In this document: in pieces, positions 1-64,000 of the stretch
Position numbering within the stretch: the stretch's first letter is position 1
Layout of the letters: every line of letters starts with the position of its first letter
Sequence record: KT919972.1
Length of the DNA stretch: 64,000 bases
Strand: one strand, 5' to 3'
Program-made: the position numbers and the translations under genes
Notes under the pieces: model-generated
Seen by the model: only the letters and a program-made list of their open reading frames with translations
What the model was told of the DNA's origin: nothing
Databases searched by the model: none

Positions 1-56
1 TTTTTTTTGTATTATATCTACATCGAAACGAGATACGAAAACAAAGAGAGAACATT

Positions 57-383
57 ATGCAACTAACTACTAACATGACTAAAGCTCAAAAAACTAAAGT
101 TGTTGAAGGTTTCAACTTCGAGCGCGAAACAAATCAAGGTCAATATAAGTTTCGTAACGGTTCTTATGCTATGGAAGGTTCAGATGTCGCTCGTCGATTC
201 AATCTAATTTCAACTATCGTGACTGGTAAGCCAGCTATTATCGCTGAAGCGACAGTTGCTGATTTCGACCGCATTATTCTTATGCAAACAATGACAGATC
301 AATTCTTAACAATGAGTGCAGGTGCTGCTTCTCTTGAAGAATCTAACGAATTTGGTAAAAAGGTGCTTGCACACTTCGCTTAA
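57..383 (+). CDS. hypothetical early protein
   Basis: 108-aa ORF with SD-like GAGAG upstream, directly after a promoter-like element; no recognisable motif. Confidence 0.7.
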   Translation: MQLTTNMTKAQKTKVVEGFNFERETNQGQYKFRNGSYAMEGSDVARRFNLISTIVTGKPAIIAEATVADFDRIILMQTMTDQFLTMSAGAASLEESNEFGKKVLAHFA

Positions 384-435
384 TTCAATTAGAATACTTA
401 CATCAACTTAAAATCGCTCAAATGGAGACAAAATA

Positions 436-1665
436 ATGGGTTCATTCAACACAACTTGCGCAATCTCACGTACACCTATTCTAGAAGGTCAGAAAGCGCG
501 TGTGTTCTTCTTAGTCATGGACACGTTTGATCAACATTACAACTTGCGCTCGAAATCGCTCTACAGCAATGTTCTAATGGGAAGTAAGTGTTACCCGTGG
601 GATACGTTTAAAGTCATTGGTTACCCGCTTCTAGCTAAGTATGCTGATTACAACAATTACGAATTCGAAGACGCTGATATGGAATCGTTGACGCTCAAGG
701 CGATTAACAACATTTATATGCCGAATCGTGTTCCAGAAGGGAAGTCGCTTGACGACTACAACGAATATCACGATTACATGGAAATTGATGAAATCGAAGA
801 TATGAATCAGCTTCAAGACATGGAACATAGCGGTGCGTTGCGTGTGAAAACGTGTCATGGCGTTAGTCTGATTGCGAAAATGGCAATTCACGAAGAGATT
901 TATCAGCAGATGATTCTCGATGGTACGTATACTACGGGATGGGGTGAAGACGCGAATACATACACGTTTACAGAAGAAGTTGACGAATTTGTAGCGAAAT
1001 ATTCAAAATCTACATCTGATCTTGAAATGATTTCAGCTCGTGGTAGACTTCAAATCGAACGTGCGCGTATTGAACTTGAAAAAGACGATACGAAAACAGA
1101 AGAAGAGAAGAAAGAAATCATTGATAGTTTAATCGAACTGCAAGTTGACATGGTTAAATTTGATACGCAGTTCGAACGCTCAGAATGGTTGACTGAAACT
1201 CACCCGATTGTTGACATGAAAGAAAACGATTTCGGTCAAAAGATTGCTGAAGCATATATCGGTGGTAAATGGACGTCTCGCTTCTTCTTGGTGAATAACC
1301 TTGAATTTATGCCTGCTATGACTTCTGGTCAATGTCACGACATGTGTGCAGACGCTGAACGTCTTCGTAAAATGGCAGACATCATCGAAGATCTACAACC
1401 AGATTGGTATTTTGAAGAATCAGTTCAACTCAAAGTCGAGCGTACAACTCGCCTGACTCTACGCCGCGAAGACCTGCACGAGAAGTTCAGCGAATGGTAT
1501 GACGAAGATGACCAAGAATATCAAGATTATCTTGCTGCCGTTGAATACATGAATGAACAAAGCAGCTTCACAGTCGGTGATAAGAACTGTAAAATGGCTC
1601 AATTCATCGAAGAATACGATGTGCTACGTGATGTAGACGACGGACAAGTAATTAATTTCAACTAA
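436..1665 (+). CDS. hypothetical acidic protein
   Basis: 409-aa ORF, GGAG SD at about 424-427; no family recognised. Confidence 0.8.
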   Translation: MGSFNTTCAISRTPILEGQKARVFFLVMDTFDQHYNLRSKSLYSNVLMGSKCYPWDTFKVIGYPLLAKYADYNNYEFEDADMESLTLKAINNIYMPNRVPEGKSLDDYNEYHDYMEIDEIEDMNQLQDMEHSGALRVKTCHGVSLIAKMAIHEEIYQQMILDGTYTTGWGEDANTYTFTEEVDEFVAKYSKSTSDLEMISARGRLQIERARIELEKDDTKTEEEKKEIIDSLIELQVDMVKFDTQFERSEWLTETHPIVDMKENDFGQKIAEAYIGGKWTSRFFLVNNLEFMPAMTSGQCHDMCADAERLRKMADIIEDLQPDWYFEESVQLKVERTTRLTLRREDLHEKFSEWYDEDDQEYQDYLAAVEYMNEQSSFTVGDKNCKMAQFIEEYDVLRDVDDGQVINFN

Positions 1666-1669
1666 ATAG

Positions 1670-1698
1670 TTGACAACAACGTTGAGTGGCTGTAATAT
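1670..1698 (+). promoter_or_regulatory. sigma70-type early promoter
   Basis: TTGACA (1670-1675), 17-nt spacer, TAATAT (1693-1698). Confidence 0.75.
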
Positions 1699-1729
1699 GT
1701 CACTCAACAACTAACGAGAGAACAATATC

Positions 1730-1990
1730 ATGAAAGATGAAGTAACTCTTCACATTAAAAATCATTGGCTACATCGACGCGCATATGTAGTGCTTCACCA
1801 AAAGCCAATGAAATTCAGAAAGAAAGCATTAGCAGAGTGGGAAGAAAAACGCAGTGAATTCTGGTACGTTGTTCAGCGTCTTAACCCTGAATTTTTTGCT
1901 CAGTGTCCCGAAGGTATGCAACCGTACTTGACTTGCGTGCCACGAGGAACTAATGGCCCACAATACTTCTACATCAAATTTGACAAATAA
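1730..1990 (+). CDS. hypothetical protein
   Basis: 86-aa ORF with GAGAG SD, behind a promoter. Confidence 0.7.
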   Translation: MKDEVTLHIKNHWLHRRAYVVLHQKPMKFRKKALAEWEEKRSEFWYVVQRLNPEFFAQCPEGMQPYLTCVPRGTNGPQYFYIKFDK

Positions 1991-2001
1991 GAGAGAACAT
2001 C

Positions 2002-2721
2002 ATGAAAAAATTAATTGCAATCGTAGCACTAGCAGCATCAGTAGCAATGACTGGTTGTACTGACACTATTGACACTGCATCAACAGATCGTTTAGACGCG
2101 GCAAAACCCGTGCTATCTCAAACTGAAAAAGACATGCTGAACGTGTTTGCTGCGCCGAGTTTTCTAAGTCGTTATGATAACGTGTACGTTGAAATCGTTA
2201 AGAATCGAGTACATTTCGGTCAAGATCCAACGCCTCGTTCAGATGCTGAAGTACCGTTCTGTGATGTCATTGACTCTGTAATTGCAGCAGAGCGTGAGCA
2301 TGGTATGCTCGAACGAGACTACACGTTGAGCAATCAATGGAAACTGAAGTACGGCATCCCGTTGGTTGAGCAATGTAATAAATCTGACCGCGCTCGAATT
2401 GCAATGCAAATCAAACTTGCGAAAGAAGAAGCCGAAGAAATCAAAGATCGCGTCGTAATCGAAGAACAAGAATTCAGCAAGAAAGAAATCAAAGCTGAAA
2501 AAGTAATTGAAGAGTCTGTAGTGATTAATGACGATGTGCTTCTATCACCTGAGCTTGTTCGTGACCTACGTGGTTCAGTTAAAGACTGTAATCGAGCTAA
2601 GGTGAAACTAATGAGCGTAGTCGATGCTGGTGAACCACTAACAACCAAGCATTATGATGAAGTCAAAGGTCTAGTTCTACAGTGTGAAATGCTCAAGTTA
2701 GAAGTTGAAATCAACAAATAA
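2002..2721 (+). CDS. putative lipoprotein
   Basis: N-terminal MKK + hydrophobic stretch + lipobox-like VAMTGC. Confidence 0.75.
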   Translation: MKKLIAIVALAASVAMTGCTDTIDTASTDRLDAAKPVLSQTEKDMLNVFAAPSFLSRYDNVYVEIVKNRVHFGQDPTPRSDAEVPFCDVIDSVIAAEREHGMLERDYTLSNQWKLKYGIPLVEQCNKSDRARIAMQIKLAKEEAEEIKDRVVIEEQEFSKKEIKAEKVIEESVVINDDVLLSPELVRDLRGSVKDCNRAKVKLMSVVDAGEPLTTKHYDEVKGLVLQCEMLKLEVEINK

Positions 2722-2736
2722 TGTGACTTGAATCAC

Positions 2737-2763
2737 AAAAAGCCCCAATTAAGGGGCTTTTTT
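2737..2763 (+). terminator. Rho-independent terminator (bidirectional)
   Basis: AAAAAGCCCC-AATTAA-GGGGCTTTTTT. Confidence 0.85.
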
Positions 2764-2849
2764 CGTTTTAGTGGTTGCATGACAATCAATAAAACCCTAT
2801 TATTACTACATCGAAACGAGATTACATTTTAATAATTGGAGATTATATT

Positions 2850-3356
2850 ATGTTTTACAAATTTACTAACGAAAAGAAAGTAGTCACTAAAACTCGCCCA
2901 CTACGTGTAAATGATAAAGTTTCAATCGTTTTTGAATCAGGTCGTGTAGACGAAAATATGATTAAAGTCCATAGTGACTCATCTTTAAATTCAGCCACGT
3001 TTGTCTCGACAGATACAGGTCATGCATTGTCTGTAGTTGACGGTCTTACTACCACAGGAGCAGAAGTCTCACATTATCTAACTGAGTGGGGTGGTCGTGA
3101 GTGCATTGTTGATAAAAACACGCTTACGTTCGAATACGAAACTACTAAAAACACGCGAGTTAAAGTTCCCTTTCAATCAGGTGAATTTATCAAAGCATGG
3201 GTTAATGATGAATACGTTGATATGCAAGTTCTGTATGCGTCAGATCGAAAGCTGGTAATCATTGATTTTGAATCTGAAGATGAAGATGTATATGAAATCG
3301 AACCAGATCATATGCCAAGCGGGTTTGAATTTGAATTTGAAGTAACGTATGAATAA
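2850..3356 (+). CDS. hypothetical protein
   Basis: 168-aa ORF with GGAG SD. Confidence 0.75.
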   Translation: MFYKFTNEKKVVTKTRPLRVNDKVSIVFESGRVDENMIKVHSDSSLNSATFVSTDTGHALSVVDGLTTTGAEVSHYLTEWGGRECIVDKNTLTFEYETTKNTRVKVPFQSGEFIKAWVNDEYVDMQVLYASDRKLVIIDFESEDEDVYEIEPDHMPSGFEFEFEVTYE

Positions 3357-3384
3357 AAAAAAGGGAGCGATTAGCTCCCCTTTT
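3355..3384. terminator. bidirectional terminator between convergent genes
   Basis: A-tract, GGGAGC-GATTA-GCTCCC, T-tract. Confidence 0.75.
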
Positions 3385-3601
3385 CGTTCTTTTGCATTAA
3401 AGCATTCAGTGAGTTTAATGATTTGATTTCAGGTGCTTGCGGTCGTAAGTCTTCGAGAATATGAATAACTGACTCAAGTGGTAATTCGTGTTCGACTATT
3501 TCACGCGGTAGTACGTGCTTATACACGCAATCATCACCCCAATCAATGACAACAACTTGTTCCCATTTATCAATTGCGAGAATATTGAAATTTGCTTTCA
3601 T
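3371..3601 (-). CDS. hypothetical protein
   Basis: 76-aa ORF in an otherwise empty gap; GAGAG SD; converges on the terminator. Confidence 0.6.
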   Translation of the reverse strand: MKANFNILAIDKWEQVVVIDWGDDCVYKHVLPREIVEHELPLESVIHILEDLRPQAPEIKSLNSLNALMQKNEKGS

Positions 3602-3669
3602 AAAATGTTGACTCTCAGTGTGTTATTGTGTAAAATATATTTTATCGCAAGTAAGAAAGGTATTAAACA

Positions 3670-3873
3670 ATGCGTCTACTTTCACAAGACTTAGTGCGCT
3701 TGCGTGTTGAAGAACTTCCCTTTGTTAAATTAAGTGTTGAACAGCAGATTAAAATATGCGATTATCTCAACACGCTCGATGACGAGACTATCTATACTTT
3801 AGAGAAGCACACTGAAACATCAGCAGGTGCTCGTAAACTATTAAAATTTCTTTTAAAGAAAATTGGAGATTAA
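3670..3873 (+). CDS. hypothetical protein
   Basis: 67-aa ORF with AAGG SD. Confidence 0.6.
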   Translation: MRLLSQDLVRLRVEELPFVKLSVEQQIKICDYLNTLDDETIYTLEKHTETSAGARKLLKFLLKKIGD

Positions 3874-3876
3874 ATT

Positions 3877-4353
3877 ATGCCATATGAATCAGTTTTTAAC
3901 GGTACGAATCGTTACAAAGTTCTACGTGAAGGTCGTGAATACATCAACAAGGTTGCTCATCGACATGGTGCAGTAGACAAAGGTATTTACGTCACGATGG
4001 ACTATCATGTGATTGATCGAATCATGGATCACTCTTTCCCTGCACGTGTGTTTGAAATTATCGTAGGTCGATTGATTAAAAATCACCAAGATGAAATCTT
4101 AAAAATTGCTAACATGCCTGCAAGCGAAAGACCGAAGCATATCAACGTATACGGTAATAAGCCTGATTCACCGTACATGGTTGGCATTACAATTAATAAA
4201 GCTCAGACAGGCAAAGTTTATGTAAACTTGAGAACGTGTTATAAAGAACGTAACAGCAAATACCGTCAACGAATCATCGAAGCATACAAGATTCGAGTGA
4301 AATCATCTGAAGATCTTGAACAAGCTGAAAGTGAGGTTGATTCAGATCAATAA
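3877..4353 (+). CDS. hypothetical protein
   Basis: 158-aa ORF with GGAG SD, immediately upstream of nrdA. Confidence 0.7.
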   Translation: MPYESVFNGTNRYKVLREGREYINKVAHRHGAVDKGIYVTMDYHVIDRIMDHSFPARVFEIIVGRLIKNHQDEILKIANMPASERPKHINVYGNKPDSPYMVGITINKAQTGKVYVNLRTCYKERNSKYRQRIIEAYKIRVKSSEDLEQAESEVDSDQ

Positions 4354-4385
4354 ATAGAAAACAATTAACAAACGAGGGAATTTTG

Positions 4386-6611
4386 ATGCTTGTAGTGAAG
4401 TCTTCTGGCATTACAGAAGAATTTGAAGAAAGTAAATTGATGCGTGTTTTATCAGATGCATGTGAAAACACCAAAATAAATCCACATCAATTACTTGACC
4501 GCGTTATAGCTCAACTTAGCGACGGTATGACGAGCAAAGACATTCAAAAGGCAGCGATTAAGATCGCTGCCGATAGCATTTCAGTAGACGAGCCAGACTA
4601 TCAATATGTCGCGGCTCGTCTTGCTATGTATGGTCTTCGCAAAGATGTATATGGTCAGTTCGACCCTATCCCATTCAAACAATTAATCGAACGAAACACT
4701 GCGATTGAAGTTTACGACTCTGAGATTCTTCAGAAATGGTCAGATGATGAACTTGAATATCTAGAATCGCAAGTGAAACATGAGCGCGACTTTGAATTTG
4801 CATACGCTGGCGTAATGCAGTTGAAAGAAAAGTACCTATGTAAAAACCGCGGTACGGGCGCAATCTATGAATCACCTCAGTATGCTTACATGCTCATTGC
4901 AATGTGTCTTCATCAAGAAGAGAAATATGACCGCATTAAGCACGTTGTTGACTTCTACAATGCAGTTTCGACTCACAAACTTTCATTACCGACACCGATT
5001 ATGGCTGGCGTTCGTACCCCGACACGACAGTTTAGTTCGTGTGTTAAGATTGAATCAGGCGACTCTTTGCATTCAATCAATGAAGTGGCTAAATCAATTG
5101 TAAGTTACATTAGTAAGCGTGCAGGTATCGGTGTTAATGGCGGTGCGATTCGTGCTGAAGGGGCAGTCGTTCGTTCAGGTGAGATTCGTCACACTGGTGT
5201 AATTCCATTCTGGAAACACTTTCAAACTGCGGTTAAATCGTGTTCTCAAGGTGGTGTACGTGGTGGTGCTGCGACTCTAACTTACCCGATTTGGCACTTA
5301 GAAGTTGAAAAACTGTTAGTTCTGAAGAACAACAAAGGTGTTGAAGAAAACCGTATTCGTCATCTTGACTACAGTGTATCAATCAGTCGATTGATGCTTG
5401 AGCGTCTTGTGAATAACGATTACATCACGCTATTCAGTCCTGACGAACGTCATGGTGCTCTATATGGTGAATATCACACAAACCCAGAGCAATTCGAAAA
5501 ACTTTACCTAGAACTTGAAGCTGACCCGAATGTGCGTAAAAAGCGCATCAAAGCAACTGAGCTATTCAGTATGTTTGGTCAAGAGCGTAACGGCACTGGT
5601 CGTATCTACCCGATCTTTGTTGATAACTTGAATGCTCAATCACCGTACATCGAAGCAATCAAGCAATCAAACTTGTGTATGGAAATCGCTCTTCCTACGT
5701 ACCCGTTAGGTTCAGCAGATGAAGAGATTGCACTGTGTACGCTTGCTGCATACAACTTAGGTGCTATCGAATCGCCTAGTGAGTTTGCTCATCTTGCACC
5801 GATCATCATTCGTGCGCTTGATAATCTACTAGATTACCAAGATTACCCTGTTAAAGCAGCGGAAAAAGCGAAATATCGTCGTGCTCTAGGTGTTGGTATA
5901 ACTAACTTTGCTTATTTCTTAGCGAAGAACTTTGTTGGTTACGATGATTCAGCTAAGTATCTCGTGCATGAGTGGATGGAAGCAATGTCTTACTACAACA
6001 TTCAAGCATCGATGATGTTAGCGAAAGAACGAGGGCCGAACAAGTGGCATCGTAAGACTCGATGGGCTCAAGGTAAATTACCGATTGACTGGTACAATAA
6101 AAATGTTGATAAGCTTGTCAAGCCGAATTATAATTTAGATTGGGAAGCACTTCGCGCTGACGTAATTCGTTACGGTATGCGAAATGACACCACTTCAGCT
6201 TTCATGCCTTGTGAAAGTAGCTCTCAGATTAGCAACAGCACAAACGGGATTGAACCGCCGCGTGCTCTAGTCTCGACTAAGCAATCAAAAGACGGTGTAT
6301 TCAACCAAGTTGTACCTGAAGTTGATTTACTGAAAGATGAATACGGTCTAGCATGGAAAGCATGTGGTAAAGACAACTTCGGTTATTTGACTCTTGTAGC
6401 AATCATGCAGAAGTTTGTAGACCAGAGTATTTCAGCGAATGAATACTACGACCCGTCCCAAGTTGCTAACGGTAAGATCGCAATGGAACGAATCTTCGAA
6501 GAGCTTGCGTTCTGTAGCCACTACGGTATCAAAACGCTTTATTATTCTAACACTCGCGACGGTGCTGACGGCAACGAAGGCGATGAAGACTGTGATGGTT
6601 GTAAAGTTTAA
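4386..6611 (+). CDS. nrdA: ribonucleoside-diphosphate reductase class Ia, alpha subunit
   Basis: N-terminal ATP cone (VVKSSG...YQYVAARL), PTPIMAG, FSSC, SNLCMEI catalytic motif, KTLYY, C-terminal CDGC. Confidence 0.97.
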   Translation: MLVVKSSGITEEFEESKLMRVLSDACENTKINPHQLLDRVIAQLSDGMTSKDIQKAAIKIAADSISVDEPDYQYVAARLAMYGLRKDVYGQFDPIPFKQLIERNTAIEVYDSEILQKWSDDELEYLESQVKHERDFEFAYAGVMQLKEKYLCKNRGTGAIYESPQYAYMLIAMCLHQEEKYDRIKHVVDFYNAVSTHKLSLPTPIMAGVRTPTRQFSSCVKIESGDSLHSINEVAKSIVSYISKRAGIGVNGGAIRAEGAVVRSGEIRHTGVIPFWKHFQTAVKSCSQGGVRGGAATLTYPIWHLEVEKLLVLKNNKGVEENRIRHLDYSVSISRLMLERLVNNDYITLFSPDERHGALYGEYHTNPEQFEKLYLELEADPNVRKKRIKATELFSMFGQERNGTGRIYPIFVDNLNAQSPYIEAIKQSNLCMEIALPTYPLGSADEEIALCTLAAYNLGAIESPSEFAHLAPIIIRALDNLLDYQDYPVKAAEKAKYRRALGVGITNFAYFLAKNFVGYDDSAKYLVHEWMEAMSYYNIQASMMLAKERGPNKWHRKTRWAQGKLPIDWYNKNVDKLVKPNYNLDWEALRADVIRYGMRNDTTSAFMPCESSSQISNSTNGIEPPRALVSTKQSKDGVFNQVVPEVDLLKDEYGLAWKACGKDNFGYLTLVAIMQKFVDQSISANEYYDPSQVANGKIAMERIFEELAFCSHYGIKTLYYSNTRDGADGNEGDEDCDGCKV

Positions 6612-6620
6612 AGGTAGATA

Positions 6621-7745
6621 ATGTCTAAAACGATTTTTAATAAAAACCAGGTTGCTCATCTTGAGCAACCTCTTTTCTTGGGCGATGACCCGAATATTTC
6701 TCGTTTCGAAACTGTAAAACATGCAGTATTCGATCAACTCACTGAAAAACAACTTAGTTTCTTTTGGCGACCAGAAGAAGTTGACTTGACTCGTGACTCA
6801 CAAGATTTTGACCGTATGCCCGAGCATTGGAAGTTTGTCTTCACTCAAAATCTAAAATATCAATCTCTGCTTGACTCAGTTCAAGGTCGCGCACCTAATA
6901 TCGCATTCTTGCCTATCTGTAGCGACAATGCTTTTGAAAACTGGGTAACGACATGGGATTTCAGTGAAACGATTCATAGTCGCTCTTACACGCATATTAT
7001 GCGTAACTTGTATGCAAACCCAAGCGCGGTGTTTGACGAGATTGTTCTCGACGAATCTATCATGGCTCGTGCTAGTGCAGTTACAGAGCATTATGATAAA
7101 CTCATCGCTGAAACACAGAAATTGCAACAGCTCAAAGCAATGAATTGTACTTCGTACATCTTGAGTATTCAAGAAACCGCAGTAAAAGAAGCACTATATC
7201 TGTGTATGCACGCAGTAAACGCACTTGAAGCAATTCGTTTCTATGTATCATTCGCATGTACTTTCAACTTTGCAGAGCAAGGTATCATGGAAGGCAACGC
7301 GAAAGTGATGAAACTCATTGCTCGTGATGAACAACTTCACTTGAAAGGTACACAAGCATTACTCAACATCTGGCATGCAGGTAAAGATGACCCAGAAATG
7401 CTTGAGATTGCTCGTCGTCTTCAACCTGAAGCTGAAAAAATCTTCATGCAAGTTGTTGAGCAAGAGAAAGAATGGGCACATTCTTTGTTCTCTAAAGGCA
7501 CAGTTCCCGGTCTGAATGCTCAGATTCTATGTGAATACGTTGAATATCTTGCTGACAGTCGTATGCGTTCAGTTGGTTTAAACAGTCCATACCCTCGCCG
7601 TAAGCACCCATTACCGTGGATTCGCAAATGGCTAAATAGTGATTCAGTACAAGTAGCAGCACAAGAAGCTGAACTGAGTTCGTATCTTGTTGGTCAGATT
7701 GATTCAACTGTACGCGCTGAATTCCTGAAAACGTTAGAGGTGTAA
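6621..7745 (+). CDS. nrdB: ribonucleoside-diphosphate reductase class Ia, beta subunit
   Basis: FFWRPEEVDL, ETIHSRSY (radical Tyr), EAIRFYVSF, IARDEQLH di-iron motifs; uninterrupted ORF. Confidence 0.97.
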   Translation: MSKTIFNKNQVAHLEQPLFLGDDPNISRFETVKHAVFDQLTEKQLSFFWRPEEVDLTRDSQDFDRMPEHWKFVFTQNLKYQSLLDSVQGRAPNIAFLPICSDNAFENWVTTWDFSETIHSRSYTHIMRNLYANPSAVFDEIVLDESIMARASAVTEHYDKLIAETQKLQQLKAMNCTSYILSIQETAVKEALYLCMHAVNALEAIRFYVSFACTFNFAEQGIMEGNAKVMKLIARDEQLHLKGTQALLNIWHAGKDDPEMLEIARRLQPEAEKIFMQVVEQEKEWAHSLFSKGTVPGLNAQILCEYVEYLADSRMRSVGLNSPYPRRKHPLPWIRKWLNSDSVQVAAQEAELSSYLVGQIDSTVRAEFLKTLEV

Positions 7746-7746
7746 A

Positions 7747-8046
7747 TTGTTAGAAATATTTGGTTGGGACGAAAGCGATTTTCGCTGCGTTCCTTGCTTG
7801 AAAGCAAAACGACTAGCTGAAACACGTGGTTTGATTTTCGATTTCATTCCGCTTGCAAAAGAAAAGGTTACAGACGCACACAAACATAACCGTGAAGAAC
7901 TTGAAAGACGAATGCACGAACTTGGTCAAGAGTTAAAGACTCTACCTCAAGTGTTCTTTGATGGTGTTCATGTTGGTGGGTTTGATGACTTCAAGGCAAA
8001 AATTCATGCACTTGAAGAAGCGCGATGGGAAGCGCGTGCAAAATAA
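7747..8046 (+). CDS. nrdC: glutaredoxin/thioredoxin (T4 NrdC-like)
   Basis: CVPC active site, TLPQVF, GGFDD; TTG start directly after nrdB. Confidence 0.88.
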   Translation: MLEIFGWDESDFRCVPCLKAKRLAETRGLIFDFIPLAKEKVTDAHKHNREELERRMHELGQELKTLPQVFFDGVHVGGFDDFKAKIHALEEARWEARAK

Positions 8047-8120
8047 TTAAAAAAAAAGGGTTGACAGATGTCAGCCCTTTTTTGTATCATTCGTGTGCTA
8101 AATCGACAAAGAGATCAAAT

Positions 8121-8693
8121 ATGAAGAAGTTATTTACGCTGCTTTTAGCAGTGTGTGCATTTAATGCAACTGCAAGCAATCAGTGTCACGTGAAATTTAA
8201 CGGTCAAGAATTGTCTGAAAAGCAATGGCATAATGTACGTGCAGTGTTTGTGAATGGTTGGTTTAATGATTTGAGCTGGTCTCTAGCAGCAATCGCAATT
8301 GTCGAATCAAGTGCGGGTGAGCAGATGATAAACCATAGAACGAAAGACTATGGTTTGATGCAAAACAACATCAAAACAGCAACAACGCGCTTGAAGCGAT
8401 GGGAGAAAGCAGGTCGAGATTTCGGTCCGTATGACCTCAATAACCCTGAAGACGTGAAAACAATCTTGCTTACTGATCGTACCGTATCAGTGCAGCTTGC
8501 AATAGAAGAGCTTGAATATTGGAAAAAGATTCGAGGTCATCACAATTGGCGTGAAGTGTATGCAAGCTACAACGGTGGTTTCTACAAAGGTAAACGTTGG
8601 GAACCTCGTGCTGAGAAGTATGCAAGTAAGATAATCAACACAATGCGCAAGTTAAAAGCTTGCAAACCACAATTAATGAGAGGTCTATACTAA
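8121..8693 (+). CDS. secreted lysozyme-fold / lytic transglycosylase-like protein
   Basis: signal peptide MKKLFTLLLAVCAFNATA; IVESSAG catalytic Glu context, YGLMQ and SYNGG motifs of the SLT/lysozyme superfamily. Confidence 0.75.
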   Translation: MKKLFTLLLAVCAFNATASNQCHVKFNGQELSEKQWHNVRAVFVNGWFNDLSWSLAAIAIVESSAGEQMINHRTKDYGLMQNNIKTATTRLKRWEKAGRDFGPYDLNNPEDVKTILLTDRTVSVQLAIEELEYWKKIRGHHNWREVYASYNGGFYKGKRWEPRAEKYASKIINTMRKLKACKPQLMRGLY

Positions 8694-8878
8694 TGAACAT
8701 GATTATATTTCTGGCAGCAGTTCTATTTTTTGTACTGCAAAACCCATGGCTGAAGAAAATCTTTTGTATGTTTGGTTGGCATACGTGGGAATACAAGAAA
8801 GGTAGCAAGCGAGCGTGTACACATTGCAACAAGCGCCAAAGTTTAATTCGCGTCGGTAATGACACTGATTGGAAATAA
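8693..8878 (+). CDS. small membrane-anchored Cys/His-rich protein
   Basis: N-terminal TM segment, then C-x-FGWH-x-W...CxxC. Confidence 0.6.
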   Translation: MNMIIFLAAVLFFVLQNPWLKKIFCMFGWHTWEYKKGSKRACTHCNKRQSLIRVGNDTDWK

Positions 8879-8979
8879 ATTTAAAAAAAATGCAAAAAGT
8901 GGTTGCGTTGGTCTCAAAAATCATTAATATAGACGGTGTTGAAGAGAACAACGCAACTAACTAAAAGAGAGAACATTAT

Positions 8980-9984
8980 ATGCAAGCTATCATCACAAAC
9001 GGTCTTTTTCGTAAAACTGAAATCAACGGCACTTACACTCTTATCGAACGAGTTTGGAATAGTTCAGATGCCGGTGAGAAAAACGGTCGTATGAAGATTA
9101 TGCTTGATGGTGCAGTACGTACTATTCGCGTAAACAAAGAAGACGTACAGTACGTAGACGAAGCTGACGCATCACAAACAGCAGTACCTGCACTTGCACC
9201 AGTCGTTGAAGCTGAAACTGAAGAACAAATTGCAGAGCGTATCACTGAAGCGTTCGAAGCGATGGACATCTTTACTGTCGGTGCAATCGCGGGTCACGTT
9301 AAATCGCTACTTATCTCAGGTGCAGCGGGTGTGGGTAAGACGTTCACACTTGAACGCGAGTTAAATCAAGCTCAAGAACGCGGTGATATCACATTCAAGA
9401 AAGTTGCAGGTACATGTTCTGGTATCGGTCTGTTCACAAAACTATGGGAATGCCGTCACCCTGATTCAGTTCTTCTTCTAGATGACGTAGACGTTTTCAA
9501 AGATGAAGATCAAATGAACGTTCTAAAAGCAGCACTAGACACTGGTGAAGAGCGTTGGGTTTCATGGGCGAAAGCAAGTTCTTACTTAGAAGAGCAAGGC
9601 ATCGATCAAGAATTCTTGTTTGAAGGTACAGTAATCTTTATCTCAAACAAAGACTTTGACCGTGAACTTGAAGCGAATACTAAACTTTCACCGCACTTCA
9701 GCGCACTGATTTCACGTAGCATCTACCTTGACTTAGGTGTACATACAAAAGAAGAAATCATGGTTCGCATCAAGCAAGTTGTAGCAGCAACTACAATGCT
9801 AGAAGATCTAGGTCTAAACGCAGCACAAATCGCTGACATGATAGCTTGGATTGAGAAACACATGCTTGAACTACGTGCTCTATCGCTTCGTACATGTTTA
9901 CACATTGCTGATATGATGCTAACATCACCGACTAAATGGGAAATGCTTGCTAAGATGACTATGCTATCTAAGAAGCGTAAATAA
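8980..9984 (+). CDS. AAA+ family ATPase
   Basis: Walker A GAAGVGKT, Walker B LLLDD, FISN sensor-like segment, SRS. Confidence 0.85.
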   Translation: MQAIITNGLFRKTEINGTYTLIERVWNSSDAGEKNGRMKIMLDGAVRTIRVNKEDVQYVDEADASQTAVPALAPVVEAETEEQIAERITEAFEAMDIFTVGAIAGHVKSLLISGAAGVGKTFTLERELNQAQERGDITFKKVAGTCSGIGLFTKLWECRHPDSVLLLDDVDVFKDEDQMNVLKAALDTGEERWVSWAKASSYLEEQGIDQEFLFEGTVIFISNKDFDRELEANTKLSPHFSALISRSIYLDLGVHTKEEIMVRIKQVVAATTMLEDLGLNAAQIADMIAWIEKHMLELRALSLRTCLHIADMMLTSPTKWEMLAKMTMLSKKRK

Positions 9985-9993
9985 ACTCTTTGA

Positions 9994-10015
9994 GGGGCTG
10001 TAAAGCCCCGTTTTT
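9994..10015 (+). terminator. Rho-independent terminator
   Basis: GGGGCT-GTAA-AGCCCC followed by GTTTTT. Confidence 0.7.
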
Positions 10016-10029
10016 CATACGAGGGAAAA

Positions 10030-11316
10030 ATGCAACGTACATTATCAAGTATTACAAATGATGAAGCGTTAGAATACGCAATGTATACAATCGAGAATCG
10101 AGCACTGGCTAATGGGATTGATGGTCTCAAGCCAGTGCATCGTTTTGTATTGTATAACGTCATCAAAGACGCTAGTACGTCTTTTGACAAGGTCGCAGCG
10201 TTGGGAAGCTCAGTATCAAAGATTGGTTACAATCACGGCGAGACAGCAGCACAAGACGCTCTAGCGCGTATGGCAGCAGAGTGGACAAACAACGTACCGA
10301 TTGTACAAGGTCGCGGTAACTTTGGTTCTCGCATGGTTAAAGTGTCTGCGTCTGCTCGTTACGTTTATGCAAAGCTACATGAAAACTTTGACAAATATTT
10401 CAAAGATATTCATCTATCACCTGAACATAAAGACGTTGAGCATGTACCACCTCAGTTCTATGTGCCTGTTGTCCCGATGGTTCTACTGAATGGTATTGAG
10501 GGTATTGCAACTGGTTTTGCGTGTAACATTCTACCGCATGACCCAGAATGGGTTAAGAAAGCAGTTGTTGAATATCTTTCGGGTAAAGAGATTAGCGAAC
10601 CCGTTCTGAAGTTCCCTGAATTTCACGGCAAGATCGTTAAACTCGAACACAACAAATACGCTCAGATCGGCAACTTTGAAGTTAGCGGTTTGACGGTAGT
10701 TGTTACTGAAATCCCGACTGGTTTCGACCACACGAAATATATCAAAGAACTTGACAAGCTCGTAGAACAAGGTAAAATCAGTAGCTACGTTGATGAAACA
10801 GGTGAAACATTTCAGTTTCGTGTTCGATTCAAGCGCGGTGCAAAAATGACCGAAGACTTCGTAATCAAAACTCTGAAACTGCAAAGCACATTTACACAGA
10901 ACATCAACGTCATCGACGAGAATTATCAGATTCGTCATTTTGACGACGCACGAGAACTTGTGAAGTGGTTCGTTGACTTTCGTCTATCATTCTTACCTAA
11001 ACGAATTAAAGACTCTTCAGAGCGCACAGAGAAGCGTTCATCACTAGCGATTGCTAAAGTTGAGTTCATCAAGCGTGTTGTGTCTGGTAAAATTGTTCTA
11101 TTCGGTAAGAAGCGTGCTGAAGTAGCAGCAGAGCTTAAAGCAGAAGACGCATTTAAAGATCATGTCAACGATCTTCTAAATATGTCGGTTGATAAAATGA
11201 CCGACGACGAGATTGCACGTCTTGAGAAAGATGCAGCAGCAGCACAAAAAGAACTCTTATATTGGAAGAAAACAACTCCACATAAAGAGTTTATCAAAGA
11301 CTTAAAGGCAATATAA
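10030..11316 (+). CDS. gp52: DNA topoisomerase II, GyrA/ParC-like subunit (T4 gp52)
   Basis: DGLKPVHR, YNHGE, GNFGS, SARY catalytic Tyr, NGIEGIATG. Confidence 0.95.
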   Translation: MQRTLSSITNDEALEYAMYTIENRALANGIDGLKPVHRFVLYNVIKDASTSFDKVAALGSSVSKIGYNHGETAAQDALARMAAEWTNNVPIVQGRGNFGSRMVKVSASARYVYAKLHENFDKYFKDIHLSPEHKDVEHVPPQFYVPVVPMVLLNGIEGIATGFACNILPHDPEWVKKAVVEYLSGKEISEPVLKFPEFHGKIVKLEHNKYAQIGNFEVSGLTVVVTEIPTGFDHTKYIKELDKLVEQGKISSYVDETGETFQFRVRFKRGAKMTEDFVIKTLKLQSTFTQNINVIDENYQIRHFDDARELVKWFVDFRLSFLPKRIKDSSERTEKRSSLAIAKVEFIKRVVSGKIVLFGKKRAEVAAELKAEDAFKDHVNDLLNMSVDKMTDDEIARLEKDAAAAQKELLYWKKTTPHKEFIKDLKAI

Positions 11317-11558
11317 TGAACATTATAGTCGAAAACGGCAACATTCAGCCGAACGACCAAGCGACATTATTTGCGGACGAAGAAGTTGTGAGAGTGCCTA
11401 GCACTTTCACACTTACTGACTTAGTTTGTCATCTTGGTCTATACAAATCAAAATCACAAGCCAGACAAGCGAAACGTGTTGGTGAAATCCCTCACGGTTA
11501 CAATGAATTCAAAGGCAATAAGAAAACGCCTTTGTACGTCTGGAACCCAACAGAGTAA
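11316..11558 (+). CDS. small protein with an S4-like RNA-binding motif
   Basis: LTDLVCHLGLYKSKSQARQ resembles the S4-type helix pair at the TyrRS C-terminus. Confidence 0.5.
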   Translation: MNIIVENGNIQPNDQATLFADEEVVRVPSTFTLTDLVCHLGLYKSKSQARQAKRVGEIPHGYNEFKGNKKTPLYVWNPTE

Positions 11559-11566
11559 GGTAATAT

Positions 11567-12451
11567 ATGCAGGTACGATGGACAGAAATGTTTTACAGCG
11601 TTCAAGGTGAAGGCAAATACACTGGTCAAGCTAGTTTATTCTTTCGGTTCTGGGGTTGTAATTTAGAATGTCACGGCTTCGGTCAAGAAGACCCGACGAA
11701 CAAAGACACATGGGTTTTAGATTTCAAAGATTACGACCCGAAAGCAAACAACGTGACTTCAGTTGAAGATCTACCTGTATGGACTCGTGGTTGTGACTCT
11801 TCATACACGTGGGCTAAAAAGTATGCTCATCTTGCTTCTAAGTCTGAAGTACCAGACGTTTGCGAAGCAATGCTTGACAAACTGCCTAATCGAGAATGGG
11901 GAGAAATTCATTGGGTAATTACGGGCGGTGAGCCTATGATGAACCAATCACAGATCATCGAAATGATGAATTACTTCATCGAAATCGACAATTACCCAAA
12001 ACATATCACGATTGAAACAAACGGTACGCGAGATCTCAAGCCCGAATTTTCAGAACGTTGGGCATTGATTCAATGGAAAGCTCGTTCTGAGAAACCACAG
12101 TTGAGCTTCAGTGTATCGTTTAAGTTATTCAACGTAACAGGTGAAGTTGCAGAGAAAGCAATTAAGCCTAAAGTTGTTAACAAATATGCACGCATCGCAG
12201 ACGTTTGGTTGAAACCAGTTGTCGTAGACAAGGAAGCGTGTTGGGACGAGCTTGATACAACAATTGCGTTGTATAAAGTAGAAAACAACTTACACAATGT
12301 TCCAGTGTATATCATGCCATGTGGTGCTACTCAAGAAGAGCAAGAGCAAGATGGTTATATGGCTTCAATTGCAGGGAAAGCATTGGAGCGTGGTTACAAC
12401 GTTTCTGTTCGTGTACACGTATGGATTTGGGGTAACGCGGTGGGCACATAA
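11567..12451 (+). CDS. queE: 7-carboxy-7-deazaguanine synthase (radical SAM)
   Basis: EMFYSVQGEG, GCNLEC...CDS (CxxxC + displaced third Cys), VITGGEP, IETNGT, VRVHVWIWG. Confidence 0.9.
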   Translation: MQVRWTEMFYSVQGEGKYTGQASLFFRFWGCNLECHGFGQEDPTNKDTWVLDFKDYDPKANNVTSVEDLPVWTRGCDSSYTWAKKYAHLASKSEVPDVCEAMLDKLPNREWGEIHWVITGGEPMMNQSQIIEMMNYFIEIDNYPKHITIETNGTRDLKPEFSERWALIQWKARSEKPQLSFSVSFKLFNVTGEVAEKAIKPKVVNKYARIADVWLKPVVVDKEACWDELDTTIALYKVENNLHNVPVYIMPCGATQEEQEQDGYMASIAGKALERGYNVSVRVHVWIWGNAVGT

Positions 12452-12486
12452 GTGCCCTTTCATTCCCTTTAAAGTGAGAAATTAAT

Positions 12487-12741
12487 ATGATTCTTTTTGG
12501 TCACGTAGTTGGTACTATCGGTATGATTCTAATCTGTCTGGCATTCTGGATGGTGACGAGTGAGAAATATAAGCCTACTGATAATAAGTACTTGTGGACT
12601 AATATGTCGGGTGCTATACTACTTACGATTAGTTTACTAATCAACTTCAACCTAGGTAGCTTCATGATTGAGCTATTCTGGATTTACATCAGTGGTACCG
12701 CACTGTATAAGAACTACAAAAAGACGAAAACAGCTAAATAG
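12487..12741 (+). CDS. small three-helix membrane protein
   Basis: three hydrophobic segments, YLWTNMSGAILL pattern. Confidence 0.7.
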   Translation: MILFGHVVGTIGMILICLAFWMVTSEKYKPTDNKYLWTNMSGAILLTISLLINFNLGSFMIELFWIYISGTALYKNYKKTKTAK

Positions 12742-12806
12742 TAGTTGATAAAAATGTCGATTCGTGTATAATTAATTGCGAATCGACATATAAAATGGAG
12801 AATCTA

Positions 12807-12962
12807 ATGTCTAAAAATAAAGAGAACAACAAACCTCAAAACTTTGTTGCGAAGCACATGAACACTTTCAATCACGCTTCTGTTGAAGAAGATCGAAAGA
12901 AAAAATCGAAACGTTTGACTAAGCGCAAGATGAAACATAAAGGGAAAGCCTATGATGAATAA
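12807..12962 (+). CDS. small basic protein (not in the ORF track)
   Basis: GGAG SD; MSKNKENNKPQNFVAKHMNTFNHASVEEDRKKKSKRLTKRKMKHKGKAYDE* (51 aa), stop overlaps the next start. Confidence 0.7.
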   Translation: MSKNKENNKPQNFVAKHMNTFNHASVEEDRKKKSKRLTKRKMKHKGKAYDE

Positions 12963-13251
12963 TGTTTTAGCTGGTATACCCATGCCACCCCAAAAGCCCA
13001 AGTTCATACCCGAGTCCGACGATCATCAATTCTTTCATGATTGTGAAGGGTTCGATTGGTATCATGAATTCAGTGATTCTCACTCGAAGTGGGAACAGGG
13101 ACGAAAGAATTTGCGAATATTGAAATCTAGAATTTGCAATGAACGTCGTAATGAAATCTTTGATGCGTGGTGTAAGTACATGTTCAGTGGACCGAATTTC
13201 GGTACTGAGCAACTACCTCGACCAACTTGGGATGACTTTAAAGATGCATAA
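12952..13251 (+). CDS. hypothetical protein
   Basis: 99-aa ORF in a translationally coupled run. Confidence 0.7.
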   Translation: MMNNVLAGIPMPPQKPKFIPESDDHQFFHDCEGFDWYHEFSDSHSKWEQGRKNLRILKSRICNERRNEIFDAWCKYMFSGPNFGTEQLPRPTWDDFKDA

Positions 13252-13513
13252 AGATGTGCTCGGCAACGTTATTGAAATGAAAGATATTGTGTTTCGTCTT
13301 TCAAAAGAACGATTGTGCGTCGAGCCATGCATAGTCACGGGTTTTACGCAGTACAAAGTGCTGTTAAATGATGGTCTACAATGCGACCCAAATCGCGTCG
13401 TTGTTGTGACTGAACAGATTCAAAATAACGGTATCGACTTGTGGTCAAACACGCTCGAATACAAATATCGTGAATACATTATCAAAGGCTATAAACGCCT
13501 ACAACAGAAGTGA
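13244..13513 (+). CDS. hypothetical protein
   Basis: likely start MHKDVLG overlapping the previous stop. Confidence 0.65.
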   Translation: MHKDVLGNVIEMKDIVFRLSKERLCVEPCIVTGFTQYKVLLNDGLQCDPNRVVVVTEQIQNNGIDLWSNTLEYKYREYIIKGYKRLQQK

Positions 13514-13520
13514 GAAAAAC

Positions 13521-13793
13521 ATGACATTCTTTCAAAAACTAGTAGCAATCTTTACAAATACTCCACGTCCAACTGAAGACATTCTTGACGACATGAATCA
13601 AAAAGCAAATGAGCTTCGCGCACGTGCTCAGTTCGATCAAGAACAGATTGAAGCAAACGAAGCGGAAGAGCGTCGTGCCCGTGAAGAAGTTGAGCGCCGC
13701 GCACAAGAGCTTGCAGCACAGAACAACGTACATGCACAGTCTAAAGAACGCGCCGAACGAGTTGCGAAGCGAGTTGAAGAATTCACCTCGTAA
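13521..13793 (+). CDS. coiled-coil hypothetical protein
   Basis: GAG SD before MTFFQK; E/R/A-rich heptads. Confidence 0.7.
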   Translation: MTFFQKLVAIFTNTPRPTEDILDDMNQKANELRARAQFDQEQIEANEAEERRAREEVERRAQELAAQNNVHAQSKERAERVAKRVEEFTS

Positions 13794-13809
13794 ACGATGA
13801 CAGTTTCAT

Positions 13810-13834
13810 AAAGCCCCTTAATTGGGGCTTTTTT
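13810..13834 (+). terminator. Rho-independent terminator
   Basis: AAAGCCCC-TTAATT-GGGGCTTTTTT. Confidence 0.85.
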
Positions 13835-13870
13835 GTGTCTGACATAAATACAAGTAAAATGAGGTATTGT

Positions 13871-14980
13871 ATGAAAAATCTAAAATCTTTTATGGAAGAA
13901 CTTCAGTTAGTCACTGAGGTTTTTATTCGCGGCGGGCGACCACGAAACGGCTCAAAAGTACTTGCTAACGGTAAGAATATTTGGGTATGGAATAACGATA
14001 GAGAGTTTGAACGTCTAGTGTCATTCATCAATCGCGAGTTAGGCACTGACTTCGAGGAAGAATACGATCTAGACGAATGGTATAGAGAAGGCGCACAAGC
14101 GGTATACGCGACGATTGAGAACGGCAGACTAGATATGTTCGGGGATTCTGCTTACCGACCGTCTGTAACGTCTGACACGCTTCGTAAGACGATCAAAGCA
14201 CTTAATCTAAACGGTGTAACTCGTCGCACGCAATCATTTAACCCTGATTACGATGAAGTTGAGCACGATTTCGAAACAGATCGATATGAATTCAACAAGA
14301 AACTGTCACAAAAGACGTTTTATCATGGCACATCGACAGCATACATCGAATCAATGTTGAAGTTTGGTCTGAAGCCGAACCCAGGCGAAACTCAATTTGA
14401 TAATATTGAACATGCTGATAAAGTATTCATTACGACTGAACTTGATAAAGCAATGTTTCATGCGACACACTCAGCGAACCGAAACAACTCGTTCCCTGTG
14501 ATAATCGAGATTCGTATACCAGACGAAAGCAAGCTTGTGTCTGATTATGACGTTGTAATTGATGTACTAGGTGCAAATTCAGAAGAAGCAAGCGAACTCG
14601 GTTATGCTGACATATTCTATCAATTACCACATCAACGCGGAGACGGGACGAAGTATCACAAAGATGATATTGAAAGTCGATTCGGCAAACGTCTGGGTGG
14701 GTTGAGTACTCGCATAGGTGTATTCGGGTACAAAGGTCGAATTCCTGCAAGTCATTTCAATTTCATCTACGCTGACGGTGACGTAATTGAAGAATCAATG
14801 CCAGAAATGTATTGGGAAATGGACGGCGAATTTGATATGGCAGAAATGCGCACTGAAACGGTAAACCATCGTTCGTTCGATTACTGGGACCAGTACAAGC
14901 CAGAGAAATTCATTGCTCACTTTGAAGAACTGTGGGATGACCTCGCAGATGAATTCGAAGACGAAGATGACGACTACTAA
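13871..14980 (+). CDS. late protein with an ADP-ribosyltransferase-fold (H-G-T type) domain
   Basis: FYHGTS...GL...VFITT...AMFHA...VIIEIRI; GAGG SD; CATAAATA late promoter at 13843-13850; N-terminus MKNLKSFMEE resembles a capsid-targeting sequence. Confidence 0.65.
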   Translation: MKNLKSFMEELQLVTEVFIRGGRPRNGSKVLANGKNIWVWNNDREFERLVSFINRELGTDFEEEYDLDEWYREGAQAVYATIENGRLDMFGDSAYRPSVTSDTLRKTIKALNLNGVTRRTQSFNPDYDEVEHDFETDRYEFNKKLSQKTFYHGTSTAYIESMLKFGLKPNPGETQFDNIEHADKVFITTELDKAMFHATHSANRNNSFPVIIEIRIPDESKLVSDYDVVIDVLGANSEEASELGYADIFYQLPHQRGDGTKYHKDDIESRFGKRLGGLSTRIGVFGYKGRIPASHFNFIYADGDVIEESMPEMYWEMDGEFDMAEMRTETVNHRSFDYWDQYKPEKFIAHFEELWDDLADEFEDEDDDY

Positions 14981-14986
14981 ATACTA

Positions 14987-15010
14987 GGGAGCAATAACGC
15001 TCCCTTTTTT
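14987..15010 (+). terminator. terminator-like hairpin
   Basis: GGGAGC-AATAAC-GCTCCC-TTTTTT. Confidence 0.7.
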
Positions 15011-15021
15011 AGGACTGAATC

Positions 15022-15507
15022 ATGTATAAATGTAAACACTTTAAAATTCAAGAACTCGTGACACCTCAAATGTATAGAAATTGGGGTGAAAAATGTTGGA
15101 CACTTTTTGATGACCGTCTATTACGCACGCTAGACGCTCTCAGAGAACGATTCGGTCCCTGCACCATAAACGATTGGAGTTGGGGCGGTTCGTTTGATGA
15201 CAGCGGTATGAGAGACGAGAACTTCTATGGTTCCGCTCAAAAATATCTTGCTAGTCGTTCTCAGCACAAATACGGTCGTGCGGCTGATTGTAAATTCAGA
15301 GATATTGCTGCTCATGAAGTGCGTAAATACATCTTAGAGAACCCAGATGAATTCCCATACGTGAAATTCATTGAATGTGGACCGTTGAAGAGTGGTAATG
15401 CGATGACGTGGGTTCACATCGACGTTCGAAACGGCACAGATGTATATTGTTGGTCACCGAAAGAAGGTGTGATTAGTCACAGCGAAGTCATTCGCCGTCA
15501 ACTTTAG
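15022..15507 (+). CDS. peptidase M15 family endolysin
   Basis: SQHKYGRAAD and WVHIDVR Zn-binding motifs. Confidence 0.85.
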   Translation: MYKCKHFKIQELVTPQMYRNWGEKCWTLFDDRLLRTLDALRERFGPCTINDWSWGGSFDDSGMRDENFYGSAQKYLASRSQHKYGRAADCKFRDIAAHEVRKYILENPDEFPYVKFIECGPLKSGNAMTWVHIDVRNGTDVYCWSPKEGVISHSEVIRRQL

Positions 15508-15569
15508 TTTAACATCTAGGTTATTGAAGTTACTATAAAATTGTCAACACACAACAAAAGGTCTACTAC

Positions 15570-16274
15570 ATGGGCAAAAAGAAAAAAGAAGAGCGCATTC
15601 AAGAACGTGTTACACTGAAATCTTTCAATCAAGAGCAATATGCAGATGCGATTTGGGAAGAAGTCGGTGAAGACGGTTCGGGTGCGTTTGTATTTGCGAT
15701 TGGGTCTGCGGGTACCGGTAAGACATGGCTTGCTACTACGTTAGGCGCAGACATGTATTCAGCATTCGAATACGCTCAATTCGTTATCTTGAAACCGACA
15801 CTCTCATGCGGTGAAGAACTTGGTTACCTCCCGGGTACACTCGAAGAAAAAATGGAACCATGGATTCAAACAGTAACACAGCCTTTGAAAGACCGCCTAG
15901 GTGATGATAAGTTCAAGTGTGATTGGGGTAAACGCATTCACGCAGAGCCGATTCAATTCGTGCGCGGGAAGACATTTGACAATTGTTTTATCATCGTTGA
16001 TGAAGCTCAGAACTTAACAAAGACTGAAATTCAGACTATTATGACTCGTATCGGTGAGAATACGAAAATGATTTTCTGTGGCGATTTGAAACAAGACGAT
16101 CACAAGATGATTTATCGCACCGGTCAGAAAGAACTCAGTGGTCTAGCGTGGATGGTTAATGAAATTCGTAACCAACAACGTTCAGGCATTGAAATCATCG
16201 AATTCACTAATAAAGACGTAGTACGTTCTGGCGCTTGTAAAATGGCACTAGATATTATCGACAAGGCTCAGTAA
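15570..16274 (+). CDS. phoH: PhoH family ATPase
   Basis: GSAGTGKT, LGYLPG, FVRGKTF, VDEAQN, TRIGEN, GDLKQ, VVRS. Confidence 0.95.
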   Translation: MGKKKKEERIQERVTLKSFNQEQYADAIWEEVGEDGSGAFVFAIGSAGTGKTWLATTLGADMYSAFEYAQFVILKPTLSCGEELGYLPGTLEEKMEPWIQTVTQPLKDRLGDDKFKCDWGKRIHAEPIQFVRGKTFDNCFIIVDEAQNLTKTEIQTIMTRIGENTKMIFCGDLKQDDHKMIYRTGQKELSGLAWMVNEIRNQQRSGIEIIEFTNKDVVRSGACKMALDIIDKAQ

Positions 16275-16582
16275 TGGCAAAACTTATCGACAACCAAACG
16301 GTTAAAATAATCGATGTCGGTAACTTCAACATTCTAGTCAAGCAATGGTATGAACTTGAGACTAAAGAAATAACCGAAAGTCTTCAGCTCGAAGAAGGTG
16401 AGATTGTGAACATCAAGATCTATGATGACGCAACAGTACCTGGTGGCGTGTATTCATTAGTCACTAAGACCTCAAAGCATTACACAACTGCTTTAGGTTC
16501 TATCATTCATGACCGCAACTCGCCTGACTATGATATGAAGAAAGACCGACATAGAGTTCAGATTACATCGAAACTAAATTAA
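16274..16582 (+). CDS. hypothetical protein
   Basis: 102-aa ORF coupled to phoH. Confidence 0.7.
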   Translation: MAKLIDNQTVKIIDVGNFNILVKQWYELETKEITESLQLEEGEIVNIKIYDDATVPGGVYSLVTKTSKHYTTALGSIIHDRNSPDYDMKKDRHRVQITSKLN

Positions 16583-16583
16583 C

Positions 16584-16607
16584 AAAGCGCCTTCGGGCGC
16601 TTTTTTT
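16584..16607 (+). terminator. Rho-independent terminator
   Basis: AAAGCGCC-TTCG-GGCGCTTTTTTT. Confidence 0.9.
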
Positions 16608-16655
16608 GTTTAGAACTAAGAGGTTTTGACATAAAATAGTTAGACGGAGGTGACG

Positions 16656-16856
16656 ATGAAAGAAAATCAACAATTGAAAGTTCGATGTTCAATTCAAATC
16701 GCAGAGCAGTTACAACAGTTGCCCGAATTTCGTGATATGTCAGTTACGAAAATTTTCCACACACTATCTACAAATTATCTCAACAAGAGTGCGTTTCAGC
16801 ACATCGGGGCGATTAATGGAAAGAACAGAAATCATCATTCCTACGAAGAACGTTAG
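16656..16856 (+). CDS. small hypothetical protein
   Basis: strong GGAGG SD before ATG at 16656. Confidence 0.6.
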   Translation: MKENQQLKVRCSIQIAEQLQQLPEFRDMSVTKIFHTLSTNYLNKSAFQHIGAINGKNRNHHSYEER

Positions 16857-17547
16857 GAATGCGGGGTATGAGTTCGAAGTGATCGACACTAGCAAACTTG
16901 ATCACTATCACGTGCGTTGTGTAACAAACACATTGTACGACAATAGAATCAAAGGGTCGAAATTAGACGGGTTTCGCGCAGAGATAACATTAATGGACGC
17001 TGAATCACTCATCTTTTTAAACTCGATGAATCTATATGCTAATTTCACTGAATCAAACAGAGCCAATAACGGCATGAAACGTATCAAATCAGCAAGATAC
17101 GAGCATCATCATTATTATCAACAGCAAGAAGATTGGTTTAAATCAATATTGCGACAGAACAAAATCAAAGTAAAGTACCCGAACGGAGATACACGTGATA
17201 AATTACCGACGTTTTACACGTGCGGTTTACGTCTTTCTAATGTTCGACGTTCAGCCGATAGAGCATGTGCAATGCTAGTTCTCGACGAGAATCAAAAACC
17301 CAAGCTGTACGCATTTGCAATCGGTAAGTTACGGTATGTAGTAGATGCCTATGACAAGACTCAAAACATCAACTGTCCTGCTCAGATCGGGAAGAAAACG
17401 GTTGACGTTATTGAGTGTTTAGACTATAATGATGAAGACGATTGGAATGACGAAAATGAACTCGAAGAAGTTCATAAAAAATGTGTTATTCCAGATGTAT
17501 CTGATTTAGACAAAGTATTAATGTCGCTAGACGAAGAAGAGTTTTAA
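16816..17547 (+). CDS. hypothetical protein
   Basis: likely start MERTEII; acidic C-terminal tail. Confidence 0.7.
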   Translation: MERTEIIIPTKNVRNAGYEFEVIDTSKLDHYHVRCVTNTLYDNRIKGSKLDGFRAEITLMDAESLIFLNSMNLYANFTESNRANNGMKRIKSARYEHHHYYQQQEDWFKSILRQNKIKVKYPNGDTRDKLPTFYTCGLRLSNVRRSADRACAMLVLDENQKPKLYAFAIGKLRYVVDAYDKTQNINCPAQIGKKTVDVIECLDYNDEDDWNDENELEEVHKKCVIPDVSDLDKVLMSLDEEEF

Positions 17548-17552
17548 TTATT

Positions 17553-17852
17553 ATGAATGAAGTATCAACAACAACTTACAAAAGCACAACACAACTAGCT
17601 CTTGACATTGCAGCATATGCATCACTGTTAGTCAAGATGGGATTTGATGAGTGCGTCACAAATCAAAAACTCTTTGTAGAAATGTGTAACGAAGCTGGGT
17701 TTAGAACTACAACTGGTAAAGAATTCACACAGATGTCATTCAGACAGATGTTTGCTCGATTACCGCACGGTACTAAACGCGAAGTTCGCGAAACATTTTC
17801 ATGGGGGAATATCCCTCAAGGTGAATCAATTTTAGAAAGTATCTACGTATAA
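17553..17852 (+). CDS. hypothetical protein
   Basis: 99-aa ORF in an operon. Confidence 0.7.
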   Translation: MNEVSTTTYKSTTQLALDIAAYASLLVKMGFDECVTNQKLFVEMCNEAGFRTTTGKEFTQMSFRQMFARLPHGTKREVRETFSWGNIPQGESILESIYV

Positions 17853-17861
17853 GGTAAAAAT

Positions 17862-18158
17862 ATGGATTTCGGAAATGCACTAATTTCTTTAAAAGCAGGT
17901 CGCAAGATTTCTCGCGAAGGTTGGAATGGTCAAGGTATGTTTATTGTGTTAATGCCAGCACTTTACTTACCGCCGTTTAACACTCAAGATACAATGCGAA
18001 AAGTCAATGATCGCACTGCTAAACATATCGGTGAAGATACACCGTTAGATAGTCAACCGTATATCGCAATGTTTACGGCTGAACAGAAATGGCAACCAGG
18101 GTGGGTAGCATCTCAAGCAGACATTTTAGCTGAAGATTGGGTCGTCCACGACGAATAA
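17862..18158 (+). CDS. DUF2829 / Thoeris anti-defence Tad2-like nucleotide sponge
   Basis: MDFGNAL..LKAG..ISREGWNGQGMF...W.ASQADILAEDW matches the DUF2829/Tad2 signature (F.EAL..LK.G..V.R.GWNG..MF...W.PSQ.D.LAEDW). Confidence 0.85.
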   Translation: MDFGNALISLKAGRKISREGWNGQGMFIVLMPALYLPPFNTQDTMRKVNDRTAKHIGEDTPLDSQPYIAMFTAEQKWQPGWVASQADILAEDWVVHDE

Positions 18159-18161
18159 ACG

Positions 18162-18189
18162 AAAGGAGAGCAAATGCTCTCCTTTTTTT
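18162..18189. terminator. bidirectional terminator
   Basis: AAAGGAGAGC-AAAT-GCTCTCCTTTTTTT between convergent genes. Confidence 0.85.
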
Positions 18190-18191
18190 GG

Positions 18192-18767
18192 TCACTGTAC
18201 TTTCTTAGTTCGTTTGTCAATCTCATCCACTTTAGTTTCAAGATTATCAATACGATTGTTAAGCATATCACCGTCTTTACCAGTAAAGCGGTCAGACGAA
18301 TCAATGTTTATTAATGTCTCGACTCTGGCTAAATCAGTCTCAATCTTGGAATATCGTGAATGGGTACCATCTATCTTAGATAGAATATCAGTTTGTGAGT
18401 TTTTTAAACTGTTAACTGAATTCACTAGATTTTTGTCGCCCAATTCAGACGTATTCCTCAATGCTCTTACTTCGCTCTCAAGCCTACCATAGTTCACAAG
18501 CACTTCATCTTGTTTCTTAACCAAAAGGGCTTGTGACCCTTCTAAGCTAATCAACTGTTGCGCTTGTGTCGCGTTTGTTAGTTTGATGTCAGTTATTTCT
18601 TGCATGATCTTAGCGTTTTGGGCTACAGCGGTTTTTCCTTGTTCTTGTACAACTTGTAATGCTTCCTGCATTCCGCCGTAGTTTGTCGCCACGCTCATTG
18701 AGGTGATAGCCAGAGGTATAAGAATAGTACCGATAATAGCTAATAACACTTGTGCTATCTTGCTCAT
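18192..18767 (-). CDS. single-TM coiled-coil late protein (possible holin or i-spanin)
   Basis: N-terminal TM segment, long heptad region, canonical TATAAATA late promoter at 18814-18821, downstream of the fibre genes; function is a positional guess. Confidence 0.5.
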   Translation of the reverse strand: MSKIAQVLLAIIGTILIPLAITSMSVATNYGGMQEALQVVQEQGKTAVAQNAKIMQEITDIKLTNATQAQQLISLEGSQALLVKKQDEVLVNYGRLESEVRALRNTSELGDKNLVNSVNSLKNSQTDILSKIDGTHSRYSKIETDLARVETLINIDSSDRFTGKDGDMLNNRIDNLETKVDEIDKRTKKVQ

Positions 18768-18816
18768 AGTATTGGTTCCTATGTTGGTTGTCTTATTCTC
18801 TGACTGTCAGGTGTAT

Positions 18817-21800
18817 TTATAAACGAAGCAACTTCTTCCACCATGGGCGTTTGAGTTCTTGTACTTCGTTCTGAAGCGAATCGACTTTCTCATTAAGCTC
18901 TTTAATAGCTTCAATCAAAAGACCGTTCATGTTACCATACGCCACTGATAGAATATGATCTTCGTCACTTTCCATCACAGCTTCTGGTAGCACCTTTTGC
19001 ACTTCTTGCGCGATTACACCAGTTTCACGAGTAAACTCATCTGAGTCTAATGATTTGCGCTTATCATATGTATACCCGCTTAATTCACCTACCTTATTGA
19101 GTGCATTGTCAATAATCTTGACATTCTCTTTCAAACGTGCATCGGAGTACGCTGTAACGTTACCCTGAGCAGTCAAGCTACCTGCATTAACTTCTACGTA
19201 ATTAGAACGACGGTTAGTGTAGAAACGCATACGACCATCAGAATTTGATAGAATCTGAATACCTGCACGAATGTTACTACTGTTGTAATAAGAAGCAAAT
19301 GCCCAGTGAGCACCGACAGTATCTGGGTTGTTTACACTAAATGCAGCAGTTCCGTTACCGCCCCACGTCGAGTCGTAAAAGTTATCGGCAACTCTAGCTG
19401 ATTTATTCGAGCCAGACCACGAACCTGAAGTGATTTGACCATCTGTACGTAGCAATGAACTACCACAATAAATCCCAGAGCTGAAATCAGCATATGGGTT
19501 CAATCTCAACCACGCGCCTTCATTGTTTCTGAAAGCTCGCTTCCCACCCAATAGAATGTTTTTGTTTAATAATACATCAACATCCGAGGCGAAGTTGAAT
19601 TTACTGTATGAATAGAACCCATTAGTTGCATTAGTCTCCATGTGAGCATATGACGAATTACGACAACCGATCCATGCAGATTTACTATTATTACCGTTGT
19701 AAACAGTTAACACTCTAGTCGAATCATAAGTCAAGTTAATTTTCGATGCCAACTGAACTGTACCACCGTTAGCATACAGATTCCCGCCAACGAACACATT
19801 AGAAGTACCACGAGGGATTGTCAGTGCAGTAGTATCTACATCACTCTGACGTGTACCAATTTTAAATTCATTGGTCGTAGCCCCTAGATAGTGAATAAAC
19901 CCACCATGAGCTGCCCCATCTTCTGACATTCGAATTATAGAATCGTAGTTCGCATCAGTTTCAATTTTAAACAAACCGTGATTTGAACCAGACGCTAAAT
20001 TCATCTCCCCTGTATTCAGCTTGTAACGAGTCGCTGAACTTGATGTATATCTACCAGACTGTGAGAAGTACGCAAACATAGTAGCATTAGTTGCAGCACC
20101 CAATGGATTTGAAATTCCCGCAGGGAAAACTGAACCACCGAAAGAGTAATCTGACGTATACACTTGAGCGCGAGAGTTACTACGCAGATCTATACGTTGA
20201 CCACCACGAACGTAGATAACAACACCCGTGAATCCCTGAGTACCTTCCCATATTGAATGTATGTTTGTTTCTGAATCAACATACTTCTGCATAATCAAGT
20301 CATAATATGCATTGTGGTCTGACCAACCGCCACCACGTGCAACACCTGTTAACGTGTTATTGTTATATGGTGAGCTGCCCTGCCCTGAACCAACAGACAG
20401 TGTGAATTCACACGTATAACCAGCAGTATTGTTCGCATCAAACACGACTGGGTAGAATTTAGTCGAATCTAAACCATCTAGGCTGATTACGTTATTGACT
20501 ACATCATTCGCCGTTGGTTTATTCGCTTCATGGTAAATACTGCGCCTTGTGGAATCGTCTGGGGTACGAACATAAAGTGAATCAACACCCGAGCCGTCCA
20601 TTCCAATGTAACCAGATTTACCAATATCTGTTTGATCAAACAACAAGAACGGGTCAGTACCTTGAATAGACAGACTCGTTGCACCAGTCCCTTCTCTACG
20701 TACAACGGCGCCAGCTCCGCCAACCTCGAACAATCGATTCGATGCTGTTGATAAGTCTGCATTTGTACCAATACCAAACCCTGCACCATTCGTGAACGAA
20801 CCTGCATACCACGATTCACCTAGAGCATTTCCATCAGTACTCTTTCCTTGGAAACGAATATTAACGTTCGGAACTGAAGATTCTTCAACACGATGTACTG
20901 AAAGTGGAGTTGAAGATGATGCATTCAATGCCATTACACCCGACGTGTTAAGCGATGCTGCAAAATCGCTCGATGCATTAGCACTAACGCCCTGTGGACA
21001 TAAGTAAATTGCTCCCAACCCACTTCCACCTAGTCGAGTAGTACCACCACTATACATCAACAGACCTTGTTCTGTGTTTGCATCATTCAACAACGCGCTT
21101 GTATGAATTGCATCTGTAAACACTGTACGATCTGAGTACATTGACATTATGTTTTCAGCAGTAGTCCCATCAGAGGCATTCAAACGAAACTGCAATGAGC
21201 CATCAACTCGATTCCAGTAGATTTTACCACGAGTTTCACCAGTATCATTATTCAACTGAATAGACGGGTTTGATTCACCAACTCGATTGATGTTCAATAC
21301 GTTGTCAATGTGATCGACCGATGCATTTAGAGTAACGTTTGAGCTACCATCGATAGATACTGAACCGCTTAACTCGCCAGCTAGTGATAATGAACGAGCA
21401 GTTGTCCACTTGTCGGCATATGGGTGATAATCTGTGTGATACATATGAACCCAGTCTTCCCACTGACCGCTGTATCGAGTACGCATCGCGATAGTACCAA
21501 CATTACCCAACAACCCATACGAATACGCAACTTGAGTAGTATTACCTGTCGTACCGTAAGACATGTTCTGAACATACCAGTAGCCAGTAAACCCGCTTGG
21601 TCTATTTGTACCTTGTGAAAGTTTATTGTAAAATCCCGGCGTAGTTAGTGTATCCCAATCAACCGACGAATCAACACCTGCAACAGTGCGACCCGTTGCT
21701 ATAAAGTCCGAGTCACTTGAACGCAGTCCAACCTCAGCAAACGTAGGGTAATTATCGATACTCGGAATTGATGCGTTCAACGTAACGTTTGAGCTACCGT

Positions 21801-23016
21801 CAAACGATACAGATCCGCTTAAATCACCACTCAATGATATTGTTCGTGCTGTTGTTAGTTTGTCTGCATTTGGGTGATATGCGTCGTGAAACACACGCTG
21901 ATTAACTTTCGCGAAAATTTCACCTTGCACTTCAAGACCAGCAATCGATGCAGTCGGTCCGTTATCGCGAATAATCAACGCTTGACCGTTACCACCATCA
22001 GTGTTGATGTCAACATCACTAACCTCATGAATTAATTCCAGATTCTGATTCGCACCTGTAATCCAGTTAATACCCGAGTTTTCGGTTGCATAGAGAGTCT
22101 CGTTAAAGCTTAAACGCGCACCTGCTTTGCTGATCGCAACGTTTCCAGTGAATGTATCGCCTGTAACATTTGCAAATCGTGCATCGGATTCTGCTTCAGT
22201 GTAGTATCTACCGTCATGCGTGTGTGAATCGTTCGCTACAGTCGCTGTAACAGTCACAGTCGCGTTAGCCGACCCATCAATAGTCATAGACGCAGAACCG
22301 CTTACATCGCCCGTTAGAGTCGTTGTAAGAGTGCGTGCAGATGTCCATTTGTCTGCATTTGGGTGGTAAGCATCGTTGAATACATTATTCCCTTTATATG
22401 TAAATGCAGAAGAGTTGACACTCATTGTAGAACCAGCATTGCCGATATGCAACGTTCCATCTGTACGTAATAGAGAGCTTCCGTAATAAACCCCAGACGC
22501 AAACTCATTCTGATCATTGATTCTCAACCAATCATCAAACCCACGCAATGCTGTTTTCATGTTGATATCAATACTATCAACAGAAAAGTCGGCAGCAGTA
22601 GCATCAATTCTGAAGCGAGTAGTGACTACATCATTTTCTCGAATACTGAAACTATCAGTCGAGTTCATAATGTACCAGTTTTTTGAGTTGTCGTTGTCGC
22701 GCAACAACAGACGTGGCGACGCTCCGTTGATCTCAATTTCGTTTGCCGTGTTCGTCAATTTACCTGACATTGTATCGCCAGTTTTCTTCACGTAGCCGCC
22801 AGCAGCAATTGGAGCAAAACGAGCATCAGATTCAGCTTTCGTGAATGCAGAAGTCGTTCCACCGTTACCTAATTCGCCTGGTAGTGGTGTATCATGTTCT
22901 GTATAAATTTTGTGGCCTTGGTAGCGAATTGTCTCGCCTTGCGGGTCAAAGCGAAGATTCCCTCCGTGCCAAACTATGTTACCACCAATTGCGGTAGTTG
23001 ATCTTAGTTCTGCCAT
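18817..23016 (-). CDS. long tail fibre subunit with C-terminal intramolecular chaperone (peptidase S74-like)
   Basis: repeated DAYHPNADKWT...L.GD.SG modules, DSHTHDGRY, C-terminal SDARLKENV...GVIAQEV...VAYGNM..LLIEAIKEL. Confidence 0.9.
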   Translation of the reverse strand: MAELRSTTAIGGNIVWHGGNLRFDPQGETIRYQGHKIYTEHDTPLPGELGNGGTTSAFTKAESDARFAPIAAGGYVKKTGDTMSGKLTNTANEIEINGASPRLLLRDNDNSKNWYIMNSTDSFSIRENDVVTTRFRIDATAADFSVDSIDINMKTALRGFDDWLRINDQNEFASGVYYGSSLLRTDGTLHIGNAGSTMSVNSSAFTYKGNNVFNDAYHPNADKWTSARTLTTTLTGDVSGSASMTIDGSANATVTVTATVANDSHTHDGRYYTEAESDARFANVTGDTFTGNVAISKAGARLSFNETLYATENSGINWITGANQNLELIHEVSDVDINTDGGNGQALIIRDNGPTASIAGLEVQGEIFAKVNQRVFHDAYHPNADKLTTARTISLSGDLSGSVSFDGSSNVTLNASIPSIDNYPTFAEVGLRSSDSDFIATGRTVAGVDSSVDWDTLTTPGFYNKLSQGTNRPSGFTGYWYVQNMSYGTTGNTTQVAYSYGLLGNVGTIAMRTRYSGQWEDWVHMYHTDYHPYADKWTTARSLSLAGELSGSVSIDGSSNVTLNASVDHIDNVLNINRVGESNPSIQLNNDTGETRGKIYWNRVDGSLQFRLNASDGTTAENIMSMYSDRTVFTDAIHTSALLNDANTEQGLLMYSGGTTRLGGSGLGAIYLCPQGVSANASSDFAASLNTSGVMALNASSSTPLSVHRVEESSVPNVNIRFQGKSTDGNALGESWYAGSFTNGAGFGIGTNADLSTASNRLFEVGGAGAVVRREGTGATSLSIQGTDPFLLFDQTDIGKSGYIGMDGSGVDSLYVRTPDDSTRRSIYHEANKPTANDVVNNVISLDGLDSTKFYPVVFDANNTAGYTCEFTLSVGSGQGSSPYNNNTLTGVARGGGWSDHNAYYDLIMQKYVDSETNIHSIWEGTQGFTGVVIYVRGGQRIDLRSNSRAQVYTSDYSFGGSVFPAGISNPLGAATNATMFAYFSQSGRYTSSSATRYKLNTGEMNLASGSNHGLFKIETDANYDSIIRMSEDGAAHGGFIHYLGATTNEFKIGTRQSDVDTTALTIPRGTSNVFVGGNLYANGGTVQLASKINLTYDSTRVLTVYNGNNSKSAWIGCRNSSYAHMETNATNGFYSYSKFNFASDVDVLLNKNILLGGKRAFRNNEGAWLRLNPYADFSSGIYCGSSLLRTDGQITSGSWSGSNKSARVADNFYDSTWGGNGTAAFSVNNPDTVGAHWAFASYYNSSNIRAGIQILSNSDGRMRFYTNRRSNYVEVNAGSLTAQGNVTAYSDARLKENVKIIDNALNKVGELSGYTYDKRKSLDSDEFTRETGVIAQEVQKVLPEAVMESDEDHILSVAYGNMNGLLIEAIKELNEKVDSLQNEVQELKRPWWKKLLRL

Positions 23017-23086
23017 GTTATTCTCTCATTGAGTACGTTTTATCATTTATTTATCATGTATAAAAAAAGCTCCCGTAGGAGCCTTT

Positions 23087-24817
23087 TTAGTTAAGTAGTT
23101 TTTCTAGTTTTTCTAGACGTTTTTCAAGTTCTTCGCGTTTTCGTTTCTCTTCTTTAATACCTTCAATCAACAACCCAACCATGTTTCCGTATGAAACAGA
23201 ATACATGTTGTTTTGCTCAACAACTGCTTCTGGCAGAACTTCAATAACTTCTTGAGCAATCACACCAGTTTGACGAGGCCCGTCAATATCAGTACGCTCA
23301 TACGTATAACCATTCAGACTGTCAATTTTTTCAAGAGGGTTTAGAATGCGCTTGATATCAGTTTTTATTCTTATATCAGAATACGCAGTGATATTACCCG
23401 GGGCGGTAAAATTACCGCCCGTAGATAATGTAAACGTCTTCCGACTGCCCCACGACTGAGCATTAGTGTACATGAATATTGTACCATCAGACCCCGCGTG
23501 CAAATCTTCCCCTGTATTTCCTGACAATACTGCATTAGCGCCAGTTGACTCACCAGAACCGATTACTAGATTACCACCGGGTGATAAAATCAAGTTCGTG
23601 CCGTTCACACCACCATCTAATGCTTTAATCGACGCTCCAGCGTGTGAACCTGCTTTTAGTTTCAATTCACCTGTCATCGTATCGCCAGACTTATACACGT
23701 ATCTTGAATTCGACTCTGATTCTGTGTAATAACGACCGTCGTGAGTATGAGAATCGTTAGCAACAGTAACGGTTAAAGTCACGTTCGAACTACCGTTAAT
23801 TGAAACTGAGCCGCTTGCATCGCCATTCAACGACAGCGTACGAGATGTAGTCCAACGGTCTGCATTTGGGTGATAGTTATCTGCAAATACGCGATTCCCT
23901 TGCAGACGCATGATCGCAGTTCCGCTAACTCTGTCAAAGTTCACGCTACTAGACGATGCACTGACATTAATGTAATCAGACCCATCATACCAAGCATGTC
24001 GAAAGTTACTAGTCGCACCCGTGTCTGAACGACCATACCAATGCAATCTAGAGTAATTGGTGTCATCGCTTCTAGCATCAGCCCGCTGTATAGCAGGAGT
24101 TGTACCTACCCTCATCATCAATGCAGAGTTTATATAAACGTCGCCAGTGAACGTATCGCCTGATACATTTGCAAATCGCGCATCAGATTCATCTTCAGTA
24201 TAATATCTACCGTCATGCGTGTGTGAATCGTTGGCAACTGAAGCTGATAACGTGACGTTAGAACTACCATCAATAGATACGGTTCCACTCAAATCACCAC
24301 TCAATGTCAATGTTCGTGCATTAGTCCATTTGTCGGCATTTGGGTGATAGGCATCATTAAAAAGTTTATATACACCACCACTCATGATCCACTCAGGATT
24401 GGTGCTTGTTGCTAATTGTAACCCTGCACGTCCAGTCGAGCCTAGATACGCAGAATCCCCATTAACTTGTAGTAACGGTTTGCCATCTGAGCCGCCAATT
24501 GACCCACTTAGAATATTATCGTTATACGGTTGTGTTTTACTAATATATTGAGTTTCGTGAGTATGTGAGTCGTCTGCTACTGTGACGTTTAATGTAACAT
24601 CTGAGCTACCATCCCATGAGACGCTACCACTCGCGTCGCCGCTTAAATTCAACGTACGAGCGGTAGTCCATTTGTCTGCATTTGGGTGATAGGCATCATG
24701 AAACACCTTTTGCGTGTTTTGTGCAAAAAGCTCAGTATCAACAACTAGACTCCCGACTTGTGCCATTGACGATACGTTCAACGTACCGAAAATGTTAGTA
24801 GGACCTAATTTTGCCAT
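23087..24817 (-). CDS. tail fibre protein with C-terminal intramolecular chaperone (peptidase S74-like)
   Basis: same fibre repeats; SDIRIKTDI...GVIAQEV...SVSYGNMVGLLIE. Confidence 0.9.
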   Translation of the reverse strand: MAKLGPTNIFGTLNVSSMAQVGSLVVDTELFAQNTQKVFHDAYHPNADKWTTARTLNLSGDASGSVSWDGSSDVTLNVTVADDSHTHETQYISKTQPYNDNILSGSIGGSDGKPLLQVNGDSAYLGSTGRAGLQLATSTNPEWIMSGGVYKLFNDAYHPNADKWTNARTLTLSGDLSGTVSIDGSSNVTLSASVANDSHTHDGRYYTEDESDARFANVSGDTFTGDVYINSALMMRVGTTPAIQRADARSDDTNYSRLHWYGRSDTGATSNFRHAWYDGSDYINVSASSSSVNFDRVSGTAIMRLQGNRVFADNYHPNADRWTTSRTLSLNGDASGSVSINGSSNVTLTVTVANDSHTHDGRYYTESESNSRYVYKSGDTMTGELKLKAGSHAGASIKALDGGVNGTNLILSPGGNLVIGSGESTGANAVLSGNTGEDLHAGSDGTIFMYTNAQSWGSRKTFTLSTGGNFTAPGNITAYSDIRIKTDIKRILNPLEKIDSLNGYTYERTDIDGPRQTGVIAQEVIEVLPEAVVEQNNMYSVSYGNMVGLLIEGIKEEKRKREELEKRLEKLEKLLN

Positions 24818-24847
24818 TTCATATTCCTATTAGTTGTTTTATAATAT

Positions 24848-27800
24848 TTATGACTCACTCAATGACACAACAGACACTGCACCATTTTTATTGAAACTCG
24901 CAGACTCAAGCAAAAGCTTGTGTTCGCGCTCAATTTCAATATCACTTAATGCCTTTGTGTGCAATTTACCTTTATGAGTCACACCATTAAAGCGAAAATC
25001 TTCACTCGTTGATGAGTTATACCCAAATGTAATGTCATGATCAGATTTAAATTCTATGAAATCGTCATCTAGTGTCGCAGTATCTAGTAATGAACCATTC
25101 ACATACAATCTAAACAGTTTCGCTTTTTTAACGAGCGATATAGCAGTTATCTCGTTCACTGTATGCGGGATACCTGCAAGAGTATACCACCGATCACCAG
25201 ATGTCTCAGATACTGAAATACGAGCGTCATATCGACCGTTATTTGCAACGATACCAGTATGAAAACCCCTACTCGCCATGATTAACGATTCGGTATCTTG
25301 AGTCTCAGATAGTGCAGTACACAGAACAGTCATCGTAAACTCACTCGTATCCCAATCTGCATCACTAAAAGTAACATCTAGTGAATTATCAATAAGTACA
25401 CCACCATTAGCAGCTAATGTACCATCAGTGTACAACCCACCTTTATCAATCAACGGGTTATTGAATTGAGTGATTGACGTTCTTGACATCGATTTGTCTG
25501 TAAACGGCTCAATGTCAGTAAAATCAAGATATGCATATAGTGAATCGGTATTACCGACTTCATCAAACACGCCTGCATATGTTGTACCATCTTTATTGAC
25601 ATTTGGCTTATTGAAACTACCGCGCAAGAAAGATGTACGAGTGTAGTTAATACGTTCACCTAGTTCGTTATAACGGCGACCTTCTTTTTCTTCGAGAAGC
25701 TTTTGACCGTTTTTAAACCCAATCAACGACCACGTACCGCGAGTGATAATTTCACTCGGACCATAATCAGCACTGAAGTACGTTTTGAAATACTCATCGA
25801 GTGTACCATCTTGCGCAGAAGAAGCATCACAACGCGCAATACTCAATAACCAACCATCTTCCATCTTATCAATAGCGTGCTTAACCCAGTTGTGCGCGTC
25901 TTGTGCGTCTGTAACTTCAGAACCCGTAGAAATGTATACGTCACCGTCAAACTCGTAGTACTGAGAGACTACAGTCCCTGCGTATGTGTCGAGGTTACCA
26001 AATGCACGCAAGTTCATCCCGTGGTCGAAAATACAGAAATTTAACCCGCGTCTCGATAAAGGAGTCCCTTGTTTAACACCGTCAATGAACGTAGCTGTAC
26101 CATCATCAAATGACTCAGAACTCGAACGAATCTGAATTTCTGTTTCAGCAGAGTCATCCCACCCCTCGACTAAACGCGAGCTATTAAGCTGACCTTTATT
26201 GTCGATACTTGTTTTTACGTTCATCAACTCTTGAATTTCCGATTGTTCAAGAGCTTTCGCATAAATCTTATAATCAGCAACGCCACCGTAGAAGCCTTCA
26301 CTAATAGAATCTCTAAACGCACCAGTATTGAGAACTTTAAGATACCCGACACCAAGACCGATGTCACGCGGGCTTCCGTTGTGAGTTTTAGTCACAACCC
26401 CATTAACATACCATTTTGTAATACCAGTTTCACCATCGAATACTACAGCACAATGTCTCCATTCATTAAGAGTACCTGGCAAACCGTCAGAGCCGCCCGA
26501 AGATACACGCTCACCCGCAATACCTGCGTAGTTCGAATCTCCCCAACCATAGCCGATTTCGAACCCACTTGATGTATCCCAGCCATCACCACAAGATACC
26601 AGAACTGAGTCACGAGAACGTTGATTGCGTTTATTGATCCATGCCATCCACGTAAAACTATCTTCAGGTGGCACGTAACCGTCAACAACCCACGCACAAG
26701 GAGTTCCTTGAGTTCGTTCATAGCCATTAGAACTATACCATATTGCGTCACTTCCCGGTGACCAGTATGTAGTATGACCGACAGGAGATGGTTTTATATC
26801 TCGCTCGCTGAAAAGATAATATACAGATGGCTGTTTCGTGTTATTAATCGACATATGAGAATAAGAAACTGAAGTGTAATCTCTAGCCTCAACATCGGGG
26901 TGATTGATATACTCAGCGTCATGATTAAAACCAGATGCGTCGTGTAGATTATACTGAGCTGGGTTAATGAAACGACCTGTAGTATTTGATACCTTGTAAT
27001 CATTTGCACGGTCAGTCATCAATTCAAGCTGAACATTCTTGAAGTACTTCGGACCCGTTGGCCCATAATGTCCATAAAAGTAAATCGTTGCGCTTGAATT
27101 AGAACTCCAATCCCACTGAGCGTCGATCTCAAATTCGACTTGAATTCGTTCCCATGCTTTTGAGCGAGTCGGTCTTACGTACATACGCTTCGCAAACGAA
27201 CGATTACCGCCAATCACTGGTCTATATAACCCGATATCCCAATACGGAATACCACTCCCAACATCTTCAGTGTAAACGTCAAGAGATAAAATCATCTTAC
27301 GACCGATACGACGATCATTAGGTGAACCATTTGGGTCAGTTTCTAAACCTGGGTCTAGTAATTCATTATTAAGAGTCGTGTGTGTTAAACCAAGCCAGCC
27401 ACCATCTATGTTATTCGCATACCCGACAGTTTCACCTTGAAATTCTTTAAAGTGTGCATGAATTCGATCATTATCAGGGTCTGAACCACCATTCCAACCA
27501 CTAGACCATCCCGGTACGATTAGCGCGTCTTTATGCAGATCGGGATTCCACCCAATGTTGGTATGCACTAACGGGTCAAACGGAACTGCACCTAGCAATG
27601 AGCTATTCACAATTCGATTTTCAAATCCCGGTTCTATGTCGTCAAACGTATAATGCACCTGAAGACCACGAGCAAGTTCTTTGATTTCAGCAGTTGAAAG
27701 CGCGTGATCGTATACACGCACGTCATTCAACTTACACGTCGGGCGATAATTACTCGCGCCTAGGTATGTAGTAGACCATGCAAACAGTGCGATATAGTCT

Positions 27801-28306
27801 TCTTGATATGCCATGTCATAAGAGAAAGTTCTCTCAACTACCCCATCAACCCACAGCGTCACAACACCGTCATTATATCTCATAACACAGTGATGCCATT
27901 TCAAGTGCATATTAGTCGTACCGTAGTACGTGTGATATGTACGAGACGTACCATTGCCTGTATTACAACTCAATAGAGCCGAAGTAACACTGTCACATTT
28001 AAGTGTCAACCCAGGTCCCGTGTCGTCGGAGTGACTGTGCAGAGTAACTAGACCGTTAGCCGTTGAAAGATGATAATTACCCATTGGCTTAACCCATGCA
28101 GTCAACGTAAAGTCTTTTGTTAATTTTACCTTACGCTCACTGCGTAGATGATCAATAGTATTATATACCGTGCGCTCTTGGCACATACCCAATTTACCTT
28201 GACCTTCTTCAAGCGCACCAGTATCGTTATAAAGACTCAAGTGATTTTCATTACCACTCCAGTCTTTAAGATCTTTATGTAAAGGGTACCATGCAATTAA
28301 TGCCAT
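24848..28306 (-). CDS. large multi-LamG (concanavalin-like) tail-associated protein
   Basis: LamG motifs (FTLTAWVK...WHHCVMRY...LWVDG...LNDVRVYDHALS; FTWMAWI...WRHCAVVFDG...WYVNG...ADYKIYAKAL) plus a GLNFCIFD...NLDTY segment. Confidence 0.8.
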   Translation of the reverse strand: MALIAWYPLHKDLKDWSGNENHLSLYNDTGALEEGQGKLGMCQERTVYNTIDHLRSERKVKLTKDFTLTAWVKPMGNYHLSTANGLVTLHSHSDDTGPGLTLKCDSVTSALLSCNTGNGTSRTYHTYYGTTNMHLKWHHCVMRYNDGVVTLWVDGVVERTFSYDMAYQEDYIALFAWSTTYLGASNYRPTCKLNDVRVYDHALSTAEIKELARGLQVHYTFDDIEPGFENRIVNSSLLGAVPFDPLVHTNIGWNPDLHKDALIVPGWSSGWNGGSDPDNDRIHAHFKEFQGETVGYANNIDGGWLGLTHTTLNNELLDPGLETDPNGSPNDRRIGRKMILSLDVYTEDVGSGIPYWDIGLYRPVIGGNRSFAKRMYVRPTRSKAWERIQVEFEIDAQWDWSSNSSATIYFYGHYGPTGPKYFKNVQLELMTDRANDYKVSNTTGRFINPAQYNLHDASGFNHDAEYINHPDVEARDYTSVSYSHMSINNTKQPSVYYLFSERDIKPSPVGHTTYWSPGSDAIWYSSNGYERTQGTPCAWVVDGYVPPEDSFTWMAWINKRNQRSRDSVLVSCGDGWDTSSGFEIGYGWGDSNYAGIAGERVSSGGSDGLPGTLNEWRHCAVVFDGETGITKWYVNGVVTKTHNGSPRDIGLGVGYLKVLNTGAFRDSISEGFYGGVADYKIYAKALEQSEIQELMNVKTSIDNKGQLNSSRLVEGWDDSAETEIQIRSSSESFDDGTATFIDGVKQGTPLSRRGLNFCIFDHGMNLRAFGNLDTYAGTVVSQYYEFDGDVYISTGSEVTDAQDAHNWVKHAIDKMEDGWLLSIARCDASSAQDGTLDEYFKTYFSADYGPSEIITRGTWSLIGFKNGQKLLEEKEGRRYNELGERINYTRTSFLRGSFNKPNVNKDGTTYAGVFDEVGNTDSLYAYLDFTDIEPFTDKSMSRTSITQFNNPLIDKGGLYTDGTLAANGGVLIDNSLDVTFSDADWDTSEFTMTVLCTALSETQDTESLIMASRGFHTGIVANNGRYDARISVSETSGDRWYTLAGIPHTVNEITAISLVKKAKLFRLYVNGSLLDTATLDDDFIEFKSDHDITFGYNSSTSEDFRFNGVTHKGKLHTKALSDIEIEREHKLLLESASFNKNGAVSVVSLSES

Positions 28307-28317
28307 ATGAATTCACC

Positions 28318-29856
28318 TTATGAGAAAATAAAGTCGATTGATTCACTCGTTGAGTTATACACAATCGACGCCACACCATCGTCGAATTTCATTTCACTTC
28401 GACCGTCGTGCTGAACCACGCTACCGTTATACGTTATATTGTCTGTATGCGTCGCAGCAGCGTTTGATTTAACTTTTAATACGTTTACACCCGCCTCGAC
28501 GTTAACCGCTTCTACAGTGCTATTAGAGTCGGTATCCGCTGAAATGAACACACTCGAAGGTGTAACCAATTCAGCATTACCGCTTAACTTCAAGTATCTA
28601 CTCGTCGATGAACCGTAAATGAGATTTTCATTTATCGTCAGATTTCCAGTCATCGAGTCGCCAGCGGCGTTTACGTAACGACCATCTAGATTTGTCGTGT
28701 AGTTTCCTGTGTGTAGTACAGTATTAGAATTGAACTTTAATGCACTTGCACTGTTCTGAGCACCACCATCAATAGTCAACGAGTTTAACCCAGCAATCAA
28801 GTTCAAATGACGAGTCGTTTCATTGTCGTTTGAGTCAGCTTCAATTGTAATGTCACCAATAGATGACATGTGAATATCAGTACTATTGAAATCTAAGAAG
28901 TACTCGCTTGTTCGACGAATACCAAATCCCACATCAAACAATAAATGCCCAGACATCGTATCACCTGATTTAAGAACACGAGTATTCGCGTTATCATTTG
29001 CTGTCTTAGCGGCAGTCGCAGATGCATATACAGTCGAGCTTGTTGTGCTAACCGAGTCAGTGATGTTTCTGTTATTTGGGCTGAATACTCGATTACCTCG
29101 TTCCCTCAATTCACGTTCAGCGTCCACATATGAATTTGCACCAACACCAACTGTCAATGCAGTTATCTGACTACTATCTTCGATTTTGAATGCTTTGTCG
29201 GTACTTTCACTTGAAAGATATAACACCGCCCCAGCACCGATACCGCGAGTCTGAAAGTTCCACGGTCTAGATGAAGGGAAACGAAGTTGTCTAGACCCTT
29301 CGTTAGTCTCTGCCGCAGTTAACGTATTGAAAACACCCGTCATTGAATCACCAGACGCATTTATAAATCGAGCGTCAAGTAAAGACTGATTCCCGGTATG
29401 CAGCATAGTTCGATGAGTTGAACCATCGTAATATTCCATATTACCTAGATGATCAAACGACCAGTATCTACCTGATTGATCAGATTCAATCATGAATTCG
29501 TTGCCGTCATTGCCAGATGAAGTACCACGATATTTCAAATTCCACGCATATGCATTATTACCTATATAAATCCATGCGTCAGCGCCCCCAAGATTGTCAC
29601 CTTGACCATCCGAGTAACCACCATCAAATCTCATTACTTCGCCGAGTGCATTAACTTTCAATTCACCCGACATTGAATCACCAGCACGCTTAACAACAGA
29701 TTCGGTTAAATCGGTATGCGGGTCTGGCTTGTCATGTTCTGTATAAATTTTGTAGCCGTTGTAAAGAACAGTTTCACCTTGTGGGTCAAATCGTAAATTA
29801 CCTCCGTGCCAAACTAGTTTACCGCCGATTGCGGTAGTTGATCTTAATTCTGCCAT
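28318..29856 (-). CDS. tail fibre subunit
   Basis: repeated V...GDSMSG/GDTMSG fibre motifs; N-terminus nearly identical to that of the 1399-aa fibre. Confidence 0.8.
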   Translation of the reverse strand: MAELRSTTAIGGKLVWHGGNLRFDPQGETVLYNGYKIYTEHDKPDPHTDLTESVVKRAGDSMSGELKVNALGEVMRFDGGYSDGQGDNLGGADAWIYIGNNAYAWNLKYRGTSSGNDGNEFMIESDQSGRYWSFDHLGNMEYYDGSTHRTMLHTGNQSLLDARFINASGDSMTGVFNTLTAAETNEGSRQLRFPSSRPWNFQTRGIGAGAVLYLSSESTDKAFKIEDSSQITALTVGVGANSYVDAERELRERGNRVFSPNNRNITDSVSTTSSTVYASATAAKTANDNANTRVLKSGDTMSGHLLFDVGFGIRRTSEYFLDFNSTDIHMSSIGDITIEADSNDNETTRHLNLIAGLNSLTIDGGAQNSASALKFNSNTVLHTGNYTTNLDGRYVNAAGDSMTGNLTINENLIYGSSTSRYLKLSGNAELVTPSSVFISADTDSNSTVEAVNVEAGVNVLKVKSNAAATHTDNITYNGSVVQHDGRSEMKFDDGVASIVYNSTSESIDFIFS

Positions 29857-29912
29857 TAGCGTTATTCCATGTATGTGAAATTAGAATATATGACAGTATT
29901 TAGTATAGCCGT

Positions 29913-29940
29913 AAAAAAGGGCGCTATTTGCGCCCTTTTG
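29913..29940 (-). terminator. Rho-independent terminator
   Basis: AAAAAAGGGCGC-TATTT-GCGCCCTTTT (+ strand view). Confidence 0.8.
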
Positions 29941-30454
29941 TTTTTTGTTTCTTTGCTTTTCGTTTAGCTCGTCTAAGTTCTTTTCGTTTAGCGATTTTAT
30001 CTGCTCTTCGAACTGCGTCGTAATCAGCAGCACAAGACGCAGCAAACGCATCAGGTTTGAACACGGGCTCTTGACCAACATATCCCAATATAGTACCTTT
30101 AGCTTCGTTATAGGCAACGTGAGATTTGTGTGTGGGGTCAGGGTTGATGTCAACGTGAACTTCAAAGCCTCTAGTACCGCACATTGGCTTAACCATTAGT
30201 GCAGTTTCACCCGCTTTGTATACTTCATTCATCAATCGACTTCTGATACCATCTTTACATGATAAGTATGCAGGTTCAGTCTCAACTGCTTTAAACACTT
30301 GAGCACCTTTACTACCTTCAAGATGAATTATGATCACAGTCGCGTAACTAATCATGTCACTTTTACGCTTACTATCACACCCAACGTATATTGTGCTATT
30401 TGGATGACTGTTATTGATAGCTGTTTCTATCGCTTCCCAATCGAACATTTTCAC
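29924..30454 (-). CDS. RNase H-fold protein, YkuK/DUF458-like
   Basis: IYVGCDS...YATVIIIH...SRLMNEV...EVHVDIN...KP.AFAAS.AAD; basic C-terminal tail. Confidence 0.75.
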   Translation of the reverse strand: MKMFDWEAIETAINNSHPNSTIYVGCDSKRKSDMISYATVIIIHLEGSKGAQVFKAVETEPAYLSCKDGIRSRLMNEVYKAGETALMVKPMCGTRGFEVHVDINPDPTHKSHVAYNEAKGTILGYVGQEPVFKPDAFAASCAADYDAVRRADKIAKRKELRRAKRKAKKQKTKGRK

Positions 30455-30461
30455 CTCTTAC

Positions 30462-30488
30462 AAAAAAGGGCAGCACAATGCCGCCCTT
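30462..30488 (-). terminator. terminator after the DUF2828 gene
   Basis: - strand: AAGGGCGGCA-TTG-TGCTGCCCTTTTTT. Confidence 0.75.
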
Positions 30489-30497
30489 ATCACTTAT

Positions 30498-31934
30498 TTA
30501 AAAACTGTAGCGTTCGACGCCTACAGTTTTCATCATGATCTTGATTGGCTCAAGCTCACCACCCAACAGTGAAGTCAAGATAGATGGGCTACAACCAGAT
30601 ACCAGTGCAGTACCCGCTTCACCAGCTTTAACCGGAACGTTGCCAAGACGACCACGAATGTTCCAGAAGACCAGTTGTGGCATTTCATAACCAGCACGTG
30701 CGTACTTGGCTTTGATTGCATCGAAGTTCGCAGGTTCACCGCGACCGTACCAACCACCACCAGTGTTTGCTTGATCGAATTCCATGTCACTCATGATAAG
30801 CAACTTGGTTGGCATATCTTCTTGTGAAAGATTTGCACGCTTCGCACGCTCTAGCAGAACATCAAAGCACTTACCGATGTTCGTACTCATGTCTTCGCCT
30901 GAACGATTCATGTTATCAAGACGCTCTTTCAATGAGCTACCGCGCAACTGGTGGAAGTGCGGGTCGCTTGAGAACGAAATGAATTGATCTTTGAAGATGC
31001 CTTCATTGCGTTCAGCAACATAAATCCCAAGAGACATTGCAACTTGCTTACAAGTCACACCTGAATGGTCTGTACCTGCGTTGATTGGCGTGCTCATAGA
31101 GCCAGACACGTCAACAACAGGGATGATGCGTTCATCAGAACCTTCCATGTAGTTTGGCAGAGCTTTCCATTGCTCGTTCGCTACAGACGCATTACCGTGA
31201 CTAACGCTCTTAACGACATCGTATGGGAACAATGCGCCAGCGTTGATCTTCGCTTCACCTTTTTGAAGTGACTCGATGTAGCTTGTGTAACGAGCTGAAG
31301 CGTTACGACCGAATGCTTGTTGATAACGAGCAGACGCTACAGAAGGCAACTTACCGAAGTCGATTGCATCCCATTTTTGCGCACACATCTTCTGCTCAAC
31401 AGTGTCAGACAGAAGCGACAGAATCTTACGCCACTGCTTCGCAGTCACGCCAAGAGACTTGATTGTGCGCTTGAACACATGACCGTTTTTGCTGTTTTCA
31501 CGTGGGAACCACTTCGCAGCAAGACCATTCTTGTCATTGACAATTGCGTTCGACCACATTGTAATCGCATCTTTTTCAAGACGTGTACCGAAAGCAGAAA
31601 TCAAGTCATCGTAACGACCTAGTTCTGGAATTTTCGACATTACAGCACGAGCTACGTCAGGCTGTTCATTACAAAGTTTAGTGAATAGAGTACGGAAAGT
31701 ACCACGTTCACCCGCACCACCTCGAACATCACGAGACCACAAAAGAATGCGAGTCGCTAGTTCTGGGTTTTCTGCAAACGCACGACCGAACAGTGTTTTA
31801 GACTGATCGTTGCCACGCATAGCAGCAATACCGAAGAACAAGTTTAGACACTCGTTACCTGAAGTGCTGTGAGTAACTGCACCGTTTGCTGTGCGTGAAT
31901 CGTTTGTTTGCATTGCGTTCATAAATACTGACAT
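30498..31934 (-). CDS. DUF2828 family helical-domain + vWA protein (Ro60/TROVE-like architecture)
   Basis: RDVRGGAGER, GRYDDL, AAKWFPRE in the helical part; vWA MIDAS DVSGSM, LLIMSDMEFD, LVFWN. Confidence 0.88.
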   Translation of the reverse strand: MSVFMNAMQTNDSRTANGAVTHSTSGNECLNLFFGIAAMRGNDQSKTLFGRAFAENPELATRILLWSRDVRGGAGERGTFRTLFTKLCNEQPDVARAVMSKIPELGRYDDLISAFGTRLEKDAITMWSNAIVNDKNGLAAKWFPRENSKNGHVFKRTIKSLGVTAKQWRKILSLLSDTVEQKMCAQKWDAIDFGKLPSVASARYQQAFGRNASARYTSYIESLQKGEAKINAGALFPYDVVKSVSHGNASVANEQWKALPNYMEGSDERIIPVVDVSGSMSTPINAGTDHSGVTCKQVAMSLGIYVAERNEGIFKDQFISFSSDPHFHQLRGSSLKERLDNMNRSGEDMSTNIGKCFDVLLERAKRANLSQEDMPTKLLIMSDMEFDQANTGGGWYGRGEPANFDAIKAKYARAGYEMPQLVFWNIRGRLGNVPVKAGEAGTALVSGCSPSILTSLLGGELEPIKIMMKTVGVERYSF

Positions 31935-31970
31935 TGTTCATTTCCTCATAATTAATTGCTGTAAAATGTC
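31930..31970 (-). promoter_or_regulatory. 5'-leader hairpin covering the DUF2828 start codon
   Basis: GACATT-TTACAGCAA-TTAATTATGAGGAAATGAAC-AATGTC; the 3' strand contains the ATG; T4-type early promoter GTTTACA..TATAAT (-10 at 31983-31988) just upstream. Confidence 0.6.
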
Positions 31971-32024
31971 TTTGATGAAGTGATTATACGCGAATTTTAA
32001 TGCATGTAAACACTTTTTTTTAAT

Positions 32025-32339
32025 TTATCGATAATGACGACTGATATTCGTACCATTTTTGAATATTTCAACAGATACATAACCACCAGATTCATAGCAA
32101 GTGCGTAAATTTCGGTAGCCATGCTGTTCGAAGAATGCACGAATGAAACCAGAACCTTTCTTATCACAGTCACTAATGTGAATTGGTACTTTGATTTTAA
32201 TCGGGAAAAAAGCCCCGTTTTCAACTGCATGTGTGAATTCTTTTTCACACTCGCCATTATAATGTTCGCTAAGAACTTTACGAGCTATTTGCTCTCGTTG
32301 ATTAATTTGTTTTGAAAGTTCGTCATGACTAAGCATCAT
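32025..32339 (-). CDS. hypothetical protein (paralogue of the neighbour)
   Basis: FPIKIKV...CD...G.RN pattern shared with 32336-32671. Confidence 0.7.
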   Translation of the reverse strand: MMLSHDELSKQINQREQIARKVLSEHYNGECEKEFTHAVENGAFFPIKIKVPIHISDCDKKGSGFIRAFFEQHGYRNLRTCYESGGYVSVEIFKNGTNISRHYR

Positions 32340-32671
32340 TGAAACCCCGCTTGTTTATTTTCTCGAATTGTCAATTTCACAAAAGAATATGAATAGTCTC
32401 TCACATCACGAGGGTCGCCAGAATAATGACCGAACTGTGCATCGAAATTGTGAAATCCCTCACGTCGCATGACACTCTTGATGAGAGTCATCATTTCATC
32501 ACAACATTCATTTCGTTCAAGATTAACTTGAATCGTAATCGGGAACTGAAATCCCGAAACACCACCGATCTTACGCTCAATTGATTTACGCATTTCAACG
32601 ACGAACAATTCTTCGCGTTTTGAACGATTCTGCTTGACTCGTTGAGTTAAAATATCATATAGATTGCTCAT
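32336..32671 (-). CDS. hypothetical protein (paralogue of the neighbour)
   Basis: FPITIQV...CD...G.HN; overlapping start/stop. Confidence 0.7.
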   Translation of the reverse strand: MSNLYDILTQRVKQNRSKREELFVVEMRKSIERKIGGVSGFQFPITIQVNLERNECCDEMMTLIKSVMRREGFHNFDAQFGHYSGDPRDVRDYSYSFVKLTIRENKQAGFQ

Positions 32672-33033
32672 AGATATTCCTTAATTGGTTTTGAAAAATG
32701 TCGAATGCATGAACTATCGAGACGAGGACGACCATCACCGTCAATATCTGGTAGCGTGTACCCATCATTGAATGGTTGACCGCTTTCTTTCGCGAGTTCA
32801 TAAGCATCAGCGCGATTGAAGTATTCACCACAATAATTGATGAATCCCTGCCCACGATCACCAAGTTCGCTTCGATGTTCATATGTACAGCCAAGTTCTT
32901 TCAATAGCTTAAACACGCCTTGCATGTTTCGACCAAAATGGCAGCTATCTGCAACAACAATATCCCTCTCTTCGCCATTTGGTAAAGTGACTCTAATTGC
33001 ATTTGCAGCAGCAGAAATTACGTTTAAGTGCAT
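32668..33033 (-). CDS. conserved-looking phage hypothetical protein
   Basis: QGFIN..GEYFNR.DAYELA..SGQ pattern; coupled to neighbours. Confidence 0.65.
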   Translation of the reverse strand: MHLNVISAAANAIRVTLPNGEERDIVVADSCHFGRNMQGVFKLLKELGCTYEHRSELGDRGQGFINYCGEYFNRADAYELAKESGQPFNDGYTLPDIDGDGRPRLDSSCIRHFSKPIKEYL

Positions 33034-33371
33034 GTATCTTGCCTCATAAAGATAGAACCCACACGTTTATATTGAAGTGTACTCATCAACATCATAGTCA
33101 TCTTAGAGTGAGCAACAGGGTTACTCGTTACTAGAACAACTGTGCGTGGGAAGTTACGATGATCAATTGCATGAGAGAGAATATCATATCCCTCATGACC
33201 AAGAGCACCGCCTAGATCATTGTCCATGAATAAAGTAATATCTGTAAGATTCGTATGTTTGACGAATTTCATACCGTCTTCATACGTACGCAAAACAAGC
33301 TTCTGATCTGCGGAAATTTCAGGCGCAGTGAAATTATCGATATCACGCATATCATCAATCATTACAAACAT
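33024..33371 (-). CDS. cyclic-phosphate-processing receiver-like domain protein
   Basis: MIDDMR...LFMDNDLG...EGYDIL...LVTSNP..H..M matches the xxDDxR / DHDLG / GYD / HS.NP signature. Confidence 0.7.
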   Translation of the reverse strand: MFVMIDDMRDIDNFTAPEISADQKLVLRTYEDGMKFVKHTNLTDITLFMDNDLGGALGHEGYDILSHAIDHRNFPRTVVLVTSNPVAHSKMTMMLMSTLQYKRVGSIFMRQDTCT

Positions 33372-33436
33372 AGTAAATTCTCGTTAGTTATTTCCGATAA
33401 ATACATGATACAGGTTTAACAACAGGAAGTCAACAC

Positions 33437-33808
33437 ATGAATGACGAAAAAATAAAATCTTTTGAAGAGTACCTAAACGAAGGTTGGTTTGAAAGACAAT
33501 GGTCTAGATACAAAGCAGGGGCTGACTCGCGCAGCATTAAGAAACTAGCCAAGATGCACACTAAATTGTTGCATATCGAACAGAAAGCCAAGCAAAACAA
33601 ATATCGATATGAAGCAGTGCGATATAATTACGAACACATCAAGATGAACGTGTTAGACGCGAAGAGGCTGATCAATAAGCTACGCTATAAGAAAGGTATT
33701 AGTGATGAACTAAGAATGGCAATGGACAAGTTAGATGTCGAGCTAGATAGGCTGAATGATTTTGCAGTTGAAGGTTTACATGAGCTAATGATTCAACATA
33801 AGCTATAA
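33437..33808 (+). CDS. late protein with a capsid-targeting-like N-terminus
   Basis: GATAAATA late-type promoter about 33396-33403; KIKSFEEYLNE. Confidence 0.7.
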   Translation: MNDEKIKSFEEYLNEGWFERQWSRYKAGADSRSIKKLAKMHTKLLHIEQKAKQNKYRYEAVRYNYEHIKMNVLDAKRLINKLRYKKGISDELRMAMDKLDVELDRLNDFAVEGLHELMIQHKL

Positions 33809-33812
33809 AAAT

Positions 33813-33838
33813 AAAAGCCCCAATTAAGGGGCTTTTTT
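33813..33838. terminator. bidirectional terminator
   Basis: AAAAGCCCC-AATTAA-GGGGCTTTTTT, same hairpin as at 2737. Confidence 0.85.
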
Positions 33839-33839
33839 G

Positions 33840-34052
33840 TTAGTGTGAATGGCGTAACTTTTTTTCGATCATTCGATCTACAATCGTGGAGTACATAAGA
33901 TGTTCTTTATAATATTTCTCATCAACTCGGTTACATTGAAAGTCTCGAAAATCTTTGCGCAGACGTGCAATAAATTTATTAAGCGTTTTGCGTACTTTGC
34001 AAACTTCAGACAATTCCATGCTTTTTAGTGTTTCTTCAGAAAGTATTTCCAT
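33840..34052 (-). CDS. hypothetical protein
   Basis: GAGG SD, 70 aa. Confidence 0.65.
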   Translation of the reverse strand: MEILSEETLKSMELSEVCKVRKTLNKFIARLRKDFRDFQCNRVDEKYYKEHLMYSTIVDRMIEKKLRHSH

Positions 34053-34080
34053 GATTGCTCACCTCTTAGTTAATAGAATA

Positions 34081-34126
34081 CGGGAGACACAGGAATCGAA
34101 CCTATTGCCTTGACCACATATCTCCC
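34081..34126 (-). ncRNA. miniature tRNA-like element (acceptor stem + T arm only)
   Basis: GGGAGAT-ATGTGGTCAAGGCA-ATAGG-TTCGATT-CCTGT-GTCTCCC-G. Confidence 0.55.
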
Positions 34127-34150
34127 ACTGAGAAGTTACGCCAATTCAGA

Positions 34151-34378
34151 TTAATGCGCTATGCTTTGTAAACGGCGCATACGCTCACGCTGCGATAACT
34201 CATCGAGATTGGGTTTATCAATCTCTTCGTCTTTCTCTGCGGCTTCTGCTTCCTTTTTAATCTTTTCAGCATTGGGACCAATGTTCTTCCAAAGAGGTGC
34301 GTTGCGCCAATTTTCATTATGCCCGTTACCCGAACCACGCCCTTCACGAGCATGAGACTTTTGGTGAATGTTCTTCAT
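34151..34378 (-). CDS. small hypothetical protein
   Basis: 75 aa, coupled to the upstream ORF. Confidence 0.6.
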   Translation of the reverse strand: MKNIHQKSHAREGRGSGNGHNENWRNAPLWKNIGPNAEKIKKEAEAAEKDEEIDKPNLDELSQRERMRRLQSIAH

Positions 34379-34584
34379 TATTCGTTAGATTTCTTTGTTA
34401 CTTGAGTTGCAAGACCTACCGCAGCAGCACCAGCGGCTACTTTAGCGCCTGTTTTCGCAGCTTTACCCGCTTTCTTTGCACCAGACTTGACACGATCTTT
34501 TACTGAACGTTTCTTTTTCTTTTTATCTTCTGGCTGTTGTTCTTGTAGTTCAGACATGAACTTATCGAATGTTTTATCACTCAT
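34378..34584 (-). CDS. small basic protein with a capsid-targeting-like N-terminus
   Basis: GGAG SD, TAAATA upstream (about 34616-34621), MSDKTFDKFMSE, K/A-rich tail. Confidence 0.7.
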   Translation of the reverse strand: MSDKTFDKFMSELQEQQPEDKKKKKRSVKDRVKSGAKKAGKAAKTGAKVAAGAAAVGLATQVTKKSNE

Positions 34585-34689
34585 GACATTTCTCCAATTG
34601 ATTTGAGTTCATCTGTATTTAGAAGATATTTCACATCATTCACTCTATGATGATAAATACGTAAAGTAAACAATAAAAGAGAATCGACA

Positions 34690-35028
34690 ATGGCATTCAC
34701 TAAGATCGAACTCCCTGCAAAGAGAAGCAGAAGAAGCATTTATATACCTGCGGGTCAGTACTATGCAGATCTAGACATGACACATCCACAGCAGCGTGAT
34801 GGGAATTATTTTTCAGTTCTTGCAACGTTTGGGGATGTGCAGATTGCATTCGGCGGGAGATGGTATGACAAGAAAAACCCACAAGACCCCGATGACCCAT
34901 TGCCTTTATTCCCAGAAGATTTCATTTTAGTTTCGTATAATGGACATTATGAAGCACAAGGCAATTTATTCAACACGAGCACTAGAATTTGGTTTAGTTC
35001 GATTTCTGGTTGCACACTACTATATTAA
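34690..35028 (+). CDS. late hypothetical protein
   Basis: GATAAATA upstream (about 34652), GAG SD. Confidence 0.7.
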   Translation: MAFTKIELPAKRSRRSIYIPAGQYYADLDMTHPQQRDGNYFSVLATFGDVQIAFGGRWYDKKNPQDPDDPLPLFPEDFILVSYNGHYEAQGNLFNTSTRIWFSSISGCTLLY

Positions 35029-35037
35029 GGACACAAA

Positions 35038-36753
35038 ATGAGTTCTATTAATTTACCTGGCGGAGGACAACCTCTACCAAAATACGTCGAAGAAGCGCCT
35101 GTAAATGGGTTACTATACGGTCGTAAAGATGAAGCATGGGAGCCAATCCCTGAAGATTCACTAACACCGTTTCCATTAGGAACGACACCTAATTCATTCG
35201 ATGCAGAGACTGGCGACAGAGCCGCAGCAATCGCTCTAAGAGACGCTTATGCATCAGCAAACCCGTCATGGGTTGCGTTTTATGTAAACAACCCGACATC
35301 TGCGATTGACCTTGTATATGAAGACATTTCTGTTGGCGGGACAGTTGCTGAAAGACAAACGTATACAGGAACACAATGGATTTCACAGCGTATTGTTGAA
35401 GGGATACCCGGGCCAATCGGGCCATCAGGTGAAGGGTCAATCCCTCCATTCGCGTCGATTGCTGAACGCGATTCTTTCTTCGCGTCATCAGGGAATAAAT
35501 CACTATTGAAAAAAGGATTACCTGTATTCGTTCAGGAATTTGAAGGTCGAGCAAGCTCATATTATTGGAGAGGCGAGACAAACCCAAATACGTACGATGC
35601 TTCTAAGTTCTCACTAGCCGCAGTTCAATCAGGGAACGGTGATTTATACTTAGCAAATGCGCATAAGATATCTTCGTCAGGTCAGAATATAGCAATAACC
35701 AATATTATCGACAACGTGAGCTTTCACCCCGTATGGCAGACATACGAAGAAGGGAATACTGCAACGGTACGTGTGCGTTCCATCGAGTCTGTTAATGAAT
35801 ATTCTGATAAATCAGCACAGATAACTAACCCGCGTTGGGAACTAGTGCAGATGCCAAACAACAGAACGTTATACTCAGTTGTGGTTGATTTTGTCAATGC
35901 ATACGATGAAATTGATGTTGTCGTTTATAAAAACACAGATGAATATTACCAAACTAAAATATTCGATATTACACCGGGCGAAGTTGATGTATTAATCGAA
36001 CCACCGTTTGACATTCGTTCAATGGACGTGCTTGAGCTTGAGTTGCGCAACCCGAACTTAGATGTTGTAGTATGGGGTAACTTATCAACAGGAATCCCAT
36101 GGAATAAACCAACAACACGTGATTTTACCGATGAGACTGTTGTGATTCAACCTGATTTAGATGCAGTCGAAACAAGAGTAAGTGACATCGAAGCAAACGC
36201 GATTGTCACTGGGGATAATGTTTCTGAACTGACAAATGACGCGGGATATATTAGCGACAAAGACATCATTTTCCAGAAGAGCAATAATACTGGAACTAAC
36301 GTGTTAACGCTAAACGGGACAGGTGAGGAGGGTACTATCCCACTATCGCAAACCGATGAAAATGGGGTGTTATTCGAATACTCGTCAACTACTGATAATT
36401 TCAGACCACTTGAAGATAAACCAATGCACATCAAACTTAGAATAAGTATTGATCGTTCTGGTGGCGGGTCAGACCCTGAGATTATAACGTGGGTTGAATC
36501 AGCAGCGACAGACACAACAGTTCCTAATGCATTTACACAAGAAACATCAGCATTTCGAATGGTTGATCTGCAAACCGACCGTACATTATTTTTAATCGAT
36601 ACGATTTTAAATATGGACTCAAGTCGTTATTATCGCATAAGACTTCGTAATTTAAACGGCGACAATTTTGATGTTGATACATTCGGCCCGTTTACAACAA
36701 GTTCGGGTAATGATATTTTTGCACCCGCAGTTGAGTTTATGCTTAGTCGATAA
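35038..36753 (+). CDS. putative trimeric virion appendage protein with an N-terminal foldon-like motif
   Basis: [22 protein letters not shown] resembles the fibritin foldon [33 protein letters not shown] fibre-type motif. Confidence 0.6.
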   Translation: [571 protein letters not shown]

Positions 36754-36778
36754 AAGAGCCGAAAGGCTCTTTTTTTAT
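36754..36778 (+). terminator. Rho-independent terminator
   Basis: AAAAGAGCC-GAAA-GGCTCTTTTTTT. Confidence 0.9.
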
Positions 36779-36789
36779 TTTGAAGAAAC

Positions 36790-36814
36790 AAAAAAACCTG
36801 CTCAAGGCAGGTTT
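36790..36814 (-). terminator. terminator ending the tRNA/ncRNA transcript
   Basis: - strand: AAACCTGC-CTTGA-GCAGGTTTTTTT. Confidence 0.8.
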
Positions 36815-36829
36815 AGATGTGCAATACAC

Positions 36830-37073
36830 AGACATTCGAGAAGTGTTTTATCGTCTTTCCTTAAATCTCATTTGACTATAACGATGTTTCTCATCGGAAA
36901 AATACCCATGATTCGGCATGAGTCCTATTTCGTTTGACAGTACGAACACCGTCTTAATGGTCATTTCCTACCATGAGAATGCGTCAGGCTCACGTCATCA
37001 CTGAGAAAGCAGCTAGTGCGCCTCATTACTATTAAAGTTTGCTTTGATTTGTAATGATTGCTGTACAATGTCT
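36830..37073 (-). ncRNA. structured ncRNA A (244 nt, helix+ACAGCAA family)
   Basis: ends pair (AGACATT/AATGTCT); ACAGCAA follows the 5' strand; 39-nt 3' block shared with ncRNA B. Confidence 0.65.
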
Positions 37074-37084
37074 TATTGCGAATT

Positions 37085-37173
37085 TGGCGGAGATACTGAG
37101 ATTCGAACTCAGAGAACGCTATTAACGTCCGACACCTTAGCAGGGTGCTGTCATACCTTTAGACCATATCTCC
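37085..37173 (-). tRNA. tRNA-Ser(GCT)
   Basis: cloverleaf, long variable arm, loop CT-GCT-AA, encoded CCA. Confidence 0.93.
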
Positions 37174-37178
37174 GTAGA

Positions 37179-37358
37179 TCATTTCTTACCACGCTCTGCT
37201 TTGCTAATCTCGACAGCAGCGATTTGCGCGTTGGCTTCTTTCTCAGTGTCATGAGTACCAAGTACTCGACCTTTAAATGAAAGAGCAACCCATTTGTCGC
37301 CACGCTTCTCGACTTTCTCAACAAGCTTGTGATATTCATCAAATGTTTTAAGTTTCAT
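37179..37358 (-). CDS. small late protein with a capsid-targeting-like N-terminus (not in the ORF track)
   Basis: MKLKTFDEYHKLVEKVEKRGDKWVALSFKGRVLGTHDTEKEANAQIAAVEISKAERGKK* (59 aa); GAGGG SD; TATAAATA at 37384-37391. Confidence 0.8.
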   Translation of the reverse strand: MKLKTFDEYHKLVEKVEKRGDKWVALSFKGRVLGTHDTEKEANAQIAAVEISKAERGKK

Positions 37359-37410
37359 GTGTCATCCCTCAGTTATTTTATTGTATTTATAACTGAACGA
37401 CTTTTAAACA

Positions 37411-37606
37411 GTGGCATGCTGCTCCCATGCTCAGACACATATTTGCTCTTAATGCAGGCGTGTGCCACGCGCAGCGCAGATCCCATTCGATAGTTTAACG
37501 ACCAGCGGGACTCTTAGCAGGTCTACACATAGCCTTTCAGCTATATCTTCTTTCAAGACCATAGTGTCGTACGGTCTATTCACTCTCTTTCGATTCGCGT
37601 TGCTAA
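37411..37606 (-). ncRNA. unidentified structured RNA
   Basis: several hairpins and no coherent ORF, directly 3' of tRNA-Leu(CAA). Confidence 0.45.
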
Positions 37607-37613
37607 GTGAATT

Positions 37614-37690
37614 TGGTGCCCAACCCGAGATTCGAACTCGGAACTCCTAGTGTTTGAAACTAGTGCCTCTGCCAATTGGACTAGTTGGGC
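37614..37690 (-). tRNA. tRNA-Leu(CAA), short variable loop
   Basis: cloverleaf, CTAGT-TTCAAAC-ACTAG, CCA. Confidence 0.9.
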
Positions 37691-37701
37691 TTGAATAAAC
37701 T

Positions 37702-37793
37702 GCCGCGACTCTTTAATCCCTAACACCTGTCAGCTTTCGCTCGGCTGAGACCGTTTTTCAACGGCGGTAGTCTAGCTTCGTATAGAACGCGGC
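37702..37793 (-). ncRNA. unidentified four-way-junction-like RNA
   Basis: closing GCCGCG/CGCGGC with three internal hairpins. Confidence 0.5.
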
Positions 37794-37806
37794 TTATGCT
37801 AGAATT

Positions 37807-37883
37807 TGGTACGCACGGGCGGATTCGAACCGCCATCCCTGAGATTTTAAGCCTCATGCCTCTGCCAATTGGACCAAGTGCGC
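37807..37883 (-). tRNA. tRNA-Leu(TAA), short variable loop
   Basis: TGAGG-CTTAAAA-TCTCA, CCA. Confidence 0.92.
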
Positions 37884-37885
37884 AT

Positions 37886-37959
37886 TGGAGCTCGAACAGG
37901 GAATCGAACCCTGACCTGCGGATTTGCAATCCGTCATACTTCCATTATACGATTCGAGC
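37886..37959 (-). tRNA. tRNA-Cys(GCA)
   Basis: loop TT-GCA-AA, U73, CCA. Confidence 0.92.
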
Positions 37960-37971
37960 ATAAATGTACTT

Positions 37972-38048
37972 TGGGGTGACAGACGGGGATCGAACCCGCA
38001 TCTTCCGGAATCACAACCCGGGGGTATTTCCACTTCACCCACTGCCAC
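37972..38048 (-). tRNA. tRNA-His(GTG)
   Basis: loop TT-GTG-AT, C73, CCA; the encoded -1 base is T rather than G. Confidence 0.88.
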
Positions 38049-38174
38049 ACCAAAGTACACTTAAAAGTTTGCATTATGTCTTGGAGAAATAGATAAATCT
38101 ACTAGCAACACCGCCGTCGCTACCTGCAATACTTTGGGATGTTTACGACATCAAACGAATGCGCTTCCTGTGCA

Positions 38175-38414
38175 TTAATCAGTTTTCTTTAAGTAGATTC
38201 TATCAGGCGATAGTTCTCTTGTAAACATGTTTTTGAAATAAATTTCGATATCTGCTTCAGTCGTTGAAGACTCAATTTCAAGAGCACGCTCAAGAATCTT
38301 GTTACGCTTAAACCCAGCGCGCCAACAGTCAAACATAAGTCTGTCCATGCGTTGAAGCTTTTCAATTTGATTCGGGTTTACGTATTCGTGAGTTTCAAGT
38401 AATACAGGAGTCAT
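38175..38414 (-). CDS. hypothetical protein
   Basis: 79 aa, GAG SD. Confidence 0.7.
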   Translation of the reverse strand: MTPVLLETHEYVNPNQIEKLQRMDRLMFDCWRAGFKRNKILERALEIESSTTEADIEIYFKNMFTRELSPDRIYLKKTD

Positions 38415-38439
38415 AATTTATTTCTCATCATATAAAGAA

Positions 38440-38513
38440 TGGTAGTCCCTAGTGGAATCGAGCCACTTCTTTCTCTGTGTAAAAGAGACGTACTGCCATT
38501 ATACTAAGGGACC
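38440..38513 (-). tRNA. tRNA-Val(TAC)
   Basis: TCTCT-TTTACAC-AGAGA; T loop CTCGA variant; CCA. Confidence 0.88.
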
Positions 38514-38519
38514 AAAATT

Positions 38520-38593
38520 TGGAGCGGGTACACGGACTCGAACCGAGACGAACGACTTGGAAGGACGTCATGCTACCATTACATCATACCCGC
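38520..38593 (-). tRNA. tRNA-Gly(TCC)
   Basis: loop CT-TCC-AA, GCG acceptor, U73, CCA. Confidence 0.9.
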
Positions 38594-38782
38594 ATTGTTA
38601 ATCTGAAGCGTCGAACAAATCACGTATTGCACGTAAATTCGTAAGCTCTACAGTAAGTGTTCTAATATAGAACGGGTTGGTCTCATTCGCGAGACATTTT
38701 TCAACATATCGAATTTTATCGCGTATGTTGCCCTTGCTTAGTGTAAAGTAGTCATGCTTCGTAACCTCTTTGTTTTTGAATT

Positions 38783-38858
38783 TGGAGGTGACACCGATAC
38801 TCGAAATCGGATCTTACGCCGTATGAAAGCGTTGCTCTGCCACTTGAGCTACATCACC
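38783..38858 (-). tRNA. tRNA with CAT anticodon (Met or Ile2)
   Basis: ACGCT-TTCATAC-GGCGT, CCA; identity ambiguous. Confidence 0.8.
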
Positions 38859-39091
38859 AATTGCAGTAATTAACTCATTTAATCGCACACTGGCTGACAC
38901 CATATATTCATGGTCTGAGTGAGGAACCACATAGTGGGTACTGTTACCTCTGCTTAGTTTTGATTGTTTTACATGACGATAACTAGAAACGTTCATAATA
39001 ATGCCACGCGATACATCCTATATCGCTACTAACATCTAAGTTAGCGTATCTTGCCTTTCGGCTGTAGTGTCGTTTCCGACGAATTAAGTAC

Positions 39092-39319
39092 AGACAATAC
39101 CGAAGTGTTTTTTCGTCTTTTGCATAAATCGGAGTTGACTAGCTTATTGTTTCTCAACAAGCAAATATCGTCTGTTTCAGCGACGCGCCTATCTGACTAT
39201 TTCTAGACAGAGAGAATCTTTCCTTTCAAGCTGCGCCTAAGCAAGCTCAGGTTAAAATCAGCCCAGGTTAAGATCATCACTTCTTTTAAGTAATTTCAAT
39301 TGTTTGCTGTATATTGTCT
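39092..39319 (-). ncRNA. structured ncRNA B (228 nt, helix+ACAGCAA family)
   Basis: ends pair (AGACAATA/TATTGTCT); ACAGCAA follows the 5' strand; 3' block shared with ncRNA A. Confidence 0.65.
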
Positions 39320-39382
39320 CTCTCACCATGCTCGTGATATGCCGAAGCAAAGTATCATTTGTCGCATGATAAGAGCTTAATA

Positions 39383-39458
39383 TGGCACGCCGTATGAGAT
39401 TCGAACTCATAACCCCATCCTTAGAAGGGACGTGCTCTTCCAATTGAGCTAACAGCGC
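39383..39458 (-). tRNA. tRNA-Arg(TCT)
   Basis: loop CT-TCT-AA, CCA. Confidence 0.92.
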
Positions 39459-39532
39459 ATTGAAAAGATTCGAACCATGAACTAGTGTAGACGATGGTAG
39501 TAAAGAGAGTCTACGCTCATGTGTTCGAAATT

Positions 39533-39607
39533 TGGTGGACACGCAGGGAGTCGAACCCTATCTTCCTCATTGCAAGTGAGGCGCTTTCCCAATTAAGCTA
39601 ACGGCCC
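39533..39607 (-). tRNA. tRNA-Ala(TGC)
   Basis: CCTCA-CTTGCAA-TGAGG, G3:U70; irregular lower acceptor stem. Confidence 0.82.
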
Positions 39608-39615
39608 ATATTTTT

Positions 39616-39828
39616 TTACAACTGTGTGATTGAAATATATTCCCAACCGTATAAACCTTCAAGTTCTTCAATCGGCTCACCAACAATGTCAGAAATATAT
39701 TCAGCAACTTTTGCTTCAACTTCTTCATTAGATAATTCTTCACTAACGGAAAAAACATCTTCGTTATTGTTGCCACCGAAATCCCCACCAATGTCATATT
39801 CACACCATACAGAAATATATACCATTAC
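39616..39828 (-). CDS. small acidic hypothetical protein
   Basis: ORF between a tRNA and a late gene. Confidence 0.6.
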   Translation of the reverse strand, partial: VMVYISVWCEYDIGGDFGGNNNEDVFSVSEELSNEEVEAKVAEYISDIVGEPIEELEGLYGWEYISITQL

Positions 39829-39840
39829 AATCACCAATTT

Positions 39841-40116
39841 TTACATATATTCAATAATATCAAAGTTGCCATGAAGCATGAAATTAGTTGCTTCTTGATC
39901 AAGCTCTGAGAAGAACTTTCGTACTTTATCTCGTGTAGAAAGCTTCAATTCACCGTTCGAATCAAGCTTCATACCTATTGACGATACGAAATCAGCAAAT
40001 GCAGCAGCGTCTTTACTGTCAGCGTATACATACGGAATCTTACCGTCATGAGTGTCTACGCCAGACCCACGATGCTTTGCTTCGTTAAGATATTCAGAAA
40101 ATGTTTTAATAGACAT
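39841..40116 (-). CDS. late protein with a capsid-targeting-like N-terminus
   Basis: MSIKTFSEYLNEA; GAGG SD; TATAAATA at 40147-40154. Confidence 0.8.
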   Translation of the reverse strand: MSIKTFSEYLNEAKHRGSGVDTHDGKIPYVYADSKDAAAFADFVSSIGMKLDSNGELKLSTRDKVRKFFSELDQEATNFMLHGNFDIIEYM

Positions 40117-40179
40117 GTTATTACCTCTAAAATGTAGTTACATGACTATTTATATCATGATAACACTTTCTAATCAATA

Positions 40180-40254
40180 TGGTGCTCCCGTTCGGAATCG
40201 AACCGAATTCTGCGGTTTACAAGACCGCTGCATCGCCATCAATGCTTCAGGAGC
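40180..40254 (-). tRNA. tRNA-Thr(TGT)
   Basis: GCGGT-CTTGTAA-ACCGC, CCA. Confidence 0.93.
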
Positions 40255-40260
40255 GTAACT

Positions 40261-40375
40261 GAGTGTTATTACTAGCGTCGTCCAGACCAGTGATACCGAC
40301 ACTGAAGAGGAATCGAACCTCGAACTTTTCTTTTCATCAGAAGAATATTAGTAAATTGTTTGCTGAAAACACTCT
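40261..40375 (-). ncRNA. circularly permuted tRNA-mimic (YrlA-like) RNA
   Basis: closing GAGTGTT/AACACTC + TCAGCAA; then T arm GAGG-TTCGATT-CCTC, looped acceptor-like stem CAGTG/CACTG, GG-containing D-like hairpin. Confidence 0.65.
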
Positions 40376-40383
40376 ATGGTATT

Positions 40384-40457
40384 TGGCTGGGGATAACAGA
40401 TTCGAACTGATACCAACGCATTCAAAGTACGTTATGCTGCCTTTACACCAATCCCCA
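40384..40457 (-). tRNA. tRNA-Gln(TTG)
   Basis: T1-A72, loop CT-TTG-AA, G73, CCA. Confidence 0.92.
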
Positions 40458-40476
40458 ATTGTTCTTAAATTATCTT

Positions 40477-40552
40477 TGGCGGAACCGACGGGTTTCGAAC
40501 CCGCTACCTTCTCCGTGACAGGGAGACATGCAACCTTTTACACCTCGGCTCC
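40477..40552 (-). tRNA. tRNA-Asp(GTC)
   Basis: TCTCC-CTGTCAC-GGAGA, G73, CCA. Confidence 0.93.
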
Positions 40553-40621
40553 CCAAAGACAACTTAAATTAGTTGCTTTGTTTTTTCAAGTTCACACTTA
40601 ACGGTAGTGACTCTCCGAATT

Positions 40622-40697
40622 TGGCGCTTCATGTTGGACTCGAACCAACGACTCTCTGATTAACAGTCAGACACTCTACCAACTGAGTTAATGAAGC
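40622..40697 (-). tRNA. tRNA-Asn(GTT)
   Basis: TCTGA-CTGTTAA-TCAGA, G73, CCA. Confidence 0.93.
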
Positions 40698-40698
40698 G

Positions 40699-40773
40699 TG
40701 GCGGGCGTGGAGAATTTCGAAATCTCGACTTGCAAGTTAACAGCTTGCTACTCTGCCTCTGAGTTACACACCC
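40699..40773 (-). tRNA. tRNA-Asn(GTT), second copy
   Basis: GCAAG-CTGTTAA-CTTGC, G73, CCA. Confidence 0.88.
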
Positions 40774-40785
40774 TTGAATTTAAAC

Positions 40786-40843
40786 AGTAATCCTTTTTGC
40801 TTTTTCCAAATAAAAGTTTTGTATTGTTTGCTGTAAGATTACT
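40786..40843 (-). ncRNA. minimal helix+ACAGCAA RNA (58 nt)
   Basis: AGTAATCT/GGATTACT closing helix, TACAGCAA, internal CTTTT-ATTTGGA-AAAAG hairpin. Confidence 0.55.
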
Positions 40844-40848
40844 TAAAC

Positions 40849-40922
40849 TGGCAGGGGCATAGAGATTCGAACTCTAACGAACGGGTTTGGAATCCGTCAT
40901 GCTGCCTTTACATCATGCCCCT
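40849..40922 (-). tRNA. tRNA-Trp(CCA)
   Basis: loop TT-CCA-AA, G73, CCA. Confidence 0.9.
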
Positions 40923-40928
40923 AAAATT

Positions 40929-41002
40929 TGGTAGTCCCTAAGAGAATCGAACTCTTACCAAGCGATTATCGGTCGCACGCTCTACCGTTGAGCTAAGGGA
41001 CT
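40929..41002 (-). tRNA. tRNA-Ile(GAT)
   Basis: loop CC-GAT-AA, CCA. Confidence 0.9.
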
Positions 41003-41065
41003 AAAGTGTGCGCATTTCAGCGCACTGTTAATCGGTTAAGTGACTAAACTTCCCGGTTAACTAAT

Positions 41066-41164
41066 TGGCGGAAGACTAGGGATTCGAACCCTAACATCAC
41101 CTCCCGGTGACCGACGGTTTTCAAGACCGTTGCCGCTACCCAGAATCTTTCGGCTAAGCCTTCC
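41066..41164 (-). tRNA. tRNA-Ser(TGA), enlarged D loop
   Basis: ACGGT-CTTGAAA-ACCGT, long variable arm, 99 nt, CCA. Confidence 0.9.
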
Positions 41165-41171
41165 ATTAATT

Positions 41172-41248
41172 TGGTTGCGTGGGGCTGGATTCGAACCAAC
41201 GACCTTGAGCTTATGAAACTCACGAGCTGACCACTGCTCTACCCCGCA
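41172..41248 (-). tRNA. tRNA-Met(CAT), initiator-like body
   Basis: (T)GCGGGG-TA-GAGC..., loop TT-CAT-AA, ACCA; one extra base in the acceptor 3' strand, and the GGG/CCC anticodon-stem triplet is absent. Confidence 0.8.
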
Positions 41249-41258
41249 ATTATTCAAC

Positions 41259-41345
41259 AGCTTGCGTTCTTTGGTCTGTTTATCGCTGTCTGAACTGAGT
41301 TCGTCGAGTGATCAATAGATTAAGTTGAATTGCAGTATGCAAGCT
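41259..41345 (-). ncRNA. small helix+ACTGCAA RNA (87 nt)
   Basis: AGCTTGC/GCAAGCT closing helix followed by AT-ACTGCAA. Confidence 0.55.
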
Positions 41346-41350
41346 AAAAC

Positions 41351-41436
41351 TGGTGGAGCGTAGAGGAATCGAACCTCTCTACCCGTTAAGGGTCAGGGAT
41401 TTACAGTCCCCTGTCTCACCTTGAGACGTACGCTCC
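41351..41436 (-). tRNA. tRNA-Tyr(GTA)
   Basis: loop CT-GTA-AA, long variable arm, CCA. Confidence 0.93.
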
Positions 41437-41442
41437 AGAATT

Positions 41443-41517
41443 TGGTTCTCCCGACGAGATTCGAACTCGCGCACTTCACCTTGAAAGGGTGATGACCTAC
41501 CGTTAGTCCACGGGAGA
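41443..41517 (-). tRNA. tRNA-Glu(TTC)
   Basis: TCACC-CTTTCAA-GGTGA, CCA. Confidence 0.92.
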
Positions 41518-41580
41518 ATTAAATTGTATATTGATTTGCAAGCTAATCAACTCGCAAAGCGATACACAATGTATCTAATT

Positions 41581-41657
41581 TGGTACGCCGCCCTGGACTC
41601 GAACCAGACACCTGAGAGTTAAAAGCTCCCTGCTCTTCCATGATGAGCTACCGACGC
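41581..41657 (-). tRNA. tRNA-Lys(TTT)
   Basis: GGGAG-CTTTTAA-CTCTC, CCA. Confidence 0.92.
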
Positions 41658-41668
41658 ATTATAAAATC

Positions 41669-41742
41669 TGGTGGGTCCACAGAGATTCGAACTCTAACTG
41701 AGGGATTAAAAGTCCCATATGCTACCGTTACATCATAGACCC
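41669..41742 (-). tRNA. tRNA-Lys(TTT), second copy
   Basis: loop CT-TTT-AA, different body, CCA. Confidence 0.9.
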
Positions 41743-41748
41743 AGAATG

Positions 41749-41823
41749 TGGTGCACCCCCTCGGAATCGAACCGAGCACTGCGGGACTTCAATCCGCCGC
41801 TTTTCCTGATAAGCTAAGGGTGC
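41749..41823 (-). tRNA. tRNA-Phe(GAA)
   Basis: loop TT-GAA-GT (G37), CCA. Confidence 0.88.
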
Positions 41824-41824
41824 A

Positions 41825-41902
41825 TGGTACGCAAGAAGAGATTCGAACTCTTAACTTCTGGTTTCTAAGACCAGTGCCTCTGCCAGATTGGGCTACTTGC
41901 GC
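41825..41902 (-). tRNA. tRNA-Leu(TAG), short variable loop
   Basis: CTGGT-CTTAGAA-ACCAG, CCA. Confidence 0.92.
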
Positions 41903-42111
41903 ATTAATTCGTTTTCATCGATTACGGAAATTTCTATTGATGACGGAATAACAATTGAGTTAGTAATTCCCGCTTCTTTCAATAAATCGACTAAATTTTG
42001 TATATACTGATTAGCTTTCGATGCTGGTAAATCACCGACATCAACTCTAAACACTACACGTTCGTTTTCTTTCAGTGTCAATTTTGACACATCTTTAATT
42101 ATGTCATTCAT
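41893..42111 (-). CDS. small protein resembling a segment of the T4-type portal (gp20)
   Basis: RVVFRVDVGDLPASKANQYIQNL; AGAAG SD; downstream of tandem early promoters; stop overlaps the tRNA-Leu 5' end. Confidence 0.65.
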   Translation of the reverse strand: MNDIIKDVSKLTLKENERVVFRVDVGDLPASKANQYIQNLVDLLKEAGITNSIVIPSSIEISVIDENELMRK

Positions 42112-42115
42112 GTTC

Positions 42116-42244
42116 TTCTCTATTGTACATGATGTTTATATCGTTGTAAACATCTTTTTGAAAAAACTTTTCATTCAGCTTTGAATGATATTTCGCTTTT
42201 CTCTATTGTACATGATGTTTTCGTCATTGTAAACATCTTTTTTG
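42116..42244 (-). promoter_or_regulatory. two tandem T4-type early promoters (direct repeat)
   Basis: AAAAAGATGTTTACAA...CATCATGTACAATAGAGAA occurs at about 42116-42160 and 42199-42244. Confidence 0.8.
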
Positions 42245-42448
42245 AATTTATTTTGAAGAACTTAACGTTTTCATTTTCTATGTGTTAATATTAACACTCG
42301 CTCAAGACATCATAAACACTAATTTATGAAAAGTTCGCTAAATTCTATCATCTCGACAGTACTTAACGAGATACGGTCCTAAGCGTATCAATTCGTAGAA
42401 GCAGTTTCGGGAATGTGCGAAAGCGAGCTTCAATCAAACAACACTAAC

Positions 42449-42524
42449 TGGCACCCAATACAAGATTCGAACTTGTAACCTTCGCCTTCGTAGGGCGCTG
42501 CTCTTCCAATTGAGCTAATCGGGC
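42449..42524 (-). tRNA. tRNA-Arg(ACG)
   Basis: loop CT-ACG-AA, CCA. Confidence 0.92.
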
Positions 42525-42532
42525 ATTAAAAC

Positions 42533-42609
42533 TGGTCCGTGACAAGCGATTCGAACGCTTAACTTCTCCGCCCCAAACGGAGTACTCTACCAGATTGAGC
42601 TAGTCACGG
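42533..42609 (-). tRNA. tRNA-Pro(TGG)
   Basis: CTCCG-TTTGGGG-CGGAG, C1-G72, A73, CCA. Confidence 0.93.
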
Positions 42610-42618
42610 ATTTTAAAT

Positions 42619-42692
42619 TGGTCGGGACGAAGAGACTCGAACTCTTACCACATGCTCCCAAAGCATGAACGCTACCTTTACGCCACGTCCCG
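42619..42692 (-). tRNA. tRNA-Pro(TGG), second copy
   Basis: CATGC-TTTGGGA-GCATG, C1-G72, A73, CCA. Confidence 0.92.
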
Positions 42693-42769
42693 TTTGTTCT
42701 TTAACTTTGTTTATCATACTCTGTAATCAAAGTACGTTAAACAAAATTTCTTAACTTTCTTACGCCCAT

Positions 42770-42793
42770 AAAAAAAGGACGCTATTTGCGTCC
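42770..42793 (-). terminator. Rho-independent terminator
   Basis: - strand: AGGACGC-AAATA-GCGTCCTTTTTTT. Confidence 0.8.
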
Positions 42794-43064
42794 TCAAGTA
42801 TACTTCTATGTTATACTATCGGACTACAAGAGGGTATCCCACTTCTGGTTCGCAATCGGATTCGCTAGATACACGAATTCTGAGCGCAGAAAATCGCTGC
42901 GTAATGTCTCAGATGAATGTGTAAACGAATGCGTCATTGAATGCTCTCTTGAAATAAAAATTAAAATTTGTTTTGTTTCTTTATAGTACTTATAACACTA
43001 AATCTGACGATTTGCGGTATTTTCGCAGAAAATTGAAAAAAAATTTCAACTTTCTGCGATTTTA

Positions 43065-43301
43065 TTAACCTAAGTGTTTTCGCTTGTTCATTTCAACAAG
43101 AATTTCGTCGTTATAGTGCTTATTAAGCTCAACGAATTTCTTGTGTTGATCTGAAGTCAATTCGTTTGTATCGTTCAGATGCTTCAAAAAACCAAGAGGC
43201 TTACGAAACGACTTGCGATATTCATTTAGACGCTCATCTGTTAGATTGCGCAATTGTTTCGGAGTCAGTAACGTTTTGTTGATATTAAATGTTCCGCTCA
43301 T
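43065..43301 (-). CDS. hypothetical protein
   Basis: GAGG SD before MSGTFNINK. Confidence 0.7.
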   Translation of the reverse strand: MSGTFNINKTLLTPKQLRNLTDERLNEYRKSFRKPLGFLKHLNDTNELTSDQHKKFVELNKHYNDEILVEMNKRKHLG

Positions 43302-43327
43302 GTTATACCTCACTAGTTTATCAAAAA

Positions 43328-43443
43328 TGGTAGTCGGGGCTGGATTCGAACCAGCGACCACGTGCTTAACAGGCAATTGAAGGAGTGCTGGAGCGATACT
43401 TGTCAGTATCATTCTTCGTGCTCTACCACTGAGCTACCCGACT
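43328..43443 (-). ncRNA. tRNA-Asn(GTT) body with a 41-nt structured insertion at position 28/29
   Basis: removing 43376-43416 gives a regular 75-nt cloverleaf with CGTGC-CTGTTAA-GCACG and CCA. Confidence 0.8.
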
Positions 43444-43448
43444 ATAAA

Positions 43449-43745
43449 TTATTTGTCTTGCAATTGAGTGTAGTCACCTTTCATGAACGCATCCATGAAT
43501 TCACGTGTACTACTAAACTCTTTGAAATCACGCGGGCCATCATATTTCGTAATATAACGAACTTTCCCATCTCTAACCGTGATTTTACCATGACCCCAAT
43601 TCACAGAATCAGTTTTCTTACTAATTTGAACTTGCTTCTTCTGCAACCTGCGAACAAGTTCTTCTAAAAATCTACTGTCATCAGCAGCGCCAGATTGAAA
43701 TCCGCCGCCACCAAATTCAATTAGGAATTCACCAAACGTTTTCAT
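43449..43745 (-). CDS. late protein with a capsid-targeting-like N-terminus
   Basis: MKTFGEFLIE; GAGG SD; CATAAATA at about 43774-43781. Confidence 0.8.
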   Translation of the reverse strand: MKTFGEFLIEFGGGGFQSGAADDSRFLEELVRRLQKKQVQISKKTDSVNWGHGKITVRDGKVRYITKYDGPRDFKEFSSTREFMDAFMKGDYTQLQDK

Positions 43746-43776
43746 ACTTCTTCCTCTAAACTCTAAAAGAAAGTAT

Positions 43777-44301
43777 TTATGATTTCGTTTTGAACTTCAA
43801 ATTTCGATATTCAAAGTTTCGTTTGTCTTTTTTATTGTAATACGTATCCCAATCAATAGAAACAGGACAGTTCTTACTACCCACACGAGATAAGAAAACG
43901 TCGTGAGTGTCTTTGTAAGCTTCTCTGAGAGACTTTACTTGTTTCTCATGATGAGTTATGTACTCAGCACACGCTTTGTTGTACTCAGCTTTAGAGAAGC
44001 GATCATCGCCCGTGAAATTACCGTTTAGATACGGTCGAATAACACGAACACGTTCTTTAGACCATCCCATACTAAAACTATTTTCAATTCGACCGATGAT
44101 TTCACCAGTCTTTTTACATCGTGCAAGAATAACCCAGCAACGCTCTCTTCGAAAGTCTTTTCGAGTGAATACATTGATGTACTTATCAACATACTCTTGA
44201 TAGCGTTCGTTATATATTTTACGAAGTCTGCTACGTTCTTCAATCGTCATAGCAGCACGTTCTTCTTTAGAGAACGCTTCAACGAACTTCAATGGTTTCA
44301 T
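43777..44301 (-). CDS. hypothetical basic protein
   Basis: GAGG SD before MKPLKF. Confidence 0.75.
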   Translation of the reverse strand: MKPLKFVEAFSKEERAAMTIEERSRLRKIYNERYQEYVDKYINVFTRKDFRRERCWVILARCKKTGEIIGRIENSFSMGWSKERVRVIRPYLNGNFTGDDRFSKAEYNKACAEYITHHEKQVKSLREAYKDTHDVFLSRVGSKNCPVSIDWDTYYNKKDKRNFEYRNLKFKTKS

Positions 44302-44314
44302 TATAATTTCCTCT

Positions 44315-44419
44315 TGGCGCCGCTCGTGTGAATCGAACACACGTCAAACACAACACCTCTTCCACCCAATTAGAGTTTCGAAGTAAGAGCTAATCAGCAT
44401 TTCAGAGCAGCCGAGCGTT
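44315..44419 (-). ncRNA. atypical tRNA-like RNA
   Basis: T arm GTGTG-TTCGATT-CACAC, partial acceptor CGCTC/GAGCG, 3' GCCA; interior does not form a normal D/anticodon arm. Confidence 0.55.
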
Positions 44420-44559
44420 ATTTCTACATACAAGACTTCGACATCTCACATGCACTTTCTACTCGGTCCCAGTGATTCGGTACCAACGTAGGTTGCGAGC
44501 CTACGTCTGCACTAATGTTGGGAATACACTGTGTATTGTACGCCAGTTAGCGGCATTTT

Positions 44560-44790
44560 TTAAAGATAGCTGTCAAAAACATCATCACTGACTTCTTCAA
44601 TCTTGATGTCAGCGTAACATTCGTTCGCAACTGCTCGAATTTCATCTATTGAAACTGTACCTGAGTACAAAACAACAGAGTCGTTCGGAATCACAACATC
44701 ACACATGTATCTGTCAAACATTTCAGTTCTGAAATCGTAATCGACGTAGCAACCGTGCATTGATGTGATAACTAGCAATTTATGTGACAT
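44560..44790 (-). CDS. hypothetical protein
   Basis: GAGG SD; promoter TTGACA at about 44845-44850 upstream. Confidence 0.7.
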   Translation of the reverse strand: MSHKLLVITSMHGCYVDYDFRTEMFDRYMCDVVIPNDSVVLYSGTVSIDEIRAVANECYADIKIEEVSDDVFDSYL

Positions 44791-44868
44791 AATGTTTTCC
44801 TCGTGTAGTTGATAATGTGTATACTACACGTTGATGAAACGTCTGTCAACAACTTTTTCAATTTATTT

Positions 44869-44946
44869 TGGTGACCCCAACAGGACTCGAACCTGTAACC
44901 TACCGATTATGAGTCGGTTGCTCTAACCGTGTTGAGCTATAGGGCC
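44869..44946 (-). tRNA. tRNA-Ile2(CAT, lysidine type)
   Basis: GGCCCTA acceptor, ACCGA-CTCATAA-TCGGT; body resembles bacterial ileX. Confidence 0.88.
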
Positions 44947-44947
44947 A

Positions 44948-45316
44948 TCATTTCTCCAGAAATCGACCAACTTTCGCAGCGAAGATGTTTGCTTCTTCTG
45001 TAATACGAGCAGTCGATTTAATTTGATGAAAAGCGTCTTGTTGATGTAGCTCATCGAGCTTATCTGCACATTTCATCAATTCTTTTATAGTTTGCATAAT
45101 CTCAATATTATCAAACTGACTTGTATCAGGGTGATAATTTAGATTGTCTAATATCGGCAGAACTTGTTGATAGCAACCCATGCCAATGAAGTTTATCATA
45201 AGTCTATACTGCATTTCAACAGCAAATGTACAATATTTTCGAAGATTGCGCTTTACAATCTCACAACGATGCAATATACAATCAAGTTCGTCATTTATGT
45301 CATTAAACTTATTCAT
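44948..45316 (-). CDS. hypothetical protein
   Basis: GAGGG SD before MNKFND. Confidence 0.7.
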   Translation of the reverse strand: MNKFNDINDELDCILHRCEIVKRNLRKYCTFAVEMQYRLMINFIGMGCYQQVLPILDNLNYHPDTSQFDNIEIMQTIKELMKCADKLDELHQQDAFHQIKSTARITEEANIFAAKVGRFLEK

Positions 45317-45330
45317 AAACCCTCGAAAAT

Positions 45331-45455
45331 TGGAGGAGAGTACGGGATTTGAACCACGTGACAAAAAGATTTACCTAGTTATTAAGGTTTGCAGCATGAA
45401 TGCTTGTCAGTATTCTTTAACATTCTTTTGCTCTACCAGACTGAGCTAACTCTCC
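45331..45455 (-). ncRNA. tRNA body with the anticodon loop replaced by a ~54-nt module
   Basis: GGAGAGT acceptor, D arm, AAAGA/TCTTT stem enclosing GAATACT-GACA-AGCATTC-ATGCTGCAAA, T arm, TCCA. Confidence 0.7.
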
Positions 45456-45461
45456 AGAATT

Positions 45462-45580
45462 TGAAGGTGAAGTGCAGGACTCGAACCTGCGACCTCCGGC
45501 GTGCATGTGAATGCAGAATGAAATCTTATCAGACTTCGTTTTTTTTGGCCGGCATTCTAACCAACTGAACTAACTTCACC
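45462..45580 (-). ncRNA. Asp-like tRNA body with the anticodon loop replaced by a ~47-nt module
   Basis: D arm GTTC-AGTTGGTTA-GAAT, CCGGC/GCCGG stem enclosing GAAGTCT-GATA-AGATTTC-ATTCTGCAT; no CCA. Confidence 0.7.
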
Positions 45581-45594
45581 AATGTAAAAACATA

Positions 45595-45719
45595 TTGAGC
45601 AGGGTGCAGGATTCGAACCTGCGTCACGATCTTGGAAATGATATGCTAAATTGATTGCAGAATACAAACTTAACAGCTTGCGTTTATGCTACGTGTGCTA
45701 GCCACTACACCAACCCTGC
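45595..45719 (-). ncRNA. Gly-like tRNA body with a 49-nt insertion at position 28/29
   Basis: GCAGGGT acceptor, U73, residual loop ATTTCCAA; insert holds a hairpin + ATTCTGCAA; 17-bp extended acceptor duplex. Confidence 0.75.
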
Positions 45720-45793
45720 TCAATATGTTCTTGAGAGTGCTTGTGATTAACCACAAGCACCAAAAATCCTCTAGTTATATTTGCCTTAGCTAA

Positions 45794-45952
45794 TCAACAC
45801 AACCTGAAATCGTGCGCTTTATTTACGGGATGAATGACCCGTTCGCATATGATTAGCGCAAAAGTATGAATGCGCACCTTTTCTTCTTCAATGTCCAAGG
45901 CAAAGAGGACGATGAATACTAGTGCGAGAAGATATACAATCAAATTGTTCAC
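45794..45952 (-). CDS. possible small membrane protein
   Basis: GAG SD + GTG start, hydrophobic N-terminus. Confidence 0.4.
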   Translation of the reverse strand: MNNLIVYLLALVFIVLFALDIEEEKVRIHTFALIICERVIHPVNKAHDFRLC

Positions 45953-45976
45953 CTCGCTTGATAAGTGAGAGTACAT

Positions 45977-46099
45977 TGGTCGAGTGTAACGGAATCGAAC
46001 CGTTCCCACGATCTCCCTATGATATGCGTAAATTGGTTGCTGAATATAATCATGTCTGATTACAGTATGCTACGTGTGCTGCCACTACACCAACACTCG
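45977..46099 (-). ncRNA. Pro-like tRNA body (AGG) with a 49-nt insertion at position 28/29
   Basis: C1-G72, A73, CCA; loop AT-AGG-GA; insert holds a hairpin + ATTCAGCAA; 21-bp extended acceptor duplex. Confidence 0.75.
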
Positions 46100-46120
46100 A
46101 CCAATGTACTCTCGATATTT

Positions 46121-46259
46121 TAAATGTGCGCTACTTGCACGCCGACTGAGCGAATTTTAACTCAGCTAGTTTTTGATTGAGAATTCGTCCGCTAAGAGTA
46201 TCCCTGCACGCCAGAACGTATACTGGCTCCATGTATTCATTGCGGCTAACGCACATTTA
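46121..46259 (-). ncRNA. structured RNA with a long closing helix (variant GCCGCAA)
   Basis: TAAATGTGCGTTA/TAGCGCACATTTA, then GCCGCAA and two internal hairpins. Confidence 0.55.
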
Positions 46260-46266
46260 AAATATT

Positions 46267-46371
46267 ACTCATCTTCAGAGAAGAGGCAGAAACGATGAGT
46301 TTAGTCTGCTTAATCAATATTGTTCATCTTCAATAAGAGGCGAGAACGATGAACTTAGCTCGCTTAATCAA
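46267..46371 (-). repeat. tandem pair of ~50-nt pseudoknot-forming repeats
   Basis: two copies with compensatory stem changes, at the 5' end of the RNA-gene transcript. Confidence 0.75.
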
Positions 46372-46377
46372 CTGTGT

Positions 46378-46512
46378 TAATCTTAACATCATTTCAGTGT
46401 AAGTCAACAACTTTTTTTTCAAATATTTCATCGAGTTGAAAGTTTGTGTTCTGTCTCTCGACTCGATGAAATACATTCTACATGCTTTTCAGAATAAGTC
46501 AACAACTTTTTG
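46378..46512 (-). promoter_or_regulatory. tandem sigma70 promoters for the RNA-gene cluster
   Basis: two copies of AAAAAGTTGTTGACTTA followed by TAGAAT and TAAGAT -10 boxes, separated by a 13-bp inverted repeat (TATTTCATCGAGT/ACTCGATGAAATA). Confidence 0.75.
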
Positions 46513-46519
46513 AAAGTTT

Positions 46520-46774
46520 TTATACTGAAAGAATGATACCGCTTTCTGTCTCACCTCGTTCAAGCGCAGCGTGCTTGATTTGAAGCTGAGATACAGCTTG
46601 CTGAAGCTCAGTGATAGCTTTATCGTAAAGTTTGTTGTTCTCTTTAAGTAAAGCAATCTGATCGGTCTGCATACCGATGATATACGTCAATAATACAACG
46701 TTCTCTTCAGTAGTTAGAGTTTCGGGAGCTTCATTGTACTTCTTTAATACTGCTTCAGTAGATAAATCAGTCAT
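46520..46774 (-). CDS. coiled-coil hypothetical protein
   Basis: start overlaps the gp57B stop. Confidence 0.7.
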   Translation of the reverse strand: MTDLSTEAVLKKYNEAPETLTTEENVVLLTYIIGMQTDQIALLKENNKLYDKAITELQQAVSQLQIKHAALERGETESGIILSV

Positions 46775-47222
46775 TACTATCAACCCAATTTAAATCAAGT
46801 GGTTCAAGATATTCATCAACAAGCCGAACTTCAGCGTTGACGGACATAGGTGTGATCGCGTCGTCATAAGACAACGTAACGTGAGGGGTATAGTCAGGGT
46901 AGTCGTGAGTACCACCGATAGAGATAAGATCATCGTGACGTTCTACAAGTTCTGGACATACCATCTTAGCAACAACTGCATATTTGCCGTCTTGCGTTTT
47001 CCAACAGTCGATATGTTCAACAGTAGCAACGAAAGTGGTATCGACAACAGGTACATCAATTTGCTTACGACTATAAAGCACAGTCACGTGAAATTTATCT
47101 GGTTCTAACGGATTTTTTAGACGAAGCGTTTTCTGCAATCGAACTAACTCTTGCTTACTCGCCTCGTCTAATCTGATACCAACGTAAGTTCCCTGACTTT
47201 CAAGGAACTTAGATAGTTTCAT
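46767..47222 (-). CDS. acb1: 2H-phosphoesterase, T4 gp57B / anti-CBASS nuclease Acb1
   Basis: two HxT motifs (KFHVTVLYSR, YTPHVTLSY), WKTQDG and THDYPDY as in T4 57B; synteny 1-57A-57B. Confidence 0.9.
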   Translation of the reverse strand: MKLSKFLESQGTYVGIRLDEASKQELVRLQKTLRLKNPLEPDKFHVTVLYSRKQIDVPVVDTTFVATVEHIDCWKTQDGKYAVVAKMVCPELVERHDDLISIGGTHDYPDYTPHVTLSYDDAITPMSVNAEVRLVDEYLEPLDLNWVDSND

Positions 47223-47488
47223 TATTCAGCGTCTTTTTCTTGTTCGCCGTCGCCTTCAGCAGGACGTTCAGCTTTACCGGTTAGAATTGCGATTTCGTCA
47301 ACGTAGTTCTGTAGAGAACTTGCTTGCGTCTGATCGAAATCGAGTAGTTGAGCTAGTACACCCACGAACTGACCAAAAGAATTGCGCTCTTCTTGAAGAG
47401 TCTCTTGTAGGTCAAAGGTACGCACTTTAAGATCTTTGATTTGTGCGTCTTTCTGTTCGATTACTTGTTCAGCAGTTTGTTGTGACAT
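47222..47488 (-). CDS. gp57A: tail-fibre assembly chaperone
   Basis: LKVRTFD..E coiled coil; position between gp1 and 57B. Confidence 0.8.
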   Translation of the reverse strand: MSQQTAEQVIEQKDAQIKDLKVRTFDLQETLQEERNSFGQFVGVLAQLLDFDQTQASSLQNYVDEIAILTGKAERPAEGDGEQEKDAE

Positions 47489-47492
47489 GTTT

Positions 47493-48137
47493 TCACCTTA
47501 AATTTAAATTATCAATTTGTTCATACAGTTCTTCAAGAGAACCGTTATTGTCTATTTGAATAGCGTCTTCAATAAAACCCAATTCGGTATCGCTAATGTG
47601 ATTAGATGCCAGAGAACCTTCTCGGTTAACTTGTAACATCGTGCCACCAAGCTCATATACTAAATTCATTTCGTTTTCAAAACGAACATCAGTAATTATA
47701 AAGAGCAAGTCGGGGTTGTTAAACACTAACTGATTGTATTTATCACGTGCATAATTGATCCAATGCTGATCGTTAAGAGAACGTGCAACATCAGTACCTG
47801 TCATTTGTAAGAGATCTCGAATACTAAAAAGACCAGTGTGTGGAAGTAGAGTAAAGTATACGTAATCATAATCAGCATCTACGTTTGCGTAGTCACAGCA
47901 CTTCAATACAAGTTCAATTGCTTCGTCTAACGTAAATACTGGAACTTCGCGGTCACAATCTGTTTGACCGTCTATGTCTGCATAATCATAGCCATATTCT
48001 TTTAACCCAATGAACAACCCTTCTTTAATCGGGTCGGCAAATTTGTAAATGTAAGTGCTATCACTATGAGATTTTTTAATGGCAGCAGCAAGGGTATCTT
48101 TCCCTGAACGCTTTTGTCCATTGATTCCTATAATCAT
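47493..48137 (-). CDS. gp1: deoxynucleoside monophosphate kinase
   Basis: IIGINGQKRSGKDT, FADPIK, RDLLQMTGTD, ITDVRFENE, HISD. Confidence 0.93.
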   Translation of the reverse strand: MIIGINGQKRSGKDTLAAAIKKSHSDSTYIYKFADPIKEGLFIGLKEYGYDYADIDGQTDCDREVPVFTLDEAIELVLKCCDYANVDADYDYVYFTLLPHTGLFSIRDLLQMTGTDVARSLNDQHWINYARDKYNQLVFNNPDLLFIITDVRFENEMNLVYELGGTMLQVNREGSLASNHISDTELGFIEDAIQIDNNGSLEELYEQIDNLNLR

Positions 48138-48220
48138 AATGAGTTACCTATTAATAGTGTGTTTCGTCTCACGATTATACGACAGATCTGGTGGTTTCTA
48201 AACAATGCGACAAGGTGCCT

Positions 48221-48274
48221 ATTCTCTAATATTACTAATACCTCTAACTTCACTAAAACTACTAATACTACTAA
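48221..48274. repeat. six tandem 9-bp units sharing CTAA/TTAG
   Basis: ATTCTCTAA TATTACTAA TACCTCTAA CTTCACTAA AACTACTAA TACTACTAA. Confidence 0.7.
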
Positions 48275-48335
48275 GATGATGCCCAATTTTTGGGCCTCAC
48301 ACCAAATTCTGCCGCTTCGCTCTAGATTCAGATAC

Positions 48336-48358
48336 AAAAAAGCCCCGAAAGGGGCTTA
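48336..48358 (-). terminator. Rho-independent terminator
   Basis: - strand: AAGCCCC-TTTC-GGGGCTTTTTT. Confidence 0.85.
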
Positions 48359-48366
48359 ATTGCTTT

Positions 48367-48903
48367 CTATGAACCCATATAGGGTGTTATTACTTCTTCT
48401 TTGCCATCGACTTTATGAATCATTTCAAAATATGAATATTCAAACTCGACATCACAAGTTACGACTTCAACATCACCAGATTCAGTATAGTTCCATTCTA
48501 CAGCACTGAGTGACTTTGGGAATGCATTGACAAAACGATATGTTGCTACAATTTTATCTTTGTTGTTGTCTAGAACATGTAGAAGCATAGTAACTGGAAC
48601 AATCCCGTCACTTGTACTAGCACCTGTTGGGTTGTTCATTGTGATCAACCATCTATACAGCTCTGCATACGTACGCATTTCTTCATCGACTAGGAATTGG
48701 ATCGAAAGATCGTCATATGATGTACCAGAACCTGCAACATGGTTATTTGCTAGTTTGGCATACTTCGGACCACGAGTAATGCTTGCAATTTCCATCGTAA
48801 CACCCGGGATAGTGGCAGTTTGTATCTGCCACTGAAACGTTTGAGTTGCGTTATTATCAGGAATGTCGATTCGGAAATTATTCTTCATCGTTAAGTTTTT
48901 CAT
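48367..48903 (-). CDS. gp3: tail tube terminator / sheath stabiliser
   Basis: Q.ATIPG, YDDLSIQFLVDEEM..Y..LY.W, LHVLDNNK, F.NAFP..LS.VE, F.YSYF. Confidence 0.88.
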   Translation of the reverse strand: MKNLTMKNNFRIDIPDNNATQTFQWQIQTATIPGVTMEIASITRGPKYAKLANNHVAGSGTSYDDLSIQFLVDEEMRTYAELYRWLITMNNPTGASTSDGIVPVTMLLHVLDNNKDKIVATYRFVNAFPKSLSAVEWNYTESGDVEVVTCDVEFEYSYFEMIHKVDGKEEVITPYMGS

Positions 48904-50876
48904 TAATTCACCGTTCTTCTATTTGGTGAAGGCACTTTCGCTTCACTGTTTACGCTTAACGGTCTATTGAAGTTCGTTGTATTCTGAACTGAATTGACCG
49001 CATTGTTCACGAAGTTAGTTCCAACCTCTTTCGTTTGCTGTGCTGCTCGGAATGCTGCTTCTCGCGCTGCGACAGCTTCTAAGATGATTGAACGCTTAAC
49101 TTCTTGCATTGGCTTAATGATCCCCTCATTGATCATACGTTGACGTTCAGCCGCTACAATTGCGTCTTCTGCTATTTGCTTCTTCTCAACTTCAGCTTGC
49201 AAGAACTTGTCAAGAGATTCGGCAGACGTTGCTAAATTCTTAGCAGGGTCTTTGATAGCATCAGCAGCGTTCTTAGCACCGTCTATAACCGCTTGTGCTG
49301 TATTCTTAGCCCCATCAACGATCATATCCCCAGCTTTGCCTAGATAGTCTGTTTGATAACGCGCATTGAGTCTTTCACGAACTTCAGCTTTGTCAGCATC
49401 TAGTTTCGCTCTTTTACCTTCAATGTCAGCATCGGCTATGAACTTGTCCATGCCTTCTGAACGCATCCAGTCTGGTAATGCATTTAATGCATCAACTACA
49501 AATGATTTAACGTTTAACATCAAGTCATCTATTGCTAACATAAGCAATCTAAACGAATCAGGAATTGATAACCAACCAGCTATGATTTTGTTAATTGCAT
49601 TAACGTACATTCGGAAAGCTTTCTTAACGAAAGATACCACTGCATTGAAGCCAGATACAATTCCATCAACTGCACCTTCTGGTACTGCTTCTTGAATATT
49701 TTCACTGACAATACCGAACCATTCTCCGATACCTCGAACCATATCGCTAAACCAATTCGACACTATATTAAACAACATTTCCCGTTTTTCGGGGTCGCTG
49801 AAAATACTTTTCAATGCAACGAAGATTCGGTCGATTTCTTCTTCGAATAGCTTGTAAATACCATAACCTGCAAGCATACCTGCTAGTGCGAGTGGGTTTA
49901 GCATGATTGAAATCATACGACCTAGTCCTAAGAATGTTTGACGAACAACTGCCCACATCCATTTTTTGACCGTACCTCTCATGTCAGTTGCAAGGTCTTT
50001 GATGATTCCACCCGTCCCTTGACTAAACTTACCAAACCCTAATAGAATGCTTGAAGCAATACGACCTAGTCTACCGAATTTACTAGCCGTTGATGCAGCA
50101 TCTGCCATAGATGTTGAAAACTTTACTAATTGACCGCCTAGCATTATTAGACCTACACCAACTAGTCTGAACAACTTGGCAATCCACCCTAGCTTTTCAC
50201 CTGTTAAGTGATTCGCGATTCGACGTAGATCACTCGCTTGGTTGCGTTGTACTTTCATGTTTTCTTTGTAACGAAATTGCTCAGTTTTACGAGCACGAGT
50301 ATCAGTAACGACTTGATATGCAAATATCTTCTTGTATAACGCGCTTATAAAGCCCACAGTAAGCGGAGAGTTGTTACCCGCACCGTTCGTCAAGAAACTA
50401 TTTAAATCGTCGGCAGTCGTCTTCTGAAGCCCGATTATTCGCTTCATGTCATTGACTCTGAAGATCAGTCGTTCAAACCATCGAGTAAACCCCTCCTGCA
50501 TACGAGCAAACTGCATTTTTGCAGTCAATCGCATCTCTTGAATACCGCGATCAATTCTAGACAAGTGACCTTTGAAATCTAAAGTAGTTTTGATGATATC
50601 AGTTAGTGATATAATCGAAGCGCGGACTCTGTTTGATGTCTGTTCGAAGTTTTCAATGACGCGCTGAAATAGATTTTTCTGTTGTGCAACTGCCTTTTCG
50701 TTAGTTTTGAAGACCGATTGCATTGTTTCGAGCATCGTTGACGTTGTTATATCAATGTTGTTGATATGACGAGCCACACGCTGCATCGTGTAAACTTCAG
50801 GTCGGTCTTCTTGTTGGAGAATCAAATGATCTAATCTTCCGATTATCTCATTCATCTTTTTTTCATCAGCCGCCAT
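48903..50876 (-). CDS. tape measure / baseplate hub subunit (gp29-like)
   Basis: 657-aa helical A/G-rich protein with central hydrophobic segments, next to gp51/gp26. Confidence 0.6.
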   Translation of the reverse strand: MAADEKKMNEIIGRLDHLILQQEDRPEVYTMQRVARHINNIDITTSTMLETMQSVFKTNEKAVAQQKNLFQRVIENFEQTSNRVRASIISLTDIIKTTLDFKGHLSRIDRGIQEMRLTAKMQFARMQEGFTRWFERLIFRVNDMKRIIGLQKTTADDLNSFLTNGAGNNSPLTVGFISALYKKIFAYQVVTDTRARKTEQFRYKENMKVQRNQASDLRRIANHLTGEKLGWIAKLFRLVGVGLIMLGGQLVKFSTSMADAASTASKFGRLGRIASSILLGFGKFSQGTGGIIKDLATDMRGTVKKWMWAVVRQTFLGLGRMISIMLNPLALAGMLAGYGIYKLFEEEIDRIFVALKSIFSDPEKREMLFNIVSNWFSDMVRGIGEWFGIVSENIQEAVPEGAVDGIVSGFNAVVSFVKKAFRMYVNAINKIIAGWLSIPDSFRLLMLAIDDLMLNVKSFVVDALNALPDWMRSEGMDKFIADADIEGKRAKLDADKAEVRERLNARYQTDYLGKAGDMIVDGAKNTAQAVIDGAKNAADAIKDPAKNLATSAESLDKFLQAEVEKKQIAEDAIVAAERQRMINEGIIKPMQEVKRSIILEAVAAREAAFRAAQQTKEVGTNFVNNAVNSVQNTTNFNRPLSVNSEAKVPSPNRRTVN

Positions 50877-51043
50877 TATTGTTGTTCCTTATTCTTTTCT
50901 TTGATGTGATGTATAAGCTGTGCGGCATAGATTTCGCGCTCGAATAGAACCATTGTCTCTAAATCGTATAGCGAAAAATTGCCATGAGTGATCATGGCAA
51001 AGTTTTCTTTGTAATACTCTTCGAGTGAGTATCTACCGAGCAT
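50876..51043 (-). CDS. baseplate hub assembly protein (gp51-like; not in the ORF track)
   Basis: MLGRYSLEEYYKENFAMITHGNFSLYDLETMVLFEREIYAAQLIHHIKEKNKEQQ* (55 aa). Confidence 0.75.
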   Translation of the reverse strand: MLGRYSLEEYYKENFAMITHGNFSLYDLETMVLFEREIYAAQLIHHIKEKNKEQQ

Positions 51044-51891
51044 TATACGAAAAAATCTTCGATGCCTCGTAGAGTTACTTTCTCTGCGTTACCACACTTA
51101 GGACATTTAACGTCAACATAAGTGGTGATTCGCGGCACTGCATCGACGAAAGTTTGAACTTTCTTGAATGCAGCAGTGTCTAGTTCACCCATGATATTGA
51201 TCAACTGACCTTGTGCGGCAAGCTCTTCTTTGCTGTACACAGTATCACCAACGTGAACTTCTTTGATCGATTCAACAGCAATATTGAACAGACCTTCAGG
51301 AGTGTTAGGGTCGTTGTTCTCATACACGCGAATATTCGGGTGTTGGAGTTTGATTAATACTTGTTTGTTAACACGAACTGTATCTTCACCAGTGAATGCA
51401 GGCACAAACGCAGCGTTTAGGTCTATATTTGCCGTGATTCGTTCACCGCATAGACGCTTGTCAGGTGCGAATACTGCTTCGATTGCCTCTTCGTTTGATT
51501 GATTAACAATCTCTGCGAACAAGTCATCGGCAGATTTCTCAAGTTCAGCTTCTTCTTGTGCGTCTAGCTGTTTGAGTTCTTCTTCTGGCTTATCTGCACA
51601 GCAGTTGTATTCCGCTTGAATTTCAGTTACGCCATTGCTGTTCATATACATGTGCATGAACAAGTATTCAGCATCACCAACCGTTAGATCTTCCATCTTG
51701 ATGTCTGAAACAATACAGTTTTCAAGACATTGCTCGATTGCATCAACCTTTTCATCTGATTCGTTAGCGATCAACAGTGTTTTATGCTCTTTTGCAAGCA
51801 TGGCACGTAACTTGATCTCTTCGCCAGTAGATGGTAGTTTTACAGTATATTGAGGCGCAGCAAGTACGCTCAAATCAAATGGTTTTGTCAT
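51043..51891 (-). CDS. gp26: baseplate hub subunit
   Basis: YTVKLPSTGEEIKLRAMLAKEHKTLL, D.EYLF, C-terminal CPKC...LRGIEDFF. Confidence 0.88.
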   Translation of the reverse strand: MTKPFDLSVLAAPQYTVKLPSTGEEIKLRAMLAKEHKTLLIANESDEKVDAIEQCLENCIVSDIKMEDLTVGDAEYLFMHMYMNSNGVTEIQAEYNCCADKPEEELKQLDAQEEAELEKSADDLFAEIVNQSNEEAIEAVFAPDKRLCGERITANIDLNAAFVPAFTGEDTVRVNKQVLIKLQHPNIRVYENNDPNTPEGLFNIAVESIKEVHVGDTVYSKEELAAQGQLINIMGELDTAAFKKVQTFVDAVPRITTYVDVKCPKCGNAEKVTLRGIEDFFV

Positions 51892-51903
51892 GATATTTTT
51901 GCC

Positions 51904-52650
51904 TTAAAATAAGTTTGGGAATGTTTCTGCCGCAGTATTGTAAATGCTGTTATATGTTTTTTCGAAATTCTGTGTTATATCTAACGTGTCTGCGATTGTG
52001 CTAGATAAATCTTCAGTCATGTACGTTGCACTTTCGTAAACAAATTCAACCTCGAATTCGGCAACTGCATTGCTATTTTCATAGCCCAACTGAACTCCAC
52101 CGACTCGAATAGGAAACGCATTTTTTAAACTGGTCATAGTAACCATGTTCGCGTTGCGGTCGTACGTGTAAATCTCGATAGTGCGTGCGTAATTCGAGAA
52201 GAACCCGACTTGCGCAGAATCGTTTGAATAAATCTGTTTGAACCAACCTAATAGCATTTTACGCTCAGGGTGTGAGGGTGAAAGATACAGCGACATCGTT
52301 ACCGTTTCATCAGTTTTCGTTTTGATTACATGATGCGGACGTCTTCTCGATCTATCAATATCTGTTTCGTATGATGACCCAGGTATATTTACTGATTTAA
52401 CCATCATCCCGATGTTTCGCTCGAATTCAAACCCACTACCGAATAACGCAGCAGTCGAGGCTAATGCATCTTTAACCCCGATACCGTTTACTCTAGTCGA
52501 TGCAGCATTCGAGAACGTTTCACCAGTGTTCATTAACTGCTTTGCTGTATCTTGCAGCGATGCAAAACGCACCGCATACAAGTTTTGTCTTGCTAAATCG
52601 TTCTTATTGATCTGAGATAAGAACTTTTTAACGTCAATACCGATTGCCAT
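51904..52650 (-). CDS. gp54: baseplate-tail tube initiator
   Basis: D.ARQNLY.V.F, MVKSVNIPG, IEI..YDRN, N.FP..VGGVQL.YE...EFEVEF.Y. Confidence 0.82.
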   Translation of the reverse strand: MAIGIDVKKFLSQINKNDLARQNLYAVRFASLQDTAKQLMNTGETFSNAASTRVNGIGVKDALASTAALFGSGFEFERNIGMMVKSVNIPGSSYETDIDRSRRRPHHVIKTKTDETVTMSLYLSPSHPERKMLLGWFKQIYSNDSAQVGFFSNYARTIEIYTYDRNANMVTMTSLKNAFPIRVGGVQLGYENSNAVAEFEVEFVYESATYMTEDLSSTIADTLDITQNFEKTYNSIYNTAAETFPNLF

Positions 52651-52653
52651 TCG

Positions 52654-53250
52654 TTATCTCCTTCTATAACGATCATCGTACGCACGAACAGCAGAAATGT
52701 TACGACCATTTTTAGCAACGAATTGCTGTAGTGGCATGTGAATAACATTGTACCAATCATGTGGTTTGACTTCTTCAAGTGAACCTTTAATTCGCTTTAG
52801 AATGTACAATTTAACCATATGTTTACTGAACTTGATGTTTTTCACTCGACCCCAATCAACCGATAGTCGAGTTGTGTTACTTACTGTTTTTGTAGTTGCG
52901 TATCGTAGTAAAATTGTTAAAAACTTCTCGCGATCTTTCGGTGGGATGTAGTGCAAGTTCAAGCCTAACATATATCCCTTTTCGACCCCGAGACAGATAA
53001 TACACGGGAATTTATCCCAATACGGAAGTTTGTCTTTGTGTTTAGCATCATATGCGAATACATACATGTTGCCTTTGTGTGGTCGCTGTACTTTTCGACT
53101 ACGTATTGCATCATGAACACGCTTTTTGAACCATGCTAATGATTTGCGTTGATTCTTCGCGATTGGTTGACGACCAAGCTCGTGCGTTTGAGCTTTGAAG
53201 CTATCAAGCAAACTTTCTTTTTTCTTCTTTGCTCGTTCTGGTCTAGCCAT
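52654..53250 (-). CDS. gp2: DNA end protector protein
   Basis: G.MY.F.YDAKHKDKLPYWDKFP, GLNLHYIP, K.Y. Confidence 0.93.
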   Translation of the reverse strand: MARPERAKKKKESLLDSFKAQTHELGRQPIAKNQRKSLAWFKKRVHDAIRSRKVQRPHKGNMYVFAYDAKHKDKLPYWDKFPCIICLGVEKGYMLGLNLHYIPPKDREKFLTILLRYATTKTVSNTTRLSVDWGRVKNIKFSKHMVKLYILKRIKGSLEEVKPHDWYNVIHMPLQQFVAKNGRNISAVRAYDDRYRRR

Positions 53251-53253
53251 TAA

Positions 53254-53646
53254 TTACCCCTTGTTGTGCTTGCGTCTGCAACTCGGCTCGTGCTGAGCCA
53301 TATTTGGTTTGGCGTATGATTTACCGCAATGTGGGCAAGGTGTTTTTGGTCGAGAACTTGCAGCCTTTCTATAAGCAGCTTTTGCTTCATCCGTGCGCTT
53401 CTTACCGCGATTTCCTTTACTGATCTTTTGCTTATATTCTTCTGTCTGCATGTATTCTGCACGACGTTCTATTTGATAATTTTTGTAGTCATCGTCAGCC
53501 CACATTTCAACTGCTTGTTCAGATGAAATTCCCGCTGGTTTGTTTACACCGTTTTGCTTCGCATAATCAAGTGTTAATGACAAGTCCGCTTCAGGTACAT
53601 AATATGCACGCTCTTCGACCCACGATTCATCAAGGTGTTCGTTCAT
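53254..53646 (-). CDS. NUMOD3 + Zn-finger protein (homing-endonuclease remnant?)
   Basis: KISKGNRGKKRTDEAK, CPHC...H...C; no GIY-YIG or HNH core seen. Confidence 0.6.
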   Translation of the reverse strand: MNEHLDESWVEERAYYVPEADLSLTLDYAKQNGVNKPAGISSEQAVEMWADDDYKNYQIERRAEYMQTEEYKQKISKGNRGKKRTDEAKAAYRKAASSRPKTPCPHCGKSYAKPNMAQHEPSCRRKHNKG

Positions 53647-54098
53647 ACTCTCAACCCTATCAATTTTCTCAATCCGTGCTCGGTGAGCACTTTAAAAATC
53701 CACCCCTTCTGCTTTGCGAATTTGATCGCGGCAGTCCACTTATCTTGATTCACTTGAAACGTGTAAACTTCTTTTAAAAGACGTTTCTTTGCTTTCTCTG
53801 TGAGTCTTTTTGGTTTCTCGGGTGGCATCGTTTCTTTGTGTGGTTTAATCTCAAAAATAAACTTTCTACCGTCAGATAGTTCTACAAAAAAGTCCATGAA
53901 ATATCTACGTTTTTTCCCGCCGTCGGCAGAACTAACATACGGGATTACAATCTCTTCAGAATTCCAGCGAACTACGTGTGGGTTGTTGTCACACCAACGC
54001 ATAAACGACAATTCCCATGAGCTTCTATACTCAATCTTTTGATAATTGCCTTTGTATTTTGACTTGTTCGACGGAACAAATTTTCCAGAATATGCCAT
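53643..54098 (-). CDS. gp4: head completion nuclease
   Basis: YSGKF.P.N..KY.G, YRSSWE..FM.WCD.NP....WNSEE, RRYFMDF, EIKP, KW.AA. Confidence 0.95.
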   Translation of the reverse strand: MAYSGKFVPSNKSKYKGNYQKIEYRSSWELSFMRWCDNNPHVVRWNSEEIVIPYVSSADGGKKRRYFMDFFVELSDGRKFIFEIKPHKETMPPEKPKRLTEKAKKRLLKEVYTFQVNQDKWTAAIKFAKQKGWIFKVLTEHGLRKLIGLRV

Positions 54099-54166
54099 GT
54101 AGCGCCTCCTTTCATATATTTAGTATCGCATCTAAATACAGATATATATTTTTAAAAAAGGAGATC

Positions 54167-55303
54167 ATGAAAATGAATCTTACTAGTACAATCGCTGCAA
54201 AAAGTAGCACTCTAGTAGAAACAATATCAGGAGGAGTTCAAAGTACTACACAAGAGCTTTCGACAGGTGAAGATGTTACTAAACTCGGTCGTGACTCGAA
54301 TAATGTAGCATTGACATACCCGCTTAATTTAGGGGCTGAGTCTGGACACCCGAATTTCTTTATTTTTAGAGCGTATGACTTGGCACACACAACAAAACAA
54401 CACTATACGGACATGCGTAGTTCGTTTACTGCCGCGCAAACTGAAAATGAACAATCTGGTGAAGTTCCTAGCGAACTGAAGGCTACACTTGCACTTTACG
54501 CGCCTAATATCGTTGAAGAAGTGTCTCACGAATATGATAAAACACCGACTTCAGTGTTAAATGACTTTCTTGCTAGTGCAGCTTCAGCAGCGGGTTCAGA
54601 TACAGTGTCTGAGGGTGTTGATCGCGGTAAACGAGCAGTCGCGACAGCAGCAGGTGCAACACTAGCTCAGATTAAACGTTCATTCATTCAATCGAATGCA
54701 GCAGGGCAGTTGGAGAAGAACAGCAGCGTCGTAACAGACAACGTAACTGTAACTGCGTATAAAGGTACAGCGCAGCGTACACAAACAATGGTATATCAAT
54801 TCCACCCTAAGTCGTTAGACGAACTGAAAGTAGTTGCAGAGATTATAAAGACGTTCTATGGGCTATCGTTGCCAGTGAAAGGTCAGATTGATTCGCAGTT
54901 ATTAGATACAGGGACAGCAAATTTAGGCTCGGGTTTTGCAGCAGGTTTTGCGAAATACGCGACGTTATTGAAAACTCCGCCTGTATGGATGATTGAAGAA
55001 GTGTCAGACACAGACGCGACGCGATACACACCTCGCTTTATTTTCGGTCCAGCGGGTATCACATCTGTGAAGTTAAATCGTACACCCGATCAGTACTGGC
55101 GCACATTTAGAGGTACGGCTGGTGACCCAGCGGGTATTGAACTTGAGATTACATTTAGCGAACTTATCCCACTTGATCGTGCTATGTATCAACGCGACCT
55201 TAACAGTAATGTTCGAGGTTATGACAGTGGAACGAAAACGGCTAGTGGTAGTAATACAAACTCTGGTTCGTTCTTTGGTGATATTGAGGGATTGATTAAA
55301 TGA
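54167..55303 (+). CDS. gp48: baseplate tail tube cap
   Basis: YPL...F.FRAYD, LY.P...E..SH.Y, W.IE, ITSV..N, LEITF.E; TAAATA late promoter at about 54133. Confidence 0.8.
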   Translation: MKMNLTSTIAAKSSTLVETISGGVQSTTQELSTGEDVTKLGRDSNNVALTYPLNLGAESGHPNFFIFRAYDLAHTTKQHYTDMRSSFTAAQTENEQSGEVPSELKATLALYAPNIVEEVSHEYDKTPTSVLNDFLASAASAAGSDTVSEGVDRGKRAVATAAGATLAQIKRSFIQSNAAGQLEKNSSVVTDNVTVTAYKGTAQRTQTMVYQFHPKSLDELKVVAEIIKTFYGLSLPVKGQIDSQLLDTGTANLGSGFAAGFAKYATLLKTPPVWMIEEVSDTDATRYTPRFIFGPAGITSVKLNRTPDQYWRTFRGTAGDPAGIELEITFSELIPLDRAMYQRDLNSNVRGYDSGTKTASGSNTNSGSFFGDIEGLIK

Positions 55304-55878
55304 TTTTTTCGATATTTGAAAAGACTGATTATCAAGGGGTTGAAACTGCGGACATATTCAAGAATTTGAATTATTATCATAAGCAGATCATCCCGTCGTT
55401 TACGACGATTCAGTATAAAATCAGGGGCGATTATCGCCCTGAACAAATTGCATATGAATTGTACGGTGACACGTCGTTGTATTGGTTGATATTACTTCTC
55501 AATCAGCGCGTTGACCCGTTTTATGATTGGGTTCAGCCCAATGAATCTGTAGCTGAGAATGCTATTTATCGTTATCAATATATTGGTGGGAATGAGCAAG
55601 TTCATCATCACGTCGATGAACAAGGTCGTTGGTGGTTTGATATGATTGAAGACCCTGAAAACCCGCGTAATTGGTATAACAAGTTCGACTGGGAAAATAA
55701 TGTCCCTGAAGAAGGTCAGGAAGATTTTCGAGAACTGTTGTATCACGGCGTTATGATTCCAGTATCAGTTGATGAATTTGAGTTCAATAAGAATGAAACG
55801 AATCGCGTGATTAACATTCTTTCGCGTGACGATATTAGTACATACATCAGCACGTTTATGAAATTAGCAGGGGTATAA
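55300..55878 (+). CDS. gp53: baseplate wedge subunit (LysM-like)
   Basis: RPEQIAYELYGDTSLYWLILLLNQRVDPFYDW, HHHVDE.G. Confidence 0.9.
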   Translation: MIFSIFEKTDYQGVETADIFKNLNYYHKQIIPSFTTIQYKIRGDYRPEQIAYELYGDTSLYWLILLLNQRVDPFYDWVQPNESVAENAIYRYQYIGGNEQVHHHVDEQGRWWFDMIEDPENPRNWYNKFDWENNVPEEGQEDFRELLYHGVMIPVSVDEFEFNKNETNRVINILSRDDISTYISTFMKLAGV

Positions 55879-55879
55879 C

Positions 55880-57151
55880 ATGTTTGAAATGCGCTCCGCT
55901 AACCCAATTGAGAACTTTGTGGTTAGCAAAATTCACATTCGTGGTGTTGATTTCGCCTCGGCTGTTGAAAATGAAATCACACACATGGAAATTTATGAGT
56001 CGCTTGACGGGTTAGTTTCGGGCATGTTCATGTTCACAGATTCAGTCGGAATCGTTGACACTGTTCGAATGACGGGGTTTGAAGCTATCGATGTTGATTT
56101 TGCTTCATATGTCGGGGAGCAAGCAAACAAGGTATATCGAAAAACGTTTCGTGCGACTGGTATATCAAGAATGCCGTCAACGACTGGTGGGTTCGAAACT
56201 ATAATTGTTCGTTTTACTAATAACCTATTGACATTGAATGATTACGTTAAACGCCCGTATGTGTTCAAGAAAACTAGTATATCGAACATAATCAAAACGA
56301 TTTTAGACAATTTGGGTGATGAGAAGCCCGTGTATGAAATTGAATCTTCTCTTTATCAACGTGATTACGTGACCCAGATCGGTAAACCTTACGACATCAT
56401 CAGCAGTCTTGTAGACCATGCAAGTACTGACGTGAATAACAGTTGTAAGTTCATGTTTTACGAAGATCGGGACTCGGTTAAATTCACGTCTCTTGGTACG
56501 ATCAGAAACAAAGATTACGATTATATAATTCGTAAAGGTGCTGATACAGGTGACGGTAAATGGACATCTGGTCGCGGTAAAACAATCACAGCATTGCGCG
56601 TTGTGGTGAAAGAACAGTCTAATATGCATGAGATTTCTAGTGGTTTATTCGGTTCTAGAACATATTCTCATAGTTTAATTCGCAAAAAGTTGACGACTAA
56701 AGATGTTCGTCGTGGTGATTATATTGAAAAGGTTGGGATTTTAAATGACAAAGCTCATATGTACACGAGCGAATCAGAATTTCCTAGTGAAGTTCCAGTA
56801 ACAGAACAACCGTTGAATAGCATTCAATTGATATCAAACGATGGCTTTTACGAGCATGACAATAAACACCCTCTAGGGTCTGTTCATGGCGTTTCATTAA
56901 TGGAAGAAACGTACTTGAATGCAAAACAGATACTTGTAGAAATACCAGGTAATACGAACATTACAGTTGGTGATGTTGTGTTTCTTGACTATCACGCAGT
57001 AACTGGTGACAACCATTCGAGTCTTGATGTGTCAGGGAAATGGATTGTTCATGAATTGAAGCATCGCGTTGAGCCTAATTCATTCATTACTACGCTTGAA
57101 TTATCAAGTGATTCGTCGATGAATGTAGCAGTTGCGGGGAGCAAGAAATAA
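55880..57151 (+). CDS. gp27: baseplate hub subunit
   Basis: VgrG/gp27-like beta-rich pattern, IPGN..I.VGD.V.L, G.W.V.EL.H; position before gp5. Confidence 0.72.
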   Translation: MFEMRSANPIENFVVSKIHIRGVDFASAVENEITHMEIYESLDGLVSGMFMFTDSVGIVDTVRMTGFEAIDVDFASYVGEQANKVYRKTFRATGISRMPSTTGGFETIIVRFTNNLLTLNDYVKRPYVFKKTSISNIIKTILDNLGDEKPVYEIESSLYQRDYVTQIGKPYDIISSLVDHASTDVNNSCKFMFYEDRDSVKFTSLGTIRNKDYDYIIRKGADTGDGKWTSGRGKTITALRVVVKEQSNMHEISSGLFGSRTYSHSLIRKKLTTKDVRRGDYIEKVGILNDKAHMYTSESEFPSEVPVTEQPLNSIQLISNDGFYEHDNKHPLGSVHGVSLMEETYLNAKQILVEIPGNTNITVGDVVFLDYHAVTGDNHSSLDVSGKWIVHELKHRVEPNSFITTLELSSDSSMNVAVAGSKK

Positions 57152-58368
57152 TGTTTATGGGATTAGATGGGTTTGATTGGTGGACTGGGGTCGTTGAAGA
57201 TAGAACAAGCGACCCACTCAAACTCGGTAGAATTAAAGTCAGAATGATTGGGTTTCACCCCGAGAAGAAAAGTTCAAATCAAGGTATTCGAACTGAAGAA
57301 CTTCTTTGGGTTCACCCTATGCAGTCGCTTGATAACGCTGCGATGAACGGGATTGGTAATACACCAATAGGGGTAGTTGAAGGTACATGGGTATTCGGCT
57401 TTTTTAGAGATAAGTTGCATCAAGATGCAATTGCGATGGGTGTTTTGCCTGGTATACCTGAAGAATTAGCTAACGGCAGTAAGGGGTTTAATGACCCAAA
57501 CGAAAAATACCCGTTAGCTGATAAACTTAATGAGCCCGATACAAACCGTTTAGCTCGAAACGATGTAGATCCCGATGTGTATGATGAAAATCAATCTCAG
57601 AGCGATTTTGATAGTGGCGATGCGCCTTATGTGTATAGACCACATGAAATAATCGCTAGTAAACGCGCAGCCGAAGAGAAAGACATTCCGATTGCGGGAT
57701 ATAATCAAAACGGTCCCGTTTATAACGAGAAAGAGACGCCGTACGCAGCGCAGTACCCGTTCAATCATGTACACGAGTCTGAATCTGGGCACATCAGAGA
57801 GGTTGATGACACTGTGGGTGCAGAGCGTTTACATACGTATCATCGAACAGGTACATTTGAAGAAATTCATCCTGACGGCAGTAAAGTTACAAAGATTGTT
57901 GGTGATGATTTTGAGATTGTTCAAAAAGATCAGAATGTCTTTATCAAAGGGAACTTGAATATAACCGTTGTCGGTGACGCGACGTTCTATTGCCAGCAAA
58001 ATGTCACGCAGCAAGTTGATGGTGATTTGAAGCAGCATGTTAAGGGTAATGTTGATCAGCATGTTGAAATGAATGTTACTCAAACAGTTGATAAAGATGT
58101 TAGTCAGACAGTGCATCAGAACGTCACACAGAACGTTGACGGGAATGTTAATCAAACTGTGGGCGGGAATGTTCAAAGTAACGTCACGGGCGATTACACG
58201 CAGAATATCAGCGGTAATTACACAATAACAGTCGGTGGCTCGATGTCAGAAAGCGTTAGTTCGTCTTATACACGTTCGGCGTCATCAATTAGTGATGACG
58301 GTGGTGGCGCAACGCTTAGTCTCGCAGGAGCTGCGGCATTAGACGGTTCAACAGTGAGCCTAGGGTAA
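57151..58368 (+). CDS. gp5: baseplate central spike (no lysozyme domain)
   Basis: OB fold WWTGVVEDR.DPLKLGRIKVR, YPFNHV.ESESGH..E.DDT.G.ER, C-terminal 8-residue V.GN beta-helix repeats. Confidence 0.93.
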   Translation: MFMGLDGFDWWTGVVEDRTSDPLKLGRIKVRMIGFHPEKKSSNQGIRTEELLWVHPMQSLDNAAMNGIGNTPIGVVEGTWVFGFFRDKLHQDAIAMGVLPGIPEELANGSKGFNDPNEKYPLADKLNEPDTNRLARNDVDPDVYDENQSQSDFDSGDAPYVYRPHEIIASKRAAEEKDIPIAGYNQNGPVYNEKETPYAAQYPFNHVHESESGHIREVDDTVGAERLHTYHRTGTFEEIHPDGSKVTKIVGDDFEIVQKDQNVFIKGNLNITVVGDATFYCQQNVTQQVDGDLKQHVKGNVDQHVEMNVTQTVDKDVSQTVHQNVTQNVDGNVNQTVGGNVQSNVTGDYTQNISGNYTITVGGSMSESVSSSYTRSASSISDDGGGATLSLAGAAALDGSTVSLG

Positions 58369-58372
58369 TTGA

Positions 58373-58858
58373 ATGGCTAGTATTACACCAATCACTTTAC
58401 CGATCATTGCAGAAGGGGAGAACGTCGATGTGACGTTCTCCGCTGTCATGGACGAAGGTGAGACACTTGTTCAGATATCAATAACTGACCATCGAGCGAA
58501 TGCGGGTATTAGTGTCTCAGGCGCAAGATATTACGGTCAGTATCAAGATTCGTTTGATCTGGGACCTAGTGGTCTGAAATACAGAGATACACGAGACAAT
58601 AGCTATCATGAAGTGAGTAGATTTAGCGATCTACCGAACAACCCTGAACATGGTCACGTGTATCGATTCGAAGCGCCGAGCGTGTTATCAACTGACTACA
58701 CATATACAGTTACAGTTGATTACGAATACGAAGACCCGCTTGTACCGGGAGTAATTGAAGAGCGCCAGCTCGTTGAATCATTCACTCAGAACGTTAAAGG
58801 TAAGTGGGATACATGGGCGCAGCAACTTAGAGATTATATAGCAGCAGGAGGTAACTAA
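58373..58858 (+). CDS. gp5.1: gp5.1-like protein
   Basis: position after gp5; C-terminal W..W..QLRDYI. Confidence 0.7.
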   Translation: MASITPITLPIIAEGENVDVTFSAVMDEGETLVQISITDHRANAGISVSGARYYGQYQDSFDLGPSGLKYRDTRDNSYHEVSRFSDLPNNPEHGHVYRFEAPSVLSTDYTYTVTVDYEYEDPLVPGVIEERQLVESFTQNVKGKWDTWAQQLRDYIAAGGN

Positions 58859-59154
58859 TGCCAGCTTTAGCAGGTGCAGATGAACCAACAACAGGTCATG
58901 GGACATACCCGCCAACAGTAGTAACGGGTGGGAGTGGGAAAGTAACAGTACAAGGTAAACCTGCGTTGTCTAAAGATAACTTAGTTCACGTAACGCACTG
59001 TAATACAGTACCTAACTATGATTGTCATGCAGGTAGCGCAGCATCGTTCAGTTCGAAAGTGTTTATCGAGGGGAGCAATGCAATCCGTATCGGTGACACG
59101 TTAACATGCGGCGATACGGTTGCTGGTGGTGCAGGGAAGGTTACTAGCTCTTAG
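58858..59154 (+). CDS. gp5.4: PAAR-type spike tip
   Basis: TTGHGTYPPT, H.TH, IGD.L.CGD.V..G..KV. Confidence 0.88.
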   Translation: MPALAGADEPTTGHGTYPPTVVTGGSGKVTVQGKPALSKDNLVHVTHCNTVPNYDCHAGSAASFSSKVFIEGSNAIRIGDTLTCGDTVAGGAGKVTSS

Positions 59155-59500
59155 AGTGTTCTTTGATTCGCTCTTCGTTGTCTAGTGTAGTAACGTCAAC
59201 ATCTTCAGCCTTAAATGATTTATCCTCAAGTACAGGCGCTTCAAGCTCGGTGAATGCGTCTACTTTATACTTGTCAGTGTCATTAATCGCCTCGTTTACA
59301 GTAGGTCGAGTAATCGGTGATGTTGCAATTTTAAAACCACTCGCAGCAACTGTAAGTAGAAGCGCAGCAGTGATGATTTTACCGTAAGGTAGTTTGATGT
59401 CTAGCTTGAAAATCTTCGCCATGGAGAAAGACACTGCTAGAATTAGAAGTAAGATTACAAACATGCCAATTATTGGCAAAACAGGTAGAAGAAATTCCAT
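59144..59500 (-). CDS. two-TM membrane protein
   Basis: two hydrophobic helices; downstream of the SPFH gene. Confidence 0.7.
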   Translation of the reverse strand: MEFLLPVLPIIGMFVILLLILAVSFSMAKIFKLDIKLPYGKIITAALLLTVAASGFKIATSPITRPTVNEAINDTDKYKVDAFTELEAPVLEDKSFKAEDVDVTTLDNEERIKEHSKS

Positions 59501-59551
59501 TACGTTTCCTTTTTTTAAAGAAGGGCAGTGATTTACTGCCCTTTGTGGTTA

Positions 59552-60427
59552 TTACTTGATTGGTGTTTGTACTGCGATATCATCAAGCATTTTCGTCGGC
59601 ACGAACACTTTGTTGTTTGACTTCGCAAGCTCACGTAGAGTTTTTTGCTCTTCGATGAATCGTACGTTAGAGTTCATCAGTTTGTCAGCCACTAGCTTTT
59701 TGGTTTCAGCTTCGTATAGCTCGATCTCACGCTGACGCTTTGATACTTCTTCACGGGTTGCGATTTGTAGTAAGTCTAGCTTACGTTGTGCTTTAACTGT
59801 GTCTTCTTCTTGACGACGTTCAGCAGATTTGATTTGTGCGTCTGTGATTGTCTTAGGGTAATCTACGTTAGTAACACCTACGACTTTAAGAACGAACGGC
59901 GTATCTTTCAGCTCTTGATTCAAGCGATTAAGAACGAACGAGTTCAGTTTTTGACGTTCAGACGCAACCTGTTTGATGCTGTATTCAGCTACAATACTAG
60001 GTACAATCGTATTCAGTTTAGCTTTCGCATAACGTTTAAACACGTCTTTCTGATCAATTACACCTAGCTGATCTGTCTGTGCTCGGAACGGTACTTTAGC
60101 GAATACGAAGTTGTACTTCGCAGGGTCAATCGCCATCGTCATTTCGACTGAGTAAGCAAGCATAAGCTCATCTTTTGGCATGAACGTGTTGAAGTTCATT
60201 TGGTAGAAGCTGTCAGATACGTCAAGAAGTACTAGACGATCTGGGTAGCGCCATGCCCAATCGAGACGAAATTTAGACGGTTGTCGCGGCTCTGCTTCTA
60301 AATTGAAGCCATTAGGCGTTTGAATCTTACCGACGAAACCCGTTGGGATTTCAGCAGGTGTGCCACAGCCTACAAGTGCTAGACCTAGCGCAGATACTGA
60401 TAATAGTTTTGCAAGTTTCTTAAACAT
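59552..60427 (-). CDS. SPFH / band-7 domain lipoprotein
   Basis: lipobox LVGC; V.V..VDYP..I..A...AE coiled-coil tail. Confidence 0.78.
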   Translation of the reverse strand: MFKKLAKLLSVSALGLALVGCGTPAEIPTGFVGKIQTPNGFNLEAEPRQPSKFRLDWAWRYPDRLVLLDVSDSFYQMNFNTFMPKDELMLAYSVEMTMAIDPAKYNFVFAKVPFRAQTDQLGVIDQKDVFKRYAKAKLNTIVPSIVAEYSIKQVASERQKLNSFVLNRLNQELKDTPFVLKVVGVTNVDYPKTITDAQIKSAERRQEEDTVKAQRKLDLLQIATREEVSKRQREIELYEAETKKLVADKLMNSNVRFIEEQKTLRELAKSNNKVFVPTKMLDDIAVQTPIK

Positions 60428-60538
60428 GTTTTGCTCTCTTAGTTAATGAAGTTAATATCACAATCTATTTTGTTTGTGCGCTTCGTTGCGCTGAGGAGTA
60501 CATAATAGGTAAATAAGATATGCCTGTCAACACTTTTC

Positions 60539-60546
60539 TATAAATA
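60539..60546 (+). promoter_or_regulatory. T4 late promoter
   Basis: TATAAATA upstream of gp25. Confidence 0.8.
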
Positions 60547-60569
60547 AATTTAAAATCGGAGAAAAAACT

Positions 60570-60989
60570 ATGGCAATTGCAGAGTTGAACACGTTAAAGC
60601 CAGGGAGTTTCTATTTCAGTGACATCCCTGCAAACTTTAATAAAAGTGTTGTAAACAATGACTTGAGCGCATCGTATGACTTAAAAGCAATACAAGAATC
60701 TATCGTAGGTATCGTGAGTACGAATAAGGGAGAACGACCGTTCAACCCTGAATTCGGCTGTGACATTAACAATCAATTGTTTGAGAATATTTCTCCAGCA
60801 AGCGCGTTCTCAATCAAATATAGTATTGAAAACGCGATTTCAAGATGGGAACCTCGTGTTGCTATTCAGCGAATTGATGTCATCCCTGTATATGATGAAA
60901 ACACGTATGACGTGTCTATACAGTATCACTTGAAAACTAACTTCGATAGATTGTTTGCCTTGTCAACTAGACTAGTAAATCGTCTATAA
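60570..60989 (+). CDS. gp25: baseplate wedge subunit
   Basis: AIQESIVGIVSTNKGERPFNPEFGC, I..AISRWEPRV. Confidence 0.93.
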   Translation: MAIAELNTLKPGSFYFSDIPANFNKSVVNNDLSASYDLKAIQESIVGIVSTNKGERPFNPEFGCDINNQLFENISPASAFSIKYSIENAISRWEPRVAIQRIDVIPVYDENTYDVSIQYHLKTNFDRLFALSTRLVNRL

Positions 60990-61074
60990 ACGATAGCCCG
61001 CTCATTGAGTGGGCTTTTTTGTATATTAAATATAAGAAACGAAATTTACATAATTTTACCAACAGGGGAATAAC

Positions 61075-63033
61075 ATGACAACTAACTCGAATTTGCCTGT
61101 TAGTTCTGGCTCGTTTGAGACAATCAAGCAAGACCTTATTCAATATCTGAAAGGTCAAGATGAGTTCAAGGATTATGACTTCAAGGGAAGTCGTCTGAAC
61201 GTACTAACAGATTTGCTTGCATACAGCACAATGTACATGCAGCACTACTCGAATGCAGCATTGTTCGAGAGTTTTATTCGCACTGCTCAAAAACACAGCA
61301 GTGTAGTTCAGCACGCTCAAGATATGGGTTACGCGCCTAGTTCTTTATCGGCAGCAACACATACAATCGGTATCAAAGCGTATCACGCTGAAAACCCAGT
61401 TGAAATTACGCTAGGTACGGGTACTCGTTTCAGTGCTGACGTTGACGGGGTTGATTACTACAGCTACATCGTGTGGGAACCTCACATTCTAATCGGTGCA
61501 AAGCAGGACCCATTAGACCCACAAAGCCCGCTTGTATATCAAGACCAGATAGACCTCGTTCAAGGCACTCTAGGTCGATATGAGGCGCTATTTAGTGAAA
61601 CCGAATCGATTACGATCAAAGACCCAGATTTAGATCGAAACTATGTGCGTGTGTTCGTTGATAACACGGAATGGACTAACTGGACAGACAAATCGATAGT
61701 CAATGTAACAGGCGGTTCAAACGTATTCTATCTGCGTGAAACTGTAGATGGTTACACTGAGGTTTACTTCGGTGAAGGCGAACTAACTGACTTTGTAGAA
61801 AGTGGTGGTGCTTACGACCCGGGTTATATCGGCGGTCTGCGTCCAATCGAAGGTCAGCGCATTCGTGTTCAATATGTGAAAACACAGGGACCAGTTGCGA
61901 ACGGCTCAAAACGATTCACATGGGCAGATGACATTCCTAACTTCCAGTTAGATGATAAAAACATCGACGATAACCCGAATAACGATGAAAACTTTGTTGG
62001 TTCGATTGGTGGTGGTTATGCTGAAGGCACGGAGCGTATTCGCGAACTAGCCCCTATTTTCAGAGAGTCGCAGCGTCGTTGTGTTACTAAACTTGACTAT
62101 GAAACATTTGTTTCTCAGAAGTTCGGTAACATCGTTCAGTCTGTTCAGGCGTTTGGAAGCTCAGATAAGCCAGGTTATGTGTTTATCTCGATTAAGCCGA
62201 AGAGCGGGTTGACACTTCCACAAGTAGCGCGACAAGACATCGAAGAATATTTGAAAGAATTCAATATTGTTACAGTGACGCCTAAAGTTGTTGACCCCGA
62301 TTACTTGTATGTAAAACACAATCTAAGAATCAACTACCGTACAGGTTCATTGGCTGAAGGTGCTGATTATTTGAAAGCTCAAATTATCAATGCGATTTCA
62401 GATTATTACTACAATGATGTTGAGATCTTCAATGCATCGTTCCATGTTTCTAAAATGTTGAGCTATGTTGATGAAGCTCACCCGTCAATTCTAGGTTCTA
62501 GATGTGACATCAGTTTAATTCGTGAATTAGCGAATTTTGCTCAAACGCCTATGAGTGGCTATAGTTTCTTAAACCCGATTACTGAGCGTTCTGTAAAATC
62601 AGAAGATATCATGTTCACACCGGGCGGTTATGACGTGCAGATCAGAACGACAGCCGCACGAACTGCACCGACCGAAGAAGATATCGGTACGATGTTATTG
62701 GGTCCATTTGCACCCGGTGATATTACAAACCCGCTAGACCCAGAAACTGGCTTGCCTACGGGTGCTTATACTGATAACGACTTTGATCGTGAAGTAATCG
62801 GCTCGCGCAGCTTATACTACCGAATTGGTACTATCAACTACGCATCAGGTATGATGGACTATGATTTCATCAACTTGGGGATAAACTCAGCAGATTGGGA
62901 TGTGACTGGTAATTTGATTGTATCAGCTTCGCCTACACGATCTAATATATACACAGATGACGGTAGCTTGATCGTATATGAGAACGAGCTTCGTCCTCAA
63001 TACACAGATATCGTTCTTGAGGGTATTTCTTAA
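61075..63033 (+). CDS. gp6: baseplate wedge subunit
   Basis: FKDYDF.GSRLNVL.DLLAY, ESF..TA...SSVVQ.AQ..GY.P, E..ERIRELAP...Q.RCVT..DY. Confidence 0.95.
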   Translation: MTTNSNLPVSSGSFETIKQDLIQYLKGQDEFKDYDFKGSRLNVLTDLLAYSTMYMQHYSNAALFESFIRTAQKHSSVVQHAQDMGYAPSSLSAATHTIGIKAYHAENPVEITLGTGTRFSADVDGVDYYSYIVWEPHILIGAKQDPLDPQSPLVYQDQIDLVQGTLGRYEALFSETESITIKDPDLDRNYVRVFVDNTEWTNWTDKSIVNVTGGSNVFYLRETVDGYTEVYFGEGELTDFVESGGAYDPGYIGGLRPIEGQRIRVQYVKTQGPVANGSKRFTWADDIPNFQLDDKNIDDNPNNDENFVGSIGGGYAEGTERIRELAPIFRESQRRCVTKLDYETFVSQKFGNIVQSVQAFGSSDKPGYVFISIKPKSGLTLPQVARQDIEEYLKEFNIVTVTPKVVDPDYLYVKHNLRINYRTGSLAEGADYLKAQIINAISDYYYNDVEIFNASFHVSKMLSYVDEAHPSILGSRCDISLIRELANFAQTPMSGYSFLNPITERSVKSEDIMFTPGGYDVQIRTTAARTAPTEEDIGTMLLGPFAPGDITNPLDPETGLPTGAYTDNDFDREVIGSRSLYYRIGTINYASGMMDYDFINLGINSADWDVTGNLIVSASPTRSNIYTDDGSLIVYENELRPQYTDIVLEGIS

Positions 63034-64000
63034 TGGCAAACGTATTACAAGCACCTCCAATTATGGGGGTGTCTATTGACAAATTGACGCGAAACTATGC
63101 GGAACTTTCATGGTCAACCGTGGGCGAAAACTTTCGCTACGAGATTCATGTTCGTTCGGCTGTTAGTGCAGAAATTCTTCTAACACAAAGTTTCACAGCG
63201 TTATACCCTAACCCGTTTACTAGCGAAACGAGGTTGTTTACGAATATTAACAGTTCTGTTCGTTATTATCAATGGAGAATTCGTTCTGTTTACAAGGGTT
63301 TTGAACCGAGTGAGTGGGTTACATCTGATATCGGGTATACGTCGGACACAAACGATTACGACATCACGACTCAAGACGAATTCATTCCCGCATCTTCATT
63401 CATTGAAGAGCGTTTGAATAACGACAACGACCAATACCTAAACAGTCGCAACAACCTGCAAGCTACCCTAGTACGACCAGGTTTTGAATTTGACCCTAAT
63501 ATGTTTAACGTCGAATCAGCGGCATATTGGTTTGTTACAAATCCCGGTTTTAGTGCAAATTATGGCAAAGTCCCAACTGTATGTCAGAACGTTGATCGCG
63601 TAATCCCTGTTGTTATAGACGATGTTATATATGCGTTCGAACGCTGGCAACAAGTTTGTAAAGTGTCTAACGACGGCGGTAGAACATGGCAGACATATAA
63701 AGCAACGAACTCAAGACTAGGGAACCCAGTCTATGATTGCATCTGTAAGCAGTCTAACGCATTTAGTTACCTACTAGGGTATGATTACCTTATTCAAGGC
63801 GTACAATCGAATGACGTTGATTACTCGCACGATAATGGGCTTGAATATTCACATGCATCGGTTGATTTGACGTTCGATAAACTAGACTTCGACTTAGGGT
63901 TTGGGTTCGATGTTGAGCGTTTCAAAGATTTGGCTATATTACCACCACAAGTGCGTAACAAAGCAGACGCTTTCGGCGTTGATGATGTAATGTCCGTTGT
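63033..64000 (+). CDS. gp7: baseplate wedge initiator, N-terminal part (runs off the window)
   Basis: ATG overlapping the gp6 stop; MANVLQAPPIMGVSIDKLTRNYAELSWSTVGENFRYE resembles the T4 gp7 N-terminus; open to the window end. Confidence 0.85.
   Translation, partial: MANVLQAPPIMGVSIDKLTRNYAELSWSTVGENFRYEIHVRSAVSAEILLTQSFTALYPNPFTSETRLFTNINSSVRYYQWRIRSVYKGFEPSEWVTSDIGYTSDTNDYDITTQDEFIPASSFIEERLNNDNDQYLNSRNNLQATLVRPGFEFDPNMFNVESAAYWFVTNPGFSANYGKVPTVCQNVDRVIPVVIDDVIYAFERWQQVCKVSNDGGRTWQTYKATNSRLGNPVYDCICKQSNAFSYLLGYDYLIQGVQSNDVDYSHDNGLEYSHASVDLTFDKLDFDLGFGFDVERFKDLAILPPQVRNKADAFGVDDVMSV

Follow-up and report, generated by a model that had tools for sequence, protein, structure and literature searches.

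Does the DUF2828 protein of Vibrio phage phi-Grn1, a KVP40-like phage, have RNA partners of its own? The question arises from a 64,000-nucleotide stretch of record KT919972.1 (the window). An earlier reading, made from the letters alone (the sequence-only reading), described a short helix beside a C(A/T)GCAA-like heptamer at 12 minus-strand sites and proposed it as the binding site of a Ro60-like protein encoded in the same region. It also stated that no RNA partner of DUF2828 had been described, and in agreement with this, none was found in Rfam 15 or in the searchable literature.

30498..31934, minus strand: gene of the DUF2828 + DUF7788 protein, 478 aa (Pfam PF11443 + PF25043; PHROG 850 'RNA-binding protein')

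The Ro-likeness of this protein was already known from PHROG 850, from the RefSeq name 'RNA-binding protein', from records labelled 'Ro-like RNA binding protein', and from a preprint of 2024 about gp130 of phage Bas63 (PMC11482910). Sequence kinship between DUF2828 and TROVE was not detectable, as Pfam returned PF11443 + PF25043 only and a profile search of PDB TROVE chains with DUF2828 gave E 1.4. An AlphaFold model of the protein (pLDDT 81, pTM 0.82) was compared with the PDB via Foldseek. The five best matches were full-length Ro60/TROVE structures (E 1e-7 to 6e-6, TM 0.48-0.57), the closest being Thermus phage phiLo Ro60 (PDB 9l5y, E 1.4e-7); the matches after these covered the vWA domain only. 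The MIDAS residues D275, S277, S279, T351, and D383 were invariant across 31 homologs. The model, the five matches, and the invariant residues support the Ro60-type layout of a helical ring plus vWA domain that the sequence-only reading had assigned to DUF2828. The TM of about 0.55 and the rmsd near 8 A indicate that the modelled protein shares the architecture of Ro60, rather than superposing closely on it.

What is the element that recurs near this gene? All 12 heptamers were found at the positions reported earlier, read on the minus strand. The helix had been placed 1-3 nt away; 11 sites obey a stricter rule of exactly 3 nt, and the twelfth is doubtful, with a motif that varies between phages. 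The 11 sites share one strict geometry. A 7-bp helix comes first, then a linker of exactly 3 bases, C(A/U)GCAA, the body, the 3' helix strand, and a G. The 5' helix strand begins with AG at most of these sites, and the second helix pair is always G-C. The motif is C[A/T]GCA[A/C/T], often followed by NCAAT, and lies single-stranded in the proposed structure. The base after the 3' helix strand is G, but at two of the 11 sites AG is found.

The helix is closed in two ways. At six sites (motif starts 31961, 37063, 39309, 40365, 40833, and 41335), it is closed by distant sequence, with spans of 43-244 nt. At the other five (43390, 45394, 45516, 45660, and 46042), it is closed by a 4-nt loop (GACA, GATA or GTTA; GNNA), and all of these hairpin-form sites lie within tRNA-like RNAs. 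In this permuted form, the loop G stands in for the G that follows the 3' strand of the terminal form. The site-by-site coordinates confirm that both forms are one geometry, as had been suggested. The forms in the window are one mRNA-leader stem-loop, five stand-alone RNAs, five permuted copies in tRNA-like RNAs, and one doubtful member.

Shuffled controls were used to measure the background. With a loose criterion of the 6-mer plus a 7-bp helix, 10 sites were found in the region, compared with 3.1 +/- 1.6 in 300 dinucleotide shuffles of the region (maximum 8). The extended motif C[AT]GCA[ACT][ACT]C[ACT][ACT]T had 11 matches on the minus strand (8 in the region) versus 2 on the plus strand. 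A covariance model, R1, was built from distant phages only, without any KVP40-like sequence. It found six sites in the window, all on the minus strand: 40784-40845 with E 4e-11, the DUF2828 leader with E 5e-4, and four with E 0.005-0.33.

The five stand-alone module RNAs (58-244 nt) lie in the tRNA cluster.

36830..37073, minus strand: long module RNA, 244 nt, AGACATT-GTA-CAGCAA ... AATGTCT-G (R1 partial match, E 0.047)
39092..39319, minus strand: long module RNA, 228 nt, AGACAAT-ATA-CAGCAA ... ATTGTCT-G (R1 match, E 0.15)
40261..40375, minus strand: RNA of about 115 nt, terminal helix GAGTGTT/AACACTC, CAGCAA at 40365-40360 (R1 match 40326-40369, E 0.005)
40786..40843, minus strand: short module RNA, 58 nt, AGTAATC-TTA-CAGCAA ... 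GATTACT-G (R1 match, 42.9 bits, E 4e-11)
41259..41345, minus strand: module RNA, 87 nt, AGCTTGC-ATA-CTGCAA ... GCAAGCT-G (R1 full-length match, E 0.33)

The 244-nt RNA is flanked by tRNA-Ser and a terminator at 36814-36794 and has a KVP40 ortholog; it shares the 3' box AAAACACTTC with the 228-nt RNA, whose KVP40 ortholog is at L003 12460. The RNA of about 115 nt carries an internal T-arm-like hairpin, GAGGTTCGATTCCTC (40321-40307), and this layout of terminal helix plus T-arm-like hairpin resembles YrlA; it has one outer helix mismatch if the linker is the standard 3 nt. The 58-nt RNA sits between tRNA-Trp and tRNA-Asn. Its orthologs show compensatory changes, with AGCAATC/GATTGCT in KVP40 and TGGATAC/GTATCCA in D479. 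The 87-nt RNA lies between tRNA-Tyr and tRNA-Met, and its KVP40 copy is identical.

Another copy is located in front of the DUF2828 gene itself.

31983..32010, minus strand: sigma-70-like promoter of the DUF2828 gene, TTTACA-16-TATAAT (11/12 consensus, the best in the 16.6-kb region)
31929..31971, minus strand: leader module copy, putative translational operator (R1 match 31927-31973, 21.2 bits, E 5e-4)
30466..30488, minus strand: intrinsic terminator 3' of the DUF2828 gene (terminator scan: 10 pairs, 6 GC, then a T run)

The promoter position places the transcript start a few bases ahead of the leader helix, and the terminator behind the gene indicates that the gene forms its own transcription unit. 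In the leader, the 5' helix strand AGACATT (31971-31965) is followed by the linker TTA and by CAGCAA (31961-31956). The 3' helix strand AATGTCA (31935-31929) includes the ATG (31934-31932), and the Shine-Dalgarno sequence is in the loop. The element is a minimal module copy at the mRNA 5' end, enclosing the ribosome-binding site and overlapping the start codon. It is kept in KVP40 and D525. The helix is swapped for AGAAATT/GATTTCT in D479, and 36-nt leader hairpins of like kind occur at L044, L055, and L058; these four and L097 have leader copies with differing helices. The covariance-model match, the promoter placement, and the relatives uphold the claim that the DUF2828 mRNA has a copy as its 5' leader. 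Feedback control results when a protein's own mRNA carries an operator copy at its start codon or ribosome-binding site. T4 gp32, RegA, MS2 coat protein, and ribosomal proteins likewise have a copy of their RNA target at this place; the DUF2828 leader differs in being a putative operator, recognized from sequence. Surplus DUF2828 protein may repress its own translation at this leader copy.

In five tRNA-like RNAs (E1-E5), the permuted module takes the place of the anticodon loop.

43331..43443, minus strand: E1, 113 nt, module 43411-43385 TGATACT-GACA-AGTATCG-CTC-CAGCAC (Rfam tRNA 49.8 bits, 54-nt insert)
45334..45455, minus strand: E2, 122 nt, module 45415-45389 GAATACT-GACA-AGCATTC-ATG-CTGCAA, one mismatch (Rfam tRNA 48.2 bits, 49-nt insert)
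45466..45579, minus strand: E3, 114 nt, module 45537-45511 GAAGTCT-GATA-AGATTTC-ATT-CTGCAT (Rfam tRNA 53.6 bits, 46-nt insert)
45598..45719, minus strand: E4, 122 nt, module 45681-45655 GCAAGCT-GTTA-AGTTTGT-ATT-CTGCAA (GenBank 'tRNA-Cys', 122 nt)
45980..46099, minus strand: E5, 120 nt, module 46063-46037 GTAATCA-GACA-TGATTAT-ATT-CAGCAA (GenBank pseudo tRNA)
46125..46255, minus strand: doubtful member, about 131 nt, TGTGCGT-TAG-CCGCAA ... GCGCACA (heptamer 46240-46; no G after the 3' strand)

E1 is labelled 'tRNA-Val' in GenBank and tRNA-Pseudo-3 in KVP40, and E3 retains an intact 5-bp anticodon stem around the permuted module. The D525 ortholog of E2 is perfectly paired (GAATATT/AGTATTC), and those of E4 and E5 have GCAAGTT/AGCTTGT and GCTTACT/AGTAAGT. 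The membership of the last element is doubtful. The helix shows covariation when Grn1/KVP40 are compared with D525, the motif differs among the three (CCGCAA in Grn1, CCGAAA in KVP40, ACGCAA in D525), and R1 has no match at this site.

Could the five long elements simply be decayed or intron-bearing tRNA genes, their common insert reflecting descent rather than function? They are labelled tRNA-Val, Asn, Phe, Cys or pseudo-tRNAs in GenBank/RefSeq, and the Rfam tRNA model gives their acceptor, D, and T arms 48-54 bits. However, the insert's module is also that of the mRNA leader and the non-tRNA RNAs, orthologs show covariation in its helix, and the same chimeras occur where the DUF2828 proteins are only 46-49% identical. 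The phage tRNAs already cover all 20 amino acids. To our knowledge, no system in bacteria splices anticodon-loop inserts of 45-55 nt, which counts against introns. This origin is very unlikely.

The helix beside the fixed motif covaries, both in the seed alignment and in the RNAs aligned to the model, as had been claimed. In the alignment of 73 distinct RNAs to the model, paired cells made up 98.8%, a percentage inflated because perfectly paired RNAs had been selected for the seed and because the larger alignment had been made to fit the model. Cells changed on both sides numbered 180, compared with 55 +/- 5 in shuffles. The covariation score was 0.90, versus 0.20 when shuffled and 0.08-0.19 with slid partners.

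Is the module linked to DUF2828 in other phages? Co-occurrence across genomes, which the sequence-only reading had named as a refutation test, was strongly positive, and the module adjoins the gene on the same strand. It was found beside DUF2828 in metagenomic T4-like phages, Felixounavirus, mycobacteriophage LeBron, and Listeria phage AG20, and also in MAG contigs. In 79 IMG/VR loci of metagenomic phages (DUF2828 proteins 46-54% identical), CAGCAA reached densities of 3.05/kb and 2.16/kb over the 500 nt immediately downstream of the gene, against a background of about 0.3/kb; on the opposite strand it occurred at 0.05-0.26/kb, giving a roughly tenfold enrichment on the gene strand only. A perfect helix followed by G accompanied 36 of 115 gene-adjacent motifs versus 11 of 685 on the other strand. 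R1 gave 87 matches (E <= 0.01) over 1.43 Mb. Every one shared the strand of DUF2828, and 64 were no more than 1 kb away from it. This short-form model had no match in 25 of 87 loci, and long forms or leader copies are visible by eye in many of those 25.

Felixounavirus has four module copies (protein identity 46%), LeBron three (32%), and Listeria phage AG20 three (34%). Some of these carry YrlA-like tRNA domains. The middle RNA of LeBron matches Rfam YrlA over the whole model length (39.8 bits, E 1.7e-7), with CAGCAA at the GNCGAA position of YrlA, and a Felixounavirus copy combines T, acceptor-like, and D arms. Two tRNA-like RNAs of 113-121 nt at L050 contain a hairpin-form module, and one at L068 has the module immediately upstream. 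The pairing of this protein with such RNAs is repeated in phages that are unrelated and number in the hundreds, which points to a widespread ribonucleoprotein.

These data bear on two further explanations. A chance meeting of short complementary stretches with a 6-mer that is common anyway gains something from the loose criterion, which each shuffled region satisfies at about 3 sites and the plus strand of the window at 14. It is refuted by the E of 4e-11 in the window, the 87 gene-strand matches against 0 on the opposite strand, the tenfold enrichment, and covariation far above controls, and it is extremely improbable. The module could also be a processing or stability signal of tRNA-cluster transcripts, recognized by a ribonuclease or chaperone of the host or the phage, and its proximity to DUF2828 would then be incidental. 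Most window copies do lie between tRNAs, where transcripts need cutting, and a helix with a single-stranded stretch is typical of nuclease sites. However, many phages have the module directly flanking DUF2828 with no tRNA within 10 kb (e.g. L007, L008), and it is also present in DUF2828's own 5' leader. The pairing persists across phages of Proteobacteria, Actinobacteria, and Firmicutes despite differing RNA-processing enzymes, and the sole neighbour common to all these phages is DUF2828. An incidental processing signal is improbable.

We consider it quite probable that DUF2828 is a structural relative of Ro60 and recognizes its RNAs through the C(A/U)GCAA module, with a Y-RNA-like partner family, self-repression at the leader, and a tRNA-linked role. 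The data show a resemblance to the Ro60 fold, a shared module whose helix covaries, and a link between module and gene that holds in distant phages; direct binding of the module by the DUF2828 protein, like the self-repression and the biological role, is proposed. The phage would make a family of partners that carry one module on varied bodies, from short A-rich stem-loops through RNAs of about 115-245 nt, of which one has a T-arm-like hairpin, to five complete tRNA-shaped RNAs. The ribonucleoprotein would couple the DUF2828 protein to tRNA-shaped RNAs or tRNA-handling enzymes, and this coupling may serve RNA surveillance or repair, or blunt host defence during infection. In the sequence-only reading, the roles put forward were quality control, tRNA repair, and decoying.

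Alternatively, the RNAs may mainly inhibit a harmful DUF2828 protein, as type III antitoxins do, rather than act as adaptors that give it function. As in ToxIN-type loci, 1-4 tandem small RNAs adjoin the gene of the protein that they would bind, and LeBron gp53, when overexpressed by itself, has moderate toxicity for M. smegmatis (PMC13148394). Unlike in ToxIN, neither an endoribonuclease fold nor a nuclease domain is present in the DUF2828 protein, whose model is a ring of Ro60 type plus vWA, and its RNAs are diverse in sequence rather than identical processed repeats of one unit. The elaborate tRNA-like domains on several RNAs would be superfluous for a simple inhibitor, and inhibition would itself require that the DUF2828 protein bind the module. 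This alternative is unlikely.

How does the proposed Ro60-like ribonucleoprotein compare with known systems? Canonical Ro60 genes share their strand with the adjoining Y RNAs (PMC4201824, Chen et al. 2014). Bacterial Ro60 (Rsr) with YrlA/YrlB (RF02553) is alike in having a ring + vWA protein encoded beside small same-strand RNAs, of which a locus has several, short ones as well as ones bearing a tRNA-like T/D/acceptor domain, and in having a short conserved recognition motif near the 5' end, next to the terminal stem. RNA-repair genes are often near in both; the DUF2828 cases are RtcB in Listeria phage AG20 and an RNA ligase plus kinase at L007. The phage protein differs in being DUF2828/DUF7788 instead of Pfam TROVE, with no significant sequence match to Ro60. 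The Y RNA motif is GNCGAA(N)G, whereas the phage motif is C(A/U)GCAA, 3 nt past a 7-bp helix, and therefore the binding mode of Ro60 cannot be carried over. No RNA of the window reached the YrlA gathering score. YrlA ends at its protein-binding stem, whereas the five tRNA-like RNAs of the window have tRNA end placement. The mRNA-leader copy and the tRNA-end forms are absent from the Y RNA literature examined.

Thermus phage phiLo Ro60 was found experimentally to bind the adjacent Y-like RNAs Yrl1 and Yrl2 and host PNPase (PMC12135203). Here too a phage encodes a Ro60-fold protein and small RNAs adjacent to its gene, but phiLo Ro60 is a TROVE protein whose RNAs have a CGAA motif and whose binding was measured, whereas the DUF2828 pairing is known here from sequence plus model. 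Bas63 gp130, from a Felix O1-type phage, is reported to have a Ro60-like structure and is encoded directly upstream of a tRNA stretch (PhageMaP preprint, PMC11482910). It counters the Ppl defence, a phenotype with no evident tRNA link. The authors speculated that Y RNAs are among the neighbouring 'tRNAs', and they identified or defined no RNA (PMC11482910). Felixounavirus humlepung has its DUF2828 gene in that same position, with four module RNAs among tRNAs, and synteny suggests that gp130 is a DUF2828 ortholog.

One more gene accompanies DUF2828 in the window.

29924..30448, minus strand: DUF458 / PF04308 RNaseH-like neighbour gene (GenBank note)

By tblastn, this gene was present in KVP40-like phages, L006, and L050 only, and at L006 it comes after DUF2828. 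It is probably a lineage-specific neighbour rather than a core part.

The window matches nucleotides 1-64000 of Vibrio phage phi-Grn1 (KT919972.1) exactly. phi-Grn1 is a KVP40-like T4-type phage of the genus Schizotequatrovirus, and its flagged minus-strand region holds a tRNA cluster, with 28 tRNAs by ARAGORN and 30 tRNA matches by Rfam. All twelve CAGCAA-like heptamers that the sequence-only reading had reported in this region were found in place, and alignment of the sites revealed a tighter pattern than the helix followed by a heptamer that it had described. The helix is 7 bp long, and its 5' strand begins with AG at most sites. The linker is exactly 3 bases (UUA, GUA, AUA, AUU and similar). 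The motif reads C(A/U)GCA(A/C/U) and in many copies continues with NCAAU. A G comes directly after the 3' helix strand, except at two sites where AG takes its place. The copies are located from 0 to about 14 kb upstream of the DUF2828 gene on the same strand, and together they define a precise RNA module.

DUF2828 gene and module copies in the window
30498-31934, minus strand: DUF2828 gene, 478 aa, Pfam PF11443 (DUF2828) and PF25043 (DUF7788), downstream of the tRNA cluster
31971-31929, minus strand: module in the mRNA leader, 43 nt, helix closed over distance
37073-36830, minus strand: module in a long RNA, 244 nt, helix closed over distance
39319-39092, minus strand: module in a long RNA, 228 nt, helix closed over distance
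40375-40261, minus strand: module RNA with a T-arm-like hairpin, about 115 nt, helix closed over distance
40843-40786, minus strand: module in a short RNA, 58 nt, helix closed over distance
41345-41259, minus strand: module RNA in the tRNA-Tyr/tRNA-Met interval, 87 nt, helix closed over distance
46125-46255, minus strand: doubtful twelfth element, about 131 nt, motif at 46240-46246, just upstream of the tRNA-like RNA E5

Five modules take a hairpin form, in which the same helix is capped by a 4-nt loop of GACA, GATA or GUUA. The G of this loop stands in for the G that follows the 3' strand in the distance-closed copies. The 244-nt and 228-nt RNAs look like paralogs because the box AAAACACTTC is common to both, immediately 5' of the 3' helix strand. 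The membership of the twelfth site is doubtful: its helix covaries, with TGTGCGT/GCGCACA in phi-Grn1 and KVP40 versus TTGCGTG/CACGCAA in the KVP40-group relative D525, whereas its motif, counted with the others in the sequence-only reading, varies between phages (CCGCAA, CCGAAA, ACGCAA). In KVP40 the motif reads GCCGAA, which conforms to GNCGAA, the canonical Ro60 motif.

Chance co-occurrence of the motif and the helices was excluded as an explanation. The extended motif occurs 11 times on the minus strand (8 in the region) versus 2 times on the plus strand. Under a loose criterion, the region contains 10 sites versus 3.1 +/- 1.6 in 300 dinucleotide shuffles (maximum 8), an excess over shuffled controls in line with the earlier proposal; these loose searches (pairing the 6-mer with a 7-bp helix of unrestricted sequence, or allowing hairpins one mismatch and a loop of 3-8 nt) are noisy and give a lower bound only. 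The scan with R1, a covariance model of the short module RNA, is a stronger and window-independent test against chance. R1 was trained on 37 short RNAs from distant phages only, with zero KVP40-like sequence. When it was scored at every position of the window, the best matches were the previously reported sites, all on the minus strand.

Matches of the covariance model R1 in the window
40784-40845, minus strand: 42.9 bits, E 4e-11
31927-31973, minus strand: DUF2828 leader, 21.2 bits, E 5e-4
40326-40369, minus strand: E 0.005
37023-37075, minus strand: E 0.047
39263-39321, minus strand: E 0.15
41257-41347, minus strand: E 0.33

The helix covaries across the 73 distinct model-aligned RNAs. The fraction of paired helix cells, 98.8%, is inflated because the seed alignment was picked for perfect pairing and the larger alignment was model-fitted. 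The variety of pair types and the slid-partner controls are less affected by this selection. Both-side changes were found at 6 of the 7 helix pairs, the second pair being always G-C, and double-change cells numbered 180 versus 55 +/- 5 in shuffles. The covariation score was 0.90, versus 0.20 in shuffles and 0.08-0.19 when the partners were slid by 1-3 columns. Compensatory changes were also seen between orthologs: the helix of the RNA at 40843 is AGTAATC/GATTACT in phi-Grn1, AGCAATC/GATTGCT in KVP40 and TGGATAC/GTATCCA in the relative D479, and that of E5 is GTAATCA/TGATTAT in phi-Grn1 versus GCTTACT/AGTAAGT in D525. The helix covariation, previously claimed from one genome, is confirmed by these values. 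Single-sequence folding of the module RNAs was uninformative, with z-scores from +0.4 to -2.8.

Ro60 and Y RNAs form a long-studied RNA-surveillance particle, in which the outside of the Ro60 ring contacts Y RNA and its central hole accepts the ends of misfolded RNAs. The AlphaFold model of the DUF2828 protein (pLDDT 81, pTM 0.82, alignment of 31 homologs) contains a helical-repeat ring of the Ro60 type and, after it, a vWA domain with a MIDAS motif. In the PDB, the five highest-ranking Foldseek matches were all full-length Ro60/TROVE structures (9l5y, 1yvr, 9kop, 9nep), including the Ro60 of Thermus phage phiLo, Xenopus Ro and a Ro60/pre-5S RNA complex, with E 1.4e-7 to 5.8e-6, TM 0.48-0.57 and 504-578 aligned columns; the matches ranked after them cover the vWA domain only. 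The MIDAS residues of the DxSxS...T...D pattern (D275, S277, S279, T351, D383) are invariant in the 31 homologs. Further invariant residues include R68, D69, R71, R77, K141, W142, R145 and R203. The helical plus vWA layout anticipated from the sequence is recovered in the predicted fold. The Pfam scan gave PF11443 and PF25043 only, without TROVE; phmmer and profile searches of PDB sequences found no significant TROVE chain (best E 1.4), and NCBIfam has no family for this protein. Since the top five structural matches are Ro60 and a sequence link is undetectable, the predicted architecture is Ro60-like, while the protein is not a TROVE member by sequence. PDB matches to designed armadillo-repeat proteins reflect helical repeats only and were rejected. 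The Ro-likeness of DUF2828 proteins is already known from annotation and one preprint: the protein is labeled "RNA-binding protein" in PHROG 850 and RefSeq, and homologs are labeled "Ro-like RNA binding protein" in mycobacteriophage records.

A DUF458 (PF04308) RNaseH-like gene is located directly after the DUF2828 gene (29924-30448, minus strand). This adjacency is kept in KVP40, D525 and the distant locus L006, and the two genes are 4 kb apart in L050; the DUF458 gene is absent from the other 80-odd DUF2828 loci. It was rejected as a general third component because it is restricted to KVP40-like phages, L006 and L050.

DUF2828 homologs were found in 711 of 50,697 phage records and number at least 7,500 in the protein database. 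The phage groups include Felix O1-type, KVP40-type, Listeria P100-type and mycobacteriophage cluster L, and the host genera are Escherichia, Salmonella, Mycobacterium, Listeria, Staphylococcus, Campylobacter, Enterococcus, Bacillus and Aeromonas. In 79 metagenomic IMG/VR loci (proteins 46-54% identical), CAGCAA occurs on the gene strand at 3.05/kb in the first and 2.16/kb in the second 250 nt after the gene, versus a background of about 0.3/kb and 0.05-0.26/kb on the opposite strand. At about 68 of the 79 loci, the stretch just after the gene contains between one and three sets of helix, 3-nt linker and C(A/U)GCAA, with widely different helix sequences. Of the gene-adjacent motifs, 36/115 come with a perfect 7-bp helix and a G right after it, versus 11/685 motifs on the opposite strand. 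With R1 at E <= 0.01, 87 matches were found in 1.43 Mb searched on both strands, and all 87 are on the gene strand; 64 are within 1 kb of the gene, and 62/87 loci have at least one match. Felixounavirus humlepung (46% identity) has four module copies among tRNAs right after the gene, mycobacteriophage LeBron (32%) has three in the 360-nt gap 3' of gp53, and Listeria phage AG20 (34%) has three in the gap 5' of the gene. The arrangement is also present on DUF2828-bearing contigs of the genome collection. The co-occurrence with DUF2828, on which the sequence-only reading had staked its proposal, therefore holds in every one of these sets, and the gene-RNA linkage is conserved in phages of three bacterial phyla. 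DUF2828 is the sole neighbour common to all these loci, and several of them have no tRNA within 10 kb.

Other elements were observed at these loci. In many metagenomic phages, such as L007 (11490-11800), the second copy downstream of DUF2828 is a conserved RNA about 300 nt long (GGATCGG-TA-CAGCAAAAAGTAC...). In the L010-L030 clade (helix GGTTCC/GGAACC), the loop of the first RNA contains an additional AGCAA box or two, with a spacing of about 15 nt, and these loops total 27 GCAA versus 4.6 expected. The extra boxes were not found in other clades, and because of this limitation to one clade they were rejected as part of the core module.

The leader copy had been claimed from the sequence alone, and it is matched by R1 (31927-31973, E 5e-4) with a promoter just upstream:

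32010-31983, minus strand: sigma-70-like promoter, best in the region, 11/12 consensus

AGACAUU-UUA-CAGCAA begins within a few bases of this promoter, the start codon lies within the 3' strand, AAUGUC, and the Shine-Dalgarno sequence is in the loop. The DUF2828 gene is its own transcription unit, because a terminator follows it. The leader arrangement is kept in KVP40 and D525, and the D479 leader (71% identity) has a different helix, AGAAAUU/GAUUUCU. In other lineages (L044, L055, L058, L097), the leader carries a 36-nt hairpin whose loop opens with NNN-CAGCAA, which has a different helix sequence in each and ends right at the ribosome-binding site. On sequence grounds, the leader copy has the layout of a putative translational operator, and the predicted minimal element is a 7-bp stem whose loop, about 18 nt long, opens with three bases and then CAGCAA. 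The DUF2828 protein would bind the module directly and, through the leader copy, could repress its own mRNA. A nuclease or processing signal is an unlikely explanation of the module, because copies occur at loci without tRNAs and in DUF2828 leaders, and the module is conserved across hosts with different RNases.

The tRNA-like RNAs E1-E5 (minus strand, 43331-43443, 45334-45455, 45466-45579, 45598-45719 and 45980-46099) are 113-122 nt long and have normal acceptor, D and T arms, with 46-54 extra bases replacing the anticodon loop. E1-E3 score 48-54 bits against Rfam RF00005; E4 and E5 are tRNA-like in the GenBank record and show the same arms on folding. A 7-nt anticodon loop with a readable anticodon is absent from all five, which have the module insert instead, and ARAGORN calls none of them. 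GenBank labels them tRNA-Val, Asn, Phe, Cys and "OTHER", and the orthologs of three are pseudo-tRNAs in the KVP40 record. Decayed or intron-bearing tRNAs do not explain E1-E5, since the module is common to the inserts and its helix covaries. Their ends are at the acceptor stem, and the putative protein module is at the tip of the anticodon arm. The same tRNA/module chimeras are found near DUF2828 in L050 (49% identity), and L068, a 233-kb T4-like phage (46%), has a 119-nt tRNA-like RNA with the module just upstream. These module RNAs would join the DUF2828 protein to tRNA-shaped scaffolds.

Bacterial Ro60 genes adjoin YrlA and YrlB on the same strand, and YrlA has a tRNA-like T/acceptor/D domain within a terminal stem and GNCGAA(N)G near its 5' end (PMC4201824). 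The Ro60 of phage phiLo binds a pair of neighbouring RNAs that carry CGAA (PMC12135203). Similarly, the candidate partner RNAs of DUF2828 are encoded nearby on the same strand. E1-E5 correspond to a circular permutation of the YrlA-like layout with the same helix geometry, as had been proposed, and differ from YrlA in having tRNA end placement. The motif also differs: all robust module copies have C(A/U)GCAA and none has GNCGAA(N)G, the exception being the doubtful KVP40 element at 46245. The middle RNA of LeBron spans the whole Rfam YrlA model via the tRNA-like domain with 39.8 bits (E 1.7e-7), below the 69-bit gathering score of RF02553. Its stem, TGGACTC-UAG-CAGCAA paired with GAGTCCA-G, occupies the position of the Ro60 motif. 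A 126-nt Felixounavirus copy shares this YrlA-like layout, and the T arm, acceptor-like hairpin and D arm inside the terminal stem are clear in both; the 40375-40261 RNA has a T-arm-like hairpin and an uncertain D arm. Above threshold, Rfam scans of the window and four distant loci gave only tRNA-clan matches. The sole YrlA match in the window (45430-45494, minus strand, 32 bits) is an artefact in which the T arm of E3 runs through acceptor ends into the D arm of E2. Two tRNA-like genes in tandem can therefore imitate the permuted arm order of YrlA and so deceive an automated scan.

In distant phages, genes for RNA repair are located near DUF2828. Listeria phage AG20 has an RtcB-type "tRNA splicing ligase" and a phosphohydrolase there (L091 5255-6503), and L007 has an RNA ligase and an AAA_33 kinase (14890-16555). 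LeBron encodes a polynucleotide kinase and an RNA ligase (PMC13148394). These neighbours hint at a possible role in RNA repair or surveillance, as in the bacterial rsr-yrlA-rtcBA operon. Bas63 gp130, which is Ro60-like and upstream of tRNAs, counters the Ppl defence according to a 2024 preprint, whose authors guess that some of the nearby tRNAs are Y RNAs (PMC11482910). Judged from synteny alone, gp130 may be a candidate DUF2828 ortholog, and its phenotype hints at a possible counter-defence role. It is also possible that the RNAs are antitoxin-like inhibitors, a role that likewise requires binding by the protein; LeBron gp53 is moderately toxic on overexpression (PMC13148394). A type III toxin, by contrast, acts as an endoribonuclease on its own repeat RNA; no nuclease family or fold was found for the DUF2828 protein, and the module RNAs are not identical repeats.

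Ro60-Y RNA particles, including those of phages, are already known. In Rfam 15 and the openly searchable literature, the RNA family is undescribed, as are the C(A/U)GCAA code, the phage breadth, the anticodon-arm chimeras and the putative leader operator. The earlier remark that DUF2828 has no described RNA partner agrees with this search; a prior description of the family elsewhere is possible. No expression data for the module RNAs were found in the searchable literature. We tentatively suggest, as a possibility we favour less than its opposite, that DUF2828 and the C(A/U)GCAA RNAs could be a second ancient phage-borne branch of Ro60-type RNPs with its own recognition code, found in no fewer than 711 sequenced phages and in thousands of metagenomic contigs, whose tRNA-shaped members might act as adaptors or decoys that bring the protein to tRNA-handling enzymes or guard against tRNA- or nucleic acid-targeting host defences. 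The orphan DUF2828 family gains a candidate RNA partner, with a minimal 36-nt putative binding element ready for gel-shift, pull-down and structural work. In large phages, many entries annotated as "pseudo-tRNA" or "intron-containing tRNA" appear to be tRNA mimics that dock a protein, which would account for the inflated tRNA counts of these phages. With Bas63 gp130, the family may already include a member with a counter-defence phenotype; if so, these RNAs would be a handle on a phage RNP that acts against host immunity or in RNA repair during infection.

Within the tRNA cluster, the 39536-39607 gene (minus strand) is a pseudo "tRNA-OTHER" in GenBank that ARAGORN missed; it scores 44.9 bits as a tRNA, with the anticodon loop CTTGCAA (Ala, TGC). 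The 40625-40697 gene (minus strand) is tRNA-Asp in GenBank versus anticodon GTT (Asn) by ARAGORN. A pair of strong, nearly identical early-type promoters about 80 nt apart (42122-42233, minus strand; AAAAAGATGTTTACAA ... TGTACAATAGAG) precedes a small gene at 41893-42111 and the downstream tRNAs.

What the first reader, a model, noticed from the sequence alone, without database searches (positions are those of the whole stretch)
31930..31970. The DUF2828 gene's own start codon lies inside a copy of the RNA module (autoregulation signature)
Seen: an early promoter (GTTTACA..TATAAT) gives a leader of about 40 nt reading GACATT-TT-ACAGCAA-TTAATTATGAGGAAATGAAC-AATGTC. GACATT pairs with AATGTC, which contains the ATG, and the SD (GAGG) is in the loop. 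The 5' part AGACATTTTACAGCAAT differs at one base from the 5' end of ncRNA A (AGACATTGTACAGCAAT). Established: RNA-binding proteins often repress their own translation through a mimic of their target (ribosomal proteins, T4 gp32). Inference: this is the best sequence-level link between the protein and the motif; free protein would clamp the weak 6-bp helix and stop its own synthesis when partner RNAs are saturated.
Basis: partly seen in the sequence, partly recalled or inferred. Interest (0 to 1): 0.82.

Follow-up and report, generated by a model that had tools for sequence, protein, structure and literature searches.

The report
Y-RNA mimic at a phage gene's start
A Vibrio phage gene for a Ro60-like RNA-binding protein starts inside a small copy of the RNA hairpin carried by the phage's own partner RNAs, so the protein probably shuts off its own translation once those RNAs are saturated.

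Summary
The window is Vibrio phage phi-Grn1, a KVP40-like phage. On the minus strand, a near-consensus early promoter gives a leader of about 42 nt. In it, AGACAUU-UUA-CAGCAA sits 5' of the SD (GAGG), and the complementary AAUGUC contains the AUG of the DUF2828/DUF7788 gene.

The helix is weak and no more stable than shuffled sequence. The support is comparative:
- The predicted protein fold matches Ro60/Rsr.
- An RNA module (AGA-N7-CAGCAA ... UCU-G, closed by a covarying stem) lies next to DUF2828 genes in over 100 phage and metagenome loci: 164 copies on the gene strand, 1 opposite.
- Five such RNAs lie in this phage's tRNA cluster.
- In KVP40-like phages, two Aeromonas phage groups, a jumbo-phage clade and two MAG contigs, one module sits at the ribosome-binding site of the DUF2828 gene itself.
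- Across 20 such leaders the stem covaries and CAGCA stays fixed.

Translational autorepression by target mimicry is the best reading (about 0.55). It is untested. Many lineages lack the leader copy, and modules also abut other genes' SDs. I found no paper describing this RNA family or the operator.

The parts
32006..32011 (-). -35 element GTTTAC of a T4-type early promoter
   Evidence: Sequence. The promoter scan matches 11 of 12. It is conserved in 7 KVP40-like lineages.
31983..31988 (-). -10 element TATAAT. The predicted transcription start is about 31976, some 5 nt before the module.
   Evidence: The start site is inferred from spacing, not mapped.
31965..31971 (-). 5' strand of the module stem, AGACAUU. 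It begins exactly 10 nt before CAGCA, as in every module.
   Evidence: It is identical to the 5' strand of the RNA at 37073-36830.
31956..31964 (-). Linker UUA plus the invariant single-stranded core CAGCAA
   Evidence: ACAGCA is invariant in 8 orthologous leaders. C-GCA is invariant in 46 modules of other phages.
31944..31947 (-). Shine-Dalgarno GAGG, 9 nt before the AUG, inside the 20-nt loop of the module
31928..31935 (-). 3' strand AAUGUCA plus the invariant following G. It contains the start codon (31934-31932), the Ser codon UCA and the first base of codon 3.
   Evidence: UCA is kept in all GACAUU-type leaders. D479 uses AGC and has its stem elsewhere.
30498..31934 (-). DUF2828/DUF7788 gene (478 aa) with a Ro60-like fold: helical ring plus vWA domain
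   Evidence: Pfam. phrog_850 'RNA-binding protein'. AF2 model with pLDDT 83. The top 12 Foldseek PDB hits are all Ro60/Rsr/TROVE, E 2e-9 to 3e-6.
30466..30488 (-). Intrinsic terminator just after the stop codon, which makes the gene a monocistronic unit
36830..37073 (-). Module RNA 'A' (about 244 nt), stem AGACAUU/AAUGUCU. It follows tRNA-Ser and is followed by a terminator-like hairpin.
   Evidence: It is conserved in KVP40 and nt-1.
39092..39319 (-). Module RNA (about 228 nt), stem AGACAAUAU/GUAUUGUCU
40260..40375 (-). Module RNA (about 116 nt). Its loop holds a T-arm-like hairpin (GAGGUUCGAUUCCUC) followed by a D-arm-like hairpin.
   Evidence: The tRNA likeness was judged by eye only.
40786..40843 (-). 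Small module RNA (58 nt), stem AGUAAUCUU/AGGAUUACU. It is the best-scoring module in the window.
   Evidence: The stem covaries in KVP40 (AGCAAUC/GAUUGCU).
41259..41345 (-). Module RNA of the CUGCAA variant, stem AGCUUGC/GCAAGCU

Best explanation
The leader of the DUF2828 mRNA is a minimal mimic of the terminal stem and CAGCAA motif of the phage's own Y-RNA-like partner RNAs. It most likely acts as a translational operator.

Shown:
- An early promoter is placed so that the mRNA should begin about 5 nt before the module.
- The module's loop holds the SD, and its 3' strand holds the AUG.
- The protein has a Ro60-like fold.
- Module RNAs are encoded beside DUF2828 genes across many phage lineages.

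Inferred:
- The protein binds the stem base (AGA/UCU-G) and the single-stranded CAGCAA.
- Early in infection it is made freely and loads onto the five or more module RNAs of the tRNA cluster.
- Once those are saturated, free protein binds its own leader, clamps the weak 6-7-bp stem and covers the SD and AUG. The 30S subunit then cannot bind.
- The result would match protein dosage to RNA dosage.

In other phages the stem ends 12-18 nt before the AUG and abuts the SD, which would give the same steric block.
For: 1. Ro60 fold. The top 12 PDB structural matches are all Ro60/Rsr/TROVE over the full length, with TM 0.5-0.62. A weak TROVE sequence match also appears (E 0.0018).
2. Protein-RNA link.
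   - AAGA-N7-CAGCAA occurs about 65 times in 173 loci, always on the gene strand.
   - There are 164 scored modules on the gene strand against 1 opposite in 102 IMG/VR loci.
   - The figures are 45 against 0 in GTDB contigs.
   - Neighbouring genes differ between lineages, so DUF2828 is the only constant partner.
3. The leader copy is conserved.
   - The 5' strand and ACAGCA are invariant in 8 KVP40-like lineages, while the rest of the loop varies except for the SD.
   - 30 phage records keep the promoter and leader.
4. Stem covariation across 20 leaders: 93.6% paired against 66.3% in shuffles (0 of 500 reach it). There are 30 compensatory cells against 9.9 expected, and slid controls reach 26-44%.
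5. Position. In 14 of 14 loci from the Aeromonas and jumbo-phage clades, the gene-proximal module ends 12-21 nt before the ATG and abuts the SD. L175 and L178 do the same, at -15 and -17.
6. All 8 modules of 45 nt or less, among 145 distinct IMG/VR modules, are DUF2828 leaders. This size class looks like a cis element, not a separate RNA gene.
7. An independently trained model ranks this leader 5th in the window, above RNA 'A' itself.
8. Codon use fits. Ser2 is UCA and codon 3 starts with G wherever the stem uses AUGUCA-G. D479 uses AGC and has its stem (AGAAAUU/GAUUUCU) before the AUG.
Against: - No binding or expression data exist. The protein-RNA contact rests only on fold and gene neighbourhood.
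- The leader hairpin has no thermodynamic signal.
- Within the KVP40-like group the stem is only conserved, not covarying. Its 3' strand is also constrained by coding.
- Most DUF2828 lineages carry the module downstream of the gene and have no leader copy. This holds for 68 of 102 loci, and for Ci1/L054.
- CZ01 and D482 lost the leader to a homing-endonuclease insertion, so the element is dispensable.
- Modules also abut the SD of other small ORFs, so tight spacing may partly be genome packing.
- A covariance model built from collapsed modules had no power and did not list the leader.
- The A7 alignment is hand-anchored, and its six GACAUU-type rows are not independent.
Confidence: 0.55

Rival explanations
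1. The same protein binds the leader module, but not to repress. The leader copy would serve as a cis loading or assembly site for newly made protein, or as a 5' cap-like structure that protects or activates the mRNA.
For: - The same association and conservation evidence applies.
- In L096, L097 and L104 the 'leader' is a full-size RNA with a tRNA-like domain, not a minimal mimic.
- The module sits at the very 5' end of the predicted transcript, a position typical of 5' stabilisers.
Against: In KVP40-like phages the AUG is inside the stem and the SD is inside the loop. Stable binding there should hinder initiation, not help it. Minimal 32-36-nt copies occur only at the RBS.
Confidence: 0.17
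2. The module is read by another factor, such as a host or phage endoribonuclease that processes the tRNA-cluster transcripts. The leader copy would then be a cleavage or decay signal, and DUF2828 would be only a neighbour.
For: - Modules are arranged in tandem with short GUUUAA-type linkers and sit among tRNAs, which are processed.
- An RNaseH_like (DUF458) gene follows DUF2828 in KVP40-like phages.
Against: - The RNaseH_like neighbour is absent from the other lineages that carry modules.
- DUF2828 is the only gene always next to modules, on the same strand.
- The Ro60 fold predicts binding to a terminal stem of just this kind.
Confidence: 0.1
3. The leader copy has no function of its own. 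It would be a remnant of a duplicated 5' end of RNA 'A', or the last RNA gene of an upstream array packed tightly against the ORF. The pairing with AAUGUC would be an accident of the Met-Ser start.
For: - The 5' part matches RNA 'A' at 16 of 17 bases.
- Downstream modules start just as tightly, 8-30 nt after stop codons.
- Modules abut other ORFs too.
- The hairpin has no thermodynamic signal.
- Several lineages lack the element.
Against: - The motif and 5' strand are invariant while neighbouring loop bases drift.
- D479 shows compensatory relocation of the stem.
- Five unrelated groups have the same arrangement, with stem covariation.
- In this phage the copy has its own promoter 5 kb from the RNA cluster and contains the SD and AUG, so it is not a packed RNA gene.
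Confidence: 0.1

Closest known systems
Ro60/Rsr with Y RNAs, including the bacterial and phage YrlA tRNA mimics (Chen et al. 2014, PMC4201824; Thermus phage phiLo Ro60, PMC12135203)
   Same: - The predicted structure is a ring of helical repeats plus a vWA domain.
- The partner RNAs are encoded next to the gene on the same strand.
- The RNA ends pair into a terminal stem with a conserved protein-facing element.
- Some partners enclose a permuted tRNA-like domain, with the T arm before the D arm, as described for YrlA.
   Different: - Pfam assigns DUF2828 and DUF7788, not TROVE.
- The conserved RNA element is AGA-N7-CAGCAA...UCU-G, not the Ro-binding helix.
- Rfam YrlA reaches only 27.8-32 bits against a gathering score of 69, and only over the tRNA-like part.
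- In the papers I searched, no leader copy or autoregulation is reported for Ro60.
Autogenous translational control by target mimicry: E. coli thrS operator (tRNA-Thr mimic), ribosomal proteins S8/L1/S15/L20, and T4 gp32, gp43 and RegA (named from established knowledge, not tested here)
   Same: An RNA-binding protein's own RBS carries a small copy of its main RNA ligand. Excess free protein would compete with the ribosome.
   Different: Here the repression is only inferred. The ligand is a Y-RNA-like terminal stem, not rRNA or tRNA. The mimic may have arisen by copying the end of a partner RNA (16 of 17 identity).
MS2/R17 coat protein and the replicase operator hairpin (established knowledge)
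   Same: A short, weak hairpin holding the start codon (and here the SD as well) is clamped by a phage protein to block initiation.
   Different: The MS2 operator is not a mimic of a separate partner RNA. Here the loop is 29 nt and the conserved element is single-stranded CAGCAA beside the stem.

Membership tests
Ro60/TROVE proteins | Match to the TROVE sequence family (Pfam) | tested here: not met
   Pfam gives DUF7788 (2e-46) and DUF2828 (2.7e-29), with no TROVE hit at E up to 1. A profile search against PDB sequences reaches TROVE chains only at E 0.0018, over the MIDAS region.
Ro60/TROVE proteins | Fold: ring of alpha-helical repeats followed by a vWA/MIDAS domain | tested here: met
   AF2 model with pLDDT 83 and pTM 0.81. 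The top 12 Foldseek hits are Ro60/Rsr/TROVE over the full length, E 2e-9 to 3e-6. The next hits match the vWA domain only, at E above 4e-3.
Ro60/TROVE proteins | Binds a noncoding RNA encoded nearby on the same strand | tested here: inconclusive
   Adjacency and strand are met: 164 against 1 and 45 against 0. Binding itself cannot be tested with these tools.
Y RNA / YrlA (Rfam RF02553) | Score at or above the family's gathering threshold | tested here: not met
   The best hits are 32 bits (window 45430-45494) and 27.8 bits (L104 2400-2467), against a gathering score of 69. No Rfam family covers the leader or the module RNAs.
Y RNA / YrlA (Rfam RF02553) | Terminal stem formed by the 5' and 3' ends, enclosing a tRNA-like domain with the T arm before the D arm | tested here: inconclusive
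   Terminal stems are predicted and covary. T-arm and D-arm hairpins were seen by eye in window 40375-40260 and in L045, L074, L099 and L101. No model-based test reached significance.
Autogenous translational operator (target mimic) | The element overlaps the gene's own ribosome-binding site | tested here: met
   The SD is in the loop and the AUG is in the 3' strand. In other lineages the stem abuts the SD, 12-21 nt before the ATG.
Autogenous translational operator (target mimic) | The element resembles the protein's main RNA ligand | tested here: met
   It matches RNA 'A' at 16 of 17 bases. It has the same AGA-N7-CAGCA geometry. It ranks 5th in the window under a model trained on other phages. 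That the module RNAs are the ligand is itself inferred.
Autogenous translational operator (target mimic) | Conserved in orthologues, with compensatory changes in the stem | tested here: met
   Caveats: the alignment is hand-anchored and collapsed, there is no covariation inside the KVP40-like group, and several lineages lack the element.
Autogenous translational operator (target mimic) | The protein binds the element and lowers its own translation | not testable with these tools
   This needs binding assays, reporter fusions and toeprinting.

The most novel reading that the evidence does not exclude
DUF2828/DUF7788 proteins and the AGA-N7-CAGCAA stem RNAs may form a second, so far undescribed Ro60/Y-RNA-type ribonucleoprotein.
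- It would be spread across phages of very different hosts: Vibrio T4-like phages, Aeromonas phages, jumbo phages, and contigs binned with Lachnospiraceae, Chloroflexota, CPR and DPANN genomes.
- Some of its RNAs are tRNA mimics.
- In several lineages a minimal mimic at the protein's own start site would set the dosage.
- Because it sits in phage tRNA clusters, it may act in tRNA or RNA quality control, or in countering host RNA-targeting defences.
Probability: 0.5. Interest if true: 0.85.

Novelty: new variant of a known kind. Interest (0 to 1): 0.7.

Why it matters
Ro60 and its Y RNAs are conserved from bacteria to humans, yet their roles in bacteria and phages are still poorly understood. 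This locus offers three things.

- A compact, genetically tractable relative. The protein has a Ro60 fold that sequence families miss, and its RNA partners are recognisable by a simple fixed-geometry motif.
- A built-in binding-site mimic of about 43 nt at the protein's own RBS. That gives an immediate minimal substrate for binding, structural and reporter assays.
- A way to annotate RNA genes now labelled as gaps or pseudo-tRNAs in many phage tRNA clusters.

If confirmed, it would be the first case I could find in the searched literature of a Ro60-type protein regulating itself through a Y-RNA mimic.

Tried and rejected
- **Thermodynamics.** The leader hairpin is no more stable than shuffles. 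RNA 'A' gives z = 0.05. Folding energy is uninformative here.
- **Generic stem search.** A 6-bp partner within 260 nt is found for over half of CAGCA sites on either strand. An AGA-anchored version still gives about 4.5 chance hits per strand. Neither is specific enough.
- **Covariance model R1.** It was built from 46 loop-collapsed modules. Every window hit had E above 1, bona fide RNAs were only partly aligned, and the leader was not listed. The model lacks power, so I replaced it with my own PWM-plus-helix scan using free loop length.
- **MAFFT on full-length modules.** It misplaced the 3' strands of short-loop leaders, so I used collapsed, anchored alignments instead.
- **RNAalifold within KVP40-like leaders.** It recovers the stem but shows no covariation.
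- **Rfam.** No family matches at the leader or the module RNAs. YrlA is sub-threshold only.
- **Does the leader stem track the stem of a particular partner RNA?** Not in D479.
- **Is the DUF458/RNaseH_like neighbour the true partner?** No. It is present only in KVP40-like phages.
- **Sequence libraries.** NCBIfam and PADLOC give no hits. A single-sequence PDB search finds only designed repeat proteins.
- **Literature.** No paper links DUF2828 to an RNA motif or to autoregulation.
- **Structure input.** I reran it with permitted rows.

Full report
**Identity of the window.** The window is bases 1-64000 of Vibrio phage phi-Grn1 (KT919972.1). This is a KVP40-like T4-type phage of genus Schizotequatrovirus. 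The finding concerns the minus strand.

**The observation.**
- The ORF 30498-31934 encodes a 478-aa protein. It matches Pfam DUF7788 (2e-46) and DUF2828 (2.7e-29), and PHROG 850 'RNA-binding protein'.
- Upstream lies a near-consensus promoter. GTTTAC is at 32011-32006 and TATAAT at 31988-31983, 11 of 12 in the scan.
- The predicted start is near 31976, giving a leader of about 42 nt.
- An intrinsic terminator (30488-30466) follows the stop codon, so the gene is its own transcription unit.
- The leader reads AUCAA-AGACAUU-UUA-CAGCAA-UUAAUUAU-GAGG-AAAUGAAC-AAUGUCA-G. GACAUU (31970-31965) is the exact complement of AAUGUC (31935-31930). That segment holds the AUG (31934-31932). The SD GAGG (31947-31944) lies in the loop.
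- The 17-mer AGACATTTTACAGCAAT differs at one base from 37073-37057.

**Is it more than chance?**
- Not by folding energy. The hairpin is -4.2 kcal/mol, no better than shuffled sequence.
- Short complementary partners are common.
- The signal lies in the motif and in comparison with other genomes.

**The module.**
- CAGCAANCAAT-type motifs cluster on the minus strand of the tRNA region.
- Comparison with other phages gave a fixed geometry. The stem starts with AGA exactly 10 nt before CAGCA(A). The 3' strand ends in UCU and is followed by an invariant G. The inner stem positions vary.
- AGA-N7-CAGCA occurs 7 times in the window against 1.9 expected.
- Five module RNAs lie in the tRNA cluster: 37073-36830, 39319-39092, 40375-40260, 40843-40786 and 41345-41259.
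- All five are conserved in KVP40 and nt-1, with compensatory changes such as AGUAAUC/GAUUACU to AGCAAUC/GAUUGCU.

**The protein.**
- An AlphaFold2 model built on a 43-sequence alignment has pLDDT 83 and pTM 0.81.
- Its 12 best PDB matches are all Ro60/Rsr/TROVE structures over the full length. They include Deinococcus Rsr, Xenopus and human Ro60 and Thermus phage phiLo Ro60. E-values run from 2e-9 to 3e-6 and TM-scores from 0.5 to 0.62.
- The next matches cover the vWA domain only.
- Sequence methods barely see the relationship.
- Ro60 proteins bind Y RNAs whose ends pair into a stem, and bacterial and phage YrlA RNAs enclose a tRNA-like domain (PMC4201824). Several module RNAs here and elsewhere enclose a T-arm followed by a D-arm.
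- Rfam's YrlA model reaches only 28-32 bits against a threshold of 69.

**Link between protein and module.** I fetched 80 + 80 IMG/VR loci and 80 GTDB contigs that encode relatives of the protein.
- AAGA-N7-CAGCAA occurs about 65 times in the loci held, always on the gene's strand.
- I trained a PWM-plus-helix score on 46 modules from non-KVP40 phages. It finds 164 modules on the gene strand and 1 on the other strand in 102 distinct IMG/VR loci.
- The same score finds 45 against 0 in the GTDB contigs. These include contigs binned with Lachnospiraceae, Chloroflexota, Lentisphaeria, a CPR bacterium and a Pacearchaeote.
- Neighbouring genes differ from lineage to lineage (RNaseH_like, Band_7, Endonuclease_NS or none). 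DUF2828 is therefore the constant partner.
- This link is much stronger than the leader copy alone.

**The leader copy across phages.**
- *KVP40-like lineages.* In phi-Grn1/VH7D, KVP40, nt-1, K566/D525, 1.081.O and F86, the 5' strand and ACAGCA are invariant. The loop drifts except at the SD. Thirty phage records keep the promoter and leader.
- *D479.* The gene is 69.5% identical in DNA over the matched stretch. This phage has a different but complementary stem, AGAAAUU/GAUUUCU, now between the SD and the AUG. It still has AUACAGCA. Its Ser2 codon is AGC, whereas every AUGUCA-type leader uses UCA.
- *Aeromonas phages.* 4_4572/LAh_8 and APT65 are unrelated to KVP40. They carry arrays of at least four tandem modules upstream of the gene, and the last one ends at the SD.
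- *Jumbo-phage clade.* The gene-proximal module is either a 32-36-nt minimal hairpin or a full RNA with a tRNA-like domain. In every case it ends 12-18 nt before the ATG and abuts the SD.
- *MAG contigs.* Two contigs (L175, L178) show the same arrangement.
- *Covariation.* On a collapsed, anchor-defined alignment of 20 leaders, the 7-bp stem is 93.6% paired against 66.3% in shuffles (0 of 500 reach it). Four pairs change on both sides. There are 30 compensatory cells against 9.9 expected, and sliding one strand drops pairing to 26-44%.
- *Size class.* Among 145 distinct IMG/VR modules, all 8 that are 45 nt or shorter are DUF2828 leaders.
- *Independent score.* The model trained without KVP40-like sequences gives these window scores:

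| Position | Score |
|---|---|
| 40843 | 25.7 |
| 40375 | 22.9 |
| 41345 | 18.4 |
| 39319 | 15.1 |
| leader | 14.1 |
| RNA 'A' (37073) | 13.0 |

  Shuffled windows give 0.11 hits at 14.1 or above.

**Interpretation.** The copy in this phage has its own promoter, lies 5 kb from the RNA cluster, and contains the SD and AUG. It cannot be a separate RNA gene, so it is a cis element of the mRNA. If the Ro60-like protein binds module stems, it will also bind its own RBS, and repression is the simplest outcome. Binding is supported by fold and neighbourhood but not shown. I put translational autorepression by target mimicry at about 0.55.

**Limits and rivals.**
- Most DUF2828 lineages place the module just after the gene and have no leader copy. 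This holds for 68 of 102 loci.
- The T4-like Citrobacter phage Ci1 and its relatives lack the leader copy.
- CZ01 and D482 lost the leader to a homing-endonuclease insertion.
- Modules also abut the SD of other small ORFs in APT65, 4_4572 and L101. That could mean a small regulon, or only tight packing.
- The covariation alignment is hand-anchored and its rows are related.
- A covariance model had no power.
- The rivals are a non-repressive cis role for the same protein (0.17), recognition by another factor such as an RNase (0.10), and a functionless remnant (0.10).

**Novelty.** Ro60/Y-RNA systems in phages are known (PMC4201824, PMC7824862, PMC12135203), and so is autoregulation by mimicry. 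I found no paper that links DUF2828 to an RNA motif, describes this RNA family, or reports a Ro60-type protein with a mimic at its own RBS. I rate it a new variant of a known kind.

Noticed in passing
window 43331-43443, 45334-45455, 45466-45579, 45598-45719, 45980-46099 (minus strand): Five tRNA-like genes of 113-122 nt. Rfam tRNA scores the three at 43331-43443, 45334-45455 and 45466-45579 at 48-54 bits; all five are annotated in the record as tRNA or tRNA-OTHER. Each has a long insert after an anticodon-like hairpin, and the insert carries AUU-C(A/U)GCAA(N)CAAUU. A homologous 114-nt pseudo-tRNA lies 600 nt downstream of the DUF2828 gene in Citrobacter phage Ci1 (L014 4344-4457). These may be a second class of partner RNA.
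   Followed up: partly
L008 (CZ01) 564-1176 and L009 (D482) 564-1191: A homing endonuclease gene is inserted on the opposite strand immediately upstream of the DUF2828 gene. It replaces the promoter, the leader and the first codons (MTSLF instead of MSAF). GGAGCUUACAGCA still abuts the AUG, but no stem is present. This is unexplained.
   Followed up: partly
68 of 102 IMG/VR loci, e.g. L033 4430, L038 4432, L063, L125: In AT-rich clades (protein N-termini MKFVDALRQE, MNFLDALQTE and similar), the module RNA lies downstream of the gene instead of upstream. It often starts 8-30 nt after the stop codon. Some of these loci have Bacteroidota-type promoters.
   Followed up: partly
L013 1094-1133; L011 1526-1579; L101 1263-1377: Modules directly abut the SD of other small ORFs: a 57-aa ORF, a 124-aa membrane protein and a 69-aa ORF. 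This may be a small regulon, or simply tight packing.
   Followed up: partly
window 29924-30448 (minus strand): An RNaseH_like (DUF458/YkuK-type) gene follows the DUF2828 terminator in all KVP40-like phages. It is absent from the other lineages examined.
   Followed up: partly
window 31846-31852 (minus strand, inside the coding region): AGUGUCU followed by AAAC could pair with the leader's AGACAUU: 7 bp with one G-U and a 112-nt loop. It resembles the usual 3' strand plus tail. This is probably chance, because it lies in the conserved NECLNLFF coding segment.
   Followed up: no
window about 36790-36815 (minus strand): A terminator-like hairpin, AAACCUGCCUUGAGCAGGUUUUUUU, lies about 15 nt after the 3' strand of RNA 'A'. 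RNA 'A' would then be the last element of the tRNA-cluster transcript.
   Followed up: no
L096, L097, L099, L102, L103, upstream of the gene: A third conserved module RNA type is enclosed by an AGAUUAG/CUAAUCU stem. Its core reads CCUUUC(Y)GGAGGGGAAAG-CAAAAACUCGCCAAAA. These jumbo-phage loci also have tRNA genes just downstream of DUF2828.
   Followed up: no
L185 (contig binned as Pacearchaeota), L184 (Peribacteria), L182/L183 (Chloroflexota), L187-L254 (Lachnospiraceae and other Clostridia): DUF2828 relatives of 32-54% identity lie in very distant hosts or bins. Among them, L182-L185 and about 15 of the Clostridia contigs carry scored same-strand CAGCAA modules. The Clostridia version reads AAGACGG-UUA-CAGCAA. 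These contigs may be phage or prophage DNA.
   Followed up: partly
L011 3928-4818; L091 3041-3829: A Band_7/SPFH-domain gene follows DUF2828 in two unrelated lineages.
   Followed up: no

What the first reader, a model, noticed from the sequence alone, without database searches (positions are those of the whole stretch)
36830..39319. Two paralogous 228-244 nt ncRNAs (A 36830-37073, B 39092-39319) sharing both termini
Seen: both start with a helix strand + ACAGCAA and end with its exact complement, with compensatory differences between copies. Just before the 3' strand they share a GAGAAACA-containing hairpin followed by TAGTCAA-N4-GATTTA-N3/4-AAAGACGA-N-AAAACACTTC (31 of 40 aligned positions identical; + strand 36840-36878 and 39102-39141). 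The middles differ but are hairpin-rich (A: CATGGT..ACCAT, TTCGT/ACGAA; B: GTCG(C)TG-AAA-CAGACGAT). Neither contains a convincing ORF, and each follows a tRNA in the same transcript. Inference: a two-member family of larger scaffold RNAs, where the shared 3' block may be a second protein-binding site or a catalytic core.
Basis: partly seen in the sequence, partly recalled or inferred. Interest (0 to 1): 0.75.

Follow-up and report, generated by a model that had tools for sequence, protein, structure and literature searches.

The report
Phage Y-like RNAs for Ro-like protein
The two RNAs are real, and they belong to a large undescribed family of phage non-coding RNAs that travels with a Ro60-like protein gene and shares its end design and key motif with the "Class I" RNAs of social amoebae, which were thought unique to those amoebae.

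Summary
The window is Vibrio phage phi-Grn1, a KVP40-like phage. RNAs A (37073->36828) and B (39319->39090), both on the minus strand, share a closing helix, the motif UACAGCAA next to its 5' strand, a 3' CUGU, and a conserved 3' block.

They are not a two-member family. The same end module closes three more spacer RNAs in the tRNA operon: C (118 nt, tRNA-like), D (60 nt) and E (89 nt). It also sits in the 5' leader of a 478-aa gene (30498-31934), where it encloses the ribosome-binding site and start codon.

That gene is DUF2828+DUF7788, and its predicted fold matches Ro60/TROVE proteins. In other phage groups, module RNAs lie mostly just downstream of, sometimes just upstream of, homologous genes and always on the same strand. 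A covariance model built only from non-Vibrio phage RNAs recovers D and the leader element. The helix covaries strongly.

Rfam has no family for these RNAs at threshold. The nearest is Dictyostelium Class I RNA (below threshold, same architecture); a mycobacteriophage member partly matches YrlA.

Best reading: these are Y-RNA-like partners of a phage Ro-like protein, which also regulates its own mRNA. Binding itself is inferred, not shown.

The parts
36828..37073 (-). RNA A (246 nt), long form. It has a 7-bp closing helix P1, the motif GUACAGCAA, internal hairpins, UAGUCAA, helix P2 (GAGA/UCUC) closing the loop UUUAAGGAAAGACGAUAAAACACU, the 3' strand of P1, and a final GU.
   Evidence: The model R1 hits its 5' module.
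39090..39319 (-). RNA B (230 nt), long form and paralogue of A. It has P1, AUACAGCAA, three covarying hairpins, UAGUCAA, P2 (CCGA/UCGG) and CUGU.
40258..40375 (-). RNA C (118 nt), tRNA-like form, lying between tRNA-Gln and tRNA-Thr. It has the helix GAGUGU(U)/(A)ACACUC, UUUCAGCAA, a T-arm-like hairpin (loop GUUCGAUUC), a 5-bp arm with a 7-nt loop, and a 3' CAGU.
40784..40843 (-). RNA D (60 nt), minimal form, lying between tRNA-Trp and tRNA-Asn. It reads AGUAAUC-UUACAGCAA ... GAUUACUGU.
   Evidence: model R1 gives E=9e-7; Rfam RF01414 gives 31.8 bits, E=8e-4.
41257..41345 (-). RNA E (89 nt), lying between tRNA-Tyr and tRNA-Met. It reads AGCUUGC-AUACUGCAA ... GCAAGCUGU.
   Evidence: The Rfam RF01414 match is weak (16.6 bits).
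31927..31971 (-). End module in the 5' leader of the Ro-like gene. The strand GACAUU is followed by UUACAGCAA; the loop holds the Shine-Dalgarno sequence GAGGAAA; the 3' strand AAUGUC contains the start codon and is followed by AGU.
   Evidence: model R1 gives E=0.0015. Equivalent leader elements occur in other phage clades.
30498..31934 (-). Gene for a 478-aa Ro60-like protein: an alpha-solenoid (DUF2828) followed by a vWA domain (DUF7788) with the MIDAS motif DVSGS. It is the proposed partner of the RNAs.
31983..32010 (-). Sigma-70-type promoter TTTACA-16-TATAAT in front of the leader module. It is the best consensus match in the 16.5 kb scanned.
30466..30488 (-). Terminator-like hairpin directly after the Ro-like coding sequence. 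With the promoter, this makes the gene a single-gene transcription unit.
36794..36814 (-). Terminator-like hairpin directly after RNA A, marking the end of the tRNA/ncRNA operon.
42122..42233 (-). Two tandem promoter-like sites (TTTACA-17-TACAAT) upstream of the tRNA block that contains E, D, C, B and A.

Best explanation
A and B are the two long members of a family of at least five small RNAs (A to E) that are cut out of the phage's tRNA operon transcript.

Every member is closed by the same end module. The module is a 7-bp helix joining the 5' and 3' ends, whose second pair is an invariant G-C. The single-stranded motif (U)UACAGCAA lies directly after the 5' strand, and the 3' end reads C(U/A)G(U/A).

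I propose that this module is the binding site of the phage's Ro60-like protein (DUF2828 plus vWA, 30498-31934). On that reading the RNAs are functional counterparts of Y RNAs. The constant module holds the ring protein. The variable body carries a second function: a tRNA-like domain in C, and the conserved UAGUCAA and AAAGACGAnAAAACA loop region in A and B. That second function would be to recruit or gate another factor, such as an exoribonuclease or an RNA-repair or tRNA enzyme.

The same module in the protein's own mRNA leader encloses the ribosome-binding site and start codon. Free protein would therefore repress its own translation, and the RNAs would titrate it.

Shown: the RNAs' conservation, structure and covariation; the family; its genomic linkage to the protein gene; and the protein's predicted Ro60-like fold.

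Inferred: expression and processing of the RNAs, binding to the protein, autoregulation, and the role of the variable bodies.
For: 1. The family exists within one genome. Five RNAs and one leader share the module, with helix sequences ACAUU, ACAAU, GAGUGU, UAAUC and CUUGC, each matched by its complement.

2. An independent model finds the module. Covariance model R1 was built from 8 RNAs of non-Vibrio metagenomic phages. Run without filters on the window, it ranks D first (E=9e-7) and the leader second (E=0.0015). The 5' modules of B, A and C fall among the top six hits.

3. The RNAs are linked to the protein gene.
- In 1.49 Mb of loci, R1 gives 81 hits at E<=0.01, all on the strand of the DUF2828 gene.
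- 57 of 79 IMG/VR loci have a hit. 44 of 72 hits lie within 500 nt downstream of the gene, and 3 lie within 100 nt upstream.
- 28 of 39 such loci have no tRNA gene, so the link is to the protein gene and not to tRNAs.
- A looser pattern scan gives 206 hits on the gene strand against 21 on the other strand.

4. The helix covaries. It is 99.2% paired against 62% in shuffles, with 165 cells changed on both sides. The second pair is G-C in 69 of 69 sequences, and G-U pairs are present.

5. The module occurs across phage groups. Module RNAs sit beside the homologous gene in an E. coli Felixounavirus (in tRNA spacers), a Listeria Pecentumvirus (three RNAs just upstream) and a mycobacteriophage (three RNAs just downstream).

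6. There is a link to Y RNAs. The middle mycobacteriophage RNA has T and D arms and matches Rfam YrlA over the model's full length at 37.9 bits, E=5e-5, below the family threshold. C has a T-arm-like hairpin with covariation.

7. The protein looks like Ro60. The AlphaFold2 model (pLDDT 77) has Ro60/TROVE structures as its seven best PDB matches, aligned over the full length at E about 1e-7. PHROG 850 is annotated "RNA-binding protein". Homologues in mycobacteriophages are annotated "Ro-like RNA binding protein".

8. Leader modules recur with different helices in other clades, abutting or overlapping the Shine-Dalgarno sequence.

9. Published precedents exist. Canonical Ro60 contacts a conserved motif on the 5' strand of the terminal stem of Y RNAs (PMC4201824). 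A phage Ro60 binds two phage-encoded Y-like RNAs (PMC12135203).
Against: - No binding, expression or end-mapping data exist for these RNAs; I found none in the paper library.
- The canonical Ro-binding motif (GNCGAAN0-1G or GGUCCGA) is absent.
- No Rfam family reaches its threshold.
- The protein has no significant sequence match to TROVE: the best hit in the PDB sequence search is E=1.2. Its assignment rests on a predicted fold with TM-scores of only 0.46-0.58.
- In this window the RNAs lie 4.9-9.4 kb from the gene and in a separate transcription unit.
- In phage 1.081.O the gene's leader lacks the module, and its copy of A lacks the 3' block.
- The pair counts were made on an alignment fitted to the model, which flatters the structure.
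Confidence: 0.68

Rival explanations
1. The module binds a different protein, such as an RRM-type protein like the Dictyostelium Class I binding protein CIBP, a host chaperone, or another phage protein. The Ro-like gene would then be only a neighbour acting in the same pathway.
For: In Dictyostelium, the one protein shown to bind a Class I RNA directly is the RRM protein CIBP/Rnp1A. The canonical Ro-binding motif is absent here.
Against: The only gene consistently next to the RNAs across unrelated phage groups is the DUF2828 gene. The module also lies in that gene's own leader in several clades, which is the classic signature of a protein binding its own mRNA. I did not look for an RRM gene in these loci.
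Confidence: 0.15
2. The module is a processing or stability signal. It could be an acceptor-stem-like 7-bp helix recognised by RNase P, RNase E or a 3' exonuclease stop. It would define spacer RNAs in tRNA operons without needing any dedicated protein partner.
For: In this window all five RNAs lie in tRNA spacers. The helix is 7 bp long, like an acceptor stem. M. smegmatis YrlA is cleaved by RNase P.
Against: 28 of 39 loci with module RNAs next to the gene have no tRNA gene at all. The invariant single-stranded ACAGCAA, and the module's position over the Shine-Dalgarno sequence and AUG of one specific gene, are not explained by processing.
Confidence: 0.12
3. The shared blocks are DNA elements, such as promoters, operators, recombination sites or transposon ends. 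This is the refuting scenario the first reader named.
For: The termini are inverted repeats, and the motif recurs upstream of a gene.
Against: All 81 model hits lie on one strand relative to the gene. Compensatory changes keep the pairing while the sequence drifts, and they include G-U pairs, which would be A-C mismatches on the other strand. The distance between the two arms ranges from about 30 to about 260 nt. The leader copy lies downstream of the promoter's -10 box.
Confidence: 0.03
4. A and B encode small proteins.
For: Some database records annotate hypothetical proteins over the orthologous regions.
Against: The longest ORFs on the transcribed strand inside A and B are 38 and 39 aa, several with non-ATG starts. 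Orthologues differ by indels that are not multiples of three. Conservation follows helices and loops, not codons.
Confidence: 0.02

Closest known systems
Dictyostelid Class I RNAs (Rfam RF01414; Aspegren 2004, Avesson 2011, Kjellin 2021)
   Same: [quoted passage not shown]
- An invariant 5' G pairs with the C of a conserved 3' CUGU.
- A conserved, unpaired motif lies directly after the 5' strand. The Rfam consensus reads CUUACAGCAA. Phage D reads CUUACAGCAA, and A and B read G/A-UACAGCAA.
- The minimal forms are about 60 nt long with an A/U-rich variable body.
- Each genome has several different copies.
- D matches the Rfam model over its full length at 31.8 bits, E=8e-4.
   Different: - The score is below the Rfam threshold of 41.5 bits.
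- The phage RNAs are processed from operons or co-transcribed with a protein gene, with no DUSE promoter.
- The phage helix has one extra outer pair.
- The phage family includes long (230-275 nt) and tRNA-like forms that are unknown in Dictyostelium.
- Class I RNAs were reported as unique to Dictyostelia, and their known direct binder is an RRM protein.
- Whether the resemblance reflects common descent, gene transfer or convergence is open.
Bacterial and phage Y RNAs: YrlA (Rfam RF02553), Yrn1, and Thermus phage phiLo Yrl1/2 with Ro60/Rsr
   Same: - Modular RNAs closed by a 5'/3' stem, with a conserved motif on the 5' side.
- Encoded on the same strand next to a Ro60-type ring protein with a vWA domain.
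- Several paralogues per genome.
- At least one paralogue has a tRNA-like domain: C here, and the Moostard RNA that matches YrlA at 37.9 bits.
   Different: - The motif is ACAGCAA, not GNCGAAN0-1G.
- The protein belongs to Pfam DUF2828/DUF7788, not TROVE, and is recognisable as Ro60-like only by predicted fold.
- No member reaches the YrlA threshold.
- A and B have no tRNA-like domain.
Translational operators that mimic a protein's primary RNA target (ribosomal-protein operons; T4 gp32 and RegA), from established knowledge
   Same: A copy of the binding module sits in the leader of the protein's own mRNA, over the Shine-Dalgarno sequence and start codon.
   Different: Regulation is untested here.
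Ro60-like gp130 of E. coli phage Bas63 (PhageMaP preprint 10.1101/2024.10.10.617714)
   Same: A Ro60-like gene lies directly upstream of a phage tRNA cluster, and the authors suspected Y RNAs there. In the related phage humlepung, the module RNAs lie in that cluster.
   Different: The preprint proposed that some annotated tRNAs might be the Y RNAs. Here the candidates are the spacers between tRNAs. The reported function, countering the Ppl defence system, has not been connected to any RNA.

Membership tests
Dictyostelid Class I RNA (RF01414) | A short (6-bp) stem joins the 5' and 3' ends; its structure, not its sequence, is conserved. | tested here: met
   The helix is 7 bp and 99.2% paired, and 6 of 7 pairs show changes on both sides. 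Five different helices occur in this window alone.
Dictyostelid Class I RNA (RF01414) | A conserved 11-nt motif (Rfam consensus CUUACAGCAA preceded by C) lies next to the 5' strand of the stem. | tested here: met
   D has CUUACAGCAA; A has GUACAGCAA; B has AUACAGCAA; C has UUUCAGCAA; E has AUACUGCAA. C, G, C, A, A are invariant in 42 phage RNAs, the same positions the paper reports as most conserved.
Dictyostelid Class I RNA (RF01414) | An invariant 5' G pairs with the C of a conserved 3' CUGU. | tested here: met
   The G-C pair is present in 69 of 69 sequences. The 3' end is CUGU in A, B, D and E, and CAGU in C and the leader.
Dictyostelid Class I RNA (RF01414) | Length 42-65 nt. | tested here: not met
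   D (60 nt) fits. A (246), B (230), C (118) and E (89) do not.
Dictyostelid Class I RNA (RF01414) | Score at or above the Rfam gathering threshold (41.5 bits). | tested here: not met
   D scores 31.8 bits and E 16.6 bits. A and B give no hit. Six other phage loci gave no hit at E<=0.1.
Dictyostelid Class I RNA (RF01414) | A DUSE promoter element about 60 nt upstream, and own transcription units in a dictyostelid genome. | tested here: not met
   These are phage RNAs lying in tRNA spacers or directly behind a protein gene.
Y RNA / YrlA (RF02553) | Encoded near a Ro60 orthologue and on the same strand. | tested here: met
   All 81 hits lie on the gene's strand, and 44 of 72 lie within 500 nt downstream. 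In this window the RNAs are on the same strand but 4.9-9.4 kb away.
Y RNA / YrlA (RF02553) | The Ro-binding motif GNCGAAN0-1G (animal GGUCCGA) near the 5' end. | tested here: not met
   The motif here is (U)ACAGCAA.
Y RNA / YrlA (RF02553) | A tRNA-like domain with T and D arms. | tested here: inconclusive
   C has a T-arm-like hairpin and a second 5-bp arm with a 7-nt loop. The Moostard RNA has T and D arms. A, B, D and E have none.
Y RNA / YrlA (RF02553) | Score at or above the Rfam gathering threshold (69 bits). | tested here: not met
   The best relative scores 37.9 bits. A and B give no hit.
Y RNA / YrlA (RF02553) | Physical association with the Ro60 protein. | not testable with these tools
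   This needs a gel-shift assay or immunoprecipitation.
Ro60/TROVE protein (the proposed partner) | A ring of helical repeats followed by a vWA domain with a MIDAS motif. | tested here: met
   The top 7 Foldseek matches in the PDB are all Ro60/TROVE, aligned over the full length at E about 1e-7. D275, S277 and S279 are invariant. Caveat: this is a predicted model (pLDDT 77) and the TM-scores are 0.46-0.58.
Ro60/TROVE protein (the proposed partner) | A sequence match to the Pfam TROVE domain or to solved Ro60 proteins. | tested here: not met
   Pfam gives only DUF2828 and DUF7788. The profile search against PDB sequences gives a TROVE hit at E=1.2.

The most novel reading that the evidence does not exclude
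The phage RNAs and the Class I RNAs of dictyostelid amoebae are one RNA kind, defined by the closing stem, the CUUACAGCAA motif and the 3' CUGU. Their common partner would be the DUF2828 family of Ro60-like proteins.

If so, Class I RNAs are not an amoeba-specific invention tied to multicellularity. They would be the eukaryotic branch of a Y-RNA-like system that is widespread in phages, related either by gene transfer or by deep ancestry.

[quoted passage not shown] I could not test whether Dictyostelium has a DUF2828 protein. Papers in the library mention DUF2828 proteins in plants and a tardigrade.
Probability: 0.4. Interest if true: 0.92.

Novelty: new variant of a known kind. Interest (0 to 1): 0.82.

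Why it matters
1. It would give RNA partners to a protein family found in at least 710 sequenced phages and more than 7,500 protein clusters. These include the Felix O1-like, Listeria P100-like, Staphylococcus, Campylobacter and mycobacterial phages used in research and therapy. Until now the family carried only a fold-based label, "RNA-binding".

2. It extends the Ro60/Y RNA principle to a second protein family with a different recognition motif, and it suggests a built-in feedback loop on the protein's own mRNA.

3. It explains part of the long unannotated spacers in phage tRNA clusters.

4. It offers a concrete, testable hypothesis about the molecular role of Dictyostelium Class I RNAs, which has stayed unsettled since their discovery in 2004: look for a Ro-like DUF2828 partner. 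It also challenges the published conclusion that these RNAs are unique to Dictyostelia.

5. One homologue of the protein, Bas63 gp130, is reported to counter a bacterial defence system. The RNAs may therefore be part of a counter-defence or RNA-repair device.

Tried and rejected
- Rfam at gathering thresholds on the window and at E<=10 on 36700-39700 gave no family for A or B. No hammerhead, twister, HDV-like or other ribozyme matched, so the catalytic-core idea has no support.
- Single-sequence folding gave z=0.05 for A, which is uninformative.
- A search of IMG/VR with the 3'-block pattern returned only two contigs, one the length of KVP40 and one the length of VH7D. The full 3' block is therefore specific to this clade.
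- Hits to AGACAAUAUACUGAAA in other loci turned out to lie in what reads as coding sequence and were dropped.
- Three TACAGCAA copies at 51230, 52542 and 52723 lie inside ORFs and have no partner strand, so they are chance matches.
- Sequence searches of the protein against the PDB found only armadillo-repeat noise and a TROVE hit at E=1.2. The fold search was needed.
- I tried to reach eukaryotic DUF2828 proteins by putting a 992-aa first sequence in the query alignment, to shift the length filter. It returned only tail fibres. Whether Dictyostelium has a DUF2828 protein stays open.
- The RNase H-like gene (PF04308) directly downstream of the Ro-like gene was considered as a fixed partner. 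It is found nearby in only 5 of 86 loci (4 adjacent, one about 4 kb away), so it is not a general component.
- Rfam at E<=0.1 on six other phage loci gave no Class I hit. This is possibly a filter effect of the larger search, and I do not claim membership.
- The 3' regions of long RNAs in the other clade share only AGUCAAA and GAAGACGnUAAA with A and B, and no common structure emerged. Homology of the long forms is suggestive only.
- Searching back from a 14-mer of the motif gave mostly chance hits. 7 of 80 loci had a full module, and 2 of those 7 carried the gene, against 0 of the other 73. This is weak support.
- Literature searches found no description of these RNAs.


Full report
**Identity and setting.** The window is identical to Vibrio phage phi-Grn1 (KT919972.1), a KVP40-like Schizotequatrovirus, and its coordinates match those of the record. 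The region 37085-45579 is a tRNA cluster on the minus strand: 28 tRNAs by ARAGORN and 30 tRNA-model hits in Rfam. Neither the phi-Grn1 record nor the KVP40 record annotates anything at the two regions of the finding.

**Check of the observation.** Read on the minus strand, A begins AGACAUUGUACAGCAA and ends AAUGUCUGU. B begins AGACAAUAUACAGCAA and ends UAUUGUCUGU. The one difference in the helix strand is compensated on the other strand.

Both RNAs are conserved in about 50 Vibrio phage records at 70-100% identity. In more distant relatives the terminal helix changes on both sides at once. For B the helices are AGACAAU/AUUGUCU, AGAUAAU/AUUAUCU in phage 1.081.O, and AGGCAAU/AUUGCCU in phage F86.

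On the transcribed strand the longest ORFs inside A and B are 38 and 39 aa. A starts 11 nt after tRNA-Ser and is followed by a terminator-like hairpin at 36814-36794. B starts 63 nt after tRNA-Arg. Neither has a promoter-like site directly upstream. Tandem promoter-like sites lie at 42233-42122. With the terminal GU, the ends are 36828-37073 and 39090-39319.

**Anatomy of A and B.** Consensus folding of eight orthologues of each RNA gives the following picture.
- P1 is the 7-bp closing helix.
- The unpaired motif UACAGCAA follows, then an A-rich stretch.
- Several hairpins follow.
- A single-stranded UAGUCAA comes next.
- P2 is a 4-bp helix (GAGA/UCUC in A, CCGA/UCGG in B). It closes a conserved 26-nt loop, UUUAuG.AAAGACGAnAAAACAcU.
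- One nucleotide after P2 comes the 3' strand of P1, then GU.

On a joint alignment of 15 A and B orthologues, P2 is paired in all 14 distinct sequences. Two of its pairs covary: GC/CG/GU and CG/AU/UA.

No Rfam family, ribozymes included, matches A or B even at E=10.

**The family is larger than two.** The 5' motif also occurs at 31971-31956, about 20 nt upstream of the start of a 478-aa ORF.

Reading the tRNA spacers then turned up three more RNAs with the same ends:
- C, 40375->40258: AGAGUGUUUUCAGCAA ... AACACUCAGU
- D, 40843->40784: AGUAAUCUUACAGCAA ... GAUUACUGU
- E, 41345->41257: AGCUUGCAUACUGCAA ... GCAAGCUGU

The module is a 7-bp helix, counting an outer A-U pair that is mismatched in C and in the leader. 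Its second pair is always G-C. One spacer nucleotide follows, then U-A/U-C-A/U-G-C-A-A. The 3' end reads C-U/A-G-U.

The five RNAs have five different helix sequences, each with its own complement. C also has a T-arm-like hairpin (loop GUUCGAWUC) with compensatory changes, followed by a 5-bp arm with a 7-nt loop.

**The gene with the module in its leader.** The ORF 30498-31934 matches Pfam DUF2828 (E=3e-29) and DUF7788 (E=2e-46), and PHROG 850, which is annotated "RNA-binding protein". Sequence searches against the PDB do not reach Ro60.

An AlphaFold2 model built on a 29-sequence alignment (pLDDT 77, pTM 0.73) has as its seven best PDB matches Thermus phage phiLo Ro60, D. radiodurans Rsr, Xenopus Ro60 and related entries. 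All seven align over the full length at E about 1e-7. Isolated vWA domains follow only at E>1e-3. The MIDAS residues of the vWA domain (DVSGS) are invariant.

The gene has the best sigma-70-type promoter match in the 16.5 kb scanned (TTTACA-16-TATAAT). A terminator-like hairpin lies directly behind its stop codon.

In the leader, the helix strand GACAUU pairs with AAUGUC, which contains the start codon. The Shine-Dalgarno sequence lies in the loop.

**Linkage across phages.** The protein family is very large: more than 7,500 clusters and 710 phage records. The records include Felixounaviruses, Listeria, Staphylococcus, Enterococcus, Campylobacter and Aeromonas phages, and mycobacteriophages in which the protein is annotated "Ro-like RNA binding protein".

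I fetched 80 IMG/VR loci around homologues that are about 46-54% identical; one further locus was the near-identical phage VH7D. A pattern scan found the module in most of them. Typically it appears as a tandem pair, one RNA of about 60 nt and one of 235-275 nt, directly behind the gene. Hits number 206 on the gene strand against 21 on the other.

I then built a covariance model (R1) from eight 60-nt RNAs taken only from non-Vibrio loci.
- Run without filters on the window, it ranks D first (E=9e-7) and the leader element second (E=0.0015). The 5' modules of B, A and C are at ranks 4-6.
- Over 1.49 Mb of loci it gives 81 hits at E<=0.01, every one on the strand of the gene.
- 57 of 79 IMG/VR loci have a hit. 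44 of 72 hits lie within 500 nt downstream of the gene, and 3 lie within 100 nt upstream.
- 28 of 39 loci checked contain no tRNA gene, so the association is with the protein gene and not with tRNAs.

On the model-fitted alignment the helix is 99.2% paired, against 62% in shuffles and 26-52% when the partner columns are slid. There are 165 cells changed on both sides, the second pair is G-C in 69 of 69 sequences, and some G-U pairs occur. This alignment leans towards the model, but the five paralogues in one genome and the hand-read orthologues show the same thing.

The module also occurs in three annotated phages from other groups:
- E. coli phage humlepung: four RNAs in tRNA spacers just behind the gene.
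- Listeria phage AG20: three RNAs between a promoter and the gene, with an RtcB-type ligase and an RNA ligase a few kb downstream.
- Mycobacterium phage Moostard: three RNAs just behind the gene.

**Leader elements elsewhere.** Mini-modules of 35-45 nt, with different helices (AGAAUUA/UAAUUCU, AGAUUUA/UAAAUCU and others), lie directly before the gene's start in several non-Vibrio loci. They abut or overlap the Shine-Dalgarno sequence. Three of them are R1 hits at E=2e-4 to 5e-3. Phage 1.081.O lacks such an element.

**Comparison with known RNA families.** Two families are close, and neither is met at its threshold.

(a) *YrlA and other Y RNAs.* The middle Moostard RNA has T and D arms and matches Rfam YrlA over the whole model at 37.9 bits, against a threshold of 69. 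Canonical YrlA carries GNCGAAN0-1G near its 5' end, which Ro60 is thought to contact on the 5' strand of the terminal stem (PMC4201824). Here the motif at the equivalent place is ACAGCAA.

(b) *Dictyostelium Class I RNA (RF01414).* D matches the full model at 31.8 bits (threshold 41.5), with E=8e-4 in a 1.1-kb search and 0.0045 in a 6.1-kb search. E matches weakly. The Rfam consensus has a 6-bp terminal stem starting with G, then CUUACAGCAA, an A/U-rich body, and a 3' C-U-G.

The published description lists:
- length 42-65 nt (median about 60);
- a 6-bp stem kept by compensatory changes;
- an 11-nt motif next to the 5' stem strand that is largely unpaired;
- an invariant 5' G pairing with the C of a conserved 3' CUGU;
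- several differing copies per genome.

That paper concludes the class is unique to Dictyostelia (PMC7919456). All of these sequence and structure features are present in the phage module. The eukaryotic promoter element is not, nor is the size limit for A, B, C and E.

**How it most likely works.** The conserved module is the constant part and the body is the variable part, as in Y RNAs. Four observations point to the module being the binding site of the Ro-like protein:
- the only gene that stays next to these RNAs across unrelated phages is the Ro-like DUF2828 gene;
- a copy of the module sits over the translation start region of that same gene in several clades;
- canonical Ro60 recognises a conserved 5'-strand motif at the terminal stem of its RNAs;
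- a phage Ro60 is known to bind phage-encoded Y-like RNAs and, with them, host PNPase (PMC12135203).

The bodies would then carry second functions: tRNA mimicry in C, and the conserved UAGUCAA and AAAGACGAnAAAACA region in A and B. The leader copy would give negative feedback on translation, relieved when the RNAs are abundant.

Binding, processing and regulation are all inferred; none of them is shown. The 3' block of A and B shares only short strings (AGUCAAA, GAAGACGnUAAA) with the long RNAs of other clades. Its role is unknown.

**Rivals.**
- A different binding protein (0.15). I cannot exclude it, and the Dictyostelium precedent points to an RRM protein.
- A pure processing signal (0.12). 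This does not explain the many loci without tRNAs or the leader copies.
- A DNA element (0.03). This is contradicted by strand specificity, G-U pairs and compensatory changes.
- Small ORFs (0.02). These are not supported.

**Novelty.** I found no description of these RNAs in Rfam 15 or in the paper library. The protein's Ro-like nature is already reflected in annotations. A preprint on phage Bas63 speculated that Y RNAs might hide among the neighbouring tRNAs, and it reported that the protein counters the Ppl defence.

I therefore file the finding as a new variant of a known kind: a Ro/Y-RNA-type system with a different protein family and a different RNA motif. The resemblance to Class I RNAs is the unexpected part.

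I could not test whether Dictyostelium encodes a DUF2828 protein, because the attempt failed. Of the four proteins pulled down with a Class I RNA, one (DDB_G0281243) has no known function. That look-up is the cheapest decisive step.

Noticed in passing
window 43331-43443, 45334-45455 and 45466-45579 (all minus strand): Three tRNA-like genes of 113-122 nt match the Rfam tRNA model end to end but carry a 40-50-nt insert where the anticodon arm should be. ARAGORN does not call them. Two of the inserts share ...AAGAAUG...ACUGACAAG.... Relatives annotate them as tRNA-Asn or tRNA-OTHER of about 120 nt, and a 2H-type "RNA ligase/cyclic nucleotide phosphodiesterase" gene lies nearby in those genomes (L004, L006). 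They could be intron-containing tRNAs or decoys.
   Followed up: partly
window 29924-30454 (minus strand): An RNase H-like gene (Pfam PF04308) lies directly downstream of the Ro-like gene, after its terminator. The pair is kept in the Vibrio-phage clade and in L089, and a copy lies about 4 kb away in L050. A tblastn hit was found in only 5 of 86 loci.
   Followed up: yes
window, first bases of the spacers ending at 37084, 37613, 37806, 38782 and 40621 (minus strand): Many tRNAs in the cluster are followed at once by AAUUC after their 3' end. This may be a shared processing signal.
   Followed up: no
window 42112-42260 (minus strand): An element of about 80 nt is duplicated in tandem (AAAAAGAUGUUUACAA..AAACAUCAUGUACAAUAGAGAA). 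Each copy holds a TTTACA-17-TACAAT promoter-like site, upstream of the tRNA block.
   Followed up: partly
window 37359-37613, 37691-37806, 38594-38782 and 38859-39089 (minus strand): Four further unannotated spacers of 116-255 nt lie in the tRNA operon. They contain hairpins but lack the end module. In KVP40 part of one of them is annotated as a small ORF. Their nature is unexplained.
   Followed up: no
L095 (Listeria phage AG20), about 7755-11503: The Ro-like gene and its three module RNAs lie within a few kb of an RtcB-type "tRNA splicing ligase", a metal-dependent phosphohydrolase and an RNA ligase. This fits an RNA-repair setting.
   Followed up: no
L038 8605-9054: A phage contig that carries the Ro-like gene and several module RNAs also encodes a full-length tmRNA (Rfam, 75 bits).
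   Followed up: no
L006 (phage F86) and L090: In these phages both A and B have ACUGCAA in place of ACAGCAA and end in CUGA in place of CUGU. The same two changes in both paralogues suggest co-evolution with a common partner, or gene conversion.
   Followed up: partly
L004 4083-4233 (phage 1.081.O): In this phage the A orthologue is only 151 nt long and lacks the whole 3' block (UAGUCAA, P2 and its loop). B keeps the block. The block is therefore dispensable in at least one copy.
   Followed up: partly
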